The notes under the pieces are model-generated. The model was not told where the DNA came from. It made no database searches and was given only the letters and a program-made list of their open reading frames with translations. The position numbers and the translations under genes were made by a program. Source: Octopus sinensis (lineage: Eukaryota). From it: a stretch of 64,000 bases of DNA. Shown here piece after piece: positions 1-64,000 of the stretch; within the stretch, counting starts at the first letter, position 1, and each line of letters starts with the position of its first letter. The stretch lies in assembly GCF_006345805.1 (NCBI RefSeq), contig NC_042998.1, positions 91,760,001 through 91,824,000 on the forward strand, read 5' to 3'.

Positions 1-343
1 ACACTAGATTCCATCATATCATCCAGATGGAAGAAAATTGCCAGAAATTACAAGCCAAAGGAAAAACAGAGTCAGTAGATATTGTTCGGCACTCTATGTG
101 ACAATAGCTCCCACTATTCAGCGATACTCAGAAATTGAAATAAGGCATGCAAAATGATTTGCCATTCTCCATGCAACTTGCAACATGTCTGTGTTTCTAC
201 ACTTATTTCAAATTAATAATTCCTATCATTAACACTGCCAGTGCTAACGATAGGCATTATTAGTTTTGAATAAAACTAAATACAAACGAGAAGACAATTA
301 ATGTAACCATGCTAGTTGTCCCATAAATTAGTTACTGTATGAC

Positions 344-557
344 CATCATCATCATCATCACCGTTTAATGTCCGCTTTCCATGCTAGCATAGGTTGGATG
401 ATTTGACTGAGGACTGGCGAACCAGATGGCTGCACCAGGCTCCAATCTGATCTGGTAGAGTTTCTACAGCTGTATGCCCTTCCTAATGCCAACCACTCTG
501 AGAGTGTAGTGGGTGCTTTTATGTGCCACTGGCGCGAGGGTCAGTCAGGCAGTACTG
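344..557 (-). mobile_element. SINE/LINE 3' tail with (CAT)n end, reverse orientation
   Basis: catcatcat...gtttaatgtccgctttccatgctagcat.ggttggat; repeated many times in the window. Confidence 0.7.
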
Positions 558-1834
558 TTGAATTATAAATAAGAAAGATGAACATGAAAATAAGGAACTT
601 ATGAGAGGATTCAGAATATGTTACTGTAAATCTGATGTAGATAGAATAAATGTAGGAAAGCACTCTTAACATAGAAAATAGGCTCTGATGTTATCAAAAG
701 AGAACAGATAAGAAAGTAATTAAATACAATGGATAAATTGAAAATATTGAACAGCTGAGGATAAGAAGAGCACACAACTGAAAAAGCATTGAAAATACAC
801 AGCATAAAGAGCTTGAAAATAAGATGAAATATGTTTGGTGGATTAAACACTCTGGTAAAATTTCAGCAATATTGAATTAAATGTGAACTGAAGTCAAGTA
901 TAGATTAAAATAATATAACCATAAGAGACTACATGAAATCTTATCAGACTTTCTAAGACGTAGTTAACAGAAATTGAGCAGAAATACCAAGGAATATCTA
1001 ACCACATTATCTCAAGACAGCTCATTTTATCTCCAAAAGAACATACACATAAACATGGCACTATCAAATTAGGATAAGTTACTAAAGATGGTTTGTATTT
1101 ACACAAACTTTGAACTAAAGAGATTATATTCTTGGACTGAACATTCCTCTCTATCCTTTAATATATTAGTTTTATTTCACAAGATCACTTCCAAGAGCTC
1201 AGTTTTGGCATTACTTTTAGTTTCATTTTCCTGTTTCATGAGAAAGAAGGAAAAGATATTGCTTAAATTTGAAGTTCAAATACATTCCAATGAGGCTAAG
1301 CTATTTTAAAATAGCATGGTAAAATAGGAGTAATTGAAACATGACAGCTTTAAAAAGAAAGAGTAAGAATAAGTATTTTAGAGTAGTGAACAGCAAATAT
1401 TATATTCATTTCAAACAAATTATATTCCACTAGCTTTCCATTATAATGAATTATATATTTTCTTTCAAAAACACATTTTGCTGATTAAAATAGTATTTAC
1501 CTTAAATTCTATTAAATTTGCTTTGAAAATAAGAATATTGTTCCAAATATAGCCAATATAAGTGATCTTTTTCAATTTTCATCTTCTCTTTTGCCTCATT
1601 ACAATAAACTTATAATAAAACTTTGAAAAATTATAGGTTCTTCACTCTATTTATAACTTTCATCATACTATATAGGTATATTAAAAAAATTTAGTAAGCA
1701 AAAACAAAATAGATCAATGAATTAACATTTCATATAATTGTATACTATTCAGCTTATTCTCCATTTTAATCTAAATTAACGCTTATCACTTTTCATATAA
1801 TTTATTTCTCCTACTTTTATTTGCCTATTTTCAG

Positions 1835-2140
1835 ATGTGCCATCTCCACCTGTTGGCCCACTGGTTATCTCAAATGTCACCTACAATTCAGCTGATCTTG
1901 AATGGAAACCATCTGAAAATGATGGTGGAACTTCCATTACAGGATATTTGGTTGAATACAGAACAGCTACCAGAACCACATGGTCAAAGGCAGCAACAGT
2001 GGATCCAAAACAGACAACATATACATGCAGCAATTTGATGGAAGGAACAGAATATTACTTCAGAATTATTGCTGTCAATTCTGAAGGATATAGCCATCCT
2101 CTGGAATCAACTGATGTTACAAAACCAATGAGGGATTTGG
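1835..2140 (+). CDS. FN3 exon 1 (class A, 9-mer unit 1)
   Basis: AG/GT, phase 1-1, 306 nt; VPSPPVGPL...KPMRDL. Confidence 0.92.
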
Positions 2141-2883
2141 GTAAGGATTTAAATTATACATAGTTGATGATTCATTCATTAAAATTTTACCCTATCACAA
2201 AACAAATGTGAGATGAGATCTTAGTAAGTCTTATTTGATAAGGATTTAGTGTTTTTCATCAGTGATATATCTCCTTTTGTAAAATTTCACAATGTTGTAC
2301 ATACACTTTGTTTTATATTGCTATCATGGAAGCAATATTTAAATATTGATAATATACAAGATAAAAGTTATATGAGATTTGTATTAGTGATTCAGAATAA
2401 CTTTAAAATATTCATTATTTCTCTCATGATTTGATTTTAAGCACATACACCCACACATACACATGCTAAATTGTATTTAAATAATATAGGCTTCATAGAA
2501 TAGGTGCTGGTATGGCTATGTGGTTAAGAAGTTTACTTCTGGGGATCCTGTTCCACTGTTTGGTATCTCAGTCAGGAGCCCACTGTCCTGTAAGTGACAA
2601 TAGCTCATTTTATCTCCACAAGAACATACGATTATGACACTGTCAAATCAGGATAAGTTACTGAAAATGCTTTGTATTTACCCCAACTTTAAACTAAAGA
2701 GGTTATATTCTTGAACTGAACATTCCTCATCCAATCATGGGGAAATATTATCATGTTTGAAATAAGTGTGAGTTGGCAAAATGCAGAACATCCAGCCATA
2801 GAAAGTCTACCTCAACTAATTCTGTCTTACGCAAGCATCAAAAAGTGAATGTTAAAACAATGATGATGAAATACTTAAATCTA

Positions 2884-3054
2884 GGTGCAGGAGTGGCTGT
2901 GTGGTAAGTAGCTTGCTTACCAACCACATGGTTTCGGGTTCAGTCCCACTGCGTGGCACCTTGGGGAAGTATCTTCTACTATAGCCTCAGGCTGACCAAA
3001 GCCTTGTGAGTGGATTTCATAGACGGAAACTGAAAGAAGCCCGTTGTATATATG

Positions 3055-3085
<31 letters not shown>

Positions 3086-3296
3086 ATATGTTTGTGTGTC
3101 TGTGTTTGTGCCCCCAACATCGCTTGACAACCAATGCTGGTGTGTTTACATCCCCGTAACTTAGCGGTTCAGCAAAAGAAACCAATAGAATAAGTACTAG
3201 GCTTACAAGGAATAAGTCCTGGGGTCGATTTGCTTCACTAAATGTGGTGCTCCAGCATGGCCACTGTCAAATGGCTGAAACAAGTAAAAGAGTAAA
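2884..3296 (+). mobile_element. tRNA-derived SINE (family 1) with internal TA/TG microsatellite
   Basis: Head ggagtggctgtgtggtaagtagc...ggttcagtcccactg has A/B-box-like motifs. Related copies are at 15634(-), 36771(+), 55360(+) and 60064(-). Confidence 0.75.
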
Positions 3297-3410
3297 TGAA
3301 CATTCATTAACAAGCAATATATTCTTTAAAGAATTTGAAAGTATTTTCTTCTATTGATAATTTATTTCTCTCTATTGTATCAATTGCTTAACATTATTAA
3401 CAATATCAAA

Positions 3411-3620
3411 GGCAGCAAGCTGACAAAATTATTAGCATGTCAGGCAAGATGCAGCTCAGCATTTTATCTGTCTTTATGTTCTGGGTTCAAATTCTGCCAA
3501 GGTTTATTTTGCCTTTCATCCCTTTGGGGTCAATAAACTAAGTACCAATGAAATACTGGGGTTGGTGTAATTGACTAGTCCCCTCCTCCAAAATTTCAGG
3601 CCTTGTGCCTTTAGTAGAAC
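3411..3620 (+). mobile_element. SINE (family 2)
   Basis: ggcagcaagctgacaaaattattagca...gggttcaaattctgcc...gcctttcatcc; related copies at 20601(+), 22690(+) and 35470(-). Confidence 0.6.
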
Positions 3621-3883
3621 ATATTAATTAGATCTATCAAAAGATAAAGGAACCCTTGTTTTCAATAGAATTTGAAACCAGCATTGCAAGTTGCAAAAAA
3701 ATCTGTCAATTTGTAATACTCTCATTGATTACGGAGATGAACAAAGACTCTTCTTGGTGGCAGATTACATCTACATTGGCATATATAAATGTACATAGTA
3801 AAGAGTATGAAACATATTTTTAATATCACAACATTTTTATTGTTTTGCTTGCATGGAACTTATATGTATTATTTCATTTCTAG

Positions 3884-4186
3884 CTCTACCAGGACCACCT
3901 GTCAATGTCCGAGCTAGCAGAGTTGGTGAAGACTTTGTTGAACTTGAGTGGAATCAACCAAAATCAGATGGAGGAACACCAATTACTAAATACCATGTTG
4001 AAATATCTCCATATAAATTAGGAAACTGGACTAAGCTGGCAACTGTTGGAGCTTATGATACATTCTGTAAAGCTACGAGACTTGAAGAAGATATGGACTA
4101 CTATTTCTCTGTATGTGCTGAAAATAAAATTGGAAAAGGTGAAGCTACTGAAACATCGAAACCTGTCACCACAAAGAAGGGACTTT
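3884..4186 (+). CDS. FN3 exon 2 (B1)
   Basis: AG/GT, phase 1-1, 303 nt; LPGPPVNVR...TTKKGL. Confidence 0.92.
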
Positions 4187-4331
4187 GTAAGTATTTTCAC
4201 TTGAATATTTGCAGAAAAATAAATTTATACTTGAAATTAGAATATCATGTTTATTTAAATTATAATCTAGTTAAAAGTAGACAGAAGTATTACAAGAAAG
4301 ATGTTTATATAAATTATAAATTTACTTTCAG

Positions 4332-4637
4332 TGGTTCCATCCAAACCAATTGGTCCTCTTACTGTTACCGATGTCCAACGTAAATCTATCAGCATCAAAT
4401 GGAAAGCACCATCTGATGATGGTGGTTCTCCTATAATTGGATACATCATAGAAAAACGTCCCGAGTCTGCTCGATACTGGTCAAAGGCTGATAAAGTTCG
4501 TGCAGACACCACAGATTATTGTGTTAGGGATCTCCAAGAAAGAACTATGTATCACTTCAGAGTAATTGCTGAAAACAAAATTGGAGAGAGTGAACCTTTG
4601 GAAACTAAGGATGCTACAATGGCCAGAAGTCCATTTG
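4332..4637 (+). CDS. FN3 exon 3 (C1)
   Basis: 306 nt, phase 1-1; VPSKPIGPL...ARSPF. Confidence 0.92.
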
Positions 4638-4845
4638 GTAAGTTTAGTCATTATATATTGAATGTATTTCTTGAAAATTTTGCTTTTAATAGTAAAACAA
4701 AATGTTACATTCAAAATAATTGAAATAACAAAAGTATTTTCATTGAAAAGGCAAAATAATGATCCACCTAAATTTCCATTAATATTCATCACTAACCTCA
4801 ATATACTGAGTGTTATATTACATATATTTCCTATTTATTTCTTAG

Positions 4846-5151
4846 ATGTGCCATCTGCACCAATTGGTCCATTGGAGATCACAAATGTCACCAATAACTC
4901 TGCTGACTTGAGCTGGAAACCATCTGCCAATGATGGTGGTACACCAATAACTGGATACATTATTGAACACAGAATAGATTCCAGAACCTTCTGGACTAAA
5001 GCAGGCACTGTTAATGAGAAAACTACCACATTTACAGTACCAAATCTTACAGAAGACACAAGTTACCATTTCCGCGTCTTTGCTGTTAATGCTGAAGGAC
5101 AGAGCAAACCACTTGAATCTACTGATGTCACAAAACCAGTGAGGAAGATTG
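4846..5151 (+). CDS. FN3 exon 4 (D1)
   Basis: 306 nt, phase 1-1; VPSAPIGPL...KPVRKI. Confidence 0.92.
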
Positions 5152-5282
5152 GTGAGTAATAATCTATTTCTCATTAGAATTTTGTCTTCAGATTTTCAAA
5201 ACTTTGTATTTATATGGTAGGATATTAAAGATTATCAGAGAATTTTGTGTATTAAAAATATTTTATTGGAAATGTTTTTCAG

Positions 5283-5588
5283 AACCACCAAGTGCACCAA
5301 TTTACTTCAGAGCTACACAAGTTGGTCCTGACTTTGCAGTCTTGGAATGGAAGAAACCACATTCAGATGGAGGTTCTAAAATCACCAATTACATCATATC
5401 TGAAATGGGTGGTACATCATCTGATGTGAAGACTAAAGTGAAAACTGTATCAGCTTTTGAACATACTTGTCATTTGAGAGACTTGAAACAGAATCTGTCC
5501 TACTACTTCTGTGTTCAAGCTGAGAACAAAGCTGGTCTAAGTCCTTACTGTAATGCAGAATATGCAGTTACACCAATGCGACCTCTTG
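5283..5588 (+). CDS. FN3 exon 5 (E1)
   Basis: 306 nt, phase 1-1; PPSAPIYFR...TPMRPL. Confidence 0.92.
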
Positions 5589-5708
5589 GTAAGATATTTG
5601 ATATCTCTATTTAATTTTTGTTGATAGATCTTAAACTTTCTTGGTATTTGATGTGAGTTTAACTTGAGAGACATTATTCTATCATTGTGTACTGTTTTGT
5701 ATTTTTAG

Positions 5709-6014
5709 AAAAACCATCGAAACCAATTGGTCCTCTGAAAACCTATGATATTGAGAAAACATCTATTTCCATTTCCTGGAAAGCTCCAGAAGATGATGGA
5801 GGTAGTCCTCTCACTGGTTACATTATTGAGAAGAAAGAAGCTAACAGACAATACTGGAACAATGTGGCTAAGGTAGCACCATCAGTGACCAACTACCGTG
5901 TTGAGGATCTGAGACAGAACTGTGAATATGACTTCAGAGTTACTGCAATTAATAAAATTGGTCACAGTGATCCATTAGAGACTGATGCTTCAACAATGGC
6001 CAAGAGCTCATTCA
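5709..6014 (+). CDS. FN3 exon 6 (F1)
   Basis: 306 nt, phase 1-1; KPSKPIGPL...AKSSF. Confidence 0.92.
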
Positions 6015-6388
6015 GTAAGTCAAATATTTTGCTTCTCATTGATAGTCATTTGTTTATATATTCTTTAGTGTTGTTTTCTTTGTTAGCTTCCTGTTATTGA
6101 ATGGTTCTTGTTTAGAAATGAGTATATAATCATTAGAATTTATGACGATATATTAGTTTCTTTTTATTGATAAAAACATTAATTTTTACTAATTATTTAA
6201 CTTAATTTACCAAATGATATACGCATATGGTAAAAGTCTGAGAAGGAATGTTAAAATAATATTTTTTTTATTGATTGAACAGTTCAATATTTTTAATATT
6301 GGGAAAATGAATGTTGTTGTATTTCAGATCCGTATCTTTGAATAAAATTTCAGAGCAACACATAATATTTCTCTTTATTTGTTTTTAG

Positions 6389-6694
6389 GTGTACCATCTC
6401 GTCCTAAAGGGCCCCTTGAAGTTACCAAAGTCTCTTATGACTATGTGGATCTTGAATGGAGAGCTCCTGACAGTGATGGAGGTACTCCAATCACTAAATA
6501 CATTGTTGAAGTAAGATCTGCTGCACGCATGTCTTGGAACAAAGCAGAAGAAATTGATCCAAAATCTACTGTTGCCAGAGTTACAGGTTTAGTCGAGGGT
6601 ACAGAATATTACTTCCGTGTGATTGCTGTCAATGAGGAAGGAGAAAGTCCACCCTTGGAGACATCAGAATCTACGATACCTTCCAGAGAGAAAA
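6389..6694 (+). CDS. FN3 exon 7 (G1)
   Basis: 306 nt, phase 1-1; VPSRPKGPL...IPSREK. Confidence 0.92.
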
Positions 6695-6819
6695 GTAAGT
6701 GAAATATCTCTCTGTATTTTTGCATATTGTGGATTGTTTCCAAATATTATGAGTTATTTAGATGCCTTACATGTTCTGGATAAACTAAATTTTTATGTCT
6801 ACCATTTTTACCTTCATAG

Positions 6820-7122
6820 TGCCTCCTGGAATTCCTATTGCTTTCATGGCTTCAAGAATTGGCAAAGACTATGTCAATCTTCAATGGAGACATCCTAAAG
6901 ATGATGGTGGTTCAGCCATTCTCAAATATATTATTAAAATGAGGAAAGATACAAAATCTGATTGGGTCAAACTGATGACAATTGATGGTAGGGAAACAGC
7001 TTACCGTGTACCTGACTTAACTGAGGGTACTGAATACTACTTCTCAGTTAATGCAGAAAACAAAGTTGGACCTGGAAAGTGTGCTGAACTTCCTGAAGCT
7101 GTTGTTCCAACAAGAGAAGCAA
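6820..7122 (+). CDS. FN3 exon 8 (H1)
   Basis: 303 nt, phase 1-1; PPGIPIAFM...VPTREA. Confidence 0.92.
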
Positions 7123-7301
7123 GTAAGTATCTCAAATGACACCTGTTTACAGATATATTCCATAAAATATTGATTTGAAATAAATAAAAAAAATATTTAT
7201 GAAAATAACTGAAGATACATAAGAATTTAAAGAATTAAATATGTTCATAATTCTAATTTTTTAACAATTTAAAAATATTGTTTGTACCTTGTTTTTTTTA
7301 G

Positions 7302-7607
7302 CTGTACCTTCATGTCCTACTGGTCCTCTTGACATTACTGATGTCCAACGTACTAGCATCAGTATTAAATGGAAGGCACCAAAGGATGATGGCGGTTCAC
7401 CAATTATTGCTTACAATGTTGAGAAGAAGCATGCTAAAGCCCATATATGGAGTAGGGTGGATCAAGTGGATGCTTCAACATATGAAATGTGTGTTAGAGG
7501 CCTTTATGAGAAGAATGAATATCTCTTCAGAGTTATTGCTGTCAACAAGATTGGACAGAGTCCACCTCTTGAGACAGATGGAGCTACTTTAGCTCGTAGT
7601 CCATTTG
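7302..7607 (+). CDS. FN3 exon 9 (I1)
   Basis: 306 nt, phase 1-1; VPSCPTGPL...ARSPF. Confidence 0.92.
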
Positions 7608-8029
7608 GTAAGTTAGTTTTTCTTTTTTTTTATACTATATTCCATAGTTTAATTTGCATATCTTCAAAAGTATAGTTTATCTTTTTGCATACTCTGAGCT
7701 AGCAATCTCCATGTCTCTATATTTCTGATAGTGACAACTGTATTATGACATATTTCAATGAATCTTTAAGCTTTATGAATTTTGCTGGTGATTAATATTT
7801 TAATCATATCCTGAAAATGTTAAACTCTTTAGCTGGCCCAAATAGTAGTCTTTTCATTGATATTTTTGCTTATTCTCTCTTAAAACTCAACTTTTCTGTT
7901 GCACTATCATTGCTATGAAGAAACATGTATTTCGGAATCTAAATTATCTATAAAAAAGACATTGATATTGGGACAAACCTAATTTTTATCATCTTGCTAA
8001 AATAGTTCTCATGTGAGAAAAACAAAGCA

Positions 8030-8072
<43 letters not shown>

Positions 8073-8395
8073 GAAAGTTATTTGATATTATCCCAGTATA
8101 GTAATCATTCATTCAGTAAAAATTAAGATATTCTATTCAACGTCCAGCTTCAAAAGTTGCTGTCATTTCTTTACTAACTAAAGATGAAAGCAATATATTT
8201 TGAAATGTTAAATTGCTTTTATTCAAGTTACACAACTAAGCTATTGTTTTTCTAATTATTTTTATAAATATTAACTTTATACAAATGAATGAAAAAAGAA
8301 CAATTACCTTCACTAGTTTGCAGTTGTTTTGACTATGAAACTGGTCACCCAGAACTGAGTGCCAGTAGGGCAACTTATAGTTTATCACAACCTTA

Positions 8396-8427
<32 letters not shown>

Positions 8428-8535
8428 ACCTGTACATGTGGATACATATTGTATATAAATATATATATGTATAATAAGATATTAATCTGTTTTTCAAATG
8501 ATATTTATATTTGAAATATTCTTTTAATATTTCAG

Positions 8536-8838
8536 ACGTACCATCTGCCCCTGTTGGACCACTTGCTGTGTCAAATATCACCTACAATTCAGCTGATCTT
8601 GAATGGAAACCATCTGAAAAGGATGGTGGAACACCTATAACAGGATATTTGATAGAATACAGAACTGCAACCAGGACAACGTGGTCAAAGGCAGCAGTAG
8701 TAGACTCAAAACAAACAACATATACATGCAGTAATTTGATGGAAGGCACAGAATATTTCTTCAGAATTATCGCTGTGAATGCTGAAGGCCAGAGCCATCC
8801 TCTGGAATCAGATGTTGTCAAACCAATGAGACATTTAG
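8536..8838 (+). CDS. FN3 exon 10 (A2)
   Basis: 303 nt, phase 1-1; VPSAPVGPL...KPMRHL. Confidence 0.92.
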
Positions 8839-9032
8839 GTATGTTCATAAAGATATGGTTATTTCAGTGTGTTAGAAATTTTATTAATGAACATACTATG
8901 TAAGATGTAAAATAAAGATTATATTATATTTATTATTACTGAATTTATGTATTGGTTATTGTTATAATTTTTTTTTAAGATTTGCTTTTCATACTTGTAC
9001 TAATGACAAATTTATTCCAATCTATTTTATAG

Positions 9033-9335
9033 CTGTCCCTGGAGCTCCCATCAATCTTCATGCAACTCGTGTAGGTGAGAACTTTGTTGAACTTGAATGG
9101 AAGGAACCAAAATCTGATGGTGGCACACCAATCACTAAATACCATATTGCAATATCTCCATTTAAACCAGGAAATTGGACTAAATTAGATACAGTTGATT
9201 CTTATGATTTGTATTGTAAAGCTATTAATCTTGATGAAGATATGACATACTACTTCTCAGTAACTGCTGAAAACAAGATTGGAAAAGGTGAAACAACTGA
9301 AATTTCTGAAGGTGTAACAACTAAGAAAGGACTGT
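9033..9335 (+). CDS. FN3 exon 11 (B2; absent from the ORF track)
   Basis: Translated by hand, open, 303 nt, phase 1-1; VPGAPINLH...TTKKGL. Confidence 0.9.
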
Positions 9336-10570
9336 GTAAGTTTAATTACTGACTAATCACTTTCATGCCTGTTTAACTAATAAATTTCTCTATACAGTTA
9401 ATTGTACAGAAAGTAAAGGTAGATGAAATTAAAGTATTAAATATTTTAATTGAATATCTTAAATATGCCAAGTTAATTCAATATATTTATATCAGAATTT
9501 CTCATAATGAAAGTAACAAGTATTTAAGTTGAATGGTTTATATAGAGCATTCTGATATATATTCAACAAAAATTTTTAAAAGTTGTAACAATACAAGTTT
9601 GAAATAAAAGAATGAAAACAAAAATAAAGGTTTACGCTTATCCCTAATATCATGGTATTTTAGCTTTAAAAGACCTTCATCAAGAGAACATACCAACTGA
9701 GCTTAGCTCTGATCAGCCTACACATGTAGAGAGCAAAAGCAGTTGTATTATGTTATGTGCAGATTTGTAATGTTAAATCTGTCAATTAGCATCATACAAT
9801 TCTTGTCTGTTGTTGATGATGGTATTCAGTTATTCAATATGAATGACCTCTTTATTTCTCAGATTTCTAATATTCTGATCTGTGGATTTCCAGGTGTTTT
9901 GTAACAGAGATGGCATTCATATGAATCTATTCTTTAGCACAAAGGTGCAGATTATAAAATCTACTACTTTTATTATATGCTGTGTGGCATATTACATAGG
10001 CCTGCAAAAGGATTTAATCATTGTTGATAGGGCAGTAGTTGCTGTGTGAAGGCTGTTTCACTGATAGACATTTTCTCAGGGAAGGCTCAGAATACTCCAG
10101 CTGCATATTCAGTCCTTCTCTTCAGGTCACCTAGCAGATTGTCTATATTATACATTAAACTCCTTGAAATGTTATTGGTATTCATTTTCAGTTGAGTGAA
10201 ATAAAATAGCATGAAATGAAGTGTCTTGCTCAGAAAAATAATGTTATCTTTCTGAGAACTAAAAGCTTAATGATCATTACCTTAAAACTCAAACCAATAT
10301 GTTACAAACTTTCATATGTATTAGATATCATGAAACAAATGAAAACTTTAATTTTGTTTATTGTGAAATGATAAAATGTATCTCCAACATATAACCTTCA
10401 ATGAAAGTGGAAGTATAATTGTCCTACATAGAAGAATTTTACAACTGCATATATTAAACAGATATTCTAAAATTATGGAAAAATGATTATGCTTTTACTT
10501 TGTTAGATTGATTCATTGCTAAATTATTTCCTATTTAATCTTATATAAAATATAAATCATATATTTTCAG

Positions 10571-10876
10571 TGGTTCCATCCAAACCAATTGGTCCTCTCA
10601 CTGTTACCGATGTCCAGCGTACTGCTATCAGCATCAAATGGAAAGCACCATCAGATGATGGCGGTTCTCCTATTACTGGATACATCATAGAAAAACGCCA
10701 TGAGTCTGCTCGATTCTGGTCAAAGGTTACTAAAGTCCGTGCTGACACCACAGATTGTTGTGTTAGGGATCTCCAAGAAAGAACCATGTATCACTTTAGA
10801 GTGATTGCTGAAAACAAAATTGGAGAGAGTGAACCTTTAGAAACAAAAGAAGCAACAATGGCCAGAAGTCCATTTG
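10571..10876 (+). CDS. FN3 exon 12 (C2)
   Basis: 306 nt, phase 1-1; VPSKPIGPL...ARSPF. Confidence 0.92.
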
Positions 10877-11688
10877 GTAAGTTCAATTATTTCAAAGTGA
10901 ATGTATCATTGAAAATTTGCTTTTAATGGTAACTAAGACAATTTAAACACCATATAAAAAAAATGGCAACATAAAATGTGCAAACCAAGCTCCTTCACTT
11001 TGTTAATTTTACAAATTGAATTTATTAGTCATTATTATTTAGTCCAATTGGGATAAATGGAGTGAGTACTAGCAAAATATTAATATTAATTTACTTGACT
11101 GTAGCACTCTCAAAAAGGTTAGAAATCATTATTATTCATGTTACAGAGGGTGGTGAAAGGTAGAGTCAGTTGATAGTTGAACAAAATGCCTTGAAATATT
11201 CAGTTATGTGTTTTCACATTCTAATTCATTTTATACTTGGGTCAATTAATTTTCAATCTTTCAACATTAACTATTGATGTAGCAACATCTAAATTAAGAA
11301 ATTTCATAAAACACCTAATTTGTAGAATACTTATTGTACTGTGATTATTTCTGGATTCTGTAATTCTGTTATAAAATCTTCCCACTCCACATCAGACAAA
11401 AAGAGAAAAGACTTCAATACATATATCAATATACTCCTGTTTATTTCACAAGGGAGTGTCTTAATCTTTATAAGCAAATGTATGTACGACTTATATGTGA
11501 CAAAAATGTATGTGCAATAAGTGCTAAAATAAAATAACGAATGAAATAAAAATTGGATGTACAAGTGCAATAGCTGTGGCCATTTAGCTTAAATATTTTA
11601 AGAAGCTGCATGAAATGTATCAAAGAATCTAACAACAATAATAGCTTGAAAGATTATTCATTCATCTATGTTTTTAATTATTTCTTAG

Positions 11689-11994
11689 ATGTGCCATCTG
11701 CACCAGTTGGTCCATTGGAGATCACAAATGTCACCAATAATTCTGCTGACTTGAGCTGGAAACCATCTGCCAATGATGGTGGTACACCAATAACTGGATA
11801 CATTATTGAACACAGAATAGATTCCAGAACCTTCTGGACTAAAGCAGGCACTGTTAATGAGAAAACTACCACATTTACAGTACCAAATCTTACAGAAGAC
11901 ACAAGTTACCATTTCCGTGTCTTTGCTGTTAATGCTGAAGGACAGAGCAAACCACTTGAATCTACTGATGTCACAAAACCAGTGAGGAAGATTG
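11689..11994 (+). CDS. FN3 exon 13 (D2)
   Basis: 306 nt, phase 1-1; VPSAPVGPL...KPVRKI. Confidence 0.92.
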
Positions 11995-12126
11995 GTGAGT
12001 AATAATCTATTTCTCATTAGAATTTTGTCTTCAGATTTTCAGAAGCTTTGTATTTATATGGTAGGATATTAAAGATTATCAGAGAATTTTTTGTATTAAA
12101 AATATTTTATTGGAAATGTTTTTCAG

Positions 12127-12432
12127 AGCCACCAAGTGCACCAATTTACTTCAGAGCTACACAGGTTGGTCCTGACTTTGCAATCTTGGAATGGAAGAAA
12201 CCACATTCAGATGGAGGTTCTAAAATCACCAATTACATCATATCTGAAATGGGTGGTACATCATCTGATGTGAAGACTAAAGTGAAAACTGTATCAGCTT
12301 TTGAACACAGTTGTCATTTGAGAGACTTGAAACAGAATCTGTCCTACTACTTCTGTATTCAAGCTGAGAACAAAGTTGGTCTAAGTCCTTACTGTAATTC
12401 AGAATATGCAGTTACACCAATGCGACCTCTTG
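12127..12432 (+). CDS. FN3 exon 14 (E2)
   Basis: 306 nt, phase 1-1; PPSAPIYFR...TPMRPL. Confidence 0.92.
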
Positions 12433-12552
12433 GTAAGACATTCAATATCACTGTGTAATTTTTGTTGATAGATCTTAAACTTTCTTGGTATTTGATGTAA
12501 GTATAACTTGAGAGACATTATTCTATCATTGTGTACTGTTTTGTATTTTTAG

Positions 12553-12858
12553 AAAAACCATCGAAACCAATTGGTCCTCTGAAAACCTATGATATTGAGA
12601 AAACATCTATTTCCATTTCCTGGAAAGCTCCAGAAGATGATGGAGGTAGTCCTCTCACTGGTTACATTATTGAAAAGAAAGAGGCTAATAGACAATACTG
12701 GAGCAATGTGGCTAAGGTAGCACCATCAGTGACCAACCACCGTGTTGAGGATCTGAGACAGAACTGTGAATATGAGTTCAGAGTTACAGCAATCAATAAA
12801 ATTGGTCTTAGTGATCCATTAGAGACCGATGCATCAACAATGGCAAAGAGCTCATTCA
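12553..12858 (+). CDS. FN3 exon 15 (F2)
   Basis: 306 nt, phase 1-1; KPSKPIGPL...AKSSF. Confidence 0.92.
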
Positions 12859-13141
12859 GTAAGTTATATATTTGAATTGTCTCATATAATCAATGTCTTA
12901 AAATTTTTTTGATGTAGTATTAGTTACTAATTATGTAACGTTTTACTTCATAAAAGTTTTTGTGATTACCTTATAATCTTTATAAATTTTATAAGCTTAA
13001 TAAATTTCACTTGGTTTTGAGAAAAAGTTAAATTTCTTATCTTCCTTATTTGAACTGATTTTGTATTTGAAATTTTATGTTTATACATTTGCAAATAAAT
13101 GTATGGAGCGGTACATTTTATTGTTTCTCTGTGTTCTCTAG

Positions 13142-13447
13142 GTGTACCATCTCGTCCTAAAGGGCCACTTGATATTACCAAAGTCTCTTATGACTATGTT
13201 GATCTTGAATGGAAAGCTCCTGACAGTGATGGAGGCACTCCTCTCACTAAATATATTGTTGAAGTAAGATCTGCTGCACGTGTGTCGTGGCTCAAAGCAG
13301 AAGAAATTGATCCCAAATGTACTGTTGCCAGAGTTCTTGGTTTAGTTGAGGGAACTGAATATTACTTCCGTGTGATTGCTGTTAATGAAGAGGGTGAAAG
13401 TCAACCTTTGGAGACAACAGAGTCTGCAACACCAACTAGAGACATAA
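13142..13447 (+). CDS. FN3 exon 16 (G2)
   Basis: 306 nt, phase 1-1; VPSRPKGPL...TPTRDI. Confidence 0.92.
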
Positions 13448-13651
13448 GTAAGTTATACATTTTCTTCTAAAGTAATTTTGTTATTAACTAGTCAACACAT
13501 ATTTTATTGTTTATCATTGAATGTAAAAAGAAATAATTTTAATTATATTTCATGTTTTTTATATGTTTTATAGTTTATCTCATAGTTTAGCATAATATTT
13601 TTAAAAATCTGTATTTAGTTTGGATTTTGATTTGCCTTCTGTTTATTTCAG

Positions 13652-13954
13652 ATGTGCCTGGTGTACCTTATGACTTTAGATATAGTAAATTAGGAAAATC
13701 ACATGTTACCTTAGAATGGAGAACACCACATGATGATGGTGGCTCTAAAATCCTCAAGTATTCCATCAAAATGAAGAAAGATAAGAAATCTGATTGGGAA
13801 AAACTCATGACTGTTGATGGAAATGAAAGAAATTGTAAGGTGACAGATCTGGAAGAAGGCCAAGAATATTACTTTGCTGTATGTGCTGAAAATAAGAAGG
13901 GCAGCGGTAAACTGGCAGAAATGCCTGGACCTGTTATTCCCAAAAAGGAGTCAA
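13652..13954 (+). CDS. FN3 exon 17 (H2)
   Basis: 303 nt, phase 1-1; VPGVPYDFR...IPKKES. Confidence 0.92.
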
Positions 13955-14975
13955 GTAAGCTAATTGATATTTCATAAATATCTATTCATGTAAAAAAATA
14001 TTTTTTGATTAGAATATGTTCCTGTATAAAGAAACAATTTTATGTTTATAAATCATTTTAGTATCAAAGGTATAAATAACTAAAATGTCTTATTAATAAG
14101 ATTATAATTTTCCAAACTGTTAGCCACATTTTTAAAGATGAAGTTTTTTTAAATTCAATTTGATCATTGGCCATCATTATCTTATTGTACCCGAGTGGAT
14201 CTGAACTAGAAACTTTTATTTCAATACTAAGGATCATAATGTTCTGACTAATTTTCCTACTGATGCAGGACCTAATAATGATAATCAGAAATCAATTAGA
14301 TTGAAAAACAGTATAAATGTAAATATTGAAAATAGCTTCATCTATAAAGATGTGATTAATGCACTAGAAGATTATAACGGTATATAATCTTATATCTATT
14401 TAATTATGTTGCAAGCAAATAGTCTTGATCTTATAATAGCAAATATATTTTGCTAAGCTAAGGGATGGAAATTTGGTTCCATGATTTGGACTTGTTTCCA
14501 TTATGGATCACCACACAACTTTGTTGTTAAACATTTCTTATTCTTAAAGTATATATAAAGATTACTTGTACAACAGTAACCAAAAATGCTTGGTAAAGCA
14601 AGAACATTGCTACAAGTTTCAAAGCAATTTGTTAAAGTATGTGCACAGTTATCTCAACATATTAGTTCATAGCAAGCCTAAATACATTTTAAACATATTA
14701 ATATGTATCAATATGTTGATAATTTGATATTTATATGATATTTATATTTGATATTTATATTTGATATGTTGATAATTATATCAACATATTACACACAACA
14801 TACAGACATGCTATATTAGATGCTATAACTTGAAAAAGATTGATCTTGGAATTATTAAGGTTTTTGATAATAATTTGGAAATATACATGTGTGTGCATAT
14901 GTGTAAGACATATTCATTTAGAGAAGCAGTATTTAGTGGAATACTTTTTAATATTGTCGTTTTCCAATATTTTAG

Positions 14976-15281
14976 CTGTTCCCTCAGCACCTGCTGGACC
15001 TCTGGAAATTACGAAAGTGCAGCGCACTGCCATTAGTATCCAATGGAAACCTCCTCAAGATGATGGTGGATCTCCAGTTACTGACTATATTGTAGAAAGA
15101 AAAGTACCACGTGCATTGCTATGGACAAGGATTGATAAAGTTGATGCTCACACACTGGAAATGTGCTGTGAAAATCTTTATGAAAAACATGAGTACTTGT
15201 TCAGAGTAACAGCTGTAAATGTCATTGGACATGGCCCTTACTTGGAGAGTGATGGAGTAACTTTGGCAAGAAGTCCATTCG
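14976..15281 (+). CDS. FN3 exon 18 (I2)
   Basis: 306 nt, phase 1-1; VPSAPAGPL...ARSPF. Confidence 0.92.
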
Positions 15282-15633
15282 GTAAATATTTTGAAATTTA
15301 TTCTTTTATATTATATTTTATCCTTTCCTTCTTAATCTCTGCAATCTAAAATATATGATATAATACTTTATCCATAGAAAATTATTTTATTTTATCATCA
15401 AATGACATGTTTGAATTGGAGAAAAAAAATCCACACACACACACATATATAGTTAGTATGTTTACAAGTCCAATAGTAGTACAATTAATGAGAAGAAATT
15501 GGCACAGTGTTTCAGGGTTATAGTTGTTTGACAAGTGACTTGATTTGAGATCATGTTGTGATACTGAAACAACTGCATCAGAGAAGAGTCAGGACAACCA
15601 TTTAAAACACACTCATATAGTTCCATCATCCTT

Positions 15634-15968
15634 TATCTTTTACTTGTTTTAGTCATTGGATTGTGGCCATGTTGGGGCACCACCATGAAGGGTTTTAGCC
15701 AAACAAATCAACCCTAGTTTTAAGTCTGATATTTATTCTAACACTCTCTTTTGACAAACCACTAAGTTACAGGGGCATAAATCAATGCAGATTGTCAAGG
15801 GGTGGTGTGGCACGCGTGCACACACACACACACATTTACCATTTCCACTCACAAGACTCTAGTCAATCTGGTGCTATTGTAAATGACACTTGCCCAAGGT
15901 GTCATACAGCAAAGCTGAACCTGAGACCACATGGTTGGGAAGCAACCTTCTTAACCATACAGCCATGC
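15634..15968 (-). mobile_element. SINE family 1, reverse orientation
   Basis: Reverse complement of the 2884 copy (…gacacttgcccaaggtg…gaacctgagaccacatggttggg…). Confidence 0.65.
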
Positions 15969-16179
15969 CATTCACTTTTGTTTTATTTTGAGATGGAATT
16001 ATGAAATGATAAAAGGTATAAAATATTAAAATATTTTGTTCTACAATAAATTCTTCATTGACAGGATTTAATTCATCTCAAACCTTTTCACACAATGCTA
16101 GTTTTAAAATAACATATGCCAGTTCTGCTTTTAATGTAAACATCTCTTATTGATTTATACAATTTTATATTTAATTTAG

Positions 16180-16485
16180 ATGTTCCATCTGCTCCTGTTG
16201 GTCCACTGAAAGTAAGCAATGTTACCATAGATTCTGCTGACTTGGAATGGGAACCTCCAGAAAAAGATGGTGGTAGTCCACTTACTGGTTATGTCATTGA
16301 ATACAGGACTAGTACAAGATCGACATGGTCCAAATCTGGAATGGTTGACGCAAAATCTACAAAATATACTGTTCCAAACCTGTTGGAGGGTAATGAATAT
16401 TTCTTCCGCATTATTGCTGTCAATGATGAAGGACCAAGCCGGCCCTTAGCTTCAACAGAAATTGTTAAACCAATGAGAACATTAG
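16180..16485 (+). CDS. FN3 exon 19 (A3)
   Basis: 306 nt, phase 1-1; VPSAPVGPL...KPMRTL. Confidence 0.92.
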
Positions 16486-16615
16486 GTAAAATGCATTTTC
16501 ATAATTTATCTTTTTCTTTTATTACTCATTGTTTATAAAATTTAGTTGTTTAAAACGTTCATTTATTTGGTTATCAAGTTCAAAATTGATATCTGTTTGT
16601 GTTTATCTTCTTCAG

Positions 16616-16918
16616 CTTTGCCTGGAGTCCCAGTAGATCTGAGAGCCAGCAGAGTCGGTGAAGATTTTGTTGAAATGGAATGGGATGCACCTAAATCTGA
16701 TGGCGGTTCTGCAATAATTAACTATCATTTGCAAATATCTGCATTTAAGCCTGGAGACTGGCAAAAACTTGCTAAAGTTTCTGCTTATGATACATATTGC
16801 CGAGCTGTTCGTCTTGAAGAGGACATGGATTATTACTTTGCTGTCTGTGCTGAAAATAGTCTTGGTAAAGGTGAATTTTGTGAAATGACAAAACCAGTCA
16901 AAACCAAACGAGGATTAC
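16616..16918 (+). CDS. FN3 exon 20 (B3)
   Basis: 303 nt, phase 1-1; LPGVPVDLR...KTKRGL. Confidence 0.92.
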
Positions 16919-17272
16919 GTAAGTATTCTAGTTTCTACTATATAATATATAATTGAATTTTATACATTTGTTTATATGGTCCTCAACCTCTTGGATTTTG
17001 TCAAACCATACCATCTATACCAACATGGAAAACAAAGCTGAATTGATGAGGATGATATTCTTATGTGTATTGTTCATGAGATTGTGTGTGTGTGTGTGTG
17101 TGTGTGTGAACATATGTTTTTAAAATAATATAAAAGTTTACAAGTCTTTAAATTATATATATTATGCTGACAAAGTATTTTCTCCTTTTCTTTACTATCA
17201 ATGCTAAAAAAGTAAGCTGAAATAACTTTCTGTTAAAATCGTTTTAATATGTTACTTTTTTATCATATACAG

Positions 17273-17578
17273 TGATTCCAGCCAAACCAATTGGTCCTTT
17301 GACAGTGACTGATGTAAAACGTAATTCTATTGGCATCAAATGGAAAGCACCAACTGATGATGGAGGTGCTCCTATTACTAGCTACATCATAGAAAAACGT
17401 CATGAATCTGCTCGCTTCTGGTCAAAGGGAGAAAGAGTCAGTGGTGATGTTACAACATGCACTGTGATGAATCTTCAAGAGAAAACTTCATACCATTTCC
17501 GAGTCATTGCAGTGAATCAAGTTGGGGAAAGTGAACCATTAGAAACAAAGGAAGCAACACTTGCTAGAAGTCCATTTG
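17273..17578 (+). CDS. FN3 exon 21 (C3)
   Basis: 306 nt, phase 1-1; IPAKPIGPL...ARSPF. Confidence 0.92.
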
Positions 17579-18736
17579 GTAAGTAATATAACAGAAAAAT
17601 GTTAAATATTAGTGAAAATGATGTGTGCCAGCATTAGTTATTTTTGTTGTTTATCTTCACCACTGACATTTTAAAAGATGTCTATGTTTAGAGTAAAATC
17701 TTTATATATTATACATATTTTTAATCTTTATATTTCTAATATATAAGAGAACTTCAATGTAATCAACTTGCTCCTGTCCCTGAAATTAGTGGCCTAGTAC
17801 CAAAATTTCAAAGCAATATATATAGGAGGACTTCATTAACCTAAAGAGTTACTTACAAGGGTAGGTAATTCTTGGTTCTAAAACTCCACAAGATTGTTGT
17901 CCTCATTTTAATTACATGTACCTGTTAATATTTAGAATGACCCTGTTAAATCTCCATGGTTTAGTGGAGAATTAGCAGGGGCTATACTGTTATTATGGAA
18001 ATTTAAGGGAGTATAGATTTAAGACAATGTGCACTGTGAATAGAAGTATGATCAATATAGGAAAAATTGAAAAGCAACTACAGGAATTTTATGTTAAAAA
18101 AATGTGGGCAGAAGTTAGAGTTGAAGTAAATGTTTAGGATATGGCGGAGTGTATCAAATATTAGTTATCAGTAGTTTGATTTGCTACCTGCTTCTGAAAA
18201 CTCCTTACTTGTAGTCTAGGTAGTCCTACATTATTTCATTCATTTATTTTATATTGTATTTGGTGAACTACAATATCATTGGTAACAGATTTCTAATTAG
18301 CTGATCATTAGTTCACTTCATCTATGAGAGTGAAAGCAACAAGGGACTGTCTGTGCAAGTTGGGTTAAACAAATACCACACAGGGTATCTTTATTTTGAA
18401 ATCCCTAACTGTTGGTTTACTGCCTTATTTGGCAATATACATTTGCGAAATATATACTCACACAAACATGTATATAATATGATGGACTTCTGCATAGTTT
18501 CTCTCTACCAAACTCTACTCACAAGGCAATGGTTGATTTGAAGTTATGGTAGAGTGCACATACACAGTAGGATTGAACCTGAAGCCACTGGGTTATGAAA
18601 CAGACTCTTTAACTTTTCAGCTATACACTTTTGCATGTTTCATTTCACTTCATCTAGCCAGAAAATACAAATATACCCCTCTCTTTATTTTCAAGTATTT
18701 TATTTTCAATAACATGATATTATTTCTCTTGTACAG

Positions 18737-19042
18737 ATCCTCCATCACGTCCTGTAGGTCCATTGAATGTTGATAATGTAACCAATTGTTCTGCGGATCT
18801 TAGCTGGAAGAAACCTGAAAATGATGGTGGGTCCCCAATAACAAACTATGTTTTGGAATATAAAATGGCATCAAGGAACTTCTGGACTAATGTTGCTACA
18901 GTTGGGGCAGATGTTACAAAGTTCACTGTGCCAAACCTCATTGAAGAAACAGAATTTGATTTCCGAGTTGCTGCAGTTAATGCTGAAGGCCAAAGTCCAT
19001 ACTTGGAAACTGTTGAGGTTACAAAACCAGTCAAGAAAATAA
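18737..19042 (+). CDS. FN3 exon 22 (D3)
   Basis: 306 nt, phase 1-1; PPSRPVGPL...KPVKKI. Confidence 0.92.
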
Positions 19043-19093
19043 GTAAGTTAATCTTCAAATAATTTCTCTTTTTTTTTAAAAATATATGTCACA

Positions 19094-19315
19094 CAAAATC
19101 CACTGTGTGGCACCACTTAAAAGCACCGCATGCAGTGTCACATCAAAGCACCCAGCACACTCTGTAAGGTGGTTGACATTAGGAAAGGCATCTAGCTGTC
19201 TGTATAATGCTGAAACAGGCTGGAGTCTGGTGCAGCCTCCAGCTTGTCAGATCTGATCACACCATCCAACCCATACCAGCATGGACAACAGACATTAAAT
19301 GACTATGATGATGTC
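19094..19315 (+). mobile_element. SINE/LINE 3' tail, forward
   Basis: cattaggaaaggcatc...ccatccaacccataccagcatggac...atgatgatg. Confidence 0.65.
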
Positions 19316-19427
19316 CTTTCTAGATATCTAAGAAATTAATGGAGCTGGAAAAATACTATTATCATCTCAGCAAAATTGTATGCTATCTAAATTGTAAATT
19401 TCCTTTGCTTTTCACTATATTTTACTA

Positions 19428-19475
<48 letters not shown>

Positions 19476-19585
19476 TGTGTGTGTGTGTATGTATGTGCAT
19501 GTATATATATATATGTATATAAATGTGTGTGTGTTGTTTGTATTTAGGCATTATGTTATTAGGCAATGTAAAAATTAATAATATA

Positions 19586-19981
19586 TCTTTATATATAAAA
19601 GTGAGGTTGTGTGCTGTCTGTCTCCTACGATTTAGATTCCTAACTACTCCCACATTTTGCGGTGCAGTTTAACCAAAACCGGTATCTTATAATCGTGATT
19701 CATATCGAGGCCTTCTGGGTATTAGTGCGCATCTATGATGAGTCTACGATTTAAAAAAAAATTTACCATCAATTTTTCCCATTTTTTTAATGCATTTTTG
19801 GCATATATAAGGGAAGTAACTTTCTAAAAATTTATTATTAAATCTCAGAACATAAAAAGCTACAGTAACACCCCTCTTTGTGGTTAGCCATATTGAGATG
19901 GCTATTATACTTTACATCTCTAAAAATGCTCATATAGTTATTTCCCTTACAAACCCGAGCAACGCCAGGCGATACTGCTAG
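19586..19981 (+). mobile_element. Non-autonomous Helitron-like element, about 396 bp
   Basis: 5' TC (tctttatatataaaa), 3' GC-rich short hairpin cccgagcaacgccagg followed by CTAG, inserted between A and T with no target-site duplication. Confidence 0.65.
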
Positions 19982-20020
19982 TATATATATATATTTATAC
20001 ATTTTAAATCTATCTTTCAG

Positions 20021-20323
20021 ATCCCCCAAGTCCACCAATATACTTCCGATCAACAAAAGTGGGAGCTGACTTTACTCTGTTAGAATGGAAACCCCCTCTG
20101 GAAAATGGAGGTGCCAAGATTACAAACTATCACATATTGAAACGAGAATCTGAAGATGATGAACCTCAGAAATTAAAAACAATTTCAGGTCTTGAGCTGT
20201 CTTGTGAAATTAAAGGTCTCAGACAAACAATTACTTATTACTTCTCCATATGCGCTGAGAACAAAGCTGGTCTTAGTAAACTTTGCCATGCAGATCATGC
20301 TGTATGCCCAATGAAACCACTTG
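20021..20323 (+). CDS. FN3 exon 23 (E3)
   Basis: 303 nt, phase 1-1; PPSPPIYFR...CPMKPL. Confidence 0.92.
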
Positions 20324-20760
20324 GTAAGAAGTCAAATATAATTTTTATTAAATATTTATATCGTAAAGATGTTAAAAAACATATATACAAAGTCCACACT
20401 TTTTCAATTCTCTCACTTGTATCTATACACACACACGGACACCTCCCCACACATGCACACGCACATTTACAAGAGTATCTCTAGTCCTGGTGTTTAACCA
20501 AGACTTTCCAAACTCCGACCAAATAGAGTTCTGCTTAAGAGGTGGGTCTTTCAGATCTTTGAAGGCAGAATTATTATTACTACTACTGCTACTACTACTA
20601 AGGCGGCATGCTGGCAGAATCATTAGCATACTGGATGAAATGCTTAGTTCAAATTCATCCTTTCAGGGTCGATAAAATAAGTATCAGTTGAACACCGGGA
20701 TCGATGTAATGGACTCATCCCCTCCCCTAAAATGGCTGCCCTTGTCGCAAAATTTGAAAC

Positions 20761-20834
20761 CATTATTATTATCATTATTATTATTACTGTTTTTTTTTCT
20801 TCCTTTCTTCAAATTTTCTTCCATTTTATTATTA

Positions 20835-20867
<33 letters not shown>

Positions 20868-20935
20868 TATTATTATTATTATTATTGTTGTTGTTATTGT
20901 TATTATTGCTATTGGTATTATTATTACTATTCTAT
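20761..20935. repeat. (ATT)n/(GTT)n trinucleotide microsatellite array
   Basis: Read directly from the sequence; ends next to the exon 24 acceptor. Confidence 0.95.
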
Positions 20936-20941
20936 TTTCAG

Positions 20942-21247
20942 ATAAACCAACAAGACCACGAGGTCCAATTAAAGTTTCTGATGTCCAGAAAACTTCTATG
21001 AGAGTCACATGGAAATCTCCAGAAGATGATGGTGGATCTCCTTTAACTGGTTACTTCTTGGAAAAACGAGAGGCTAACAGACAGTATTGGAGTAAAGTAG
21101 AACAGGTTCCTGCAACTGTAACTAGTTCTGTTGTTGAAAACTTGAGACAGGGTACTGAATATGAATTCCAAGTCAGTGCCTTCAATAAAGTTGGTTACAG
21201 CGAACCTCTAATTTCAGAGGGAACAACTTTAGCAAAGAGCCCATACG
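20942..21247 (+). CDS. FN3 exon 24 (F3)
   Basis: 306 nt, phase 1-1; KPTRPRGPI...AKSPY. Confidence 0.92.
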
Positions 21248-21649
21248 GTAATTTTTTTTCTACTTTCTATACTTATATCTAACAAAGCAGATATGTTTTA
21301 TTTTGTCATATTTTCTTTCTTATAATCACTTAAGTTCACAGGTGATTCCAGATTTAGATTAACTTAAAAGTATTTTATTGACAGCTTACTTTCAACCTCT
21401 AATAAATTTTTCATAGACCAATATTGTCTACTATTTTTTTCATCTTCCTTGTTTTGATTAAATAGGTTACCAGAAAAAAAGAAAATGAAAGATAAAGTAG
21501 TCACTGGCAAAACAGATTCTTTAAATTTCGATTACTTGCTTTTAGAATCTCATGATGTAAATGTTGTTTCATTTGAGAAGAGTATATCATGAAAAAGATT
21601 GCTTTCACAAATTTTTCATTTAAAAAAATACATTCCATATATTCTGCAG

Positions 21650-21955
21650 GTGTACCATCTCGTCCTAAGGGACCACTTGATGTTATCAAAGTCTCTTATG
21701 ACTATGTTGACCTTGAATGGAAAACTCCTGAAAGTGATGGAGGTACCCCTATCACCAAATATATAATTGAAGTAAAATCAGCCTCACGGTTATCTTGGCT
21801 GAAAGCTGAAGAAGTTCCTCCTAATATTACAATTGCAAGAATTTTGGGCTTAGTAGAAGGAACCGAATACTACTTCCGTGTGATTGCAGTTAATGAGGAA
21901 GGTGAAAGCCCTCCACTGGAGACAACTGAATCAACCACACCAACAAGAGAAATAA
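21650..21955 (+). CDS. FN3 exon 25 (G3)
   Basis: 306 nt, phase 1-1; VPSRPKGPL...TPTREI. Confidence 0.92.
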
Positions 21956-22262
21956 GTAAGAAATTTTTACTTCAATCCTGTAGCATTTAATCCAGCCATG
22001 TCTAGCCCAAATATTCTTCTTATTTTGTGTTAAAACTGACCAGATTCAACCTGTCACATCTACTCTATAATGTCATTCTAAAAGAATATAAATGCACCTT
22101 TGAAATCTTGAAGCTGCAAGATAATGTGTAATTAATTCAAAACAATGTGAATAAATAAGCAATACGTTTGACAAATAAATCTGAATGCTAAAGGGTTAAT
22201 TTCTATGTAAATAATATAATAAATCGTATCTGCAAATTTTAAGTACAGGAAAATAATATATA

Positions 22263-22495
22263 TATCATCATTGTTTAACGTCTGCTTTCCATGCTAGCAT
22301 GGGTTGGACGATTTTGACTGAGGGCTGGTGAACCAGATGGCTACACCAGGCTCCTAACTTGATCTGGCAGAGTTTCTACAGCTGGATGCCCTTCTTAACG
22401 CCAACCACTCCGAGAGTGTAGTGCGTGCTTTATACGTGCCACCCGGCATGGGGGCCAGTCAGGTGGTACTGGCAATGACCTCACTCAAATCTTTT
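22263..22495 (-). mobile_element. SINE/LINE 3' tail, reverse
   Basis: catcattgtttaacgtctgctttccatgctagcatgggttggacg. Confidence 0.7.
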
Positions 22496-23160
22496 TTGAG
22501 CGAGCAATAAGAAATCAGTATTGGCATAAAAAAATTATTTATTTTAAATTTCTACCTTGAATACTTTGAAGAATTAATATACTGGGTCATCATTTATTTT
22601 ATTATCTCAACTCTGTAAGTAATATTTTGAATTTACAATTAAATTGGATGACCTAAGACAATTTGATTATTGGTCATAAAGGGCTAAAAGATGCCAGAAT
22701 GTTGGTTTATTGGCAATTTTGGAACAAAAATATTTGTATCTTGGACAATTTTGAACTGTTTTCCTTGGCATTACTGTTTCTAAATCCTGCTGAAGTCAAT
22801 TTAGCCTTTCATTCTTCAGAGGTTGATAAGGTAAAATGCCAGTTGAGTATAGGAGCAATATAATCAACTTGCTTACTTCTTCCAAATTTGTGGCCTTGTA
22901 TCTATGTTAGAAACAATTATTAATGTTATTATTAATAATGATATTTTCAAAAGTTAAGTCACACATTTTGAAGGAGCAGAGCAGTCAATTATAAGAACCC
23001 CAGTGAAGGACTGTTAATTATTTTATTAACTTCAGAGTAGATGAAAGGGAAAGTCAATCTGAGTTTGAACTCAGAATATATAAGGTTGAATTTCCAAAGC
23101 TCTACCCAAACCGACAATTCCAACCCATGTCATTATTTATAATAATAATAATAATAGCAT

Positions 23161-23428
23161 GTTTTCAGGTTAAGTAACCCATCCCACTCAAAAGGTCTCT
23201 GAATGAGGTTTGTTTAAACACCCATGTTTCCAGAGGTGAATTATTCAAACCGCAAAGAATTCCTCTCAACACATAGCTATGATTCTCCCCTACTACTTCT
23301 GTGTTGAGAGGAATTCTTTGGTGTTTGAATAATTCACCTCTGGAAACATGGGTGTTTTGTTCATCATCCTTAAACAAACCTTATTCAGGGATCTTTTGAG
23401 CGAGATGGACTACTCAACCTTAAAAATT
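23161..23428. repeat. Long foldback palindrome (MITE-like), intron 25
   Basis: The arm acacccatgtttccagaggtgaattattcaaac...aaagaattcctctcaacaca is reverse-complementary to tgtgttgagaggaattcttt...gaataattcacctctggaaacatgggtgt. Outer arms extend pairing to about 115 bp around a loop of about 25 nt. Confidence 0.85.
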
Positions 23429-23961
23429 TATAACTGGGCCCCACCTGCAAGGTCATGCACTGTATATCATGATGAGATCACCATGTCATGCACATATGGT
23501 TGTGATGCATGTGCCAGGTGTACCCTTATCAGGTGGGTAATTATGTTGGGTATGCTGAGCTTCATATATTTGTACCTCAGTGTCACTTTGATGGCATGTG
23601 CTGCTCTCTCACTCAATAATAGTAATAATAATGATGATGATGATGATGATAGCTAACAGATTTGTTAGAGCATCAGACAAAATTCCATGTGGTATTTTGT
23701 TCTAGGTCTTAACATTCTGAATTCAAATCATATCAAGGTTAATTTTAACTTTGATCCTGGTTGGGATGTCAATAAAATAGAATACCAGTTAGTATTAGGG
23801 TATAATTTAAGTGACTAAAACTAAGTTGTTTGTCTTAATTTCTGGTCTCATGCCTACATTAATAACAACTGTTACTAATTTTCCAAATATTTCTAAATAT
23901 CAGATCCTTTTGTTTAAATTTTAAGATTAGTATTCACATACAATTTCTTCTTCCTTCTCAG

Positions 23962-24264
23962 CACCTCCTGGAAAACCCACTGATTTGCATACAAGTAAAA
24001 TTGGCAGAGACTTTGTTGCACTTGAATGGAAACATCCCAAAGAAGATGGTGGTTCAAGAATCACAAAATACATCATTAAGAAGCAAGATGATAAGAAGAC
24101 TGACTGGTCACGGGTAGCTACTACTGATGGCTCAGACAGAAGAGTGAAGATAGATAATCTTACTGAAGGCACAAAGTATTATTTCTCAGTTGCTGCTGAG
24201 AATAAAGCAGGAAGTGGTCCAGCAGCAGAAATGCCAAATGGTGTTGTACCTGTTAAGGAATTAA
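23962..24264 (+). CDS. FN3 exon 26 (H3)
   Basis: 303 nt, phase 1-1; PPGKPTDLH...VPVKEL. Confidence 0.92.
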
Positions 24265-24314
24265 GTAAGTTGATAATATAAATATTTTAAACTGTATCCA
24301 TAATTATGTAATTC

Positions 24315-24990
24315 TATGGTATTATTAAAAGTTTCCAGGGTGCATGTGTTCTGATTGTACTACTAAAACCAAAGTGTATGCACAATTGAGTATCATTGGT
24401 ACCCAGCTTACTGGGCCAGTCAACAAAATAGGTATCGTGTTATCTACTCATATTTAATTATTACATGAGATTTTGTAACATTGTATGAGAGCTGCTCTGT
24501 GACAATTTTGAGCAACTTGGTTGCATCAAATTTTTCTGAAAGCTTGACAAATCTATTCTCAAGGTCTGCAAAACACTTTGTCAGGCTTTTGCCAAACACT
24601 TTTTGAAGTGAATCATAAGGTTTTAGAGTAGCAAATACATTTTAAGAGTAGTCAAGTGTTAGTTCAAGATGATGAGCATTCAAAGCAACCATTCAGTTAC
24701 AAAGGGCTAGAACGTGTGAAAAAAAAATATATGAACTCACACAGGAGAACTGTTGCCAAACAAACCATCATCCTCTTCTCCTGAATGGGATCAGTTATAG
24801 AGTTTGTAGGAGATTCTTATGGAAAACATGAACATACTTCATCTTGACATGAAGTGTGTTCCCTGGCTTTTGCCATTTGATCTGAAGCAGCAGTATCTTG
24901 GTTTGTATTTTGAACCACATGAAATGGTTAACAAATGATCTACCTTTCAGCCCTAGAATCATCAAAATGGTAGGTGACTATGAAACAGAA
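24315..24990 (+). mobile_element. Decayed mariner-family transposase remnant, intron 26
   Basis: Broken frames read EQLGCIKFF*KLDKS...QAF, VQDDEHSKQP and GISYRVC...KCVPWLL, resembling mariner N-terminal and VPRLL motifs. There are many stops and the boundaries are approximate. Confidence 0.6.
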
Positions 24991-25450
24991 TTGCAAAAAG
25001 TATTGGAATATTTCTGTGATGATTTTTCAGCATAGTAAACATGGATTTATAGCTGTCTACACTCCCAAGAGAACTATTTTAAAGAGGATGATATATGAAA
25101 ATATATATGTGAAACACATTATGGAGTAATGGTGTACATTTTTTCTACTTTTTCTGGTTCAAGAACTTTCCAATACTATCTTAGAATTTTATTAAATACT
25201 TATATTTATTTTGCTTTCTTTCTCATAAATTAGTCATGCATTTTCAAATTTCCTCTATTTTTGCTGAAAACACACTCACAGACATATCTCCTTTCAAACA
25301 CATGGGTTTACTTAGTATGGCATTCTTTTTTGTTGCGTGACTATGTTGTTTTTTGTATTTTATAAAATGATCCACCAGATTTTATTTTTGCTGTTCATTA
25401 TAAAGAAGAAAATATTCAAACTCTAAATATATTTCTTTTAATATTTTCAG

Positions 25451-25756
25451 CTGTTCCTTCCAAACCACAAGGACCTCTTGAAATTACTGATTTCAGTCGT
25501 ACTTCAGTAAGCATTAGATGGAAAGCTCCTCTAACAGATGGTGGTTCTCCAATAACTGATTATATAATTGAAAGAAAAACAACTAAAGGACTTCTTTGGA
25601 CCAAAGTTGACACAGTGGAGTCATCCTTATTTGACTACACAATAACAAACCTTTATGAGAACACTGACTACTTGTTTAGAGTTTTGGCTGTGAACAGTGT
25701 AGGAACAAGTGAGCCATTGGTCTGTGATAGTGCAGTCACTGCAAAATCTCCATACA
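25451..25756 (+). CDS. FN3 exon 27 (I3)
   Basis: 306 nt, phase 1-1; VPSKPQGPL...AKSPY. Confidence 0.92.
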
Positions 25757-25936
25757 GTAAGTGTTTTTCAATATATTCAAGTGTTATTCAATTAAAAGGA
25801 AAATTTCAATTGATATTAAATTATGTAAGATGAATAACAATTAATTTAGTAAAATGTTTAATAACTAAGAAAATTAACAAATTTGGTTTTCAAAGTTATA
25901 CCTCATTTAAAAAATGTTACTGCTTGTCTTTAACAG

Positions 25937-26242
25937 GTATACCATCTCCTCCTGTTGGTCCATTGGTAATTTCAAATGTGACAATGAATTCTGCTGATCT
26001 TGAATGGAAACCATCTAAAAAAGATGGTGGATCTCCAATTACTGGTTATCTTATTGAGTATAGAACATCTGCAAGAACAACATGGTCAAAAGCAAGCTTC
26101 ATGGATGCTAAAACTACAAATTACACTGCTTCTAATCTATGTGAAGGCAGTGAATATTTCTTCCGTGTCATTGCAGTTAATTCAGAAGGACAGAGTCAGC
26201 CCTTAACTGGATCTGATTTCGTAAGACCAATGAGAGAATTGA
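25937..26242 (+). CDS. FN3 exon 28 (A4)
   Basis: 306 nt, phase 1-1; IPSPPVGPL...RPMREL. Confidence 0.92.
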
Positions 26243-26423
26243 GTATGTATCTATTTAAGATTATTTTTTTAATGTATTTTTAAGAATTAAAGAAGTCAAA
26301 CTGTCCAAAGTTGTTTTCTATAAATTTATAACATTATATTTAATAAAGAACAATTAATACTTTTTTATATCCTTATTAAATTTGATGAAATAAATATTCA
26401 TAAGTACTTCAATTTTTTCCTAG

Positions 26424-26726
26424 GCTGCCCACTACCTCCAGTTGATTTAAGAGCCACAAGAATTGGAGAAGATTTTGTTGAAATAAAATGGGATCCACCA
26501 AAGTCTGATGGTGGAAGTGCTATAGAATGCTATGTAGTCTATTTGTCTCAACATAGCCCTGATGATTGGAAACGTGTAGCTTTACTCAGTGCATATGATA
26601 CAAACTTATGCATTACTGATCTTCTGGAAGATATGAATTATTACTTTGGTGTATGTGCTGAAAACAAAATTGGAGTCAGTGAACCAGTTGAAACAAGTAA
26701 ACCAGTAACAACCATGAAAGGATTGC
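26424..26726 (+). CDS. FN3 exon 29 (B4)
   Basis: 303 nt, phase 1-1; CPLPPVDLR...TTMKGL. Confidence 0.9.
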
Positions 26727-27512
26727 GTAAGTAGTTTTCTTTCTATTTAAAAATTTTTGTGCCAGTTCAGAAATAAATATTATGTGTTATTTACAAAATA
26801 ACGAATAATTACTGAAATGTAATGAAGCAGATAAACAAATGAACTTGTTGATTCTTTTGTAGAAGATAATCTCAAAGAATATAATTTGCATTTGTATGTG
26901 CTACAAATAATAGAAGAATTATTATTACTCAGTGGATTATTATATCTTTAGGAAAACTGTGTAGATAAATGAGATAAAAGTTTTGCAAAACCTTTGATTA
27001 ATGCAGGTGAAAAATTAGAATATCTTGTGTGATATCAGTGAATGATAACAAAGTAAAAAGATCGTACATATTTTGAGAAAAGAAAGAAAATAAAGTTTGC
27101 ATAAATGTGTGTAAAGCAATAACATATTTTTGTGCCACAAACTGAGTCACTATACTGAAAACATTGGAAAGGCTATATCAATATGAGTTTAAAGCAGAAA
27201 AAATGGTTGTAGCAACTATCGTGACTATGTGACTGAACAATTATATGATGGGGATCAACAGTTGAATATTTATTGTGTAAGAGAAAGGCTTTGATTTAGT
27301 GATTCTATACTTGCACTTAATTTTCTACAAAAGTCATAATAATCTGCAATAATAGAAATCAAATTAGTTATGTTCATTGTATTATTTTACTGTTATATTG
27401 AGATAAATTTTCATTTCATAATTTTGATAAAAAATACTTCTGAATTACTTTTAACTTTGGACTAAACTATATTCATATTTCTTCAAAATTTTGTTTTTCT
27501 TACCTTCCTTAG

Positions 27513-27815
27513 TTGTACCTGCTCGTCCAACTAGTCTTGTTGTAACTGATGTTCAACGAGATTCTATTGCAATCAAATGGAAACCACCAAAAGATGATGG
27601 CGGATCTCCAATTCTTTGTTATATTGTTGAGAAACGTCCAACATCAAGCAAATTTTGGTCAAAGGTAACCAAAGTAGATGCTGATACAACAGAACTATAT
27701 GTTCGAAATCTCCAAGACCATACTGAGTACCATTTCAGAGTAATTGCTGAGAACAAAGTCGGACAGAGTGAACCTCTTGAAACACAAGATTCCACTATGG
27801 CTAAAAGTCCATTCA
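27513..27815 (+). CDS. FN3 exon 30 (C4)
   Basis: 303 nt, phase 1-1; VPARPTSLV...AKSPF. Confidence 0.92.
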
Positions 27816-28035
27816 GTGAGTATGCTTCTACATCTACTGACATACTTCCCATTTTCCAATAACTGATGGTCCAGACATAATTATGAGAGGCCACTGAAAT
27901 TTCCTATGATTATATTAATTAATAACATACCTTTTTTTTTGTTTTATAATTTCATGTCTAACATTTTGTTTTTCAATACGAAACTCACCAAATTATTACA
28001 TACATGAAATAATCATATTCTCTTATGCTTTCTAG

Positions 28036-28341
28036 ATGTGCCATCTCGTCCAACTGGACCATTGGAAATTAAAGATGTCACCCACAACTCAGTTGACATG
28101 GCCTGGAAACCACCACAGAAAGATGGTGGCAAGCCTGTTACAAGTTATATCATTGAATACAGAGTACTTTCTAGAACTTTCTGGTCTAAAGCTGGTACAG
28201 TAGATGGAAAGACAACTACATTTACTGCAAACAACTTGATGGAAGATACAGATTACATGTTTAGAGTAACAGCTGTCAATGATGAAGGTCAGAGTCCACC
28301 TTTGGAATCTGATGAATCAACAAAGCCTATCAAGAAAATTA
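28036..28341 (+). CDS. FN3 exon 31 (D4)
   Basis: 306 nt, phase 1-1; VPSRPTGPL...KPIKKI. Confidence 0.92.
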
Positions 28342-28467
28342 GTAAGTTTGCAAAAAAATTAAAATTTCTTTTTATCATTCAATTTCTTTATTTTACTTTT
28401 CTTTTCTTTCTGCATGACTTTACTACAACTACATAGACTAAATAATTACTAATAAATTGTCTTGCAG

Positions 28468-28770
28468 ATCTTCCTGGTCAACCTATTTATTTCCGTGCTA
28501 CGAAAATTGGTGCTGACTTTGCTGTTATGGAATGGAAGCCACCAATTGATGATGGAGGTTCTAGAGTTACTGGTTATGTAATACTGAAGCGAGAATCGTT
28601 GGATGATGAGCGCACAAAAATGACATCAGTCACTTCTCATGAATTATCTTGCACATTGAAAAATCTCAGACAAAATGTTAATTACTACTTCTCTATATGT
28701 GCTGAGAATAAAGTTGGTCTTAGCAAACCAGCTGATGCAGATCATGCTGTATGCCCAATGAGACAGCCAC
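28468..28770 (+). CDS. FN3 exon 32 (E4)
   Basis: 303 nt, phase 1-1; LPGQPIYFR...CPMRQP. Confidence 0.92.
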
Positions 28771-29309
28771 GTAAGTGATTTATATACTATATATCTCATC
28801 ATCATCATTGTAATCATTATCATGACATTTGTTTTTAAGTCTGTTTTTTTAAGTCCATACTGGCTTTCGTAAATGGGACTTCTTGAGATAGTTTTCTATG
28901 ACAGTACACTCTTCCAGACACCTGTCTTTATTTTTTTAAAGTAAGGTATTTTAATTCATGTCAAACTATCAAACCTTAAACAATGTCTTAGTAGTGTACT
29001 CAAGCAATGTCAATGCAAAATCACATGGAATCCAACATACATACATACATGCACATGTAAATCAGGCCTTTGTATTGTTTTAGTTTACCAAATTTCACTC
29101 ATAAGGCATTGGTAATCCCAAAACTAGTGAAGAAAACACTTGCCCAAGATGTCATTAAGTGGTATTGAACCTGAAACCATGTGGTTTCAATGTGAATATC
29201 TGTGACTATATATTTAATTATTCAGTCATTTTGTTAAATATTTTTTAAATAAATAATCACATAATATTTTATTACCATAATAAATTTGTTTTAATATTTA
29301 ATTCTCTAG

Positions 29310-29615
29310 AAAAACCATCAAGTCCAAGAGGACCTATCAAAGTAACTGATATCATGAAAACTTCAATGAATATTTCATGGAAACATCCAGAAGATGATGG
29401 AGGATCTCCTCTGACAGGTTATCTCATCGAACAAAAAGAAAGTAAGCGTCAGTACTGGAATAAGGTTCAGCAAGTGCCTGCCACTGTTACATCCTTTAAT
29501 ATCCAGAATTTAAGAGCAAACACTGAATATGATTATAGAATTTCTGCTGTAAATAAAATAGGCTACAGTGAACCACTGATTTCAGATGCATCAACAATGG
29601 CCAAGAGTCCATTCA
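29310..29615 (+). CDS. FN3 exon 33 (F4)
   Basis: 306 nt, phase 1-1; KPSSPRGPI...AKSPF. Confidence 0.92.
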
Positions 29616-30293
29616 GTGAGTATATTAAAACTCTTACATTAATTTTATATGATTATTATTTTGCTATTAAACTTATCTTGTGCAAATATAAACTGAAATT
29701 TATATCAGCTGCATTATATTAATTAATTAGTTGCCAAATTACCCTAAAATTCATTACTTATTGTTTAGGAAGACACCACTAGAAAGTGTTTTTGTTACCC
29801 TATATATTTCTGTAAGAATTTAAAAACTTTCAGGGATAATAAATTTTTATGAATATATATTCCTTTTTTAGAAATATTTTGTATATCTGGATATGTTTTT
29901 CCATCTAGAAATAGCTTAAGTGAGTCTGATTATATTTTATGGTTGACTGTTCATCATAATGTTAGAAATTTACTTCTAAAATTGAAATGCTTGCAATTTC
30001 TCAGCTAGATAAAGATAATTATTAAATTAAGAGTCTCTTGACCAAGTCCATCAATTGAGTCTAAAGGAACTCAGCATTTACTTTTATTTCCATGTTAACT
30101 ATAAACCTATTGAGCATGAAGTTATAATTACATTTTATCTTTAAATATTTTGATGAGACTCTAAATTATCATAATTTTGGATGTTTTAGTATTGAACAGA
30201 AGACTCCATGAAATAAAATAGATTCATATACAGTTTTAGTTGAACTATTATAAAGATTTTCTTATTATTGATTTTTTAAATTTTTACTTACAG

Positions 30294-30599
30294 GTCCTCC
30301 AGGACGTCCTAAGGGTCCCCTTGAAGTCATTAAAATATCTTATGACTATGTTGATCTTGAATGGAAAGCACCTGATTCTGATGGTGGCAGTCCAATTACC
30401 AAGTATATTATTGAATACAAATCTGCAACTCGACCTAGTTGGCTAAATGCTGCAGAAGTTGAAGCTAATGTTAATGTTTATAGAGTTCTTGGATTAGCTG
30501 AAGGAACTGAATATTACTTCCGTGTCATTGCTGTCAATGAAGAAGGACAGAGTCCACCTTTAGACACAACTGAAGCAACAATACCTTCTCGAGAAATAC
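30294..30599 (+). CDS. FN3 exon 34 (G4; correct frame absent from the ORF track)
   Basis: Translated by hand, open, 306 nt; PPGRPKGPL...IPSREI. Confidence 0.9.
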
Positions 30600-31068
30600 G
30601 TAAGTATAGTTTAAAGATTGAAAATTCTTTCTTGTCTGTCTTTATTTGTTGACTGTTAACTAAAATTGTTCAAAAATAGAATACCATATTCACTGTATTT
30701 GCTTATGAGTCATACCCCTAATTTAGTAATAAATCTTGGTAGAAAAATTTTCCCTTACACTTATAACTTTGCTCTATGCATAGATTGCACCCTAGTTTTT
30801 TTCAGTTAAAATCAAATATAAAATAGTGTGATTTATATATGAGTAAATATGATATATTCCTAAATTTATGATGTATGCCTACATCATAAAATATATAATT
30901 GAAATATTACCTGAAAATTCATGAACAATTAATTGCTAATATAATAAAATTATGATGTAATTGTTTCTGAAATTAAATTGAATGCAAAATGGTTTATAGA
31001 AAGTTCTTAATATTTATATTTTTATTGAATTACAAATAAATAAAAACTATTTTCATTTTACCTCATAG

Positions 31069-31371
31069 ATGTACCTGGATCACCAGTTAATGTAAGAGCT
31101 AGCCAAATTGGTGAAAATTATGTTTGCCTTGAATGGAGACCACCAAAGAGTGATGGTGGTTCTAAGGTTTTGAAATATACTGTTAAAAAGCGAAAAGACA
31201 AGAAGGATGAATGGGAACGCCTAATGGTTGTTGAAGGTTTAGATACATCATTCAAAGTAACTAATCTGGAAAAGAATGTTGGTTATTACTTCTCTGTCTC
31301 AGCTGAAAATAAAGCTGGTATGGGAAAACCATGTGAAACTGTTGGTTCTGTTATCACTCAACGAGAAGCAA
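31069..31371 (+). CDS. FN3 exon 35 (H4)
   Basis: 303 nt, phase 1-1; VPGSPVNVR...ITQREA. Confidence 0.92.
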
Positions 31372-31449
31372 GTAAGTATTTTATTGAGAATTGAATCCTT
31401 CATTGATTAACTTAAGTCAGCTTTTTAAATATAGTAGCATTAAAACCAT

Positions 31450-31501
<52 letters not shown>

Positions 31502-32027
31502 TAATAAACAGATTGCCTTAGCTCCTCATGTTGCATAAAGTTTCATGGAAGTGAAAAAAAACATAAGCTCCTAAGACATATGAAGACAAAGCAAAGATAT
31601 ATATATGTCAGATTTTGGTTTAGAACTAAATCTCAATGTTTGTAATGAGATTTAGGTTAGATTGGAGTCTATGGATGTTAGAGAATTAGAAGGAAGGGTA
31701 TTCAGCAGGATTATTTATTTTCTTTACTGTTTTTAGCATTTAGAGAAGTGTAGAGGATGTAGTTATGTAGTCAGATCATGATAACTTTCCATCAGAAGCT
31801 TTGTCTACATTCTTAAATTTGCTAAATTCATTCATGGCTCAGAGGCAATGTTCAGCCAAAAAGTGTGATGTATTGATCACTCTAAAAGCAATAGGGGAGC
31901 AGGCTTCTACACTCACTGAAGAAATAAAATAATCATTTTTTATATCCATAAAATAACATCATTGCAATAATAATTATGATAACTTTATTATTGTCTTGTT
32001 TTAAAATAGACTACTCTTATATTTCAG

Positions 32028-32333
32028 CTGTTCCTTCAATGCCTACTGGACCCATTGAAATTGTTGACGTACAGCGTACTTCAATCAGCCTAAGATGGAA
32101 ACCACCTCAGGATGATGGTGGTTCTCCAGTCATGTTCTACCAAGTTGAAAAGAAAACTCCTAAATCATTAATTTGGTCGAGAGTTGAAAAAGTTGAAGCA
32201 AGTACATTAGAAGTGTGCTGCACTAATCTATATGAGAAAAATGAATATCTATTCAGAGTCATTGCTGAAAATATGCTTGGACAGAGTCAACCATTAGAAA
32301 CTGAAGCAGCTACTACAGCAAAGAGCCCATTCA
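32028..32333 (+). CDS. FN3 exon 36 (I4)
   Basis: 306 nt, phase 1-1; VPSMPTGPI...AKSPF. Confidence 0.92.
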
Positions 32334-32719
32334 GTGAGTATTATTGTCAGAATTCTTTATAAAGGTTTTTGTAATTTTCTCTTTATTTCAATTTTTAATT
32401 AATTTAATCATAAATAAAAGTGTGATAAAATATCAAGTTAGAAACTACACTTATTTATTAACCCTTTTTTTGTTACCATATTTCTAATTGAAATACATTG
32501 ACTTTTGTTGCAATTTAATTTGAAAATAGTTATGAATCTGATGTCTGGAAGATAAATTAACATGAAATTTTAAAGGAAGGTTTTATTTTAGATCACTTTA
32601 AAGCCAAATGTTTCTATCATAGAACACAGGTGGGCTGATATTAAAAGAGATGATTAAAAATATTCTCACTGAATCTATTTGAAATATTAACACTGTATTT
32701 ATATTTAATTTCTTTTTAG

Positions 32720-33025
32720 ATGTTCCATCTGTTCCTGAGGGTCCATTGATTATAAGCAACATTACTAAAGATTCAGCTGAATTAGAGTGGAAGCCACCTC
32801 TCAGTGATGGTGGATGTGAACTCATAGAATATATTGTTGAATACAGGACTGCTACAAGAACAACATGGTCAACTGCTGGCAAGGTGCCACCTAAAACAAC
32901 TTCATTCAAAGCCACAGATTTGATTGAATCACTGGAATATTTCTTCCGTGTGGTTGCTGTCAATGGTGAAGGACGAAGTTTGCCTCTTGTTTCAACTGAT
33001 GTTGTCAAACCAATGAGGGAACTAA
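32720..33025 (+). CDS. FN3 exon 37 (A5)
   Basis: 306 nt, phase 1-1; VPSVPEGPL...KPMREL. Confidence 0.92.
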
Positions 33026-33343
33026 GTAAATACCCTTTTATCATTCTTATTTATTTTCCAAGCAACTACTATATAATACCACATATGAAAATTACCTTAA
33101 AGAGAACAAGTATAGAAAATTATCAGAATTTCACAGAATCCTCTAATAGACACACCTAAAGTAAAATGTTTTTTAAATTAGATGACACTAATTTTTATGA
33201 AAAGATTTATATACCATTATCATTGGCAGCAGCAGCATTTGAGTCATATCTACTTTTTCTATGTCGGTATGGGTTGGAGAGCAATACAGTGTACAATATA
33301 GCAACAATTAAACTGACCCTTAAATATATCCCTTTAAAATCAT

Positions 33344-33590
33344 CATCATTATCATCATCGTTTAACGTCTGTTTTCCATACTAGCATGGGTTGGACGGTT
33401 TGGCCGGGATCTGGGAAGCCAGGAGGCTGCACCAGGCTCCAGTCTGATCTAGCAGTGTTTCTAAAGCTGGATGCCCTTCCTAACGCCAACCACTCAGTGA
33501 GTGTAGTGGGTGCTTTTTACATGCCACCGGCACAGGGGCCAGAGGAGGCTGGCAACATCCACGATCAGTTGGTGCTTTTTACGTGCCACC
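33344..33590 (-). mobile_element. SINE/LINE 3' tail, reverse
   Basis: catcatcg tttaacgtctgttttccatactagcatgggttggacgg. Confidence 0.7.
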
Positions 33591-34358
33591 GAGAAAAAAT
33601 TATGGCTGAAAACACTTGAACAATATACTTGTTGTGCGTGCGTGTGTGTATCATCATTTTAACTTCAACGTTTGTTTTCCATGCTGACATCCACCAGGTT
33701 CCAGTCTGATTTGGCTTGGTTTCTATGGCTCAATGCTCTTCTTAATGCCAACCACTTTACAGTGTATGCTGAGTGTTTGCCAGAGAAATATCATCATCAG
33801 CATTATCATCTTACCTCTGTTTATTTTTGCTATGCTGGGAGAGGCTGGATTTCAACAAATTGATATTTAGTCATTTTCATATTAATGTTCAGTTTATTTA
33901 AAATATCATTGAAAAGTTTCTGAAAGGTGCCTTCTAGGTGAAAAATATAGAGTTAAGTCTTGTCTTATATACTTAATATTGCAAGTCAGAAGAAATGATA
34001 ATCAGTTGAAGCAATACCTGTAATTACGCACTCATTAAGTCATTCTGTGGCTTGTATTAGATTATGATTTGCTAAGGAGGTATATGACTGAAACATGTCT
34101 AGAATCATCATCATGTTTACCAAATATCAGACTTTGTCTGCACTGCATATCATCTTTTAATTTTTAGTTCATTTAAATTTCAGAGTTCCCTCCTTTGTCT
34201 TTTCAAAAAAACTTTTCATTGACATGCATGACTTTTCCTATTAAGGCTATAAATTTGATCAACTAAAAAGTATCCTTCAAGCCAAAAATCCTCTTTCTTA
34301 AACATTTTTATTTGATGTATGACAAATATTCATTACATTTCTTTTCCCTTTTTAATAG

Positions 34359-34661
34359 CTCCTCCAGATAAGCCTACCAATTTCAGAGCATCAAGAGTTG
34401 GGGAAAACTTTGTTGAATTGGAATGGTCTGCACCAGCAGTTGATGGTGGAACACCTATTACAGGATATGTTGTGCAAATGTCACCACAGAAACCAGGCAA
34501 CTGGACCACAGTCACCTCACTTGACTCTTATGATACAAGCTGCCGTATAACAAAACTTGATGAAAACATGGACTATTACTTTAATATTTGTGCCTTGAAT
34601 AAGATTGGTGCTAGTAACAAAGCTGACACCGAAATCTCTGTGACAACAAAGAAAGGACTCC
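34359..34661 (+). CDS. FN3 exon 38 (B5)
   Basis: 303 nt, donor C|gttagt; PPDKPTNFR...TTKKGL. Confidence 0.9.
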
Positions 34662-34969
34662 GTTAGTATTATATTCTCAGTTCTAATATTTCCTTTAATG
34701 TCTCAAAAATACATTTGTTGAAATTTTAATTTTTGCTTATTTCAAAAATTTCATTTCAAAAATTGGTTTCATAGTAATTTCATATAAATTGAAAATTAAA
34801 TCATGATAATTAAAAAGTATTCATTTTGATAAAAAAAATAATTGATTTTTATCCTGTATTTCTTTATATTTCCATATAAGTTTTGTCTGTCAATCATAAA
34901 ATGTTTGAATTAAAGATGAGTTCATTGTTAAAATTGTTGCTCAATGCTATCTATAATTTTGTTATACAG

Positions 34970-35275
34970 TTGTACCATCAAAACCAACTGGTCCTCTTCT
35001 TGTTACCAATATTCAACAAGATTCAGTCTGCATCAAGTGGAAACCATCTAGTGATGATGGTGGCTCTCCTATAACAGGTTACGTTATTGAAAAACGAGCT
35101 TCTTCCAACAAATACTGGTCTAAAGTTGAAAAAGTGAAAGAAGGAACGAATGAGTATCAAATAAAAAATCTCCATGAGAAAACAGAATATTACTTTAGAG
35201 TTTATGCTGAAAACAAAATAGGAAGCAGTGAACCTTTGGACACTAAAGAAGCAACTCTTGTTAAGAGTCCATTTG
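34970..35275 (+). CDS. FN3 exon 39 (C5; correct frame absent from the ORF track)
   Basis: Translated by hand, open, 306 nt; VPSKPTGPL...VKSPF. Confidence 0.9.
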
Positions 35276-35469
35276 GTAAGTATGAAAATCTAAAATATTA
35301 GATTAACTGAAAGCTTTTTGTAGTCCCATGCAGTTGCAAGCTGAGCCATTTGCTGAAATCTAAATTATTTTATTGTTACTTTTTTTAATAAATCAAATAC
35401 AAGTGACTCCTGATTTACAAAAGCATTGCATTCTTGAAAATATTGCCATGATGTAGAATTCCATAGCAT

Positions 35470-35950
35470 CATAATCATTATCTATTTCTTTATTGCCCAC
35501 AGGGGGCTAAACATAGAGGAGACGAACAAAGACAGACAAAGGAATTAAGTCGATTATATCGACCCCAGTGTGTAACTGGTACTTATTTAATTGACCCCAG
35601 TAGGATGAAAGGCAAAGTTGACCTTAGCAGAATTTGAACTCAGAATGTAACAGCAGACGAAATATCACTAAGCATTTTGCCCAGCATGCTAACGATTCTG
35701 CCAGCATCATACCATTATCATCATCATCATCATCATTGTTTAACATCTGTTTTTCATGCTGGCATGGGTTGGGCATCTTGACAGAAGCTGGCTAGCTGGA
35801 AGGCTGCACCAGGCTCCAGTCATCATGTTTTGGTATGGTTTCTATATCTGGATGGACCTCCTGACACCAACCACTTTACAGAGTATACTAGGTGCTTTGT
35901 AGATGGTGCTGGCACAAGTGCTTTTAATATGGCATCAGCACAGACATGAA
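35470..35950 (-). mobile_element. Adjacent SINE family 2 and SINE/LINE tail, both reverse
   Basis: ...ggcaaagttgaccttagcagaatttgaactc...gctaacgattctgccagc, then catcatcattgtttaacatctgttttcatgctggcatgggttgg. Confidence 0.65.
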
Positions 35951-36413
35951 ACCTATTTTCCCATGCTGTACAATATGGAAACCAGCGAGAAAATGGATTA
36001 CATGTTAGAAAATTATATGTTGCACCAAAATTTCAGGAATGCAATGCTTTCATAACAAAAGGAATACTTGTACTATTTGATTTCTGATAATATTTCAGTT
36101 CACTTTTGTTTTATTGATTTAATTTTTTATGACTTTTCAGTTCATAAAGTTAATAAAGTTACTCTATTATTTGGTTGTGTATGTGTGTGTGTATGTATAT
36201 ATATGTATGCTTATAAATATGTATATATGTGTGTGTGTTAATACCAATATATTTACTTTGAATAAATGGAATCCACTTGTAAACATTAACCAAGAATAAA
36301 GTTTAATATATTTATTTATTAATAAAATAATTATTTTCTAAGCATTTAATTTCCAAATTCACGCAAATTTTAAAAATTCATTTTCTCATTCTGATATTTG
36401 TTTTCATTTTCAG

Positions 36414-36719
36414 ATGTCCCATCTCGACCAGTTGGACCATTAACAACACAAAATGTCACATACAAATCAATTGATCTTTCATGGAAGCCATCTGAAAAAG
36501 ATGGAGGAAAACCTATCACATCTTATCTTATTGAATACAAAGCTTCAACTCGTTCTTCCTGGTCGAAAGCTGGTTCAGTCGATTCCAAATCCACTTCTTT
36601 CACTGTTCATGACCTAAATGAAGATACTGAATATTTCTTCAGAGTCACTGCTCTCAATTCTGAAGGGAAAAGTCAACCACTGGAAACACTTGATACAACA
36701 AAAACTACTAAAAATATCT
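36414..36719 (+). CDS. FN3 exon 40 (D5)
   Basis: 306 nt, phase 1-1; VPSRPVGPL...KTTKNI. Confidence 0.92.
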
Positions 36720-36770
36720 GTAAGTTTTTAATTAGATTCTATCAAATAATTCATCTAAATAAAATTATCA

Positions 36771-37205
36771 TAGGCATAGGAGTGGCTGTGTGGTGAGTAG
36801 CTTGTTTACGAACAACATAGTTCCGGGTTCAGTCCCACTGCGTGGCACTTTGGGCAAGTGTCTTCTACTATAGCCTCAGGCTAACCAAAGTCTTGTAAGT
36901 GGATTTGGTAGACGGAAACTGATAGAAGCATGTCGTATATATGTATATATATATATGTATGTATGTGTGTGTGTGTATTTTTGTGTGTCTGTGTTTGTCA
37001 CCCCCCCCCCAACATTGCTTGACAACCGATGCTGGTGTGTTTACGTCCCCGTAACTTAGCATTAGGAAAGGCATCCAGCTGTAGAAACCTTGCCAGATCA
37101 GATCGGAGCCTAGTGCAGCCTCCTAGCTTGCCAGTCCTAAGTCAAACCGTCCAACCCATGGCAGTATGGAAAGCAGATGTTAAATAATGATGATGATCAT
37201 CATCA
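36771..37205 (+). mobile_element. SINE family 1 truncated and joined to a SINE/LINE tail
   Basis: Head ggagtggctgtgtggtgagtagc, body to gtaacttagc, then attaggaaaggcatccagctg...atgatgatg. Confidence 0.7.
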
Positions 37206-37318
37206 TCATTTAGTAATCTAGCTTCCATACTGACATGGCTTGGATAGTTTAACAAGAATGATAAGCTCTGACAAGTCAAAGGGCTATAATTGTGTGTGTG
37301 TGTGCATATGTATGTGTT

Positions 37319-37372
<54 letters not shown>

Positions 37373-37524
37373 TACATGTATGAATATATGTGCTTGTATA
37401 AATATATGTATATATTTGTGGGCATTTGGAGCAAGAGAAAGAAAGAAGTAGATAAAGAGTTTATTAGGCATAAATAAATGTATATTTTTCATGTTAATTC
37501 ACTATTACTTCTTTTCAATTTCAG

Positions 37525-37827
37525 ATATCCCAGACTCTCCTATTCACTTAAGAGCTACCAAAATAGGACCAGATTTTGCAGTTTTAGAATGGAGACCACC
37601 TATTTCAGATGGTGGATCTAAGATTACCGACTATGTAATTTATAAACGTTTTGATATTTATGAAGACCGAGAGAAAATAACTTCAGTCAGTGCATATGAA
37701 CATACATACACTGTAAAAGCTTTGCGAGAAAATGTTAATTACTACTTCTCTGTCTGTGCTGAAAATTCAGTAGGCTTAAGCAAGCCATGTGATGCTGATC
37801 ATGCAGTTACACCAAAACGACCTTTAG
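37525..37827 (+). CDS. FN3 exon 41 (E5)
   Basis: 303 nt, phase 1-1; IPDSPIHLR...TPKRPL. Confidence 0.92.
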
Positions 37828-38070
37828 GTATGTTTTTTCTTATTTAATTTCAAGAACATAATTAAAATTGAATATATTAAGTAGTTCATAATTTTATAAG
37901 CTTAAAATTCATTAAAGTATGTTTTTCATGTAGATATATGTTTTTAAGCAAAACAATATCAGAAATGTAGTATAGTACAAAATAGTTTTTCCATCTTTCT
38001 GTTCTTGTTTATATATTTTATTAACTATGTATTAATATTTATGGTTTCTTTCTCATATTTATTTATTCAG

Positions 38071-38376
38071 CTATTCCATCCGTACCAAGAGGTCCTATCA
38101 AAGTATTTGATGTCCTCAAAAACTCTGCCAGTATCAGCTGGAATGCTCCTGAAGATGATGGTGGCTCACCTCTCACAGGTTATATACTTGAAAAGAAAGA
38201 GTCTATTCGATCATTCTGGAGTCAAATTGATCGTGTACATGCAAATATAACATCTTATAATATTAAAGACTTGACTGAAGACACTGAATATGATTTCCGA
38301 GTAACTGCTGTCAATAGAGTTGGTAACAGTGATCCTCTTGTTACTGATTTAACAACAAAGATCAAAAGTCCATTTG
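38071..38376 (+). CDS. FN3 exon 42 (F5)
   Basis: Translated by hand, 306 nt; IPSVPRGPI...IKSPF. Confidence 0.9.
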
Positions 38377-38490
38377 GTAGGTTTTCACTACTTGAAACAT
38401 TCTATAATATTCAGTTTTGTACATTTATTTCTAACAATTTTCTCATTATTTTTTTATAATTTTTAAAAATAATTTTTCTTGATATTTTAG

Positions 38491-38796
38491 GTAAACCAAC
38501 ATCTCCACTGGGACCAGTGGTATATGATAATGTATCAGATAGGTTCTGTGATGTTGTTTGGAATCCACCAAGATCAGATGGAGGGTCTCCATTGCTTGGC
38601 TATATCATTGAAATGAGAGCTAGAGCCCGACCTATATGGGTCAAAGTTGGTGAAACTGATGGTAAAACAACCAAATTAACTGTTTTTGACCTTAGAGATG
38701 ACACCGAATATTATTTCAGAATTTCTGCATTTAATGAAGAAGGAGTAAGTCAGCCTTTAGAGTCAGCAGAACCTGTACAACCTCAGAAAAATATAG
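38491..38796 (+). CDS. FN3 exon 43 (6-mer class a1; G-like)
   Basis: 306 nt, phase 1-1; KPTSPLGPV...QPQKNI. Confidence 0.9.
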
Positions 38797-38986
38797 GTAT
38801 ATATTCATTTCTACTCTTAATTTTGAAAATAAATTATTATAATTAAAAATTAGCTTATTTTTAAAATGTTACTTTATTGTTTCAATAAAAGAAATATATA
38901 TTTTTAATATTCTGGTTTATTATTTCATAAATAACGATTTAAGTCTTTTTGTTACTTTATTATTTTTATTTTGTTTAATTTAATAG

Positions 38987-39289
38987 TTGTACCTGGAAGT
39001 CCTGTTGACTTAAGAACAACAAGAGTGGGATTAGATTATGTTGTTATGGACTGGAAACCACCAAAAGAGGATGGAAGATCCAAAATTACAAATTATATTA
39101 TAGAAATGCGTGAAGAAGGATCTACTAAATGGAACAAGATTGCAACAACCAAACTTGGTGAAGAATATTACAAAGCTGATTTCTTAAAAACTGGTGTTCC
39201 TTACTTTTTCGCTGTCTCAGCCCAGAATAAAGTTGGTACCGGAGAGCATGCAGAAACTACATCTGCTATTGTACCTCAAAAGGAAGCTG
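38987..39289 (+). CDS. FN3 exon 44 (b1; H-like)
   Basis: 303 nt, phase 1-1; VPGSPVDLR...VPQKEA. Confidence 0.9.
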
Positions 39290-39605
39290 GTATGTAATAT
39301 TCAATTGTTCAGTTACTTCCTTTGTATTATTATTATTATATAATCCTAATATAAATACAAATATTAAAAGAAGTGAAGATTGAATTTTATTAAAACTTTT
39401 TCCAGGAAATTTATTCAGATTTGTACTTATTGCAAATTGCTTAAAATTTTGTTATTTTTTTCTTAGAAGCAATTTAATATTAATTAGTGAAATTATTTTG
39501 AATGCCATGAGCCAATAGAAATAAATCAAATCAACAGATGTTGTTGTCAGTTATTGCAGTGAATCTGTATAATTGGAACTTGATTAAATAATTTATCTTT
39601 TTCAG

Positions 39606-39908
39606 AAAAACCATCCCCACCAATTGGACCAGTTGTTTTCAGTGATATTCAAAGAACATATTTGGCTCTTTCATGGAAACCCAGTGAACACGATGGTGGT
39701 TCTCCTATTATTTCATATATCATAGATAAAAGGGAAAGCTGGAAATCCTCTTGGACTACAATTGCTAAAGTACCATCAACTACCACAAGTTATTGTGCAC
39801 AATCATTGAAGGAAAATCAAGAATATTTCTTCAGAATCTCTACAGTAAATTCTGTTGGAAAATCTGATCCTTTGATATCAGATGCTGTTATTCCAAAGAG
39901 TCCATTCA
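39606..39908 (+). CDS. FN3 exon 45 (c1)
   Basis: 303 nt; KPSPPIGPV...RESWKSSW...PKSPF. Confidence 0.9.
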
Positions 39909-40931
39909 GTAAGTTTTGTAATATCTGATAGCTTTCTTTTAAAATACTTCCTACTAAAATGGATAGATGGGTGAATAGTTCTAAGATCAATTATGACAGC
40001 TTTTAAATGTTGTGTTGCATGTATCAGGCAGCACCTGCTTAAAAACAATAACAAAAAATCAGTCACATTTAGTGAAGAGATGACTATATTATGAGTCAAA
40101 AATGGATTCTACATGAAGTATTCAACAGCCAGGAAATGGGACACTGATGCATAGAAATTATATTTATAAGTCCACAATATTGTATTGTATCTTTTGGGCT
40201 TGTGACTACTATATTACACTCTATTTCAGGGATTAAACTTTTGCAATCCTAGAGCAAGGTAAAGCATAGAATGAAACAGTGTAATCCTTAAACCTCTCGA
40301 GATGTTGATTATGTCATATTTCTGTAGAATACATTATACATATAATCTGTAGTTGCCCCAAAATATGGAATTCTTGTCCTTATACTTTATATTATCCAGT
40401 GTGTTTAATGGTTATTATTATAATGTATAAGTTTGTGAAGGAATGGAAGATGTCATTTTAAAAATCTCTAATTTAAGTTCTTCACTGGGTGCTCTCATTT
40501 TTCACATCGCTGTGCTTTAATTTTATTTTTATCAATTACAATGGTGTAACTGTGTGTGATAATATCAAAGAAATTTTTAATGAAGTTTTGGCTATAGAAA
40601 AAGTTTTAAATTACTGAAGTTGTAAAAATATTATTAAAGATATAAAGTTAAAAATGGTAATATTACTCCATCTTTTTTTTCTGATATGATCATTGATTAT
40701 GAGCTGACATTGTACTCTTGTGCTTTATTTATTAAGCACTTTTCTAATAGAGGGATATTTTGTTAAGGAAGCAGATGTAAAAATAAAAAATTAATGTGGA
40801 GAGAGTGTGATTAGTAAATAAATACAGTAATGGGAATAGAAAGCAATTTTTATAAAATTTTTAGAAGTCTTTATGAATATTATGTTCCAAGATTGGGAAT
40901 ATTACAATAATTTCTGTTTATCATTTAACAG

Positions 40932-41237
40932 GTGTACCTTCAGCTCCTGAAGGTCCTCTGATTGTTTCTGATGTCACTGCTGATTCAGCTGTGATATCTT
41001 GGAAACCTCCAACGGACACTGGTGGTCTAGCACTTACAGGATATGTTGTTGAACGCCTTGATAAGAGTAGATCAACATGGCTTACTGCAGGTAGAATTGG
41101 ACCAAAACTTACAGCTTTCTGTGTGCAGAATCTTCTTGAAGGATGTGATTACATCTTCAGAGTAATTGCAGAAAATCCTGAGGGTTTCAGTCCTGCTTTA
41201 AAATCTTCTGACTCCATCAGGACAAAACGTCCAAAAG
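40932..41237 (+). CDS. FN3 exon 46 (d1)
   Basis: 306 nt; VPSAPEGPL...RTKRPK. Confidence 0.9.
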
Positions 41238-41982
41238 GTAAATATTTTTAAAATTTAAAAGCAAGTTGTTGTTTTCTATTTGTTTATTATTTTTATAATA
41301 TAACAATTAAATCATTTATACATAAATACCAAGATATCATTCCTATAGTTTATAGAATATATGTATAATATATGTGTTTATAACATTTTTGTACTTCTGT
41401 ATAACAATAAATAGTTGGGTTTTCTTATCTTCTTTATTCTTAACTACTATTAGTGGAGCTTTATTAAGGAATTTCTTCCAAATGTTAAGAGTTCTAATTT
41501 GGGAATAATTTCTGAATATGTTTCTTTAATTTTTAATTTTAATACAGTTAATTAAATGCTTATTTAAATGTATTATTGATAAAAGAATGTTAACTTGATC
41601 TATGTTTTGGATTACAAGAACTCTGTCAGGCTATTCACATAGATTTACAGTTACATATATTAGTCATCAATTAAATATTTTAAGTTTTTAAGGAATGTTT
41701 CCATTTGAAGTTATAGTTTAGTGTGTTACTTGAAAACTGCAAAGAAAATTATGAAACATTATGTCTGTTTAAAATGAAATATTTTTCTGCTATATTAATT
41801 TACAATATTTTGGGTTTTTGATAAATATGGAGATTAACTTCATTACATCATTGATGGATATGTCAAATTATTTCAGTAATAAACTTAGTGATTTAGGAGA
41901 CTCCAAGTTAAATGAGCCTAGCAATCAGATAGACTCTAGACAAACTCATGGCTAAATTATTGCTTTAAATTTTTTATTCCAG

Positions 41983-42282
41983 AGGCTCCAGGAGTTGTCG
42001 ACTATTTGGAATACTCTGATATGACAGCTGATTCATTAATTCTTCACTGGACCCGACCATCAAAAGATGGTGGTAGTTCTGTCAGTAACTACGTTATTGA
42101 ATCCAAACTTGAAGGAAGCGATGATTGGCATAAAGTAACATCTGTTGAAGGTCACCACACCAAATATAAGGTTAAGAACCTTGAAGAAAATAGCAAATAT
42201 ATATTCCGTATATCTGCTATTAATGAAATTGGTTCTGGTCATCCTGTTCAATCGGATCCTGTTTTAGTTAAAGGACCAATTG
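41983..42282 (+). CDS. FN3 exon 47 (e1)
   Basis: 300 nt; APGVVDYLE...LVKGPI. Confidence 0.88.
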
Positions 42283-42724
42283 GTATGTATATTCATAGAA
42301 ATTTTTATTTAATAGAATAAACATGCCTCTAAAGTGTTCAATACCTAAAATACTAATATATTTATTTCGTTTTCATCTCTTATATAAAATCTATGATAGT
42401 CATACAAATGACAATACTTTAAATGTTTCTGCAAACTATAATAATTATATTGATAAGACATTTTTTTATATATCCTAATTCATATCTGTAAAAATGCCTT
42501 AACTTTTTGTAAATTGCAAAAGACATTATATTTATTCTAAATATATTTATATGGCAGTCTCTGTAAACAAAAGAAACTATTGTTTCTAAACAATTGTAAA
42601 GTATAAAAATAAAAAGAAACCCTATTTTATGCTAAAGAGTAAGTTTGATATTTAGTATGAAAGTTAGGTAATTTACTCTTCTTTAACAATCACTATACTA
42701 TGGATTTTACTTGGATGTTTACAG

Positions 42725-43027
42725 CAACTCCAGATGCACCAACAGGTCCACTAAAGGCAGTTGAAGTTCAAAGCCAGTCAATTACAATTCAATGGGAACC
42801 TCCTAAACATAATGGTGGTTCTCCACTGACAGCATATATTATTGAATTCAGAAATGCCAAACGAGTTGGCTGGGATCTTGCTGATGAAATTGGAGCCGAT
42901 AAGACAATATTTAAGATCAAAAAGTTAATTAAGAATAATGACTATTTCTTCAGAGTCTTTGCTAAAAACAAAGCTGGTATCAGTTTGCCTTTGGAATCCA
43001 AACTTTTCACAGCTAAAGATGCTTATG
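42725..43027 (+). CDS. FN3 exon 48 (f1)
   Basis: 303 nt; TPDAPTGPL...AKDAY. Confidence 0.88.
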
Positions 43028-43651
43028 GTAAGTCATATAAGTATGTGACTTATATTTCTTTCACAGTTACTTTAATGTTTTTTATTGTTAATTTTGTAGA
43101 TTAAGTAATTCTCACAAAGTTTAGATAAAGCGATTCCCCACAAATTTTAATTCTGAAAAATTACATTTGGATATATCTTGTTTTCCTTTATCACATTCAC
43201 TGTGTTAATTATAGTCAAATGGATAATAATAATAATATTATTAAACAAAACCTATATTCTAAACAAGATACTTTCAATCTTGACTTTGACACTCACTCTC
43301 TACACACCACATACAGCACATATACTCAATACAATCATTATCCAATAAAATAACATGACACATATCCTGCCTAAATAAATAACACAACTCACACAAGTTA
43401 CTTTACAAAATCTCCGACAAGTAAAATAAAGCACTGCACATAATCAACAGCAGGAAACTATGACACCAACAACTCACACACAATATATAAATCACTAATA
43501 CTACTTAACAAAATAACTCATTGCACATACTCTGCACAATAAACAACTGAAACACATATCACTGGAAAGCAAAAGTTTATTTAGTGATGTAAGCAGAATT
43601 TTTTAATTTTTTATTATATGTTAATTTGCTTTAATTTTATTTAAACACTAG

Positions 43652-43957
43652 GTCCTCCATCAAGTCCTGTTGGACCATTGAAGCTAAGTGGTGTTACAGA
43701 CAGCTCTGCTGATCTGGAATGGAATCCTCCTGAAAGTGATGGTGGGAAACCAATTACTGCATACATCATTGAATACCGAGGTGTATGGCGTACCTCTTGG
43801 ACCAAGCTTGCAGAAGTCAGTTCAACTACTTTTCGGTATACTGCCACTAATTTGGTAGTAGGAAAAGAATACCAATTCCAAGTTTTTGCTGTCAACAGTG
43901 AAGGGTATAGTTCTCCATTAATTTCAGCAGAAACGGTGAAACCAAGAGAACAACCGG
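43652..43957 (+). CDS. FN3 exon 49 (a2)
   Basis: 306 nt; PPSSPVGPL...KPREQP. Confidence 0.9.
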
Positions 43958-44372
43958 GTAAAAAATTATTAAGATTTTTTTTAATATTTTGATTTGTTGG
44001 TAAATTTACAAATATGCAATACATACATTGGTTTTAACATTAAGTTATAGATTTATAGACAATTTTTGCTAGTACTTACCAGATAATAAGAGGAAAAGGT
44101 TTGATTACATGCTATAGTGAGTAGTGAGGCAACTTGATAAGGATAAATGAATCATGAAAGTTATTCAAATCATATATGAGGAAGTTCAAAGTAGAGATGT
44201 ATTTCACAAAAGACTCAGTTTAATTGGATTAGAATTGATAATTATGTTGCATTAAATCATACAAATTTATATATGTAGTTGACAGAATACTAAAGTTTTT
44301 AAACTAACATTTCATATAATTAAAAATTTTGTATAAAATTTGTAATTTCTACTTTCTTATTTTTGTTTTCAG

Positions 44373-44675
44373 AAAAGCCAGGTCCTCCATCTCATGTAAC
44401 AGTTACCAGTGTTGGTAAAAATGATGTTACAATTCAATGGGGTGCACCACGCAACGATGGTGGTTCCATGATAACTAGGTACCACATCTCCTTGAGTAAA
44501 TGTTCCCGAACGTCCTGGGATAAGGTTACTACTGTGAAGTCTTTCGTTAGTGAATATACATTCACTGATTTAGAAGAAGGTGTGGAGTACTTTTTTGGTA
44601 TTGCAGCAGAAAATGACATAGGAGTTGGGCAAATGCGTAAAACTGAAGAGGCAATTAGGCCTAAGAAACAGCTTG
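44373..44675 (+). CDS. FN3 exon 50 (b2)
   Basis: 303 nt; KPGPPSHVT...RPKKQL. Confidence 0.9.
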
Positions 44676-44978
44676 GTAAGTTAAAAATAAATTGCTGGTT
44701 TATTACCCAGTTTACCTTACGATATAAAATCTAGAATCAAAATTAATCAAAATTATATTTCATTGAAAAAAGAATAAAAATTGATAGTTGTAATAAATAC
44801 CAAGTATTTAAGAATTTAACTACTCTTATTTATTATCTCACGATGTTTAAAATTAATCGGTTCACCTATTTGTTTTGTATTTTACATTATACTATTAATA
44901 CTTTGGAGTATAACAATACAGTAAATAAAACATGTTAAATAGAAACTTCGATAAAAATGATTTCTCTCCATTTTTCAG

Positions 44979-45284
44979 AACTTCCTGCTCCTCCGGAAGG
45001 TCCTTTGAAAGTGACTAATGTTCAGAGTAACCAAGTTACACTTTCTTGGAAATCTAGTCCATATGAAGCCCACAAACCTGTTGACAATTATATAATTGAC
45101 AAACGGGAAAGCTGGAAATCTTCATGGGGATTCTATTCTCGTGTTAAAGCAGATACCACTACAACCTGTGTAAAGCAGCTTAGAGAAGGACAAGAATACT
45201 TCTTTAGAGTATATGCAGAAAATATTATTGGATATTCAACAGCCATTGAAACTGACCAAGGTGTTATTCCTAAGAGTCCACACA
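44979..45284 (+). CDS. FN3 exon 51 (c2)
   Basis: 306 nt; LPAPPEGPL...RESWKSSW...PKSPH. Confidence 0.9.
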
Positions 45285-45497
45285 GTAAGTAAAATCATTT
45301 TTAGATTCAAGAGCCTATAAACCTAAACTTACTGTGTATATTATTATATAATTCAAAACAACAATATTAATTAAAAAATAAGTCATTTTAATTTTCCAAA
45401 CAAGTTACCTTAGAAAACTAACCAAAAGAACATTTAAAAATGAAAATATAAAACGTTTTTGTGTAATCAATCAAACAATATTTTTTTTAACCCACAG

Positions 45498-45803
45498 GTG
45501 CTCCTTCTGCTCCTGAAGGACCTTTAACTGTATCTGATGTCACAGATTCATCAGCAACCATAAAATGGAGACCACCTCTTTCAGATGGTGGACTACCAAT
45601 TATTCACTATATCATTGAATATAAGGTTGATATCTGGGGAAGCTGGATGAAAGCAGGTAAAGCTGACTATGAGGAAAACAAATACAATGTTAAAAACCTC
45701 AATGAAGGAAAGCAATACTATTTCAGAGTTTCTGCTGAAAATCCTCAAGGTATCAGTCCACCATTGGCAACTATTGATCCAATTGTTCCAAGAAAAGAAC
45801 CAG
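45498..45803 (+). CDS. FN3 exon 52 (d2; absent from the + ORF track)
   Basis: Translated by hand, open, 306 nt; APSAPEGPL...VPRKEP. Confidence 0.9.
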
Positions 45804-45957
45804 GTAATTATTGTTATTAAATTATGGTGCATTTATTGATTTTAGTGGAAATTATTGGTCATTATTATATTATTCCATCTATTAATGGTAATAGGCATTC
45901 TACCATCAAAGGTTTAACTTTGTAATAAATTCCAAAAACTTTTTTTCAAATTTCCAG

Positions 45958-46257
45958 AACCCCCATCATCACCAGTTGGACCTGTAAAATTCATTGATGC
46001 AACAATCTCATCAGTTACTTTGGGATGGCGTACACCAAGAGATGATGGCAGATCAGCTATCACTGGCTATAAAATATACCTCTATGTGGATGACAAGTGG
46101 AAATGTATTAAAACTGTTGATGGAAATACATTTAAATACAAGGTTGAAGACCACATCAAAGAAGGTGGCAAATACTTTTTCAGAATAACAGCTGTCAATG
46201 CTTTAGGAGAAAGTACTCCACTTGATTCTGATATGTATGCTCCTAAGAAAGAGAAAG
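45958..46257 (+). CDS. FN3 exon 53 (e2)
   Basis: 300 nt; PPSSPVGPV...APKKEK. Confidence 0.9.
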
Positions 46258-46864
46258 GTATTATACAAAGATGTATTCTTGTTATCATATTTTCCCAACT
46301 TTGCATCATCTGGCACTTTCTTGATCAACTGCTTTTACATTCAAGCTCCTATATATTTAACAGATTTGTTGATATATTTATGTGAAAATACATTGCTTTT
46401 GTTTTATTAATTTTGAAAATAATAAATAATTGACCATGAGTCCAACATCCTAGCTACTAGGTACATGCCTTCATATATATTGGGCTTCTCATTAATTAAC
46501 AAAAGACTGGGATTTATAATTATAAAATGGTCAAAAAGGAATTTAAATCTTTAAAATATTAAATACTGTTTTATACCTTAAATTTATCACTTGGTTTTCT
46601 TAAAGCAAATTGTCATCTTTTAAATTCCAAATGCTCTAGTAGATATTCAATGTTAACATTGTTACAGAAATCTAAGGTATCATTGCATTTAATATTAAAA
46701 GTACTTACGTTGAACCTGAATTACTTGTTGATGAACTAAAAAAAGAATTCAGCATTAGTTATAATTGCAATTCTATAATGAAATCTTTCTTTAACACTGT
46801 TTATCTTTATATACAATGAATGTATTATTTAAAGTATTATTGAGAATCTCTCTGTCCTTTCCAG

Positions 46865-47164
46865 TTGTACCATCAGAGCCAGTTGGTCCTATCGTTGTAA
46901 GTAATATCCAGAGAAGTTCAGTAGTTATTGAATGGAAACCACCTGTTCAAGGTCATCCTCTTACTGCTTACATAATTGAGCGTAAAGAAAAGACAAGATC
47001 TTTCTACAGTAAAGTACAATCAGTTGATGAAAGCATAAATAAATTATCTATAACAAATTTGATAGAAGGAAATGAATATTTCTTCCGAGTTATTGCTGAA
47101 AATGAAGTTGGTCCTGGTAAACCTCTTGAAATGGAAGACCCAGTTTTGATTAAGAGCCCTTACA
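46865..47164 (+). CDS. FN3 exon 54 (f2)
   Basis: 300 nt; VPSEPVGPI...IKSPY. Confidence 0.9.
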
Positions 47165-47662
47165 GTGAGTTATTTACATTTTTGTTAATTAAATATAAAC
47201 TATCACACATGCTCATATCCATACACATATATAGACACTACACAGCTATGCATATATGCATGGCTGTGTGATTAAGAGGTTTGCTTCACAGTCTTAGACT
47301 CATTGCTATTACCTGGCACTTTGGGAAACTGTTTTCTTTGGCTGACAAATGCTTTGTAAGTGAAATTAGTTGGCAAACACTATAGAAACCAATTGAATTT
47401 CGTGTGTGTGTGTGTGTGTGTTTGTGTGTGAAAGTTATCATAACTGCTTCTTAAATGAGATTGCCTGAACAGAATAAAGTGTTGTTATAGTTACATTCTT
47501 AGTGAATGTAAATTTCCAGTGATCTGTACTCTTGAAATAGTGAATAAACCCTGCTGAAAAGGGTTAGCAATGGAAAGAACACCCAGTTGTAAAAATACTA
47601 CCTCAAATAAATACCATCCAATTTATGTTAACATAGAAAAAGAAGCATGAAACAAATACATG

Positions 47663-47700
47663 AATATATATATATATGTATGTATGTATATGTATGTATG

Positions 47701-47733
<33 letters not shown>

Positions 47734-47770
47734 ATATATATATATGTGTGTGTGTGTGTATATATATATA

Positions 47771-47812
<42 letters not shown>
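47663..47812. repeat. Compound (TA)n/(TG)n microsatellite
   Basis: Read directly; similar tracts at 8030-8069, 8395-8428, 19428-19530, 31452-31497, 37290-37380, 53712-53770 and 58404-58435. Confidence 0.95.
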
Positions 47813-47813
<1 letters not shown>

Positions 47814-47962
47814 GATTATGGATTGTATTATTTACATGTTACATTTACATTACTTCTTATTATATTAGTTTTATATCATCTGTTGAACTGAAAAGACTTG
47901 TAACTTTAAAAGATATATAAATCATTTTCTATACTCATATGTCTTCTTTGTTTTTCCAATAG

Positions 47963-48268
47963 AAAAACCATCAGCTCCAGAAGGTCCTTTGGTTCAAAGC
48001 AATTTGACTGAAGAATCGGTAGATCTTAAATGGAAACCTCCTACTGATGATGGTGGCTTACCAATTACACATTATGTTATTGAAGTACGAGAAATTAATA
48101 GACAAACATGGAGCTTTATGTGTGAAATAAGATCAACTTCCACAAATTACACTGTAACTGGATTGGTACCTGGAATGCAGTACTTCTTCAGAATTTCAGC
48201 TAAGAATGATGAAGGGCAAGGACCTCCTCTCACATCAGACCAACCAGCTAGACCTGTGAAAGCAGCAA
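47963..48268 (+). CDS. FN3 exon 55 (a3)
   Basis: 306 nt; KPSAPEGPL...RPVKAA. Confidence 0.9.
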
Positions 48269-48589
48269 GTAAGTATTTTGATATTGAAAATATATAGTAT
48301 GTTACTAAATTCTTAGATAAATTTAAAAGAGCCACATTGATATAGAGAGTTTCAATCCTCTGAAATTGGTAAACTGATGCAAGACAATGACAGTATCATA
48401 AGATATAATTTTAGCTTTTTGAAAACAAATCTACAAATTGGAAATTATCAAAACACTAGAAATCTAATATTTCATTTTAAATTCTCTGAATTCCTTATTA
48501 ATGTCAAATATCAAATGTTGTTTAAATTGGTGTGTCTATTATCATAATTCAAATTGATATGATATATAACTATTTTCTCCTCATTATAG

Positions 48590-48892
48590 CTGTTCCCAAA
48601 TCACCAGAATTCTTAGGTATCAAGAGTATTGGAAAAGATCTTGTTACTATGGAATGGGGAAAACCATTAGATGATGGTGGATCAGATATCACAAATTACA
48701 TCGTTGAATACTGCCCAGAAGGAAAAGATAAGTGGATTCAGGCTGCTAAAGTTGGAGCTTTCGTAAACTATTATGTTGTTACTGACTTGGAAACTGAAAA
48801 ATTATATTATTTCGGCATTTCTGCTGAAAATGAAATTGGTCAAAGCTGCAGGCTAGAGACACAAGGACCAATAAAGACAGTGAAACCAATTG
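48590..48892 (+). CDS. FN3 exon 56 (b3)
   Basis: 303 nt; VPKSPEFLG...KTVKPI. Confidence 0.9.
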
Positions 48893-49383
48893 GTAATTAA
48901 AATTGTTTTATCTAAATAAAAGTGATTTATGTATGCATGTTATATGCAATTTGCATTGTATGTGTGTATGAGAGACAGAGAGAGAGAGAGAAGTGATGAC
49001 TTTAATTGTGCCAAAGCTGTTTTACAGAATATCATTACATTTTAGTTTTGAATAGTATAATTTAACGATAAAATTCAGTTGTAACCCAAAATGGTAAACA
49101 TTTCACTGTTTATCAATAATTTCTAATTGGTTATGGTCAGTATTGATTTTAAGATAAAATAGTAATTTTTCTTTTTTGTCATATATGTGTAGGCATTTTT
49201 CAAGGTATAACATAATGAATATGAAAAATGTTCTTGATAGTTATGAACTATAGGATATCTATTACGTTTATTTATAGCTTCGACATTAAAGATTTAGTAG
49301 ATAAATAACTAAAATATAGACAAATTAAAAACTAAATTTAATTGCTTGAAAATATATTTCATAATCAATATATTTTATTACAG

Positions 49384-49689
49384 AGGTACCTACAGCACCT
49401 GAAGGACCGCTTGTGATTGAAAATGTCAAGCGTAATTCTGTTGGGCTTACATGGAAAGCTAGTAAAGATGATGGTGGTTCTCCAATTTTGTCATACATTA
49501 TTGAACAAAGAGAATCATGGAGAACAAGTTGGCAATATGTTGATTGTGTCTCACCAAAGACCTTTGAGTATGTTATTAGAAAACTTCAAGAAGGTCAAGA
49601 GTATACATTCCGAATTATTGCTGAAAACAGTGTTGGCGTATCATCTCCATTAGAGGCCAAGAAACTTATCAAGATTCTAAGTCCGTTTG
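49384..49689 (+). CDS. FN3 exon 57 (c3)
   Basis: 306 nt; VPTAPEGPL...RESWRTSW...ILSPF. Confidence 0.9.
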
Positions 49690-50336
49690 GTAAGTATTCA
49701 TTGTGAAAAATCTAACTATAAAAAATTCCAAGCTGTTATTTTTATTTTTATATAAAATAAATATTTTTTATACTATTTACGTAATTTATTTTCTGCTTTC
49801 TTAACCCTTTATCATTCATATTACTCTGTCAAATGTAAGGCTCATATATTGACAGTTACAAATTAATGGTGCATAATTTGTAGCTTTGATATATCGATTA
49901 TGTGATTGCTTACTTTTGGAATGACATTGTAGGATATGTGTGACAGAGTGGATCTGGCTAGTTTGAATATAAAACAGGTAGAATATTTGGGCCACGATAC
50001 AAAAATATGAAATATTAGTATGCTAAGTGATATGAGAGTATCAAGTTATTAAATTCACAACCCATAAATGATGGGCTGAATTCTTCATGATGTATTGCAT
50101 TATATATTTGGATTAGGCTCATAACTCTACTTATAACTAAGTTATTAATCTCATATAAAATGCTTATAATTATCTTTTATCTTTCACTTGTTTTAGTCAT
50201 TAGACTGTGGCCATAGTTATTTTTACATGATTTTAATTTATTCATATACCACCAAAAATATTGTTTTAAAATAACATAAAAATTGATGCTTTCATTAGAT
50301 ATTTTATTTAATTAATGAATTTCTTTCTAATTTTAG

Positions 50337-50639
50337 CTCCACCTGATCCTCCAGCACATCTTCGTATTGAAGATATAACTAGTAAATCAGTAACCTTAGA
50401 ATGGGATACTCCACAGTTTGATGGAGGTAAACCTATTAGTGGTTATGTTATTGAACGGCGAGACCTTTCTCAACTTTCATGGCTTCAAGTTGGAGAAACT
50501 GGTACATTGCACACAAGATTCATTGCAGAAAAATTGGTTGAAGGAAAAGAATATCAGTTCCGAGTCTTTGCTGTTAACAGTGAAGGCCGCAGCAAACCAA
50601 ATGAAATAAAGGAGCCTATTATACCATTGAAAGTTGCTA
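50337..50639 (+). CDS. FN3 exon 58 (d3)
   Basis: 303 nt; PPDPPAHLR...IPLKVA. Confidence 0.9.
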
Positions 50640-50804
50640 GTAAGTAAAACTAGTTACCCTGGTTTTCTTATTTGAATGTTTTCCATTACTCAAAGTTTAA
50701 ACATTTTAAAAAGTATTTTAGAATTAAATGCATCTCATATCTCTTAGTTACTACTATTTGTATATTATTTATTCATTTATTTATTTATTATTTTTTTTTT
50801 GTAG

Positions 50805-51098
50805 CTGTTCCTTCAGCTCCTGGTGGACCAGTTATTTTCAAATCAATTACAGCAACATCTGTGACACTGGAATGGCTACCTCCTAAGAACAATGGTGGCG
50901 CTTCTATCAAACATTATCGTATTGAATATGCTACTGATACTGCTGACTGGAAAACAGTTGACATAAGTGATGTTGAGTATATCAGAGTACCTGATCTTCA
51001 AACTGATCAGCCATATTACTTCCGTATTACAGCAATAAATGCAGTTGGACAGAGCAAATACTTGGAATCAGACATTTTCATTCCTAAAAAGCCCCTGT
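50805..51098 (+). CDS. FN3 exon 59 (e3)
   Basis: 294 nt; VPSAPGGPV...IPKKPL. Confidence 0.9.
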
Positions 51099-51675
51099 GT
51101 AAGTTTACTTCTATCTTCTTTATTTCTAATTTACTATAGATAATTAAATATCACTCAATCAAGAAATATTGTTTCTACATTTTTATTGAAGTACACTGCT
51201 TTTGTTTCAATTAATTTTAAAGAAATAATGGAGAATTTAGTAAAATAACCGTCGTTATTAAATTAGTGATTGGAACATAAATTAGTGTGAAACTTTGATG
51301 TATGATTTTAACTCAGATACCTTTAAAACAGCAAGTTTTGTATCATAGAATCAAAAGCTGTCCCTGGTGAGTTGCTATCGGAAGGGTTTAGATTTATCCA
51401 GTCACATATTTTGGGCATCTACAGAACTTAAGAATTTTGGAATATTATGTAATCTCATTTATTAGTTTATGGAATTAAAATCTATCTAGTCTTAAGTATT
51501 TAGCTTAATATTGAATGATATCAATAAATCAATAAGTTCATGCTTTAATATATCTTATATAATTAATTTTTTCATTTGTATTTATAATAAAAACTGAGAA
51601 AAACAGTATCACAACAAAATAGAATTTTTGTACTTTTGAACCTTGAATTATAAACAAACCAATTTTATTTATTAG

Positions 51676-51978
51676 GTCCACCTAATCCTCCATCTGGTCC
51701 TATCAGCATTGTTGAAATTACCAACGAGGCTGTCACTCTTGAATGGAAGCCTCCAACAGATGATGGTGGATGTGCTGTTACAGAATATGTTGTTGAAAAA
51801 CGTGAAGCAAACAGGATGATGTGGCAGTTTTCAGAAAGAGTCTATGATGATACTTTTGCTACCATTAAAAACCTTTCTGAAGGCGATGCTTTCTTCTTCC
51901 GTGTGCTTGCATTGAACAGAGTTGGATGCAGTGCACCATTAGACATGGATGTACCTGTTATTATCAAGAGTCCATTTG
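51676..51978 (+). CDS. FN3 exon 60 (f3; absent from the ORF track)
   Basis: Translated by hand, open, 303 nt; PPNPPSGPI...IKSPF. Confidence 0.9.
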
Positions 51979-52356
51979 GTAGGTTATTTTTATAAATTCA
52001 ACATCATATTGGGTTATCTCATTTAACACAGTCGTTTTTATCTATGTAAATTATATTTTAGTATAACTTATTCCCTTTTGATAAGACATTGTGTATTTTT
52101 TTGTTATGTTTCATTATTCATTTGAATAAAAGAGTAGATCTGTGCAATTGAAAGTGCACCAAATGTGGTGCATAACAATTCTTAATACCAAGTATCATGG
52201 TCTGAAATTGAAATACAGCTAGAATTGTAACACACCATGATAATTCATATCCACTATACCTTTTTTAAAACGTTAAACTTAGTCAACAGAAATAATTCTT
52301 CATGTCTATATGAATACTTTGAATTATGTACTAATATAGAATAATTTCTTTTACAG

Positions 52357-52662
52357 AACTTCCATCAGCTCCAACTGGTCCTCTGAAAATATCTCATATC
52401 ACTGAGAACTCTGCTGATTTAGAATGGGCCCCACCAAGATATGATGGTGGAACTCCTATTACAATGTATGCCATTGAAATTCGAGAGCTTAGACGTAAAC
52501 TCTGGGGCAGAGCAGGAACAGTGGATGCATACACTACCAGATTCACTGCTAGAAATCTTGTTGTGAACTATGAATACTTCTTCAGAGTTAGAGCCATCAA
52601 CAAAGAAGGAGAAGGACCTGCTCTTGAAGGATACGACAGTGCTTGTCCAAAGATGAAGCTTG
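52357..52662 (+). CDS. FN3 exon 61 (a4)
   Basis: 306 nt; LPSAPTGPL...CPKMKL. Confidence 0.9.
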
Positions 52663-52811
52663 GTAAGAAAATATTTTTTTTAACGTTTTATTTTCATCAA
52701 AATGATAAAATAGGATTTGAAATAATTTTAATGTTATCCAATTCCACATTTTGTTTTTTAAAAATATATTATAATGTGTTTTTAATACATATGTATCTAA
52801 CTATATATATA

Positions 52812-53705
52812 CTTGGCAAACTTGGATGTCCAGATCACTTTGTAACTATAATTAAATCATTTCATGATGAGATAGAGGAGGCTTGGGTCAATGTTGGTGG
52901 TGGCATGGCAGGACTCATTTCTGAAAAGAATGATGTCAAGCAGGGTGACATCCTTGCCCCAACTCTCTTTTCTTTGTACTTCGCTACTGCTTTTACTCAT
53001 GCTTTTACTAAGGTTAGCTCTCTGAGAATATATGTTAGGTATCGATCTTCTGGCCACCTCTTTAATCTGCTGATTTGCTGCCAATTCAAAAGTTTTCCAG
53101 TCTCTTCATGACCTTTATGTAGATGACTGTGACTTAGTCACTCATACAGAAGATGACATGCAAATACTTATGAATCATATTCCTGCTTCTTGCAAGGCAT
53201 TTGGACTCAGCACTAGCCCTGGATAAGACTGTTGTAATGTTCCAGCCTGCACCAGGAAATCCATATGGAGAACCAGCTATCTTGGTTGAAAGAACAATTC
53301 TGAAAGTGGTAGACAAATTTGTCTACCTGGGCAACACATTCAGCCATTCTTGCACCCTGGATGATGAAATATCTTTCAGGTTGCAGAGAGCAACTGATTC
53401 CTTTCAGTCTATTCAGTCTCATGTCTGACCCCAGCATGGCATCACATAGCAAACAAAAATTGCTGTGCACCATGCATGTATACTGACATTGCTCCTTTAT
53501 TCATGTGAGACATGGACCCTTTACAAACATCATGTAAGGGCCCTTGAATGCTTTCATCAGAAATGTCTCAGAGACATTCTGAATGTTGGCTGGACCTTAA
53601 AAACTTCAGACACACAGGTCCTGAGAACAGCTGATATCTTGAGTATTGAGAGGCAATGGTGCACAAGAACTGGTTACATTGGACTGGACACCTTATTATT
53701 AGAAT
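52812..53705 (+). mobile_element. 5'-truncated, frameshifted RTE-type non-LTR retrotransposon (reverse transcriptase remnant), intron 61
   Basis: Translations LGKLGCPDHFVTIIKSFHD...VKQGDILAPTLFSLY, LYVDDC (degenerate YADD), VVDKFVYLG and LLLYSCETWTLY...FHQKCLRDIL are typical RTE RT motifs. Confidence 0.85.
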
Positions 53706-53708
53706 GAA

Positions 53709-53745
<37 letters not shown>

Positions 53746-54011
53746 ACACAAGCACACACACACACACATTCATACACATTTTAATCATGCACTTAAACGA
53801 ATAGCTTAAAAGCCATAGAGTCATTAATGTAGAATCTTATTTCCAAAAGCTGTTGAAATTAAAACAGAACATTTTCTTATTTCATTTCTTCTCCTGAGTC
53901 CTTAAGAACTAATATGTATTAAAAACATAATAAACAAATTAAATGTTTTCTACTTTGTTTTGAATATGTATATTATTATTTCTGAGTATCTTGCTTTCTT
54001 TTTTCTTCCAG

Positions 54012-54308
54012 AATTGCCTTCATCTCCAGTAGGTGTCAAAATCACATCTATTGGATGCGATAATTGCACTATTGAATGGAGAGAACCTAGATTTGATGGT
54101 GGTGATAGCATAAAATCTTATAACATCTACCTCTGCCAAGATGGCAACTGGGCAAAAATAGACACAGTGGACTCCTTTGTCAATATGTATACTGCTAAAA
54201 AATTACGCAGTGACAAACTTTACTTGTTTGGAGTTGCAGCTGAAAATGAAGTTGGTTCAAGTAAAATTGTACCTGTTCCAAATGCTATTACTCCTGAGAA
54301 GAAAATAT
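54012..54308 (+). CDS. FN3 exon 62 (b4)
   Basis: 297 nt; LPSSPVGVK...TPEKKI. Confidence 0.9.
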
Positions 54309-54929
54309 GTAAGCTTACTTTTGTATTTCCTACATTCATTTTTATTTATTTTTTTTTTGTTATTCATTTAAGTTAAGTACTTATATTTAAGTTATATTCT
54401 GTTGAAATTTTCAGTATTTAAAATATAAGCTTCCAATTATGATTATGTCATGTTAAATTCTATAATAATATAGGAGATATAATAAGTTTGTTAGTTCACA
54501 ATTTTGAAGGGAACAATATCATTTAGACTTTATATATCTAATGACAATTGTGGTACAAAATTCAATTTAATCATAGAAAGATGATCCTCTTACAGAGGAT
54601 TATTAAAATTTTTAAGGTTTTGGTTTTTGAACATTTTTGAAAATTATCCTTGTTAGCACTGCACTATTGTGTCACTAAAATAGTCTTTGAGTTTGCTTGT
54701 GCCAGACCTTTCTTTAACTGCAAGTAAGCCTTGTATGGCAACAATAGATACTTTTGTACTGGTGTTGTGAATGATCAATACAGATCAGTCTCAACATTCC
54801 TGCATCTTTTTAAGTCAAATTAAATTAAAAAAACTTAGATTTAGTTTTGGTAATGTTAATTTGAAATAATGCTTTATATTTTATAATACACTTTTGCAAG
54901 TATTTAAATTTATGTACATGTATTTGCAG

Positions 54930-55235
54930 ATGCTCCATCAAGACCTATTGGACCATTATCTGTAAATAACATAACAAAATCATCGGCTGTGATATCATGG
55001 AAGCTTAGTGAAAATTATGGTGGATCACCAATCATAAGTTATATCACTGAAAAGAAAGAGACTTGGAAGTCTTCATGGGCAATGGGTGAAAGGGTTCCTG
55101 CAAATACTACATCATGTGAATTAACTTTCCTCTCTGAAGACTGTGAATATCATGCACGAGTGTTTGCTGAAAACAGCGCTGGGCTGTCTGAACCATTGAT
55201 GACTACTGAACCATTCTTGGTCAGAAGTCCTTACG
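54930..55235 (+). CDS. FN3 exon 63 (c4)
   Basis: 306 nt; APSRPIGPL...KETWKSSW...VRSPY. Confidence 0.9.
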
Positions 55236-55359
55236 GTAAGTTCTTGCTGATAAACAGTTTGAATCAACCCATGCCAGCATGAAAAGGTGGACATAAAATA
55301 ATGATGATAATGATGTAATTTTGCTTAAGGAAAACTACAAATATAATTTATCATAAATA

Positions 55360-56150
55360 CATAGGAGTGGCTGTGTGGTAAGTAGCTTGCTTACCAACCA
55401 CATGATTCTGGGTTCAGTCCCACTGCGTGGCACCTTGGGCAAGTGTCTTCTACTGTAGGTTCAGGCCAACCAAAGCCTTGTGAGTGGATTTGGTAGTGAG
55501 TTATGGCTGTATCCTACACCAGTTTTGCATAACCAGCTCCAGCCCATTTAAAAGTACCTTGGATCATAGGACGATTTGCTGTGATTACCTTGGATCATAG
55601 GGTGACCTGCTGTGCTTGAGGAAACCTATTGAGTCAAGTACAACAACAACAAAATAAAAATCAAATGTAAATTGTAGTTGTGATACCTATGCTGGTGGCA
55701 CATAAAAAAGCACCATCCAAATGTGGCCGTTGCCAGTTTCCTCTGGCCCCTGTGCCAGTGGCAAGTAAAAAGCACCCACTATCACGGAGTGGTTGGCATT
55801 AGGAAGGGCATCCACTTGTAGAAATCTTGCCAGATCAGACTGCATTCTGATGCAGCCTCCTGGCTTCCCAGACCCCGGTCAAACCGTCCAACCCATGCTA
55901 GCATGGAAAACAGACGTTAAATGATGATGTATATATATATATAATATGTATATGTTTGTGTGTCTGTGTTTGTTCCCCAACCATCACTTGACAACCGATG
56001 CTGGTGTGTTTATGTCCCTGTAACTTAGCAGTTTGGCAAAAGATACCGATAGAATAAGTACTAGCCTTACAAAGAACAAGTCCTAGGGGTTGATTTGTTT
56101 GAATAAAGGTGGTGCTCCAGCATGGCCACCGTCAAATGCCTTAAACAAAT
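55360..56150 (+). mobile_element. SINE family 1 interrupted by a nested (ATG)n-tailed element
   Basis: SINE head 55360-55495, insert of about 55496-55929 ending atgatgatg, then the SINE 3' half resumes to about 56150. Confidence 0.65.
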
Positions 56151-56278
56151 AAAAAAATATTTTTTTGCATTGATAGTATGCTTTTGAATTAATATATGTA
56201 TATAGTATTCATATCATTATTTTGATATAGTCTTTTATGTTGCTTACACTGTACATTCTTTGACATCTCGTCTTACAG

Positions 56279-56578
56279 GTAAACCATCTGCTCCTCGAGA
56301 TCTGGATGTAAGTGAAGTTGGTGCTGACTTTGTTACTCTGAAATGGTCTGCACCAAAGAGTGATGGAGGAAAACCTATAAATTCCTATTCGATTGAGAAA
56401 CGAGATATGACTCGTATGATATGGGTCCATGTTACTGATGTTAAACCAGGATCAAGAGAATTTACTATCAAGAAACTTTTGGAAGGACGAAATTATCAAT
56501 TCAGAATCTCAGCTACAAATGAGGAAGGGGAAGGATCTTTTGCACAGTCTGATATTGTCAGCTGTGAAAAGCCTCCTG
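56279..56578 (+). CDS. FN3 exon 64 (d4)
   Basis: 300 nt; KPSAPRDLD...SCEKPP. Confidence 0.9.
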
Positions 56579-56799
56579 GTATGTATAACACTCAACAAAT
56601 ATTATGCTAATCATAGTAAATTTTCATAACAATTTTCATTTAGAATTCTTTTGAAATTCCATGCAATATATGAATGTTTTGGATAAAAAAATTAATTCTA
56701 ATGAAAGATTAATTTAAATATTTTGATATTGTTTTTCATTGTTTGTTTAAATTTCTGGTTTCCATTGAATGAAAATATGATTTTCTTTTCTCTCTTCAG

Positions 56800-57099
56800 A
56801 AAAACCAGATATTCCTTCAGGTTCTCTTCAACCTTGTCATGTAACAGAATCTTCTGTTACAATGGACTGGTTGCCTCCATATTATGATGGTGGTTCAAGA
56901 TTATTGTATTATATCCTGGAAATTAAAGAATCTGATTCAGATAAGTGGTTAGAGGTTACTAGAACACTAGATACCTCATGCCTCATACGTGGTCTTTTTG
57001 AAGGAATGGAATATGATTTCAGAGTGAGTGCTGTTAATGCCATTGGTGCTAGCAGACCACTGCCTACAGAAAAACCAGTAATTCCAACCAGACAATCAG
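56800..57099 (+). CDS. FN3 exon 65 (e4)
   Basis: 300 nt; KPDIPSGSL...IPTRQS. Confidence 0.88.
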
Positions 57100-57347
57100 G
57101 TATAATAAAAGATTCATAATTAATTTTAATAAATGTAATTAACTTTTTTCTTAATTTTTAACTCAGTTTTGAAGTGCAGACCTATGGTTGTGATGAATTT
57201 GTAAAATCAAAAACAATAATTGTGAAAGATATATAACAATCAGCAAATTTCGTGAAATTAAAATATTTACCCAGTTAAAATTAATCAGATATTTCAAATA
57301 TGTATTTCACCTATTCTTTAAAATCTCATTAAATTTTCTATTTTCAG

Positions 57348-57653
57348 AAACTCCTTCAATTCCACTTGGACCACTTAACGTTTCTGATATAACTCGTAAT
57401 TCCTCGACACTATCCTGGAAACGTCCCAGTGATGATGGTGGTTGTCCAATTATTGGATATCTGATAGAAAAATTGGATCTTGTTTGGGGCTTTTGGGTTA
57501 GAGCAGCATATGTTCCCGCAGAAGATACAAATTGCACTCTGCATGATTTAGCTGAAAACCATAGCTACAATTTCAGAGTTTATGCTCATAATGAAATTGG
57601 ATACAGTGAGCCTTTGGAATTGAGGGCCCCTGTGAAAATAAAGAGCCCATATA
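57348..57653 (+). CDS. FN3 exon 66 (f4)
   Basis: 306 nt; TPSIPLGPL...IKSPY. Confidence 0.9.
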
Positions 57654-58069
57654 GTAAGTTATTCTTTTATATTATTTATCGACATCAATACCTCATATAC
57701 TTATCCGTTCACAAATCTGACTTTATAAATTTCTTGTTTATTTCCATTTTTTAGTATGTGAATAAAAATTTTTTTACTAATAGCTAAAAAGAGCAAGTCA
57801 CATCGTTATTTCTAGAAAACAAGCTTCCTCCACATTACTTACATGTGTGTGTGTGTGAACACATATGTATATATGTAGTTCATTGAAACAAGTTCCATGC
57901 TACTGTGACCTTTTGAGGAAAAAACCATATGAAAATTGTTATGGCATAAAAATGGAGTTGACAGATAAACACAGAGTTTCAATAAAACCATATACTCTCT
58001 TATATATTAAGCACTAATTGCTCATTTATTCAACACATTTCAATGTTCATGTGTTTGTGTGTGTATGCC

Positions 58070-58190
58070 ACAGAGCTGCACCAGGTTTCAGTCTGATTTT
58101 GGCTTGGTTTCTATGGCTGGATGCACTTCCTAATGCCAAACACTCTAAGAGTGTAGTGGTTGCCTTTTATGCATCACTGGCACAGGTGCT
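58070..58190 (-). mobile_element. Partial SINE/LINE tail, reverse
   Basis: gctgcaccaggtttcagtctgattttggc...ggctggatgcacttcctaatgcc...gagtgtagtgg. Confidence 0.55.
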
Positions 58191-58400
58191 TTTGTGATGA
58201 CTGTAAAACTCTGGTCACTGATTTTGGTCAAGATTGGTGACTGCTTGGAGAAACCACAGTGCTTTAAGTATGCTCTTTCACTCTTTTCATACTAATCTAT
58301 CTGAAACTGCTCTAACATTTATGATATAAGCCTCCTGTTTTAAACTGATCTAAAGTTCCTTCCCTCAAAATTTTGTTTTAATATATCTTCTAAACACCAT

Positions 58401-58437
<37 letters not shown>

Positions 58438-58488
58438 TATATTTATATGCATAAATATGTAATTTGGATAATTTAAAACTATTTTCAG

Positions 58489-58785
58489 ATAAACCTTCAG
58501 CACCACAGAACTTGCATGTAACAGAAGTAACTGAAGATAGTGTCACACTGGAATGGACACGACCTCTTGATTTTGGTGGTACAGACTTGTATGGCTATGT
58601 GATTGAAAGATGTGATGGTAGTTCAACAAATTGGAGAGCAATTGGTAGAACCACACAAACAATGCATATGGTTGATGGTTTACAAGAAGGCCGTCAATAT
58701 AGATTCAGAGTGGCAGCAGAAAATGTTGAAGGCATTGGTAATGCTGTATGGCTTGCCTGTCCTGTTATGCCACGTAGACCAATTG
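58489..58785 (+). CDS. FN3 exon 67
   Basis: 297 nt; KPSAPQNLH...MPRRPI. Confidence 0.9.
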
Positions 58786-59311
58786 GTAAGATTTTATTTT
58801 TTTATTTATAAATTTTACAGCCTTTTTTTAGAATATTTAAATGGATTTAAACTTGTTAGAATTAATTTTGTAATTCATAAATTAAACATATTTCATCAGT
58901 CTGTACATTTTAGATTTGACAAAGTTTTGTAAGAAACATGATTATAAATATTTAAATTCTAAGCATTTTTCATCATTTGTATTGGTAGAAGTACACAGTT
59001 CTCAACAGCGGTTCTCATCCTTGGACTATATGACCCTTGAGGGCTCATATATGATTTTGTTGTTAGAATTCATCTGCACAAAATATTTTAAACAATTATT
59101 TTGTATACAATTCCTAATAATATTTAATTGTAAAAATATATGATCTTTTAAAACATCAAATGGTTAGGAAGGTCCTTTTGAATAAAATAGAATTCAAAGG
59201 TTTAAAATTTTCAACTAATTTTCAAAGTCTTGAATAAAATGCCTTCATATAGAAATGCCATCAAAAATATTAAAGTAAATTTCTTATAATAACTTTGCTT
59301 TTTGTCAATAG

Positions 59312-59611
59312 AACTTCCTGGAGTACCTGAAGATCTTGATATTGGACAAATTACTCAATGGTCTGCTTCCCTTTACTGGAGAAAACCAATTAATGATGGT
59401 GGATCTCCAATTACCACCTATGCAATTGAACAGAGTTGGGCAGGTTCTGACTGGACTGAAATTGTTACACTGGATGCTGCTGTACATTCATATACAGTCC
59501 GAGACCTCTATGAAAATGTTGAAACATATTACAGAATCAGAGCAAAGAATGTTGCTGGTTGGGGAGACTACAAAGAATTACCTCAAACAGTTGTACCTAA
59601 GAAGGCCCCAG
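59312..59611 (+). CDS. FN3 exon 68
   Basis: 300 nt, donor G|gtttgt; LPGVPEDLD...VPKKAP. Confidence 0.88.
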
Positions 59612-60063
59612 GTTTGTTTAACATAGAATCTTTCTCTTCAATTGTATATATATATATATTTTTTTTTTTTCAATATTTTCAATAGTTAACTAATCTGCAG
59701 TACATAAAGCTTGAGGAAGATATACATGATTTTGAAGAACCAATAAACATGATTTTTATATTGAAATTGAAACTTTGATATTGGTTTATATAAATATGAA
59801 AGCAAATGATAGCTAAATTTGCAATTATATGAATGACAAATAAAAAGAATTAAATTTTCTTGCAATTAATAACCTATCTAATTTCATTCAAAGAAATATC
59901 CAGAACTTTGATATAGTTGTGTGATTAAGAAGCTGTGTGTGGCTTTAGGTTTGATCGCATAGTATTGAATCTTGGGCAAGTCTTAGGCAGAGACTGTGCA
60001 TGCAGAAACATTTGTGTGTGTGTATGTGCGCACACGCATGCATGTGTGTGTTCATGTAGTTTT

Positions 60064-60286
60064 TTCTTGTTTCTGTCATTAGACTGTAGCCATGCTGTCG
60101 TACCACCGTGAAGGGTTTAATTGAGCAAATTTACCCCAGTACTTATTTTTTAAAGTGTTGTACTTATTGTTTTTGTTTCTTATTGCTGAACTGCTAAGTA
60201 ACAGGGACATAAACAAAACAACACTGGTTGTCAAGCAGTGGTTGGGGACAGACACAAACACACATATACATAGACACATACACATG

Positions 60287-60326
<40 letters not shown>

Positions 60327-60487
60327 CACACAATAGGCTTCTTCCAATTTCCATCTATTAAACCCAGTCACAAAGCTTTGGTCAGCCTGAGGCTATAGTA
60401 GAAGGTACTTGCTGAAAGTAACATGCAGTCAGATTGAACTCAGAACCATATTGCTGGGAAGTAAGTTTCTTACCACACAGCTATGCC
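60064..60487 (-). mobile_element. SINE family 1, reverse orientation
   Basis: Reverse complement of the 2884 copy, with internal (TA)n. Confidence 0.7.
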
Positions 60488-60795
60488 ACATGTGTGTATG
60501 TTTGTCAGTACCTATAGCTGTGTTTTTGTTTACTTATGCAAATAAGGTATTATGTCCTTTTATGTCAAGGGGCAACTTAGTAATCTAAAAATAAGAAATC
60601 AATAAAATAAATTCCAAGCTAGCATAAGTACTGAGTTTGACATAATTGTTTAATATCCTTGAAAGCAGTGCACCCCAAATGGCTACAGTCCAATGAATGA
60701 AGCTAATAACTTAATAAAATAAATTAAACATATATTACAAGTGAGTAAAAATGAAATTAATGCTTATACCATTTTCGTTTTTGTTTTTCGTCCAG

Positions 60796-61101
60796 GTTGC
60801 CCATCAGTTCCTATTGGGCCAATAATTATCAAAGATGTTAATGAAGACAATGTTACCATTGAATGGTCACCCTCTGTTATGGATGGTGGAGCTCGTATAC
60901 TCGGTTATATTGTTGAAAGGTTTGACAGACGAAACAGTGCCTGGCGAAAATGTACTCGTGTGTCTGCTGATTCTACTAATGCTTATATCAGAAGCCTTGT
61001 ACCCGGAGATTCTTACCAATTTAGAGTCATGGCTTTTAACGAAGTTGGACTTAGTCTTCCATTGGAAACTGAGATTATTGTTCTTCCCAAAGCATCAGCA
61101 G
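60796..61101 (+). CDS. FN3 exon 69 (last FN3 exon in the window)
   Basis: 306 nt; CPSVPIGPI...LPKASA. Confidence 0.9.
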
Positions 61102-61247
61102 GTAAATCATTTATTTATATTTCATTAATCTAAAAGCTTGCATTTTATTTCTATTTACACCTTTACAGCAATTACATTCATTTCCCATGTACTTAGAATA
61201 TTAAAAAATGTAACTTGGTCATGTTTAATATCCATTTTTAAATCTAG

Positions 61248-61380
61248 AAAGGGCGTCCAGCCATAAAACACCCTGCCAAAACAGACAGTGAAGCCTGGTG
61301 CAGTCTTCTGCTTAGCCAGCTCCTGTCAAACCTTCCAACCCATGATAGCATGGAAAATGGACGTTAAATGATGATGATGA
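61248..61380 (+). mobile_element. SINE/LINE 3' tail, forward
   Basis: gggcgtccagccataaaac...ccaacccatgatagcatggaaaatggacgttaaatgatgatgatg. Confidence 0.6.
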
Positions 61381-62852
61381 TATCTATACACATATATGAT
61401 AATTCTGCTTAGGCATAGGGATACTAAATGCCAGTTGTTAGAACTCAATATACTCATGCTTTACAGTAGTAAACAGTCATATAATATCAATTAATGAATG
61501 ACATAAGAACAGGAGTTACTTAATCACTTTGATCTGCTTACAGCTGTTTCTGTTTTAAGCAAACATGCACCCAGCACTGAGTGTTCATGCAACATCTTAT
61601 AGCTTCCCCAGAGCCAAACTGCTACACTTTTGTCATTCATTAAATGATATATATTTAATGAATATTGATTGTTTTAAACATGTCATTTCATTAGATTTTA
61701 ATAGGTATGCTAACTTTTACGAGGTGCTTCAGTGCATTGTTAAAAACTCAAAAATATCATTCTTCATCATCATTTAAATTTATTCCATTATTCCATGCAA
61801 ACACTCACTGTTTAGGGTTTAGCCTCTATTTCCTCAACTTTCACTATTTGTCTGTTCTAAATCTTCTAAATCAGTTTGGTTGGCTTCTTTCTTGGTAGGC
61901 CCTTCACATGTTTATTTTAATTTACATATTTTCTTATTGCATAGTCATGATATGCCTCTTGCTTGCAAATAGCAAATGTTGCTTTAAATCTTCAGCCACC
62001 ACTTTTATTTGTTCTATTTTGATTTCATAATTTTGTTGGAATATATGTAATCATCACAGTTATTTAACCTGCAGGTTTTTAAATTTCTTTTCTCTATTTC
62101 AATGCTTGTACTGCTATTGGTATAACACTTCAGTTTATTATATCATAAACCATCACCAGTGCTTCTTTATCTTTAAGCTACTAGCAGAAATTATGCCATT
62201 AGATCTTCCATGCTGTTCTATTTTGAATAATATTTGTTTGAAGCAATTATAATGCTTACTATATGCTACATTATCAGTTGAATGACATTTGAACTTCTCA
62301 TCTGAACATTGTGGAAAATTTATTTCTCAAACTTTATTTCCAGTCTAACCTGTCTCATATTTAGGTGGTTGGTGACAAACTGATCTCCGCTTTGTTTACT
62401 TGGTGAGGAGAATGTATGGGCACCCAGCAGGTTTAGAAATAAAACTTGTCAAAAGGTGGAAGAGTTTCTCACGCAGAAATCTCAATGGCTAACCATTCTT
62501 GGAGAGAAGACAGGGATCATCATAACACAACAGGGATATCTACCTATTGAAATACACAAAATTAGCCTTTAAAACTCATTATTTCAAGGTCCATAAAGTA
62601 CCTCCTCTTTCCCCACTCTCTCTCTTTTTCCCTCCCTCATGCACTTTCCTTCTGGGATAAACTGTCTGCAGTCAAAACTGGAAAAGGATGGGCTCTGTCA
62701 AGTGTAAAATGTTTAAGACGTGATGTATTTTATGATGGTTCCCCTATGACTACATCAAGAGTTGAGGGCTGAAGTAAAGAACACATACCAACTATATATA
62801 TATAGATAGATAGATAAACATATATACATATATATATACACACACGCACAAG

Positions 62853-63067
62853 GTTGGGTGCTGAAAAGTTCCTGGCTTTGGGTAAAAAAAATATAGGAGG
62901 ACCAGTTAATGATGATTTTATGCAACATATTCCCCTCTCAGATTCTCACACTTTTTGCGGTGGTCCTTCAGTTTTTCTAAATCCTGCAAAAGAGCTCGGA
63001 ATGCTGGGCCTCCAACCAGGCCTATTGTGGTATCCTTTAAGCCAGGAACTTTTCAGCAACCGTCATA
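62853..63067. mobile_element. Mariner-type MITE, about 215 bp
   Basis: Terminal inverted repeats gggtgctgaaaagttcctggctt (62856-62878) and aagccaggaacttttcagcaacc (63039-63061) match at 22/23 positions. The flanks are TA-rich. Confidence 0.75.
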
Positions 63068-63278
63068 TATGTGTGTGTGTGCATGTATACATATCTATGT
63101 TAATTTTAAATGTTAAATTGTATATCTCATTGTTTAAATATTTTTAATTTGTACATAAATTTTAAATGATTTTTTACAAGAAACAACTTTTGTATAGATT
63201 ACTCACTTTGGCAATTCATAGACCAACCACGGTGAGCCTTAAAATTTCACACCATTTTTGACTATTCTTATTCTTCAG

Positions 63279-63886
63279 AGAGCCAGATGGCTTTACAATT
63301 GTTCCGTGGTCACCAAATGTTATCGGTTTCTCAGGACTACACATATGAAAGATCAGAAAGATCAGAACAGCAAACACATAGACCTATAATACCATTACCC
63401 TACCACTCAACTCAAGAACAGTTGGACCAATCTCATGACAGCCAATATTATAGACAGCTTTATGAAACAACACGTCAACATGAGCTTGATCTAAGTCAGC
63501 ATCATGCACATAATCTGCGTTATTATGATTATTCTACAATATTCTCTGATTATGAATCATCTTATCTCGCTGATTATGAGACATCTCTCCGTCTCACTCG
63601 TCAGCCATATTATGAAAATATTTATCCAGTAACACAAATTCGAAATTATCACCAAGTGCCAAATCTGGAAACTGACACTTCATCATCTATGGATGTATAC
63701 CGAATAAGGTATTCTGATTATGCAACCTTATACCGTGAATCTCAGTTGTCAGAGGCTGAACACCAAGAATCCCGAAGCCACCAAGTATCACGGAACTACG
63801 ACAGGCACCATGTGCAACAGAGGCAATATCAAGTAAATGCCTCTAGTCAGTTTACTCAACAACATCAGGGCCACCGAAGCAGGTAA
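63279..63886 (+). CDS. Candidate non-FN3 exon 70: about 200 aa, Tyr/Gln/Ser/His/Arg-rich, low complexity
   Basis: The acceptor ttattcttcag|AG AGC CAG ATG is phase 1 and in frame with ORF 63287-63886, matching the exon 69 donor. It ends either at TAA 63884-63886 or at the donor AG|gtaaca after 63882. Confidence 0.6.
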
Positions 63887-64000
63887 CATAACTCTCACTG
63901 CTGCTTGCAAAATGGTCCAGGTTGATACCTTTCTAAATCCAATCCATATTTACCAATGATCCCTGAGTGTGACCTACATTGGTGTTGAATTGAAACCTTT

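Follow-up and report, generated by a model that had tools for sequence, protein, structure and literature searches.

An array of FN3 exons in the Octopus sinensis genome raises the question of whether a giant protein can be built of FN3 domains only, or whether these exons belong to a larger gene. The window that we analyzed is a stretch of 64,000 nucleotides (contig NC_042998.1, positions 91,760,001 to 91,824,000), which had been predicted to encode a distinct giant FN3-only filament protein without Ig or kinase domains. Our analysis confirms the unusually long Ig-free FN3 run, while a separate FN3-only protein is not supported. We consider it likely that the window covers 59 kb from the interior of a single giant muscle-type gene of the titin/connectin-twitchin superfamily, with the array as its central rod. 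We infer the putative Ig and kinase parts of this gene purely from orthology.

A run of 69 FN3 exons in one open frame

We rebuilt the exons independently and found 69 FN3 exons on the + strand spanning 1835-61101 (Table 1), all 69 with AG and GT borders, phase 1-1 and one domain each. The exons are 294-306 nt long (39 of 306, 21 of 303, 6 of 300, 2 of 297 and 1 of 294), with introns of 114-2006 nt between them. Joined together they give 20,985 nt, i.e. 6,995 codons with zero stops, exactly the numbers and end coordinates of the original prediction. An open frame of this length at 32% G+C is far beyond chance. The translation was searched against Pfam in two halves with the cut point inside D35, giving 34 + 34 separate matches to fn3 (PF00041) but none to I-set, Ig or Pkinase; fn3 covers the whole array with no other family, so all domains are FN3 as claimed. 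The dN/dS values between paralogous domains are mostly 0.11-0.38, indicating that the exons code for protein and are subject to selection.

Could the array be inflated by assembly duplication, or be a pseudogene? Positions 4832-6029 and 11675-12873 share a 1.2-kb stretch that is 96.8% identical including the introns, as a duplication error would produce. The other copies, however, are alike in their exons only and have diverged introns. A dead array is contradicted by the 6,995 codons free of stops, the dN/dS well below 1, the conservation of D66-D69 in cuttlefish (contig L011) and the existence of an annotated fragment (UniParc, P0122) that is 97% identical and has the same D68-D69 junction. 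We hence regard an inflated or dead array as very improbable.

Table 1. Features of the window. D01-D69 are FN3 exons, each based on AG/GT borders, phase 1-1, an open frame and Pfam fn3; SR, super-repeat; A/B/C, class.
Feature	Positions	Strand	Remarks
5' flank	1..1834	+	part of intron; no titin-like exon (Pfam, tblastn)
D01	1835..2140	+	SR1 pos 1, A
D02	3884..4186	+	SR1 pos 2, B
D03	4332..4637	+	SR1 pos 3, C
D04	4846..5151	+	SR1 pos 4, A; 99% aa identity with D13
D05	5283..5588	+	SR1 pos 5, B
D06	5709..6014	+	SR1 pos 6, C
D07	6389..6694	+	SR1 pos 7, A
D08	6820..7122	+	SR1 pos 8, B
D09	7302..7607	+	SR1 pos 9, C
D10	8536..8838	+	SR2 pos 1, A
D11	9033..9335	+	SR2 pos 2, B
D12	10571..10876	+	SR2 pos 3, C
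D13	11689..11994	+	SR2 pos 4, A
D14	12127..12432	+	SR2 pos 5, B
D15	12553..12858	+	SR2 pos 6, C
D16	13142..13447	+	SR2 pos 7, A
D17	13652..13954	+	SR2 pos 8, B
D18	14976..15281	+	SR2 pos 9, C
D19	16180..16485	+	SR3 pos 1, A
D20	16616..16918	+	SR3 pos 2, B
D21	17273..17578	+	SR3 pos 3, C
D22	18737..19042	+	SR3 pos 4, A
D23	20021..20323	+	SR3 pos 5, B
D24	20942..21247	+	SR3 pos 6, C
D25	21650..21955	+	SR3 pos 7, A
D26	23962..24264	+	SR3 pos 8, B
D27	25451..25756	+	SR3 pos 9, C
D28	25937..26242	+	SR4 pos 1, A
D29	26424..26726	+	SR4 pos 2, B
D30	27513..27815	+	SR4 pos 3, C
D31	28036..28341	+	SR4 pos 4, A
D32	28468..28770	+	SR4 pos 5, B
D33	29310..29615	+	SR4 pos 6, C
D34	30294..30599	+	SR4 pos 7, A
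D35	31069..31371	+	SR4 pos 8, B
D36	32028..32333	+	SR4 pos 9, C
D37	32720..33025	+	SR5 pos 1, A
D38	34359..34661	+	SR5 pos 2, B; weak donor CC/GTTAGT
D39	34970..35275	+	SR5 pos 3, C
D40	36414..36719	+	SR5 pos 4, A
D41	37525..37827	+	SR5 pos 5, B
D42	38071..38376	+	SR5 pos 6, C
D43	38491..38796	+	SR5 pos 7, A
D44	38987..39289	+	SR5 pos 8, B
D45	39606..39908	+	SR5 pos 9, C
D46	40932..41237	+	start of divergent C-terminal part
D47	41983..42282	+	
D48	42725..43027	+	
D49	43652..43957	+	
D50	44373..44675	+	
D51	44979..45284	+	
D52	45498..45803	+	
D53	45958..46257	+	
D54	46865..47164	+	
D55	47963..48268	+	
D56	48590..48892	+	matches Bulinus d26
D57	49384..49689	+	matches Bulinus d27
D58	50337..50639	+	
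D59	50805..51098	+	matches Bulinus d29
D60	51676..51978	+	matches Bulinus d30
D61	52357..52662	+	matches Bulinus d31
D62	54012..54308	+	
D63	54930..55235	+	
D64	56279..56578	+	
D65	56800..57099	+	matches Bulinus d35
D66	57348..57653	+	matches Bulinus d36; ortholog in cuttlefish contig L011
D67	58489..58785	+	matches Bulinus d37; ortholog in cuttlefish contig L011
D68	59312..59611	+	donor CCAG/GTTTGT; ortholog in cuttlefish contig L011
D69	60796..61101	+	last FN3 in window; best match Bulinus d39
non-FN3 exon	63279..63886	+	~201 codons; rich in Q, Y, S, H, R; stop included

The array has a three-domain period (classes A-B-C), and D1-D45 form five super-repeats of nine FN3 domains under purifying selection; D46-D69 are best explained as older, diverged copies. 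The mean identity is 64.4% at lag 9 and 41.8% at lag 3, versus 38.8 +/- 1.6 and 36.1 +/- 0.85 for shuffled arrays, respectively, values reached in 0/5000 shuffles in either case. The triplet periodicity is also present in the arrays of Bulinus and Lottia. Domains in the titin C-zone take up ~3.9 nm each, and at this spacing a triplet is computed to span ~12 nm, a super-repeat ~35 nm and the 69 domains ~270 nm.

No Ig exons are hidden in the introns. The remaining + strand open stretches of at least 40 aa in the window match no Pfam family at E<=1. When the exon-masked window was searched on both strands by tblastn with 120 titin/twitchin-like proteins bearing Ig, FN3 and kinase domains, the best E-value was 0.37; as a positive control, the same 120 queries detect the Ig, FN3 and kinase exons flanking the ortholog in Bulinus with E-values from 1e-6 to 1e-41. 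We thus found no Ig, kinase or extra FN3 exon in the introns and flanks of the array within the window. The array very probably extends beyond the window, as had been expected for its upstream side, since D1 starts in phase 1 without a start codon and a D70 exon is found in the cuttlefish contig.

Neighbours of the orthologous arrays

The gastropod Bulinus encodes an ortholog, Btru_006487, with 40 uninterrupted FN3 domains. It aligns to D46-D69 with 42% identity and 100% coverage, and its d26-d39 are collinear with D56-D69 domain by domain. This FN3 block is one of three adjacent gene models on the same strand: an I-set-rich model ends 1.4 kb before it, and a model with the order fn3,fn3,I-set,I-set,fn3,Pkinase, the kinase exons of which we located, starts 1.6 kb downstream. 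The boundary exons on both sides are all of phase 1 and compatible. In Lingula, a 5657-aa Ig-rich model stops 0.4 kb short of the array and is followed by a part with 14 FN3 + Ig and then by Ig,Ig,fn3,Pkinase. In Patiria, three FN3 and Ig models lie side by side, with a gap of 12 nt at one of the boundaries. Overall, the homologous blocks in these three genomes lie 12 nt to 2.4 kb from their same-strand neighbours, with an Ig-rich model upstream and an FN3 + Ig model downstream, the latter also with a kinase in Bulinus and Lingula; the pieces are annotated as separate genes. Given the close same-strand neighbours and, in Bulinus, the compatible phases, annotation has most likely split one giant gene of the titin family, and the block forms its middle.

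An alternative hypothesis is that the array is an independent giant FN3-only protein with its own promoter and no Ig or kinase, i.e. a new class of filament proteins. The absence of Ig and kinase exons from the window would fit this, and so would the FN3-only models in the public annotation of Bulinus, Lottia and Saccoglossus, a conserved stop exon 3' of D69, and a spliced transcript of another organism (an intronless metatranscriptome contig) that stops after 14 FN3 domains with a tail homologous to the predicted Bulinus tail. But every FN3 exon is of phase 1-1, so that the array cannot initiate translation alone, and the N-terminus given for the Bulinus model in the annotation comes from a short ab initio exon. 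A same-strand Fn-Ig-Ig-Fn exon run with a phase-1 end lies 1.5 kb upstream of the first FN3 exon of this model, and the Ig-rich Lingula model and the abutting Patiria models are closer still to their arrays. We hence judge an independent FN3-only protein to be unlikely. The original claim of a distinct giant protein stands for the Ig-free run, which is not a standard twitchin core, and is not supported for a separate protein lacking Ig and kinase.

The reading as a central rod implies that a single transcript would run from an Ig-rich N-terminal part through the FN3-only rod to Fn-Fn-Ig-Ig-Fn-kinase and then to more Ig domains.

The stop-bearing exon after D69

A tail exon at 63279-63882 (604 nt) has the acceptor ttcttcag/AG and is phase-1 compatible with D69. 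The reading frame closes with a TAA at 63884-63886, and a possible donor, CAG/GTAAC, after 63882 overlaps this stop. No Pfam family matches 63279-63886, and the 201-codon exon is probably disordered. In a close relative the exon is open and 92% identical with one in-frame indel, and the cuttlefish contig has an exon that agrees with it in position, length (604 nt) and ending (tblastn E 2e-10); the conservation continues 3' of the stop. The 604-nt exon cannot join the phase-1 D70 in frame. It probably serves as an alternative last coding exon. Its use would give a kinase-less isoform, and skipping it would allow splicing on to D70 beyond the window. This conserved exon, together with the intronless metatranscriptome contig ending after its array, makes a kinase-less isoform plausible, and some isoforms may lack the kinase. 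An Ig-free isoform is not plausible.

Bulinus also has a predicted stop-bearing exon, 3' of d40, and its predicted tail shows significant similarity to that of the 14-FN3 contig. This observation speaks against the central-rod reading: a gene could truly end, at its C-terminal side, with the array, and the kinase could belong to a separate gene next to it in tandem. The conserved exon with a stop that follows D69 likewise fits such an end.

Relation to titin, twitchin and other FN3 proteins

Most of the known long FN3-only runs occur in extracellular proteins, and the array has many N-x-S/T sites, so it could be thought to encode an extracellular FN3-array protein comparable to tenascin, usherin, sidekick or myotactin (LET-805). 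Yet Dscam, contactins, receptor phosphatases and fibronectin match at E 1e-17 or worse, far weaker than the closest solved structures, namely the titin A-band segments 8g4l (E 4e-122) and 8q6t and the triple-FN3 8bnq (E 4e-46), followed by MyBP-C and myomesin. In addition, I-set domains and a titin-type kinase are encoded at the orthologous loci, and no EGF, laminin or transmembrane exon was found by Pfam among the open stretches in the window. An extracellular array protein therefore seems most improbable.

The next-best sequence matches after the orthologs are titin/twitchin relatives. Twitchins are among the best non-orthologous ones (26-30% identity) and several homologs carry the name 'twitchin-like', so the array could be thought to be the FN3-rich core of a twitchin/projectin (UNC-22) ortholog itself. 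The domain pattern contradicts this: the lophotrochozoan twitchins of Haliotis, Lingula, Lymnaea, Nucella and Owenia are of the Fn-Fn-Ig type with FN3 runs of 2-3, against 69 in the array. The twitchin gene of Lingula is separate, on another contig. The array-adjacent kinases of Bulinus and Lingula are 68% identical, and in a neighbour-joining tree (thinly sampled and without bootstrap) they lie outside the twitchin kinases as well as the chordate titin kinases. We consider a twitchin core very doubtful, as the original prediction also held, and the host gene is most likely a paralog of twitchin.

At ~35 nm, the super-repeat is out of step with the 43 nm repeat of myosin. Each position of the three- and nine-domain repeats may contact an equivalent lattice site. 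We propose that the gene is expressed in muscle and that the rod would follow a filament of periodic structure, most likely the myosin/paramyosin thick filament, by analogy with the titin A-band, the FN3-rich part of titin lying along the thick filament.

The FN3 array and its periodicity

The window is AT-rich eukaryotic DNA (29-36% G+C) with dozens of open stretches of ~100-170 codons on its + strand. We placed the splice sites of 69 one-domain FN3 exons (D1-D69, 5' to 3') from the sequence alone; the acceptor is an AG after a pyrimidine tract, 22-23 codons 5' of the conserved Trp, and the donor is a GT, 21-22 codons 3' of the Y-x-F-R-V motif. All 69 exons have phase 1-1 and lengths of 294-306 nt, and the joined array of 20,985 nt (6,995 codons) is free of stops. 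The original prediction had counted 69 exons, 20,985 nt and ~6,995 aa, all FN3, and our independent rebuild gave identical figures. The spliced CDS was then checked against Pfam, as had been proposed along with that prediction. Searched in two halves divided inside D35, it has fn3 in 34 + 34 separate stretches; FN3-clan families alone were matched, and I-set, Ig and kinase are absent from the joined array. The main features are listed below.

Features of the window (positions in nt)
Feature	Position	Strand	Basis
D1, first FN3 exon	1835-2140	+	splice sites, open frame
D69, last FN3 exon in the window	60796-61101	+	splice sites, open frame
Q/Y-rich non-FN3 exon	63279-63882 (TAA at 63884-63886)	+	splice site, conservation in cuttlefish and close relative
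D4-D6 unit	4832-6029	+	DNA likeness to D13-D15
D13-D15 unit	11675-12873	+	DNA likeness to D4-D6
Interspersed repeat, three copies	2889-3302; 36778-37061; 60049-60481 (inverted)		mutual identity
T-rich tract adjoining D24 acceptor	20,680-20,940	+	low complexity
Palindrome in intron D25-D26	23162-23425		opposite-strand self-match
Second short element (example)	33338-33616
LINE-type fragment in intron D61-D62	~52,700-53,710	+	weak Pfam RVT_1

The absence of Ig and kinase, which had been claimed for the run itself, extends to the rest of the window. The other + strand open stretches of at least 40 aa have no Pfam family at E<=1, and the exon-masked window searched with 120 titin/twitchin-like proteins (Ig, FN3, kinase) gave a best tblastn E of 0.37 on either strand, so that neither method finds Ig exons in the introns. 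As a positive control, the same 120 queries detect the Ig, FN3 and kinase exons flanking the ortholog of the snail Bulinus truncatus with E values of 1e-6 to 1e-41. Since Pfam and tblastn are negative and the control is positive, the 43 kb of introns and flanks are without a further titin-type exon. Scanning the window for Rfam families and tRNAs gave no hit.

The introns carry repeats of several kinds. A degenerate, frame-shifted LINE-type reverse-transcriptase fragment appears as two adjacent open stretches with weak RVT_1 matches (E 0.03-0.04) at consecutive profile positions. An interspersed repeat is present in three intronic copies, 72-88% identical, and a second short element occurs in several introns, one frame of which reads ...GCTRLQSDL..FL.LDALPNANHS.SVVGAF... 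The long tract at the D24 acceptor gives runs of I, L, Y or F in all three frames, the imperfect palindrome of ~260 nt matches its own opposite strand at 75%, and (TA)n and (CA)n microsatellites are numerous in other introns.

The identity between domains varies with the lag between them. Its mean is 32-35% at lags that are not a multiple of 3 and 46% at lags 3 and 6 within D1-D45. Over all 69 domains the lag-3 identity is 41.8% versus 36.1 +/- 0.85 in shuffles, and the lag-9 identity within D1-D45 is 64.4% versus 38.8 +/- 1.6; none of 5000 shuffles reaches the observed value in either case. For D46-D69 the lag-3 identity is 35.7% versus 33.6 in shuffles, 42 of 5000 reaching it. The rod is therefore built of triplets of three domain classes, whose N-terminal consensus sequences are DVPSAP.GPL..SNVT..S.DLEW (A),.PG.P..LRA..VG.D.V.LEW (B) and VPSKP.GPL.VTDVQR.S.SIKW (C). 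D1-D45 are further grouped into five nine-domain super-repeats with a consensus of its own at each of the nine positions, D1-D9 and D10-D18 being 59-99% identical. The dN/dS values between equivalent positions are mostly 0.11-0.38, with synonymous sites near saturation in the older copies, and hence the position-specific sequences are maintained by selection. The likeness among the super-repeat copies at the DNA level is restricted to exons with one exception, i.e. D4-D6 and D13-D15, which are 96.8% identical over 1.2 kb including introns; this is either a recent gene conversion or duplication, or a unit mis-copied in the assembly. In general, the array is a selected, strictly periodic titin-type FN3 rod.

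Relatives of the array and the gene around it

By its sequence the locus belongs to the titin-twitchin superfamily. Its FN3 domains are of the muscle type, closest to those of titin, twitchin, MyBP-C and myomesin, and in all 69 exons it has the one-module-per-exon, phase 1-1 organization and the super-repeats (periods 3 and 9) of the superfamily. The closest solved structures, ranked by sequence, are titin A-band entries (8g4l, E 4e-122, and 8q6t), and the triple-FN3 titin A-band entry 8bnq is matched across a whole triplet with E 4e-46; MyBP-C and myomesin structures rank after these, and extracellular FN3 proteins are far weaker. Together with the Pfam result, these PDB matches are sufficient to assign the fold. 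We also considered an extracellular FN3 array, such as in tenascin, usherin, sidekick or myotactin, and rejected it: the extracellular proteins are much weaker matches, and no EGF, laminin, Ig-CAM or transmembrane module is found in the open stretches of the window, while the N-terminus of the array, where a signal peptide would sit, lies outside it.

We searched for related proteins with D46-D69, and the longest protein returned has ~4,200 aa. The best match is the Bulinus hypothetical protein Btru_006487 (4143 aa, 42% identity, 100% query coverage). Models called 'titin-like' in Patiria and Saccoglossus come next, with a partial Lottia model and one Lingula model called 'twitchin-like'; below these are twitchins and titins in the hundreds, at 26-30% identity. 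Using an HMM built from the 69 domains of the window, we mapped uninterrupted FN3 runs of 40 domains in both Bulinus and Patiria, the latter with one Ig besides. Saccoglossus has 31 and 19 FN3, Lottia 17, and Lingula 14 together with one Ig. Runs of more than 10 consecutive FN3 domains, for which a search of molluscan and other lophotrochozoan proteomes had been suggested, thus occur in Bulinus, Lottia and Lingula, and also in Patiria and Saccoglossus.

The Bulinus protein and the partial Lottia model LOTGIDRAFT_176120 are orthologs of the array, 39-42% identical and FN3 only, which share its A-B-C triplet rhythm (47% versus 36% in Bulinus, 71% versus 38% in Lottia) and its C-terminal collinearity. 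D56-D69 are collinear domain by domain with d26-d39 of the 40 Bulinus domains (d1-d40), and one further FN3, d40, follows the D69 equivalent. Unlike the window with its at least 69 FN3, Bulinus has 40, or 43 counting neighbouring models, and neither mollusc model has the nine-domain super-repeat or the Q/Y-rich exon. Patiria miniata and Saccoglossus kowalevskii resemble the window in their uninterrupted runs of 40 and 31, and Lingula anatina in its run of 14; the models of these three are 33-38% identical to it, compared without an established domain-by-domain orthology. Patiria shows the triplet rhythm weakly, Saccoglossus and Lingula lack it, and the nine-domain period is found in the window alone among the arrays compared (Bulinus, Lottia, Patiria, Saccoglossus and Lingula).

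The original prediction took the array to be a distinct FN3-only protein. The window itself, with neither I-set nor kinase, agrees with a stand-alone protein of this kind, but the surroundings of the array in Bulinus, Lingula and Patiria argue against it, and we give them the most weight. I-set domains lie on the same strand both up- and downstream of the arrays in these three, and a kinase after Ig-Ig-Fn lies downstream of the Bulinus and Lingula arrays, in separate models. In Bulinus, the FN3-only model lies between two others on one strand: an I-set-rich one of 2359 aa, whose end is 1.4 kb upstream, and one of 2014 aa with fn3, fn3, I-set, I-set, fn3 and Pkinase, which begins 1.6 kb downstream. 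The phases at the boundaries fit each other: the final exons of the upstream model encode Fn-Ig-Ig-Fn with a last donor of phase 1, which fits the phase-1 acceptor of the first real FN3 exon in the middle model. At the other boundary, d40 closes with TTTG/GTAAGT in phase 1, and the next FN3 exon downstream again has a phase-1 acceptor; Fn, Ig, Ig and Fn exons and then five kinase exons lie beyond it. In Lingula the same order begins with an Ig-rich model of 5657 aa, continues with 14 FN3 plus Ig and closes with I-set, Ig, fn3 and Pkinase, the gaps being 0.4-2.4 kb. Patiria has three abutting FN3 and Ig models, one gap being 12 nt, and the stretch read there showed no kinase. The hemichordate Saccoglossus has FN3-only models.

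Between them, the kinases beside the Bulinus and Lingula arrays share 68% identity; they are identical at 53-58% to protostome twitchin kinases including the twitchin of Lingula itself, 41-47% to the chordate titin group and 46-47% to the Ciona titin kinase. In an NJ tree without bootstrap these two kinases, of the orthologous loci, pair outside the twitchin and the chordate titin groups. The twitchins of these animals have FN3 runs of 2-3, and eight twitchins have FFI/FFFI patterns. Based on the neighbours on the strand, the boundary phases, the kinases and the twitchin domain patterns, our analysis suggests that the FN3-only block is part of a second titin-family giant gene, distinct from twitchin and split by annotation. 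A stand-alone FN3-only protein without Ig or kinase is hence probably wrong for the whole gene, and that part of the original prediction may hold partly, for one isoform.

The claim that the array is not a standard twitchin or titin core stood, the window having neither Fn-Fn-Ig units nor mixed 7-/11-domain super-repeats. An ortholog of twitchin/projectin (UNC-22) was rejected, with 69 FN3 free of Ig versus a core of repeated Fn-Fn-Ig units, and the same candidate was rejected by the kinases of the Bulinus and Lingula loci (not of the window), which fall outside the twitchin clade in the unbootstrapped tree. A vertebrate-type titin A-band pattern was rejected on the periods of 3 and 9 with FN3 only. 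We also asked whether the place of Ig in the twitchin Fn-Fn-Ig unit is taken here by one of the classes A, B and C; comparing class HMMs with context-sorted twitchin FN3 gave no clear mapping.

In the Bulinus, Lingula and Patiria annotations, one apparent giant locus is divided into two or three 'genes' that adjoin each other on one strand, the pieces being variously named hypothetical, titin-like or twitchin-like. This splitting of one locus in three genomes is a warning for annotation.

A putative alternative last exon

The Q/Y-rich exon lies 2.2 kb 3' of D69. It has 604 nt (201 codons rich in Q, Y, S, H and R), an acceptor, ttcttcag/AG, whose phase fits D69, and no Pfam family. A UniParc entry of 201 aa, 97% identical to D68-D69, consists of precisely these two exons joined and so supports the D68-D69 junction. 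The D68-D69 query also found a 73% identical ORF on two Logan contigs. One (L012) comes from ERR12945500, a run that is cited for short-read data from the cuttlefish Acanthosepion esculentum; the longer one (L011), of a companion run, shares its gene layout and was treated as cuttlefish. The cuttlefish match places the window among the cephalopods, and the 97% identity of the UniParc entry would point to an octopod. The longer contig has, in order, D66, D67, D68, D69, a 604-nt Q/Y/S/H-rich exon and a further FN3, D70, which ends VIPNRLFG; Bulinus d40 ends VIPKRVFG.

The octopus and cuttlefish exons are 34.5% identical over the full length (tblastn E 2e-10) and have a common ending, CGAAGCAG/GTAAC, in frame ...S-R-stop. 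The 120 nt 3' of the stop can be aligned between octopod and cuttlefish, unlike ordinary introns. In a close relative the exon is 92.3% identical with one in-frame indel, and the identity of the sequence 5' of it is 87.9%, with numerous gaps. The substitutions in the exon are spread evenly over the codon positions (14:13:19), and therefore the tail is weakly constrained, as expected for a disordered segment.

An exon of 604 nt entered in phase 1 exits in phase 2, and consequently allows no in-frame join to the phase-1 D70. On the simplest reading of the sequence, it would be an alternative last exon that has a 3' UTR of its own: the protein would end after D69 when it is included and would go on to D70 when it is skipped. 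No annotated protein with the tail fused to FN3 was found by a word-indexed search or by HMMER against 1.84 billion representatives, and the lone tail homolog in those searches is a 196-aa ORF from the close relative. Five further Logan contigs (L002-L006) are collinear with the genome and therefore uninformative on splicing.

Outside the cephalopods, an intronless 4.4-kb JGI metatranscriptome contig of another organism (L009) encodes 14 FN3, then a 57-aa tail and a stop. This tail (4060-4233) resembles the tail exon predicted after d40 at the Bulinus locus (L001, 33793-33960), with a score of 47 versus 20 +/- 4 in shuffles. The similarity points to an alternative C-terminus conserved among non-cephalopod members of the gene family, and kinase-less isoforms of such genes probably exist. 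The predicted Bulinus tail is similar, in addition, to the latter half of an FN3 domain. A likeness between the octopus tail exon and the predicted Bulinus tail, noticed by eye, was rejected (score 29 versus a shuffle mean of 29.5).

Possible function and comparison with known systems

The A-band super-repeats of titin are the textbook protein ruler, and invertebrate thick filaments, with their paramyosin cores, vary widely in length. The question is whether any comparable ruler exists in them. The FN3 domains of the titin A-band run along the backbone of the thick filament, binding MyBP-C and the tails of myosin. Eleven titin domains span ~43 nm (~3.9 nm each), and the super-repeat matches the filament period. 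By analogy, the rod may bind a periodic filament as the titin A-band does, most likely the cephalopod myosin/paramyosin thick filament. At 3.9 nm per domain a triplet would span ~12 nm, a super-repeat ~35 nm and the 69 domains ~270 nm. The estimates of ~12 and ~35 nm mismatch the myosin repeats of 14.5 and 43.5 nm; two super-repeats (~70-72 nm) come near the paramyosin period of 72.5 nm, which is numerology so far. Class B is the most divergent class when class HMMs are compared with twitchin FN3; since it is without the GPL motif and the least twitchin-like, it is the best candidate for a family-specific contact.

We speculate, as a rather unlikely possibility, that the main product is a kinase-less, Ig-free rod of at least 69 FN3 plus the Q/Y tail, serving as a 3-/9-domain ruler or vernier for the paramyosin-cored thick filament in the obliquely striated muscle of cephalopods. 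If this were true, protostomes would have arrived at a titin-like thick-filament template made from FN3 alone, independently of the vertebrate Ig/FN3 super-repeats. As a candidate template of thick filaments in the muscle of molluscs, the locus is concrete and testable, and it bears on the origin of titin super-repeats.

In the literature searched we met neither an account of a titin-family gene with an Ig-free FN3 rod nor a mention of Btru_006487 or LOTGIDRAFT_176120. A 2025 study of connectin evolution covers the kinase and SEC14 domains of the octopus and oyster genes and does not treat the FN3 rod (PMC12198301). Unnamed Ig-free models are present in public annotations (Bulinus, Lottia), and hence the sequence class is not new. 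What our analysis adds is a titin-family gene distinct from twitchin, as the sequences suggest, with an FN3-only rod in strict triplets, and their nine-domain grouping, kept by selection, in this cephalopod lineage. An Ig-free block flanked by Ig-rich and kinase-bearing sequence is found also in a gastropod and a brachiopod, and the layout in a sea star is similar; with these and the FN3-only models of a hemichordate, the architecture may be old and widespread.

Among known systems, the A-band of vertebrate titin/connectin (C-zone and D-zone) is like the window in its muscle-type FN3 of ~100 aa, one per exon, and in a position-specific super-repeat under selection, and titin is like the orthologous loci in having Ig-Ig-Fn-kinase downstream and Ig-rich sequence upstream. 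Titin super-repeats comprise 7 or 11 domains and always include Ig (Ig-Fn-Fn-Ig-Fn-Fn-Fn...), whereas the repeat of the window is of 3 and 9 domains, Ig-free over 69 domains, and the kinases of the orthologous loci are closer to twitchin than to the Ciona titin kinase. Twitchin (UNC-22)/projectin shares with the window the superfamily and a three-module rhythm, and with the orthologous loci a HLDLKPEN-type kinase; its unit is Fn-Fn-Ig with FN3 runs of 2-3 rather than Fn-Fn-Fn, and by sequence it would be a separate gene with a separate kinase clade. The short isoforms of the titin Novex-3 and kettin types arise from alternative last exons in giant muscle genes. The tail exon, as read here, would likewise be an in-gene stop exon that truncates the protein before the kinase; unlike them, it is a predicted exon, its usage read from the sequence, and has no sequence similarity to theirs.

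Follow-up and report, generated by a model that had tools for sequence, protein, structure and literature searches.

Titin, with super-repeats of 7 and 11 domains, is the textbook protein ruler, and the super-repeats of nebulin place 7 modules in each 38.5-nm period of the thin filament. Both proteins have been named as rulers (PMC2196875). In titin, FN3 tandems show a [N/Y]PF linker (PMC10665226). Molluscan thick filaments vary greatly in length. A 72.5-nm paramyosin period is described for them, together with a Mytilus twitchin having 24 Ig domains, 15 FN3 domains and a kinase (PMC12040844).

The locus described here lies in a stretch of 64,000 nucleotides (the window) of an AT-rich invertebrate, probably molluscan or otherwise lophotrochozoan. 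It shares with the super-repeats of A-band titin (7-domain D-zone, 11-domain C-zone) the resemblance of domain n to domain n + period over several units, an apparent growth of the array through duplicated multi-domain blocks and a position-specific conservation beyond the requirements of the fold (PMC10665226). The ..SPF found at the end of its subtype-3 domains resembles the xPF linker placed after one FN3 subtype in titin. Unlike titin, it has no Ig among 69 domains and no kinase visible in the window, its period is 9 (3x3) instead of 7 or 11, its unit scales to about 36 nm instead of 43 nm, and this unit is not conserved in Lottia. Twitchin, projectin and UNC-22 are giant invertebrate proteins of the thick filament that share the titin-type FN3 domains. 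However, twitchin is built as (FN3-FN3-Ig)n plus kinase, and the presence of at least 69 FN3 domains without Ig rules out a classical twitchin. Nebulin offers a nested repeat (module within super-repeat) running along a filament, as the window protein may do, and the estimate of about 36 nm is near the thin-filament period; on the other hand, nebulin belongs to an unrelated fold and family, and no sign supports actin binding of the window protein.

Gene model and domain content

A search with an FN3 profile retrieved 69 domains on the + strand of the window and none on the - strand, the same number as given in the earlier note. Each domain is encoded by a single exon, 294-306 nt long, bounded by AG/GT and in phase 1-1 throughout, and one domain per exon with phase 1-1 is also usual in titin. 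The array spans 1835-61101 (+), exon 1 starting at 1835 and exon 42 ending at 38376, and its 69 exons once spliced give a stop-free frame of 6,994 aa. All nine domain classes and the four most divergent domains of the tail matched PF00041 (fn3) with 44.9-67.7 bits (curated cut-off, 25 bits). Ig domains were absent from both strands of the window at E values up to 10, when searched with a profile made from the Ig exons of Lingula and Lottia, for which the Diadema control was positive, and no kinase was found within the window. Exact look-up of one window ORF gave no match. The features are as follows.

1835-7607, + strand: super-repeat unit 1, exons 1-9, classes A-I, 916 aa (exon model, class assignment, alignment)
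8536-15281, + strand: super-repeat unit 2, exons 10-18, 915 aa (exon model, class assignment)
16180-25756, + strand: super-repeat unit 3, exons 19-27, 915 aa (exon model, class assignment)
25937-32333, + strand: super-repeat unit 4, exons 28-36, 914 aa (exon model, class assignment)
32720-38376, + strand: partial unit 5, exons 37-42, classes A-F only (exon model, class assignment)
38491-39908, + strand: exons 43-45, in G/H/I register, start of the tail collinear with Lottia Lo20-22
40932-61101, + strand: exons 46-69, non-repeating FN3 tail, subtype register 1-2-3 retained, weak signal at lag 6
4832-6029, + strand: copy 1 of a recent tract of gene conversion or duplication, covering exons 4-6 and introns 4-5
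11675-12873, + strand: copy 2 of the same tract, covering exons 13-15 and introns 13-14
63279-63882, + strand: exon 70, coding, Q/S/Y/H-rich, after the last FN3 of the same gene, phase-1 acceptor

Exon 70, read from its phase-1 acceptor, starts with ESQMALQ and shows no domain match. The junction between the last FN3 domain and exon 70 is also present in P0265, a transcript-derived homologue whose C-terminal region aligns end to end with exon 70 and which is gapless over exons 64-69, crossing five predicted exon junctions; P0265 is evidence that a homologue is transcribed. Compared with a close relative, exon 70 is 87% identical, with a dS of 0.17, an omega of 0.37 and one in-frame indel, while no match to it was retrieved in Lottia, Lingula or Diadema. 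After its last FN3 domain P0265 bears unique sequence, with no Ig or kinase, and this was counted, together with the Ig- and kinase-free window, against membership in the kinase-bearing titin family. The gene continues beyond the window after exon 70, and neither end of the protein falls inside it. In Lottia, Ig exons lie upstream of the FN3-only run, so that the rest of the gene may also carry Ig domains.

The nine-domain super-repeat

A nested 3x3 super-repeat was confirmed over the first 42 of the 69 FN3 domains. Among domains 1-45, mean identity was 0.648 at lag 9, 0.581 at lag 18 and 0.577 at lag 27, followed by 0.463 at lag 3 and 0.461 at lag 6, with all the remaining lags at 0.33-0.35. 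In 10,000 shuffles of the domain order, the corresponding values were 0.393 +/- 0.016 (max 0.459) for lag 9 and 0.393 +/- 0.015 (max 0.459) for lag 3. Exon n is indeed most like exon n+9, as the earlier note had proposed, and the peaks at lags 3 and 9 that it named for the similarity autocorrelation are present. Leave-one-out assignment to the nine classes was right for 42 of 45 domains, the exceptions being D9, D43 and D45; since assignment fails at D43 and D45, the clean super-repeat comprises D1-D42, that is 4 2/3 units, in agreement with the end at exon 42 previously indicated. The motifs formerly read from the letters were recovered in the aligned classes, namely ..NSADLEW..TRTTWSK in A, RVGE[DN]FVE in B, VQR.SI.IKW..[YF]WSK in C, IY/H-FRAT..G.DFA in E and VSYDYVDLEW in G, as was the middle subtype without GPL and with YYF.V.AEN. 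Full units are near-constant in length (914-916 aa), and domains 43-69 are only weakly periodic, at 3 to 6.

Units 1 and 2 are 84% identical in protein sequence, although in a mosaic fashion, nucleotide identity ranging from 63 to 99% per exon. Unit 3 shares about 63% identity with units 1 and 2 and 60% with unit 4, and the partial unit 5 is about 52% identical to the others. For the copies in unit 3, and for same-class copies outside units 1 and 2 in general, dS is at least 0.75 and mostly above 1; the latter have omega values of 0.1-0.5 and introns that cannot be aligned. Saturated synonymous sites and unalignable introns thus indicate that the repeat copies are old. Over 30 class-variable alignment columns, identity is 45.5% between old same-class copies and 21.5% between different classes of one subtype, and at these columns dN is 0.49 with a dS of about 1.45. 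Class-specific residues beyond the needs of the fold are therefore under purifying selection.

Related loci and proteins

The multi-domain sequence found its best PDB matches in titin C-zone chains from thick-filament structures (8g4l_bm, E 6e-126; 8q6t_I, E 2e-122), followed by MyBP-C and myomesin, extracellular FN3 proteins ranking only later, and "twitchin-like" and titin proteins head the named homologues. These similarities support titin-type FN3 domains, and the comparison with titin is justified by homology. The correspondence could not be carried to single types. When profiles of the nine classes and three subtypes were run on 120 homologues, the classes were not transferable past the closest relatives, and the FN3 domains of vertebrate titin could not be placed among subtypes 1-3, so that equivalence with titin types A, B and C was dropped. 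A whole-library search with the class E profile gave no class E or G orthologues; as its ranking on summed score favours many-domain proteins, which swamped the list, missing orthologues do not amount to proven absence. No description of an FN3-only super-repeat in invertebrate titin-like proteins was found in the literature.

A probable orthologue was identified in Lottia gigantea at KB200919.1:182007-227802, comprising the models LOTGIDRAFT_141610 and 141638 ("fibronectin type-III domain-containing"). Here the order Ig-Ig-FN3x3-Ig-Ig-FN3 is followed by a run of 43 FN3-only domains with the identical three subtypes in identical order as in the window. The 27 domains of its tail pair in order, one to one, with window D43-D69, the diagonal identity being 0.449 where permutations give 0.385 +/- 0.009. 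Directly upstream of this tail, however, lie four plain triplets, of which the last three are 80-98% mutually identical, where the window has 4 2/3 nine-domain units, and no domains like class E or G were found in Lottia. The shared triplets and collinear tail show that triplet and tail are ancient, and the nine-domain unit is seemingly lineage-specific; it looks so from one well-sampled species (Lottia), with an array whose start may lie outside the window.

The Lingula locus, orthologous at the level of best hit and about 40% identical, consists of Ig-FN3x3 repeats, 15 consecutive FN3 domains and then Ig-Ig-FN3-kinase-Ig. Its FN3 run shows no collinearity with the window tail, and no periodicity was detected in the FN3 runs of either Lingula or Diadema; the super-repeat was not found to be conserved between distant species among the Lottia, Lingula and Diadema loci. 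The Ig domains at the Lottia and Lingula loci are of the I-set and interleaved with FN3. Contig L001 of a close relative carries 12 FN3 domains in plain triplets. It was rejected as proof that the relative is without the nine-domain unit, because no window exon matches it at more than 71% identity while the relative is only about 13% diverged from the window in DNA, indicating another part of the gene or a paralogue.

Duplication history, filament lattice and other explanations

The window gene is probably, though far from certainly, a member of the giant titin/twitchin (connectin) superfamily, of which we see an FN3-only, Ig-free rod whose nine-domain period reflects its duplication history. 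The ancient triplet of the three FN3 subtypes would be the base unit of the rod. Three triplets would have diverged in this lineage to form the unit A-I, and the nine-exon block would then have been duplicated in tandem at least four times, with later gene conversion between the first two copies. Purifying selection has kept each of the nine positions, so that the protein repeats nine surfaces every 914-916 residues. Such a rod would most likely run along a muscle filament and offer periodic multivalent binding sites, like the A-band part of titin. On this reading the period of nine stems from duplication and is not a conserved ruler length fitted to a lattice. A constant unit length together with strong within-class constraint would also be compatible with a tuned ruler.

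That the rod is a molecular ruler, as proposed in the earlier note, with triplet and nine-domain unit length-matched to the filament lattice and the number of units helping to set filament or sarcomere dimensions, we regard as unlikely. Unit length has stayed at 914-916 aa in spite of saturated synonymous sites, the class-specific residues under purifying selection are not those of the fold, and the domains are homologous to the A-band FN3 domains of titin on the thick filament. If the titin super-repeat, with 11 domains and 1,084 aa in about 43 nm, is taken as the scale, however, the nine-domain unit of 915 aa comes to about 36 nm (36.3; 915 x 43 / 1,084) and the triplet to about 12 nm, unequal to the 43-43.5 nm repeat and to the 14.3-14.5 nm crown spacing. 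Moreover, the collinear position in Lottia has plain triplets, the Diadema and Lingula FN3 runs are without periodicity, identity at lag 18 is not higher than at lag 9, and duplication of nine-exon blocks gives a period of 9 regardless of function. Two units scale to 72.6 nm, near the 72.5-nm paramyosin period, a coincidence that is numerology and no test.

A more specific form, in our view improbable, would make the rod a ruler or template of paramyosin-cored thick filaments, the unit of about 36 nm being half the 72.5-nm period and six triplets equalling five 14.5-nm crowns, in a vernier-like fashion. If it were true, a lineage-specific number of units (units of nine domains here and of three in Lottia) would tune molluscan filament length, and the protein would be an Ig-free counterpart to the titin C-zone.

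We consider it very improbable that the array belongs to an extracellular adhesion or matrix protein unrelated to muscle filaments. Single domains matched titin FN3 at about 1e-15, barely better than Dscam, neogenin and contactin (1e-14 to 1e-17), and receptor phosphatase FN3 domains are nearly as similar; the protein ends fall outside the window, leaving room for a signal peptide, and many long FN3-only proteins are of other kinds. Nevertheless, all top multi-domain matches are sarcomeric and the named homologues twitchin-like or titin; Lottia, at its collinear locus, has I-set Ig domains ordered much as in titin, with a kinase in addition at the Lingula best-hit locus, and the long FN3-only proteins returned by the class E library search reach only 30-43% identity and show no triplet pattern.

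An assembly artefact (collapsed or duplicated reads) or a decaying pseudogene, brought to mind by the two copies of the tract in units 1 and 2 (96.8% identity over 1,199 bp, introns included, with intron identities of 0.92-0.98) and by what seems an assembly duplication in the Lingula array, can be practically discarded, since every other copy is strongly diverged in synonymous sites and introns, open frame, splice sites and phase are intact in 69 of 69 exons, omega is well below 1 and a homologous transcript agrees with the splice model.

Returning to the Ig-free rod, the locus bears on how invertebrate thick filaments, often very long and built around paramyosin, are measured. With 69 FN3 domains and not one Ig, its array follows a clean 3x3 hierarchy, and the constant unit and selected residues make it a testable candidate for a scaffold that is periodic along a filament. 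Lottia, where the same tail is preceded by triplets in place of nine-domain units, provides by contrast a natural experiment that bears on tuning versus simple inheritance of such periods. Should the period be no more than a footprint of duplication, it would serve as a warning that periodicity and purifying selection alone do not prove a ruler.

Exon array, exon 70 and intron content

The window is AT-rich (G+C ≈32%) and resembles a eukaryotic gene split into numerous short exons. Exactly 69 FN3 domains (D1–D69), all on the plus strand from 1835 to 61101, were retrieved with a profile based on nine of the window's own FN3 domains, and Pfam fn3 matched all nine domain classes (A–I) as well as the most divergent domains of the tail (D43–D69). 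Each domain occupies a single exon of 294–306 nt, in phase 1-1 throughout, with a polypyrimidine-AG acceptor five bases 5' of the first Pro codon and a G/GT donor; splicing all 69 together yields an open frame of 6,994 aa, free of stop codons. No Ig domain was found on either strand of the window using a profile derived from Lingula and Lottia Ig exons, the same profile being able to pick up the Ig exons of an independent sea-urchin locus. The splice model is supported by P0265, a marine-catalogue protein derived from a transcript, which aligns without gaps to residues 6430–6991 of the spliced protein (66% identity), thus spanning five predicted exon junctions.

The gene extends beyond the window at both ends. 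Downstream of the FN3 array, a further coding exon was predicted:

63279–63882, plus strand: exon 70, 201 codons rich in Q, S, Y and H, 3' of the last FN3 exon

Through its phase-1 acceptor, exon 70 completes a Glu codon begun by the final base of exon 69, and the GT donor at 63883 indicates that the gene runs on. P0265 shares the exon 69/exon 70 junction and aligns to exon 70 end to end. Exon 70 has no Pfam match; in a close relative its frame is kept, with 87% identity, an omega of 0.37 and a single 3-codon indel.

The remaining long stop-free stretches of the window are accounted for by alternative frames, transposon remnants or low-complexity sequence. A SINE-like interspersed repeat of ≈200 bp (71–86% identity, both orientations) occurs in at least nine non-exon stretches, mostly introns, and a second family of 130–430 bp is also found in introns, some of its copies adjoining SINE-like ones. 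Intron 61 probably retains a fragment of a reverse transcriptase from a non-LTR retrotransposon, as judged from a sub-cut-off Pfam match and from motifs at about 53450–53704 that resemble the C-terminal region of LINE reverse transcriptases. Long runs in intron 23 read as homopolymers in all three plus-strand frames and are thus simple-sequence DNA.

Repeats and simple sequence in the window
332–557, 19133–19313, 22256–22475, 33339–33590, 35714–35916, 37056–37216, 55743–55941, 58075–58193, 61245–61388: SINE-like repeat copies
2889–3302, 15629–15965, 36778–37061, 55363–55491, 55927–56155, 60049–60481: copies of the second repeat family
52785–53704, plus strand: probable reverse transcriptase remnant, intron 61 (RVT_1, E=0.016)
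20376–20998: low-complexity runs, intron 23 (poly-Ile, poly-Leu or poly-Tyr)
19437, 31452, 47776, 53712, 58405, 60291: AT, TA and AC microsatellites

The nine-domain period and the age of its copies

The earlier note had read the interval 1835–38376 as a nine-domain period built from FN3 triplets. Mean pairwise identity among domains 1–45 bears this out, reaching 0.648 at lag 9 against a maximum of 0.459 (0.393 ± 0.016) in 10,000 shufflings of the domain order.

Mean pairwise identity by lag, domains 1–45
Lag 3: 0.463
Lag 6: 0.461
Lag 9: 0.648
Lag 18: 0.581
Lag 27: 0.577
All other lags: 0.33–0.35

Leave-one-out assignment to classes A–I was correct for 42 of the 45 domains. D9 was misassigned, classes C and I being close to each other, and failure at D43 and D45 limits the clean super-repeat to D1–D42, that is, exactly to the interval first proposed; every class motif quoted for it is also present. 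The four complete units (exons 1–36) code for 916, 915, 915 and 914 aa. From D43 to D69 the 1-2-3 subtype register is weakly kept, with identity at lag 6 slightly higher than at lag 3.

Units 1 and 2 share 84% protein identity in a mosaic pattern (63% to 99% nucleotide identity per exon). The stretches 4832–6029 and 11675–12873 are 96.8% identical over 1,199 bp, both introns included, while the flanking exons reach only 63–91% and intron pairs outside the tract are at background. The tract represents a recent gene conversion or duplication, and the mosaic points to recent conversion within the array.

Same-class exon pairs outside units 1/2 are near saturation (dS at least 0.75, mostly >1), with dN of 0.1–0.5 and omega of about 0.1–0.5. 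At 30 class-variable columns, where consensus sequences differ between classes and which are therefore dispensable for the FN3 fold, old same-class copies are 45.5% identical versus 21.5% between classes within a subtype (dN 0.49, dS about 1.45). These sequence comparisons rule out both a faulty assembly and a duplication of very recent date as the source of the period; the nine positions have each been kept distinct over a long time.

Homologues and the Lottia locus

Searched against PDB sequences, the A-B-C triplet matched best with titin in cardiac thick-filament structures (8g4l_bm, E 6e-126; 8q6t_I, E 2e-122), followed by a titin triple-FN3 tandem solved by crystallography, then by MyBP-C and myomesin, and later by extracellular FN3 proteins. 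With single domains, titin scored only slightly above Dscam or neogenin, thus the PDB evidence for titin kinship is moderate. Among named homologues, 'twitchin-like' proteins from Lingula (40%) and from Diadema (34%) ranked first; next came FN3-only models in Lottia and Littorina and, at ≈30%, vertebrate titins, in a protein database seemingly without entries above ≈1,600 aa, where full-length orthologues would not show up. Classical molluscan twitchin has 24 Ig domains, 15 FN3 domains and one kinase (PMC12040844), a make-up that sets the window gene apart from it.

In Lingula, the locus comprises Ig-FN3-FN3-FN3 repeats, 15 consecutive FN3 and Ig-Ig-FN3-kinase-Ig, in this order. A block of three FN3 exons and one Ig exon is present there twice, at 15875–17781 and 19049–20948 of L004 (also 18321–18605 and 21488–21772), with nearly identical protein, so that the block was either duplicated very recently or doubled in the assembly. 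In Diadema, three successive gene models of 2,203, 816 and 1,519 aa have FN3 matches only (about 45 domains), and mixed Ig/FN3 models come after them. Lag profiles of the FN3 runs of Diadema and Lingula were flat, with no periodicity.

A contig of the close relative (L001, 1–7864) carries 12 FN3 domains in plain triplets, six of them merged in a single exon (837–2651). No window exon exceeds 71% identity to it, though the two species diverge by only ≈13% in DNA; it thus belongs to a separate triplet array elsewhere in the relative's gene or genome, one that has lost introns.

The cross-species test of the nine-domain unit relies mainly on one species, Lottia, whose gene was pieced together from two overlapping loci (KB200919.1:182007–227802). 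An Ig-Ig-FN3x3-Ig-Ig-FN3 stretch is followed by a run of 43 FN3 domains only (Lo05–Lo47). Lo08–Lo19 form four plain triplets, built of the three subtypes that also make up the window; triplets two to four are 80–98% identical to each other, pointing to a recent expansion within Lottia, and no Lottia domain resembles class E or G. Lo20–Lo46 are one-to-one collinear with D43–D69, at a mean diagonal identity of 0.449 (0.385 ± 0.009, maximum 0.418, in 5,000 permutations keeping the subtype register), and 9 of the 27 domains have their diagonal partner as best match among all 69 window domains, about 0.4 being expected by chance. Triplet and 27-domain tail are thus ancient, and the block directly upstream of the tail has expanded independently, as triplets in Lottia and as nine-domain units in the window lineage.

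In both the window tail (38491–61101) and the Lottia run (L011/L012), identity at lags 6, 12 and 18 slightly exceeds that at lags 3, 9 and 15, a hint that the conserved tail may derive from an older six-domain unit.

Proposed readings: periodic scaffold or ruler

Among known systems, the titin A-band super-repeat comes closest: it shares with the window array its type of domain, growth by duplication of blocks, conservation specific to each position and a ..xPF linker after one subtype. The window array differs in lacking Ig domains, in its 3x3 period and in its shorter unit, which is not conserved in Lottia. No FN3-only nested super-repeat was found described for invertebrate titin-like proteins in the literature, and such arrays are not treated in a recent paper on connectin evolution (PMC12198301).

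We lean towards a periodic scaffold in which the size of the unit is a legacy of past duplications. The molecular ruler matched to a filament lattice, advanced in the earlier note, is ranked below it because the nine-domain unit is missing in Lottia, and as a conserved device it seems unlikely. Scaled on titin (11 domains, 1,084 aa; about 43 nm in PMC10665226), a unit would measure ≈36.3 nm and a triplet ≈12.1 nm, estimates that differ both from 43 nm and from the crown spacing of 14.5 nm. A pair of units would match the 72.5-nm paramyosin period (PMC12040844), but we regard this as a numerical coincidence ('numerology'), and identity at lag 18 is not stronger than at lag 9.

The array grew from a triplet to a nine-exon unit and then to no fewer than 4 2/3 units in tandem, followed by conversion, and purifying selection maintains both the nine surfaces, each specific to its position, and the constant length of the unit. 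On the scaffold reading, the protein would form a rod along a muscle filament with periodic binding sites, in a titin A-band-like manner.

Follow-up and report, generated by a model that had tools for sequence, protein, structure and literature searches.

Organization of the FN3 exon array

The window, that is, the entire 64,000-nt stretch of DNA analysed, carries on its + strand exactly 69 FN3 domains, as counted with a profile built from the window itself (E 1e-23 to 1e-41 per exon). The exon map of the window assigns each domain to a single exon that is bordered by AG and GT and has phase 1 on either side (69/69), and the spliced product of D1-D69 forms a stop-free open frame of 6,994 aa in which no linkers separate the FN3 domains. 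The D numbering is that of the exons in the initial annotation, such that D43 begins at 38491 and the last base of D69 is 61101. Membership in the fn3 family is borne out by D45, D50 and D61, which score 51-56 bits against the Pfam model (PF00041; cut-off 25). A profile search of the window found no Ig domain among the 69 array domains, no kinase was found within the 64 kb, and the window as a whole had no match in Rfam. The gene is incomplete at both ends of the window, which probably begins within the array and ends 2.9 kb past D69. The region encodes the distal portion of a giant, rod-shaped protein composed solely of titin-type FN3 domains (features in Table 1). The first protein database searched returned neither the protein of the window itself nor a full-length cephalopod one, the longest return being ~1,060 aa, and the single-exon relatives obtained from it were 72-74% (P0121, P0122), 87% (P0123) and 97% (P0124) identical. 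A literature search found no published description of a molluscan FN3-only super-repeat protein.

Table 1. Features of the FN3 array and its flank, in window coordinates.
Feature	Position	Strand	Remarks
Zone 1, exons D1-D42	1835..38376	+	4 2/3 nine-domain units, classes A-I (three a-b-c triplets)
Block D4-D6 with its two introns	4832..6029	+	96.8% identical over 1,199 bp to 11675-12873 (D13-D15), self-blastn
Zone 2 unit 1, D43-D48, classes 1-6	38491..43027	+	most diverged unit, junction to zone 1; Lt21-26 and L003_11-16 orthologous
Zone 2 unit 2, D49-D54	43652..47164	+	1821 nt; related-species orthologues 67-90% identical
Zone 2 unit 3, D55-D60	47963..51978	+	1815 nt
Zone 2 unit 4, D61-D66	52357..57653	+	1815 nt; reciprocal best hits D61=Lt39, D63=Lt41, D66=Lt44
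D67-D69, three terminal FN3 exons off the period	58489..61101	+	class comparison
Probable next exon	63279..63882	+	~200 aa, Q/Y/S/H/R-rich, non-domain; phase-1 acceptor fits D69 donor

Two zones of different super-repeat length

The initial annotation proposed that a nine-domain super-repeat gives way to a six-domain one at exon 43, both on a three-domain beat, and set modulo-6 versus modulo-9 grouping beforehand as the refutation test. Across D1-D42, domains nine positions apart share a mean identity of 0.665, those three or six apart 0.46, and out-of-phase pairs 0.34; the nine-domain period reaches z 7.7 by permutation, and a tree of the zone fits modulo-9 labels perfectly (8 steps, the minimum). 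The units measure 2748, 2745, 2745 and 2742 nt, and units 1 and 2 share 84% identity. The near identity of D4-D6 and D13-D15, which includes the introns, points to duplication or gene conversion in the recent past of zone 1, the remaining self-blastn matches of the zone being exon-sized and 67-88% identical. Types a, b and c of zone 1 correspond to classes 1, 2 and 6 (or 3) of zone 2, and classes 4 and 5 occur in zone 2 only.

Sliding windows of 18 domains place the switch at D42/D43, and the lag-9 identity of unit 4 against unit 5 is 48-63% at positions A-F and just 38-41% at D43-45. Over D43-D69, mean identity is highest at lag 6 (0.389), followed by lag 12 (0.376), lag 9 (0.371) and lag 3 (0.348), with ~0.32 at other lags. 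When triplets are shuffled within D43-D66, period 6 gives the best of the 35 possible partitions (z 3.2-3.7); it ranks 1/35, 1/35 and 3-4/35 in the separate phases, class 1 against class 4 being the least clean split (rank 3-4/35). An NJ tree of zone 2 takes 8 steps with modulo-6 labels (minimum 5), which equals the best value under permutation, and 2 steps, the minimum, with modulo-3 labels. Modulo-9 labels require 16 steps, worse than random, and period 9 has z ~0 on shuffling, on which grounds its continuation into zone 2 was rejected. The proposed switch is thus upheld by sliding-window lags, permutation and tree, as is the common three-domain beat by the lags and the modulo-3 labels, and the test set beforehand comes out in favour of modulo 6. 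The signal within the window is weak, at ~6 identity points over the same-phase background; self-blastn detects no mutual similarity of the zone-2 units at the DNA level, and few class-specific residues survive a strict filter. Unit length is held within 2 aa (1821, 1821, 1815 and 1815 nt, from single exons of 294-306 nt). The further claim that exons 43-69 all follow period 6 holds for the four units D43-D66 and fails for D67-D69, which do not continue the period and whose addition weakens it (p up to 0.05-0.07). D43-D66 constitute four copies of an ancient six-domain super-repeat with classes 1-6. Intron 61 contains degenerate retroelement-like ORFs, for which no Pfam family was found.

The motifs cited in the initial annotation are of unequal value. 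The pattern [KR]E[ST]W[KR][ST]SW occurs solely in D45, D51, D57 and D63, as stated. FG[IV].AEN.[IV]G was recovered in D50, D56 and D62, and FR[IV][ST]A[IV]N.[ILV]G in D47, D53, D59 and D65, but neither is exclusive to these positions, the former occurring also in D29 and the latter in D06, D15, D18 and D42. Exons 47, 53, 59 and 65, singled out as short, do measure 300, 300, 294 and 300 nt, but D54, D62, D64, D67 and D68 are likewise no longer than 300 nt. E[RK].D....W has zero matches as written; given five dots it finds the expected D46, D58 and D64, together with D66, D67 and D69. Of the resemblance of exons 43-44 to classes G and H, the second half stands, as D44 leans to H (41% vs 35%), whereas D43 matches G (44%) hardly better than A or D (43%) and its assignment as a specific class-G domain is unsupported.

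Conservation of the six-domain zone

The Lottia scaffold KB200919.1 carries 48 FN3 exons, likewise with one FN3 per ORF-sized block. Reciprocal best hits with the window keep a constant offset of 22 from Lt23=D45 through Lt45=D67, the same 25 domains standing in the same order, and period 6 is cleaner in Lottia, where zone-2 identity is 0.42 at lags 6, 12 and 18, as against 0.38 for lags 3, 9 and 15 and 0.35-0.37 for the rest. Between the two species, identity is 0.45 at lag 0, 0.39-0.41 at lag ±6 and ~0.34 out of phase. When orthologues are excluded, 21/24 domains of the window go to the correct Lottia class among six (binomial p 5e-14), and 21/24 are again correct when the choice is confined to classes within the phase (p 1.4e-4); in reverse, the Lottia domains score 19/24 among six classes and 23/24 within the phase. 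In unit 1, D43-D47 are assigned correctly, the margins being small for D43 and D44, and D48 goes to the wrong class. The signature [KR][ED].[WF][KR][STV].W marks class 3 only, in the window and Lottia alike, and ER[RL]D is present in 4/4 Lottia class-4 domains.

The collinear order of the six classes and of the terminal domains and the class-3 and class-4 signatures identify the window gene as the lophotrochozoan FN3-array gene (Lottia 141610/141638, Littorina V1264_012463). Lottia LOTGIDRAFT_141610 and LOTGIDRAFT_141638, Littorina V1264_012463, Elysia EGW08_013891 and Lingula XP_013419362.1 are uncharacterised gastropod and brachiopod orthologues with the same D43-D69 order and class signatures; in Lingula, class 4 still follows class 3. 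Littorina P0002 runs collinear with the stretch from D62 to 'D70'; a search with it returned mostly ordinary titin/twitchin (amphioxus, hemichordates, insects, fish), and only Lingula XP_013419362.1 looked orthologous. Directly upstream of the Lottia array, on the same strand and in a putative shared transcript, lie I-set Ig exons in the arrangement Ig-Ig-FN3-FN3-FN3-Ig-Ig-FN3. A related species (L003) matches D33-D58 one-to-one at 55-90% identity; in comparison with it pN/pS is ~0.3 in both zones (dS >1), and both are under purifying selection.

Zone 2 numbers four units in the window and four in Lottia, whereas zone 1 differs at least 2.5-fold, its Lottia equivalent having period 3 and ~16-17 domains and the window period 9 and no fewer than 42. 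The comparison of unit counts in other molluscs that the initial annotation called for finds zone 2 one-to-one in Lottia and Littorina, but not the period of 9 in Lottia. As zone 2 is matched domain for domain in gastropods, class signatures included, its copy number has been constant since before the cephalopod-type/gastropod split, while that of zone 1 has been free to vary, and its agreement with limpet and periwinkle genes marks it as an old, conserved design. The nine-domain period, by comparison, is lineage-specific, and the 9+6 design is not a conserved pair.

Terminal domains and tail exon

That D67-D69 might open a fifth unit with classes 1-2-3 was rejected, since the class nearest to D67 is 4 and that nearest to D69 is 6, with D68 ambiguous; by the same resemblances the three domains have the look of a half unit that has degenerated. 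D67 pairs with Lt45 as a reciprocal best hit, and the D68-D69 splice junction is confirmed by the 97%-identical database protein P0124. The probable next exon is a 216-codon open frame in 32% GC DNA that, on direct reading of splice sites, ends in either a GT donor or a TAA stop; a relative has an ORF that is 87% identical to it (P0123), and no Pfam family was found for the exon. In the proposed protein, zone 2 would be followed by the degenerate half unit D67-D69 and then by a disordered tail exon. Gastropods possess an extra FN3, termed 'D70', and at the C terminus a conserved motif, EYFFR[IV]YA.N, whereas in the window neither is present between 61101 and 64000, where the Q/Y/S-rich exon stands alone.

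Relationship to titin and twitchin

The best solved-structure matches of the array are titin C-zone chains in thick-filament cryo-EM (8g4l, 8q6t; E ~1e-117), followed by MyBP-C and myomesin, while receptor phosphatases, contactins and Dscam lie ~100 orders of magnitude behind titin (E 1e-11 to 1e-18). Nearly all array classes are nearest to titin FnIII type A, as measured against 15 reference domains only, from fish titin fragments; the same small set gave no correspondence of triplet types a/b/c with titin FnIII types A/B/C. Titin exons hold one domain per symmetric phase-1 exon, as in the window array. The array further shares with the titin A-band a giant linker-free chain of ~100-aa domains and two adjoining zones of different super-repeat length, in which position-equivalent domains are more alike than neighbours. 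It differs in that 69 consecutive FN3 domains stand in place of the fixed Ig/FN3 interleaving of titin (Ig-Fn-Fn-Ig-Fn-Fn-Fn etc.), and in that its periods are 9 and 6, whereas the titin super-repeats comprise 7 domains in the D-zone and 11 in the C-zone (PMC10665226). Moreover, the longer-period zone of the array is young and variable, no kinase is seen in the window, and thick-filament binding of the window protein is putative. With twitchin/projectin the array has in common the three-domain beat, an invertebrate setting and titin-type FN3s; however, it has neither the FN3-FN3-Ig core, the third triplet member being FN3, nor, in the window, the kinase, and it possesses a higher-order period. 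True twitchin-type FN3s (D.FS.RW pattern, e.g. Diadema P0013) are clearly unlike those of the array. The 'titin-like' and 'twitchin-like' names of its relatives are automatic annotation. Because the array contains no Ig and types a/b/c, on the 15 reference domains, do not map onto titin A/B/C, an evolution independent of titin, as the initial annotation envisaged, is plausible.

A model for the two zones

Titin, with its two-zone super-repeat, is the textbook example of a protein that acts as template for a filament, and this solution has been regarded as one of vertebrates (chordates). The window gene, which encodes a giant of FN3 domains alone and has a two-zone arrangement of its own, provides an independent natural experiment on the purpose of such periodicities, as the four six-domain units of one zone are preserved both in limpets and in the distant lineage from which the window comes. 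The model that is considered reasonably probable here combines an ancient 4x6 FN3 zone with a lineage-expanded zone 1 and a likely periodic partner on the thick filament. Zone 1 is a region in which a-b-c triplets have expanded, and its period is 9 because the blocks amplified in this lineage are three triplets long; as every exon is phase 1-1, the zone could also be shortened by exon skipping. For zone 2, the conservation specific to each position, the fixed number of copies and a unit length that hardly varies suggest a periodic partner, of which each six-domain position would contact a recurring feature. This partner is most likely the myosin/paramyosin thick filament, a link suggested by domain type, with the titin C-zone on the vertebrate filament as the model for the proposed contact. 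Zone 2 could then serve as a fixed template segment and zone 1 as a length-variable extension; the 'ruler' role put forward in the initial annotation is purely conjectural. Were the protein located elsewhere than on the thick filament, a periodic partner would still be needed to account for how strictly class order and copy number are conserved.

An alternative scenario, judged somewhat unlikely, would have one six-domain block copied four times long ago and constrained since then by the fold only, so that the period is a fossil. Such a history accords with the low inter-unit identity (0.39 at lag 6), the few class-specific residues left by the strict filter and the ready block duplication in zone 1 of the same gene, and in titin differences in super-repeat conservation have been ascribed to evolutionary age, not function (PMC10665226). 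However, class signatures and order have been kept in parallel in two lineages whose orthologues are only 45% identical, exactly four units are present in both while zone 1 varies, and unit length has scarcely moved; fold constraint alone predicts none of the three, which argues against a frozen duplication. It is also conceivable, with a probability that is low indeed, that the array belongs to a non-muscle or extracellular FN3 protein and that the titin resemblance is general FN3 similarity, as neither Ig nor kinase nor any other module specific to muscle lies in the window, the Q/Y/S-rich tail exon belongs to no known family and the database names are automatic. The gap between the titin structures and the receptor phosphatases, contactins and Dscam speaks otherwise, as do the I-set exons upstream in Lottia and, in the array, a conserved DGG.PI..Y core, PxxP starts and the absence of linkers. 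This combination is the pattern of intracellular sarcomeric FN3s. A final possibility, that there is no real switch and zone 2 is a decayed nine-domain repeat, or chance combined with post hoc motifs, is already refuted and carries next to no weight: although lag 9 (0.371) comes near lag 6 (0.389) in the window and the motifs were picked by eye, period 6 is the best partition while period 9 fails in both permutation and tree, an independent genome (Lottia) places lags 6, 12 and 18 clearly over 3, 9 and 15, and the cross-species classification has p 5e-14.

Returning to the model of a conserved template with a variable extension, the myosin repeat is 14.5 nm. Titin fits 11 domains into ~43 nm, or ~3.9 nm per domain (PMC10665226). 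At this spacing six domains span ~23 nm and nine ~35 nm, neither of which is a multiple of 14.5 nm, and the geometry is not an obvious match for the model. For the length setting of invertebrate paramyosin-cored thick filaments, a protein of thick-filament type that is conserved, periodic and modular by exon offers concrete reagents and predictions. A bolder version, regarded as quite doubtful, would make the protein a lophotrochozoan Ig-free counterpart of the titin A-band, in which the 4x6 template and a skippable extension yield isoforms whose length helps set that of the thick filament; if true, isoform length would help explain the very different thick-filament lengths of molluscs and cephalopods. 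Squid thick filaments, for example, measure 0.8 um in tentacle and 7.4 um in arm fibres, a ten-fold difference with identical myosin (PMC4757648). The 69 domains of the window would extend over ~0.28 um, far below the 7.4-um filaments of the squid arm.

Organization of the FN3 Array

The window consists of eukaryotic, AT-rich DNA (GC ~0.32). Searched with a profile made from the open frames of the window itself, it contains exactly 69 FN3 domains (D1-D69), all on the + strand, with E-values of 1e-23 to 1e-41 against that window-derived profile. Pfam assigns these domains to fn3, and across the 69 there is no Ig domain, kinase or any other module. Each domain occupies a single exon of 294-306 nt, bounded by canonical splice sites (acceptor AG, donor GT) and in phase 1 at either end, and the 69 exons splice into 6,994 stop-free codons. 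Although single exons vary within this range, unit lengths are near-constant in both super-repeats, the summed exons of the nine-domain units of zone 1 (D1-42) coming to 2748, 2745, 2745, and 2742 nt and those of the six-domain units of zone 2 (D43-66) to 1821, 1821, 1815, and 1815 nt.

Coordinates of features in the window and of related features in gastropods
Feature	Position	Strand	Remark
D43	38491-38796	+	Exon map
D69	End at 61101	+	Exon map
Probable extra exon	63279-63882	+	216-codon open frame after D69; phase-1 acceptor at 63277-8 fits the D69 donor
SINE-like repeat	332-557, 19133-19313, 22264-22471, 33341-33542, 35719-35898, 37056-37216, 55743-55929, 58075-58181, 61245-61381	Both orientations	
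Second interspersed family	2889-3302, 15629-15965, 36778-37060, 55363-56154, 60049-60481		
Lottia loci L001/L002 (KB200919.1)	37150-37446 (merged coordinates)		Extra FN3 and EYFFR[IV]YA.N tail
Littorina protein P0002	Residues 823-980		Extra FN3 and EYFFR[IV]YA.N tail

A Change of Period at D42/D43

Domains nine apart in D1-42 have a mean pairwise identity of 0.665, and those 18 apart 0.60; at the remaining multiples of three the mean is 0.46, and out of phase it is 0.34. Lag 6 leads in D43-69 (0.389), followed by lags 12 (0.376), 9 (0.371), and 3 (0.348), with ~0.32 at all others; the period-6 signal of the window is thus real but small. When whole triplets were shuffled, a permutation that preserves the three-domain phase, period 6 ranked best among all 35 possible partitions of D43-66 (z 3.2-3.7) and period 9 gave a z of ~0, while in D1-42 period 9 reached a z of 7.7. 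Ranked phase by phase, the period-6 split came first of 35 for {44,50,56,62} and for {45,51,57,63}, and third to fourth of 35 for {43,49,55,61}. A neighbor-joining tree of D43-66 required 2 changes for modulo-3 labels, which is the minimum, 8 for modulo-6 labels (minimum 5, with 8 being the best value under permutation), and 16 for modulo-9 labels, poorer than random; modulo-9 labels on the D1-42 tree required 8, again the minimum. Sliding windows of 18 domains place the switch at D42/D43, and when the fourth nine-domain unit is compared with D37-45, positions A-F are 48-63% identical and D43-45 versus G-I just 38-41%. The passage from period 9 to period 6 that the initial annotation had put near exon 43 is thereby borne out, with triplet permutation and tree in agreement; both favor modulo 6 over modulo 9, the grouping that had been set against that reading, which therefore stands.

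The motifs proposed as marks of position within the six-domain unit fared unevenly. [KR]E[ST]W[KR][ST]SW occurs in D45, D51, D57, and D63 and nowhere else among the 69 domains, and by post-hoc arithmetic the chance of four matches exactly six apart among 69 domains is 51/864,501. Its relaxed form, [KR][ED].[WF][KR][STV].W, a signature of class 3, is found in the same four domains and in Lt23, Lt29, Lt35, and Lt41 of the limpet Lottia gigantea only. FG[IV].AEN.[IV]G is present in D50, D56, and D62 as claimed but is not exclusive to them, D29 having it too; likewise, FR[IV][ST]A[IV]N.[ILV]G is found in D47, D53, D59, and D65 and in four domains of zone 1 besides, and the exons of these four zone-2 domains are indeed short (300, 300, 294, and 300 nt), as are five further zone-2 exons of ≤300 nt. 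E[RK].D....W was one residue off as written and, once corrected, non-specific; ER[RL]D occurs in 4/4 class-4 domains of Lottia.

Zone 2 in Other Species

A protein search with D49-54 returned no close relative; the best matches are uncharacterised FN3-only proteins of Lottia gigantea, Littorina saxatilis, and Elysia chlorotica, with titin and twitchin ranking lower, and the nearest named relatives are gastropods. Lottia scaffold KB200919.1 carries 48 FN3 blocks on a single strand. Its reciprocal best hits with the window (Lt23=D45, Lt24=D46, Lt28=D50, Lt37=D59, Lt39=D61, Lt41=D63, Lt44=D66, Lt45=D67) share one constant offset, and zone 2 is therefore collinear with Lottia, domain for domain. 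Period 6 is cleaner in Lottia than in the window: identity is 0.42 at the multiples of six (lags 6, 12, and 18), 0.38 at the other multiples of three (lags 3, 9, and 15), and 0.35-0.37 at all remaining lags; between window and Lottia, identity is 0.45 at lag 0, 0.39-0.41 at lag ±6, and ~0.34 out of phase. With the six classes built from Lottia domains alone and the orthologue of the tested domain left out, 21/24 window domains were placed in the right class from a choice of six (binomial p 5e-14), and 21/24 also when the choice was confined to the phase (p 1.4e-4). In reverse, 19/24 Lottia domains were assigned correctly to window classes, and 23/24 within phase. Littorina P0002 is collinear from D62 to one domain past D69, each of D33-D58 has a single counterpart, 55-90% identical, at a relative's locus (L003, in ENA ERZ21867824), D45-D55 are covered by Logan contigs, and a related array in the brachiopod Lingula keeps the order of class 3 followed by class 4. 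The related sequences decide the question of period 6.

History of Zone 1

Upstream of the D43 equivalent, Lottia has ~16-17 FN3s whose identity is highest at lag 3 (0.63) and lower at lags 6 (0.56) and 9 (0.50), and the period of this zone is therefore 3, not 9. Successive nine-domain units of the window are, toward the 5′ end, 0.51, 0.60, 0.63, and 0.84 identical, and become younger in that direction. D4-D6 (4832-6029) and D13-D15 (11675-12873) share 96.8% identity along 1,199 bp, two introns included, which points to a recent duplication or gene conversion, although a collapsed or duplicated assembly may also explain it. The older unit pairs, from 2-3 on, are saturated in synonymous divergence, and L003 has a one-to-one orthologue for each of D33-42, so at least the last units predate the split from L003. 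pN/pS is ~0.3 in zone 1 and in zone 2, and purifying selection acts on both. The nearest zone-2 classes of the zone-1 triplet types a, b, and c are 1, 2, and 6 (or 3), and nothing in zone 1 corresponds to zone-2 classes 4 and 5; zone 1 differs in kind from zone 2. The two-zone observation is solid, and its evolutionary reading is revised.

Ends of the Gene

Of the three terminal domains, D67 most resembles class 4 and D69 class 6, and D68 is ambiguous. By these likenesses the three look like a worn half unit rather than the start of a fifth six-domain unit. Database protein P0124 (UniParc UPI0006951F7D), 97% identical, has exactly the D68-D69 splice of the exon map. The product of the probable extra exon, ~200 aa rich in Q/Y/S/H/R, found no Pfam family; the exon ends in AG|GTAA, readable as donor or stop, and a relative has an 87%-identical ORF (P0123). 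Gastropods and several transcripts have one FN3 more after the D69 equivalent, followed by a short tail with EYFFR[IV]YA.N, a conserved motif, much like an isolated FN3 F-strand, that is also common to transcripts P0025 and P0072; transcripts P0003 and P0005 end differently, in ...R.ERAYSAY.DEPLT. Neither a further FN3 nor EYFFR[IV]YA.N was found after D69 up to base 64000. Directly upstream of the FN3-only array in Lottia, on the same strand, bases 1-5000 of L001 hold I-set Ig exons in the order Ig-Ig-FN3-FN3-FN3-Ig-Ig-FN3, on which basis the array may belong, as its distal part, to a larger titin-like giant gene with Ig and FN3 domains that is split over several gene models.

Relation to Titin and Possible Function

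Among solved structures, those nearest in sequence are titin C-zone chains in thick-filament cryo-EM models (8g4l and 8q6t, E ~1e-117), followed by MyBP-C and myomesin and then by receptor-type and adhesion FN3s (E 1e-11 to 1e-18). In the titin A-band, D-zone units read -AC-ABC and C-zone units -AC-ABC-ABC, where the dash is an Ig, and the 11-domain unit is ~43 nm long (PMC10665226). The array resembles the A-band in its two zones and its conservation by position, but is without the Ig/FN3 interleaving that defines titin, and in a comparison with a small reference set its types a/b/c showed no correspondence with titin A/B/C. With this combination, the array is neither titin nor twitchin but a new version of the super-repeat idea. 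Literature searches turned up neither the gene nor its periodicity, and the gene goes unmentioned in a 2025 survey of titin evolution that covers octopus and oyster.

The main rival to a functional reading of zone 2 is that period 6 is a mere fossil of an old block duplication. That class signatures and copy number have been kept in parallel in two lineages makes this less likely. Very long-lasting conservation by position, a constant number of copies, and a constant unit length lead us to infer, tentatively, a periodic binding partner, which to judge from the domain type would be the thick filament. The myosin repeat is 14.5 nm and the paramyosin repeat 72.5 nm. At ~3.9 nm per domain, six domains span ~23 nm and nine ~35 nm, neither a multiple of the myosin repeat; that 18 domains, a common multiple of 6 and 9, would span ~70 nm, near the paramyosin repeat, is for now numerology. 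All 69 domains would extend ~0.28 μm, comparable to half of the 0.81-μm thick filament of squid tentacle and far below the 7.4-μm filament of the arm (PMC4757648).

Intronic Repeats

The introns carry a ~200-bp interspersed repeat of SINE-like appearance (73-86% identity), in both orientations, and a second interspersed family. In intron 61, three broken open frames at 52800-53704 resemble by eye a degenerate LINE-type reverse transcriptase; compared with Pfam, they gave no match. Long intronic microsatellite or low-complexity tracts at 20376-21000, 31450-31510, and 47632-47890 produce spurious Y/I/L-rich open frames.
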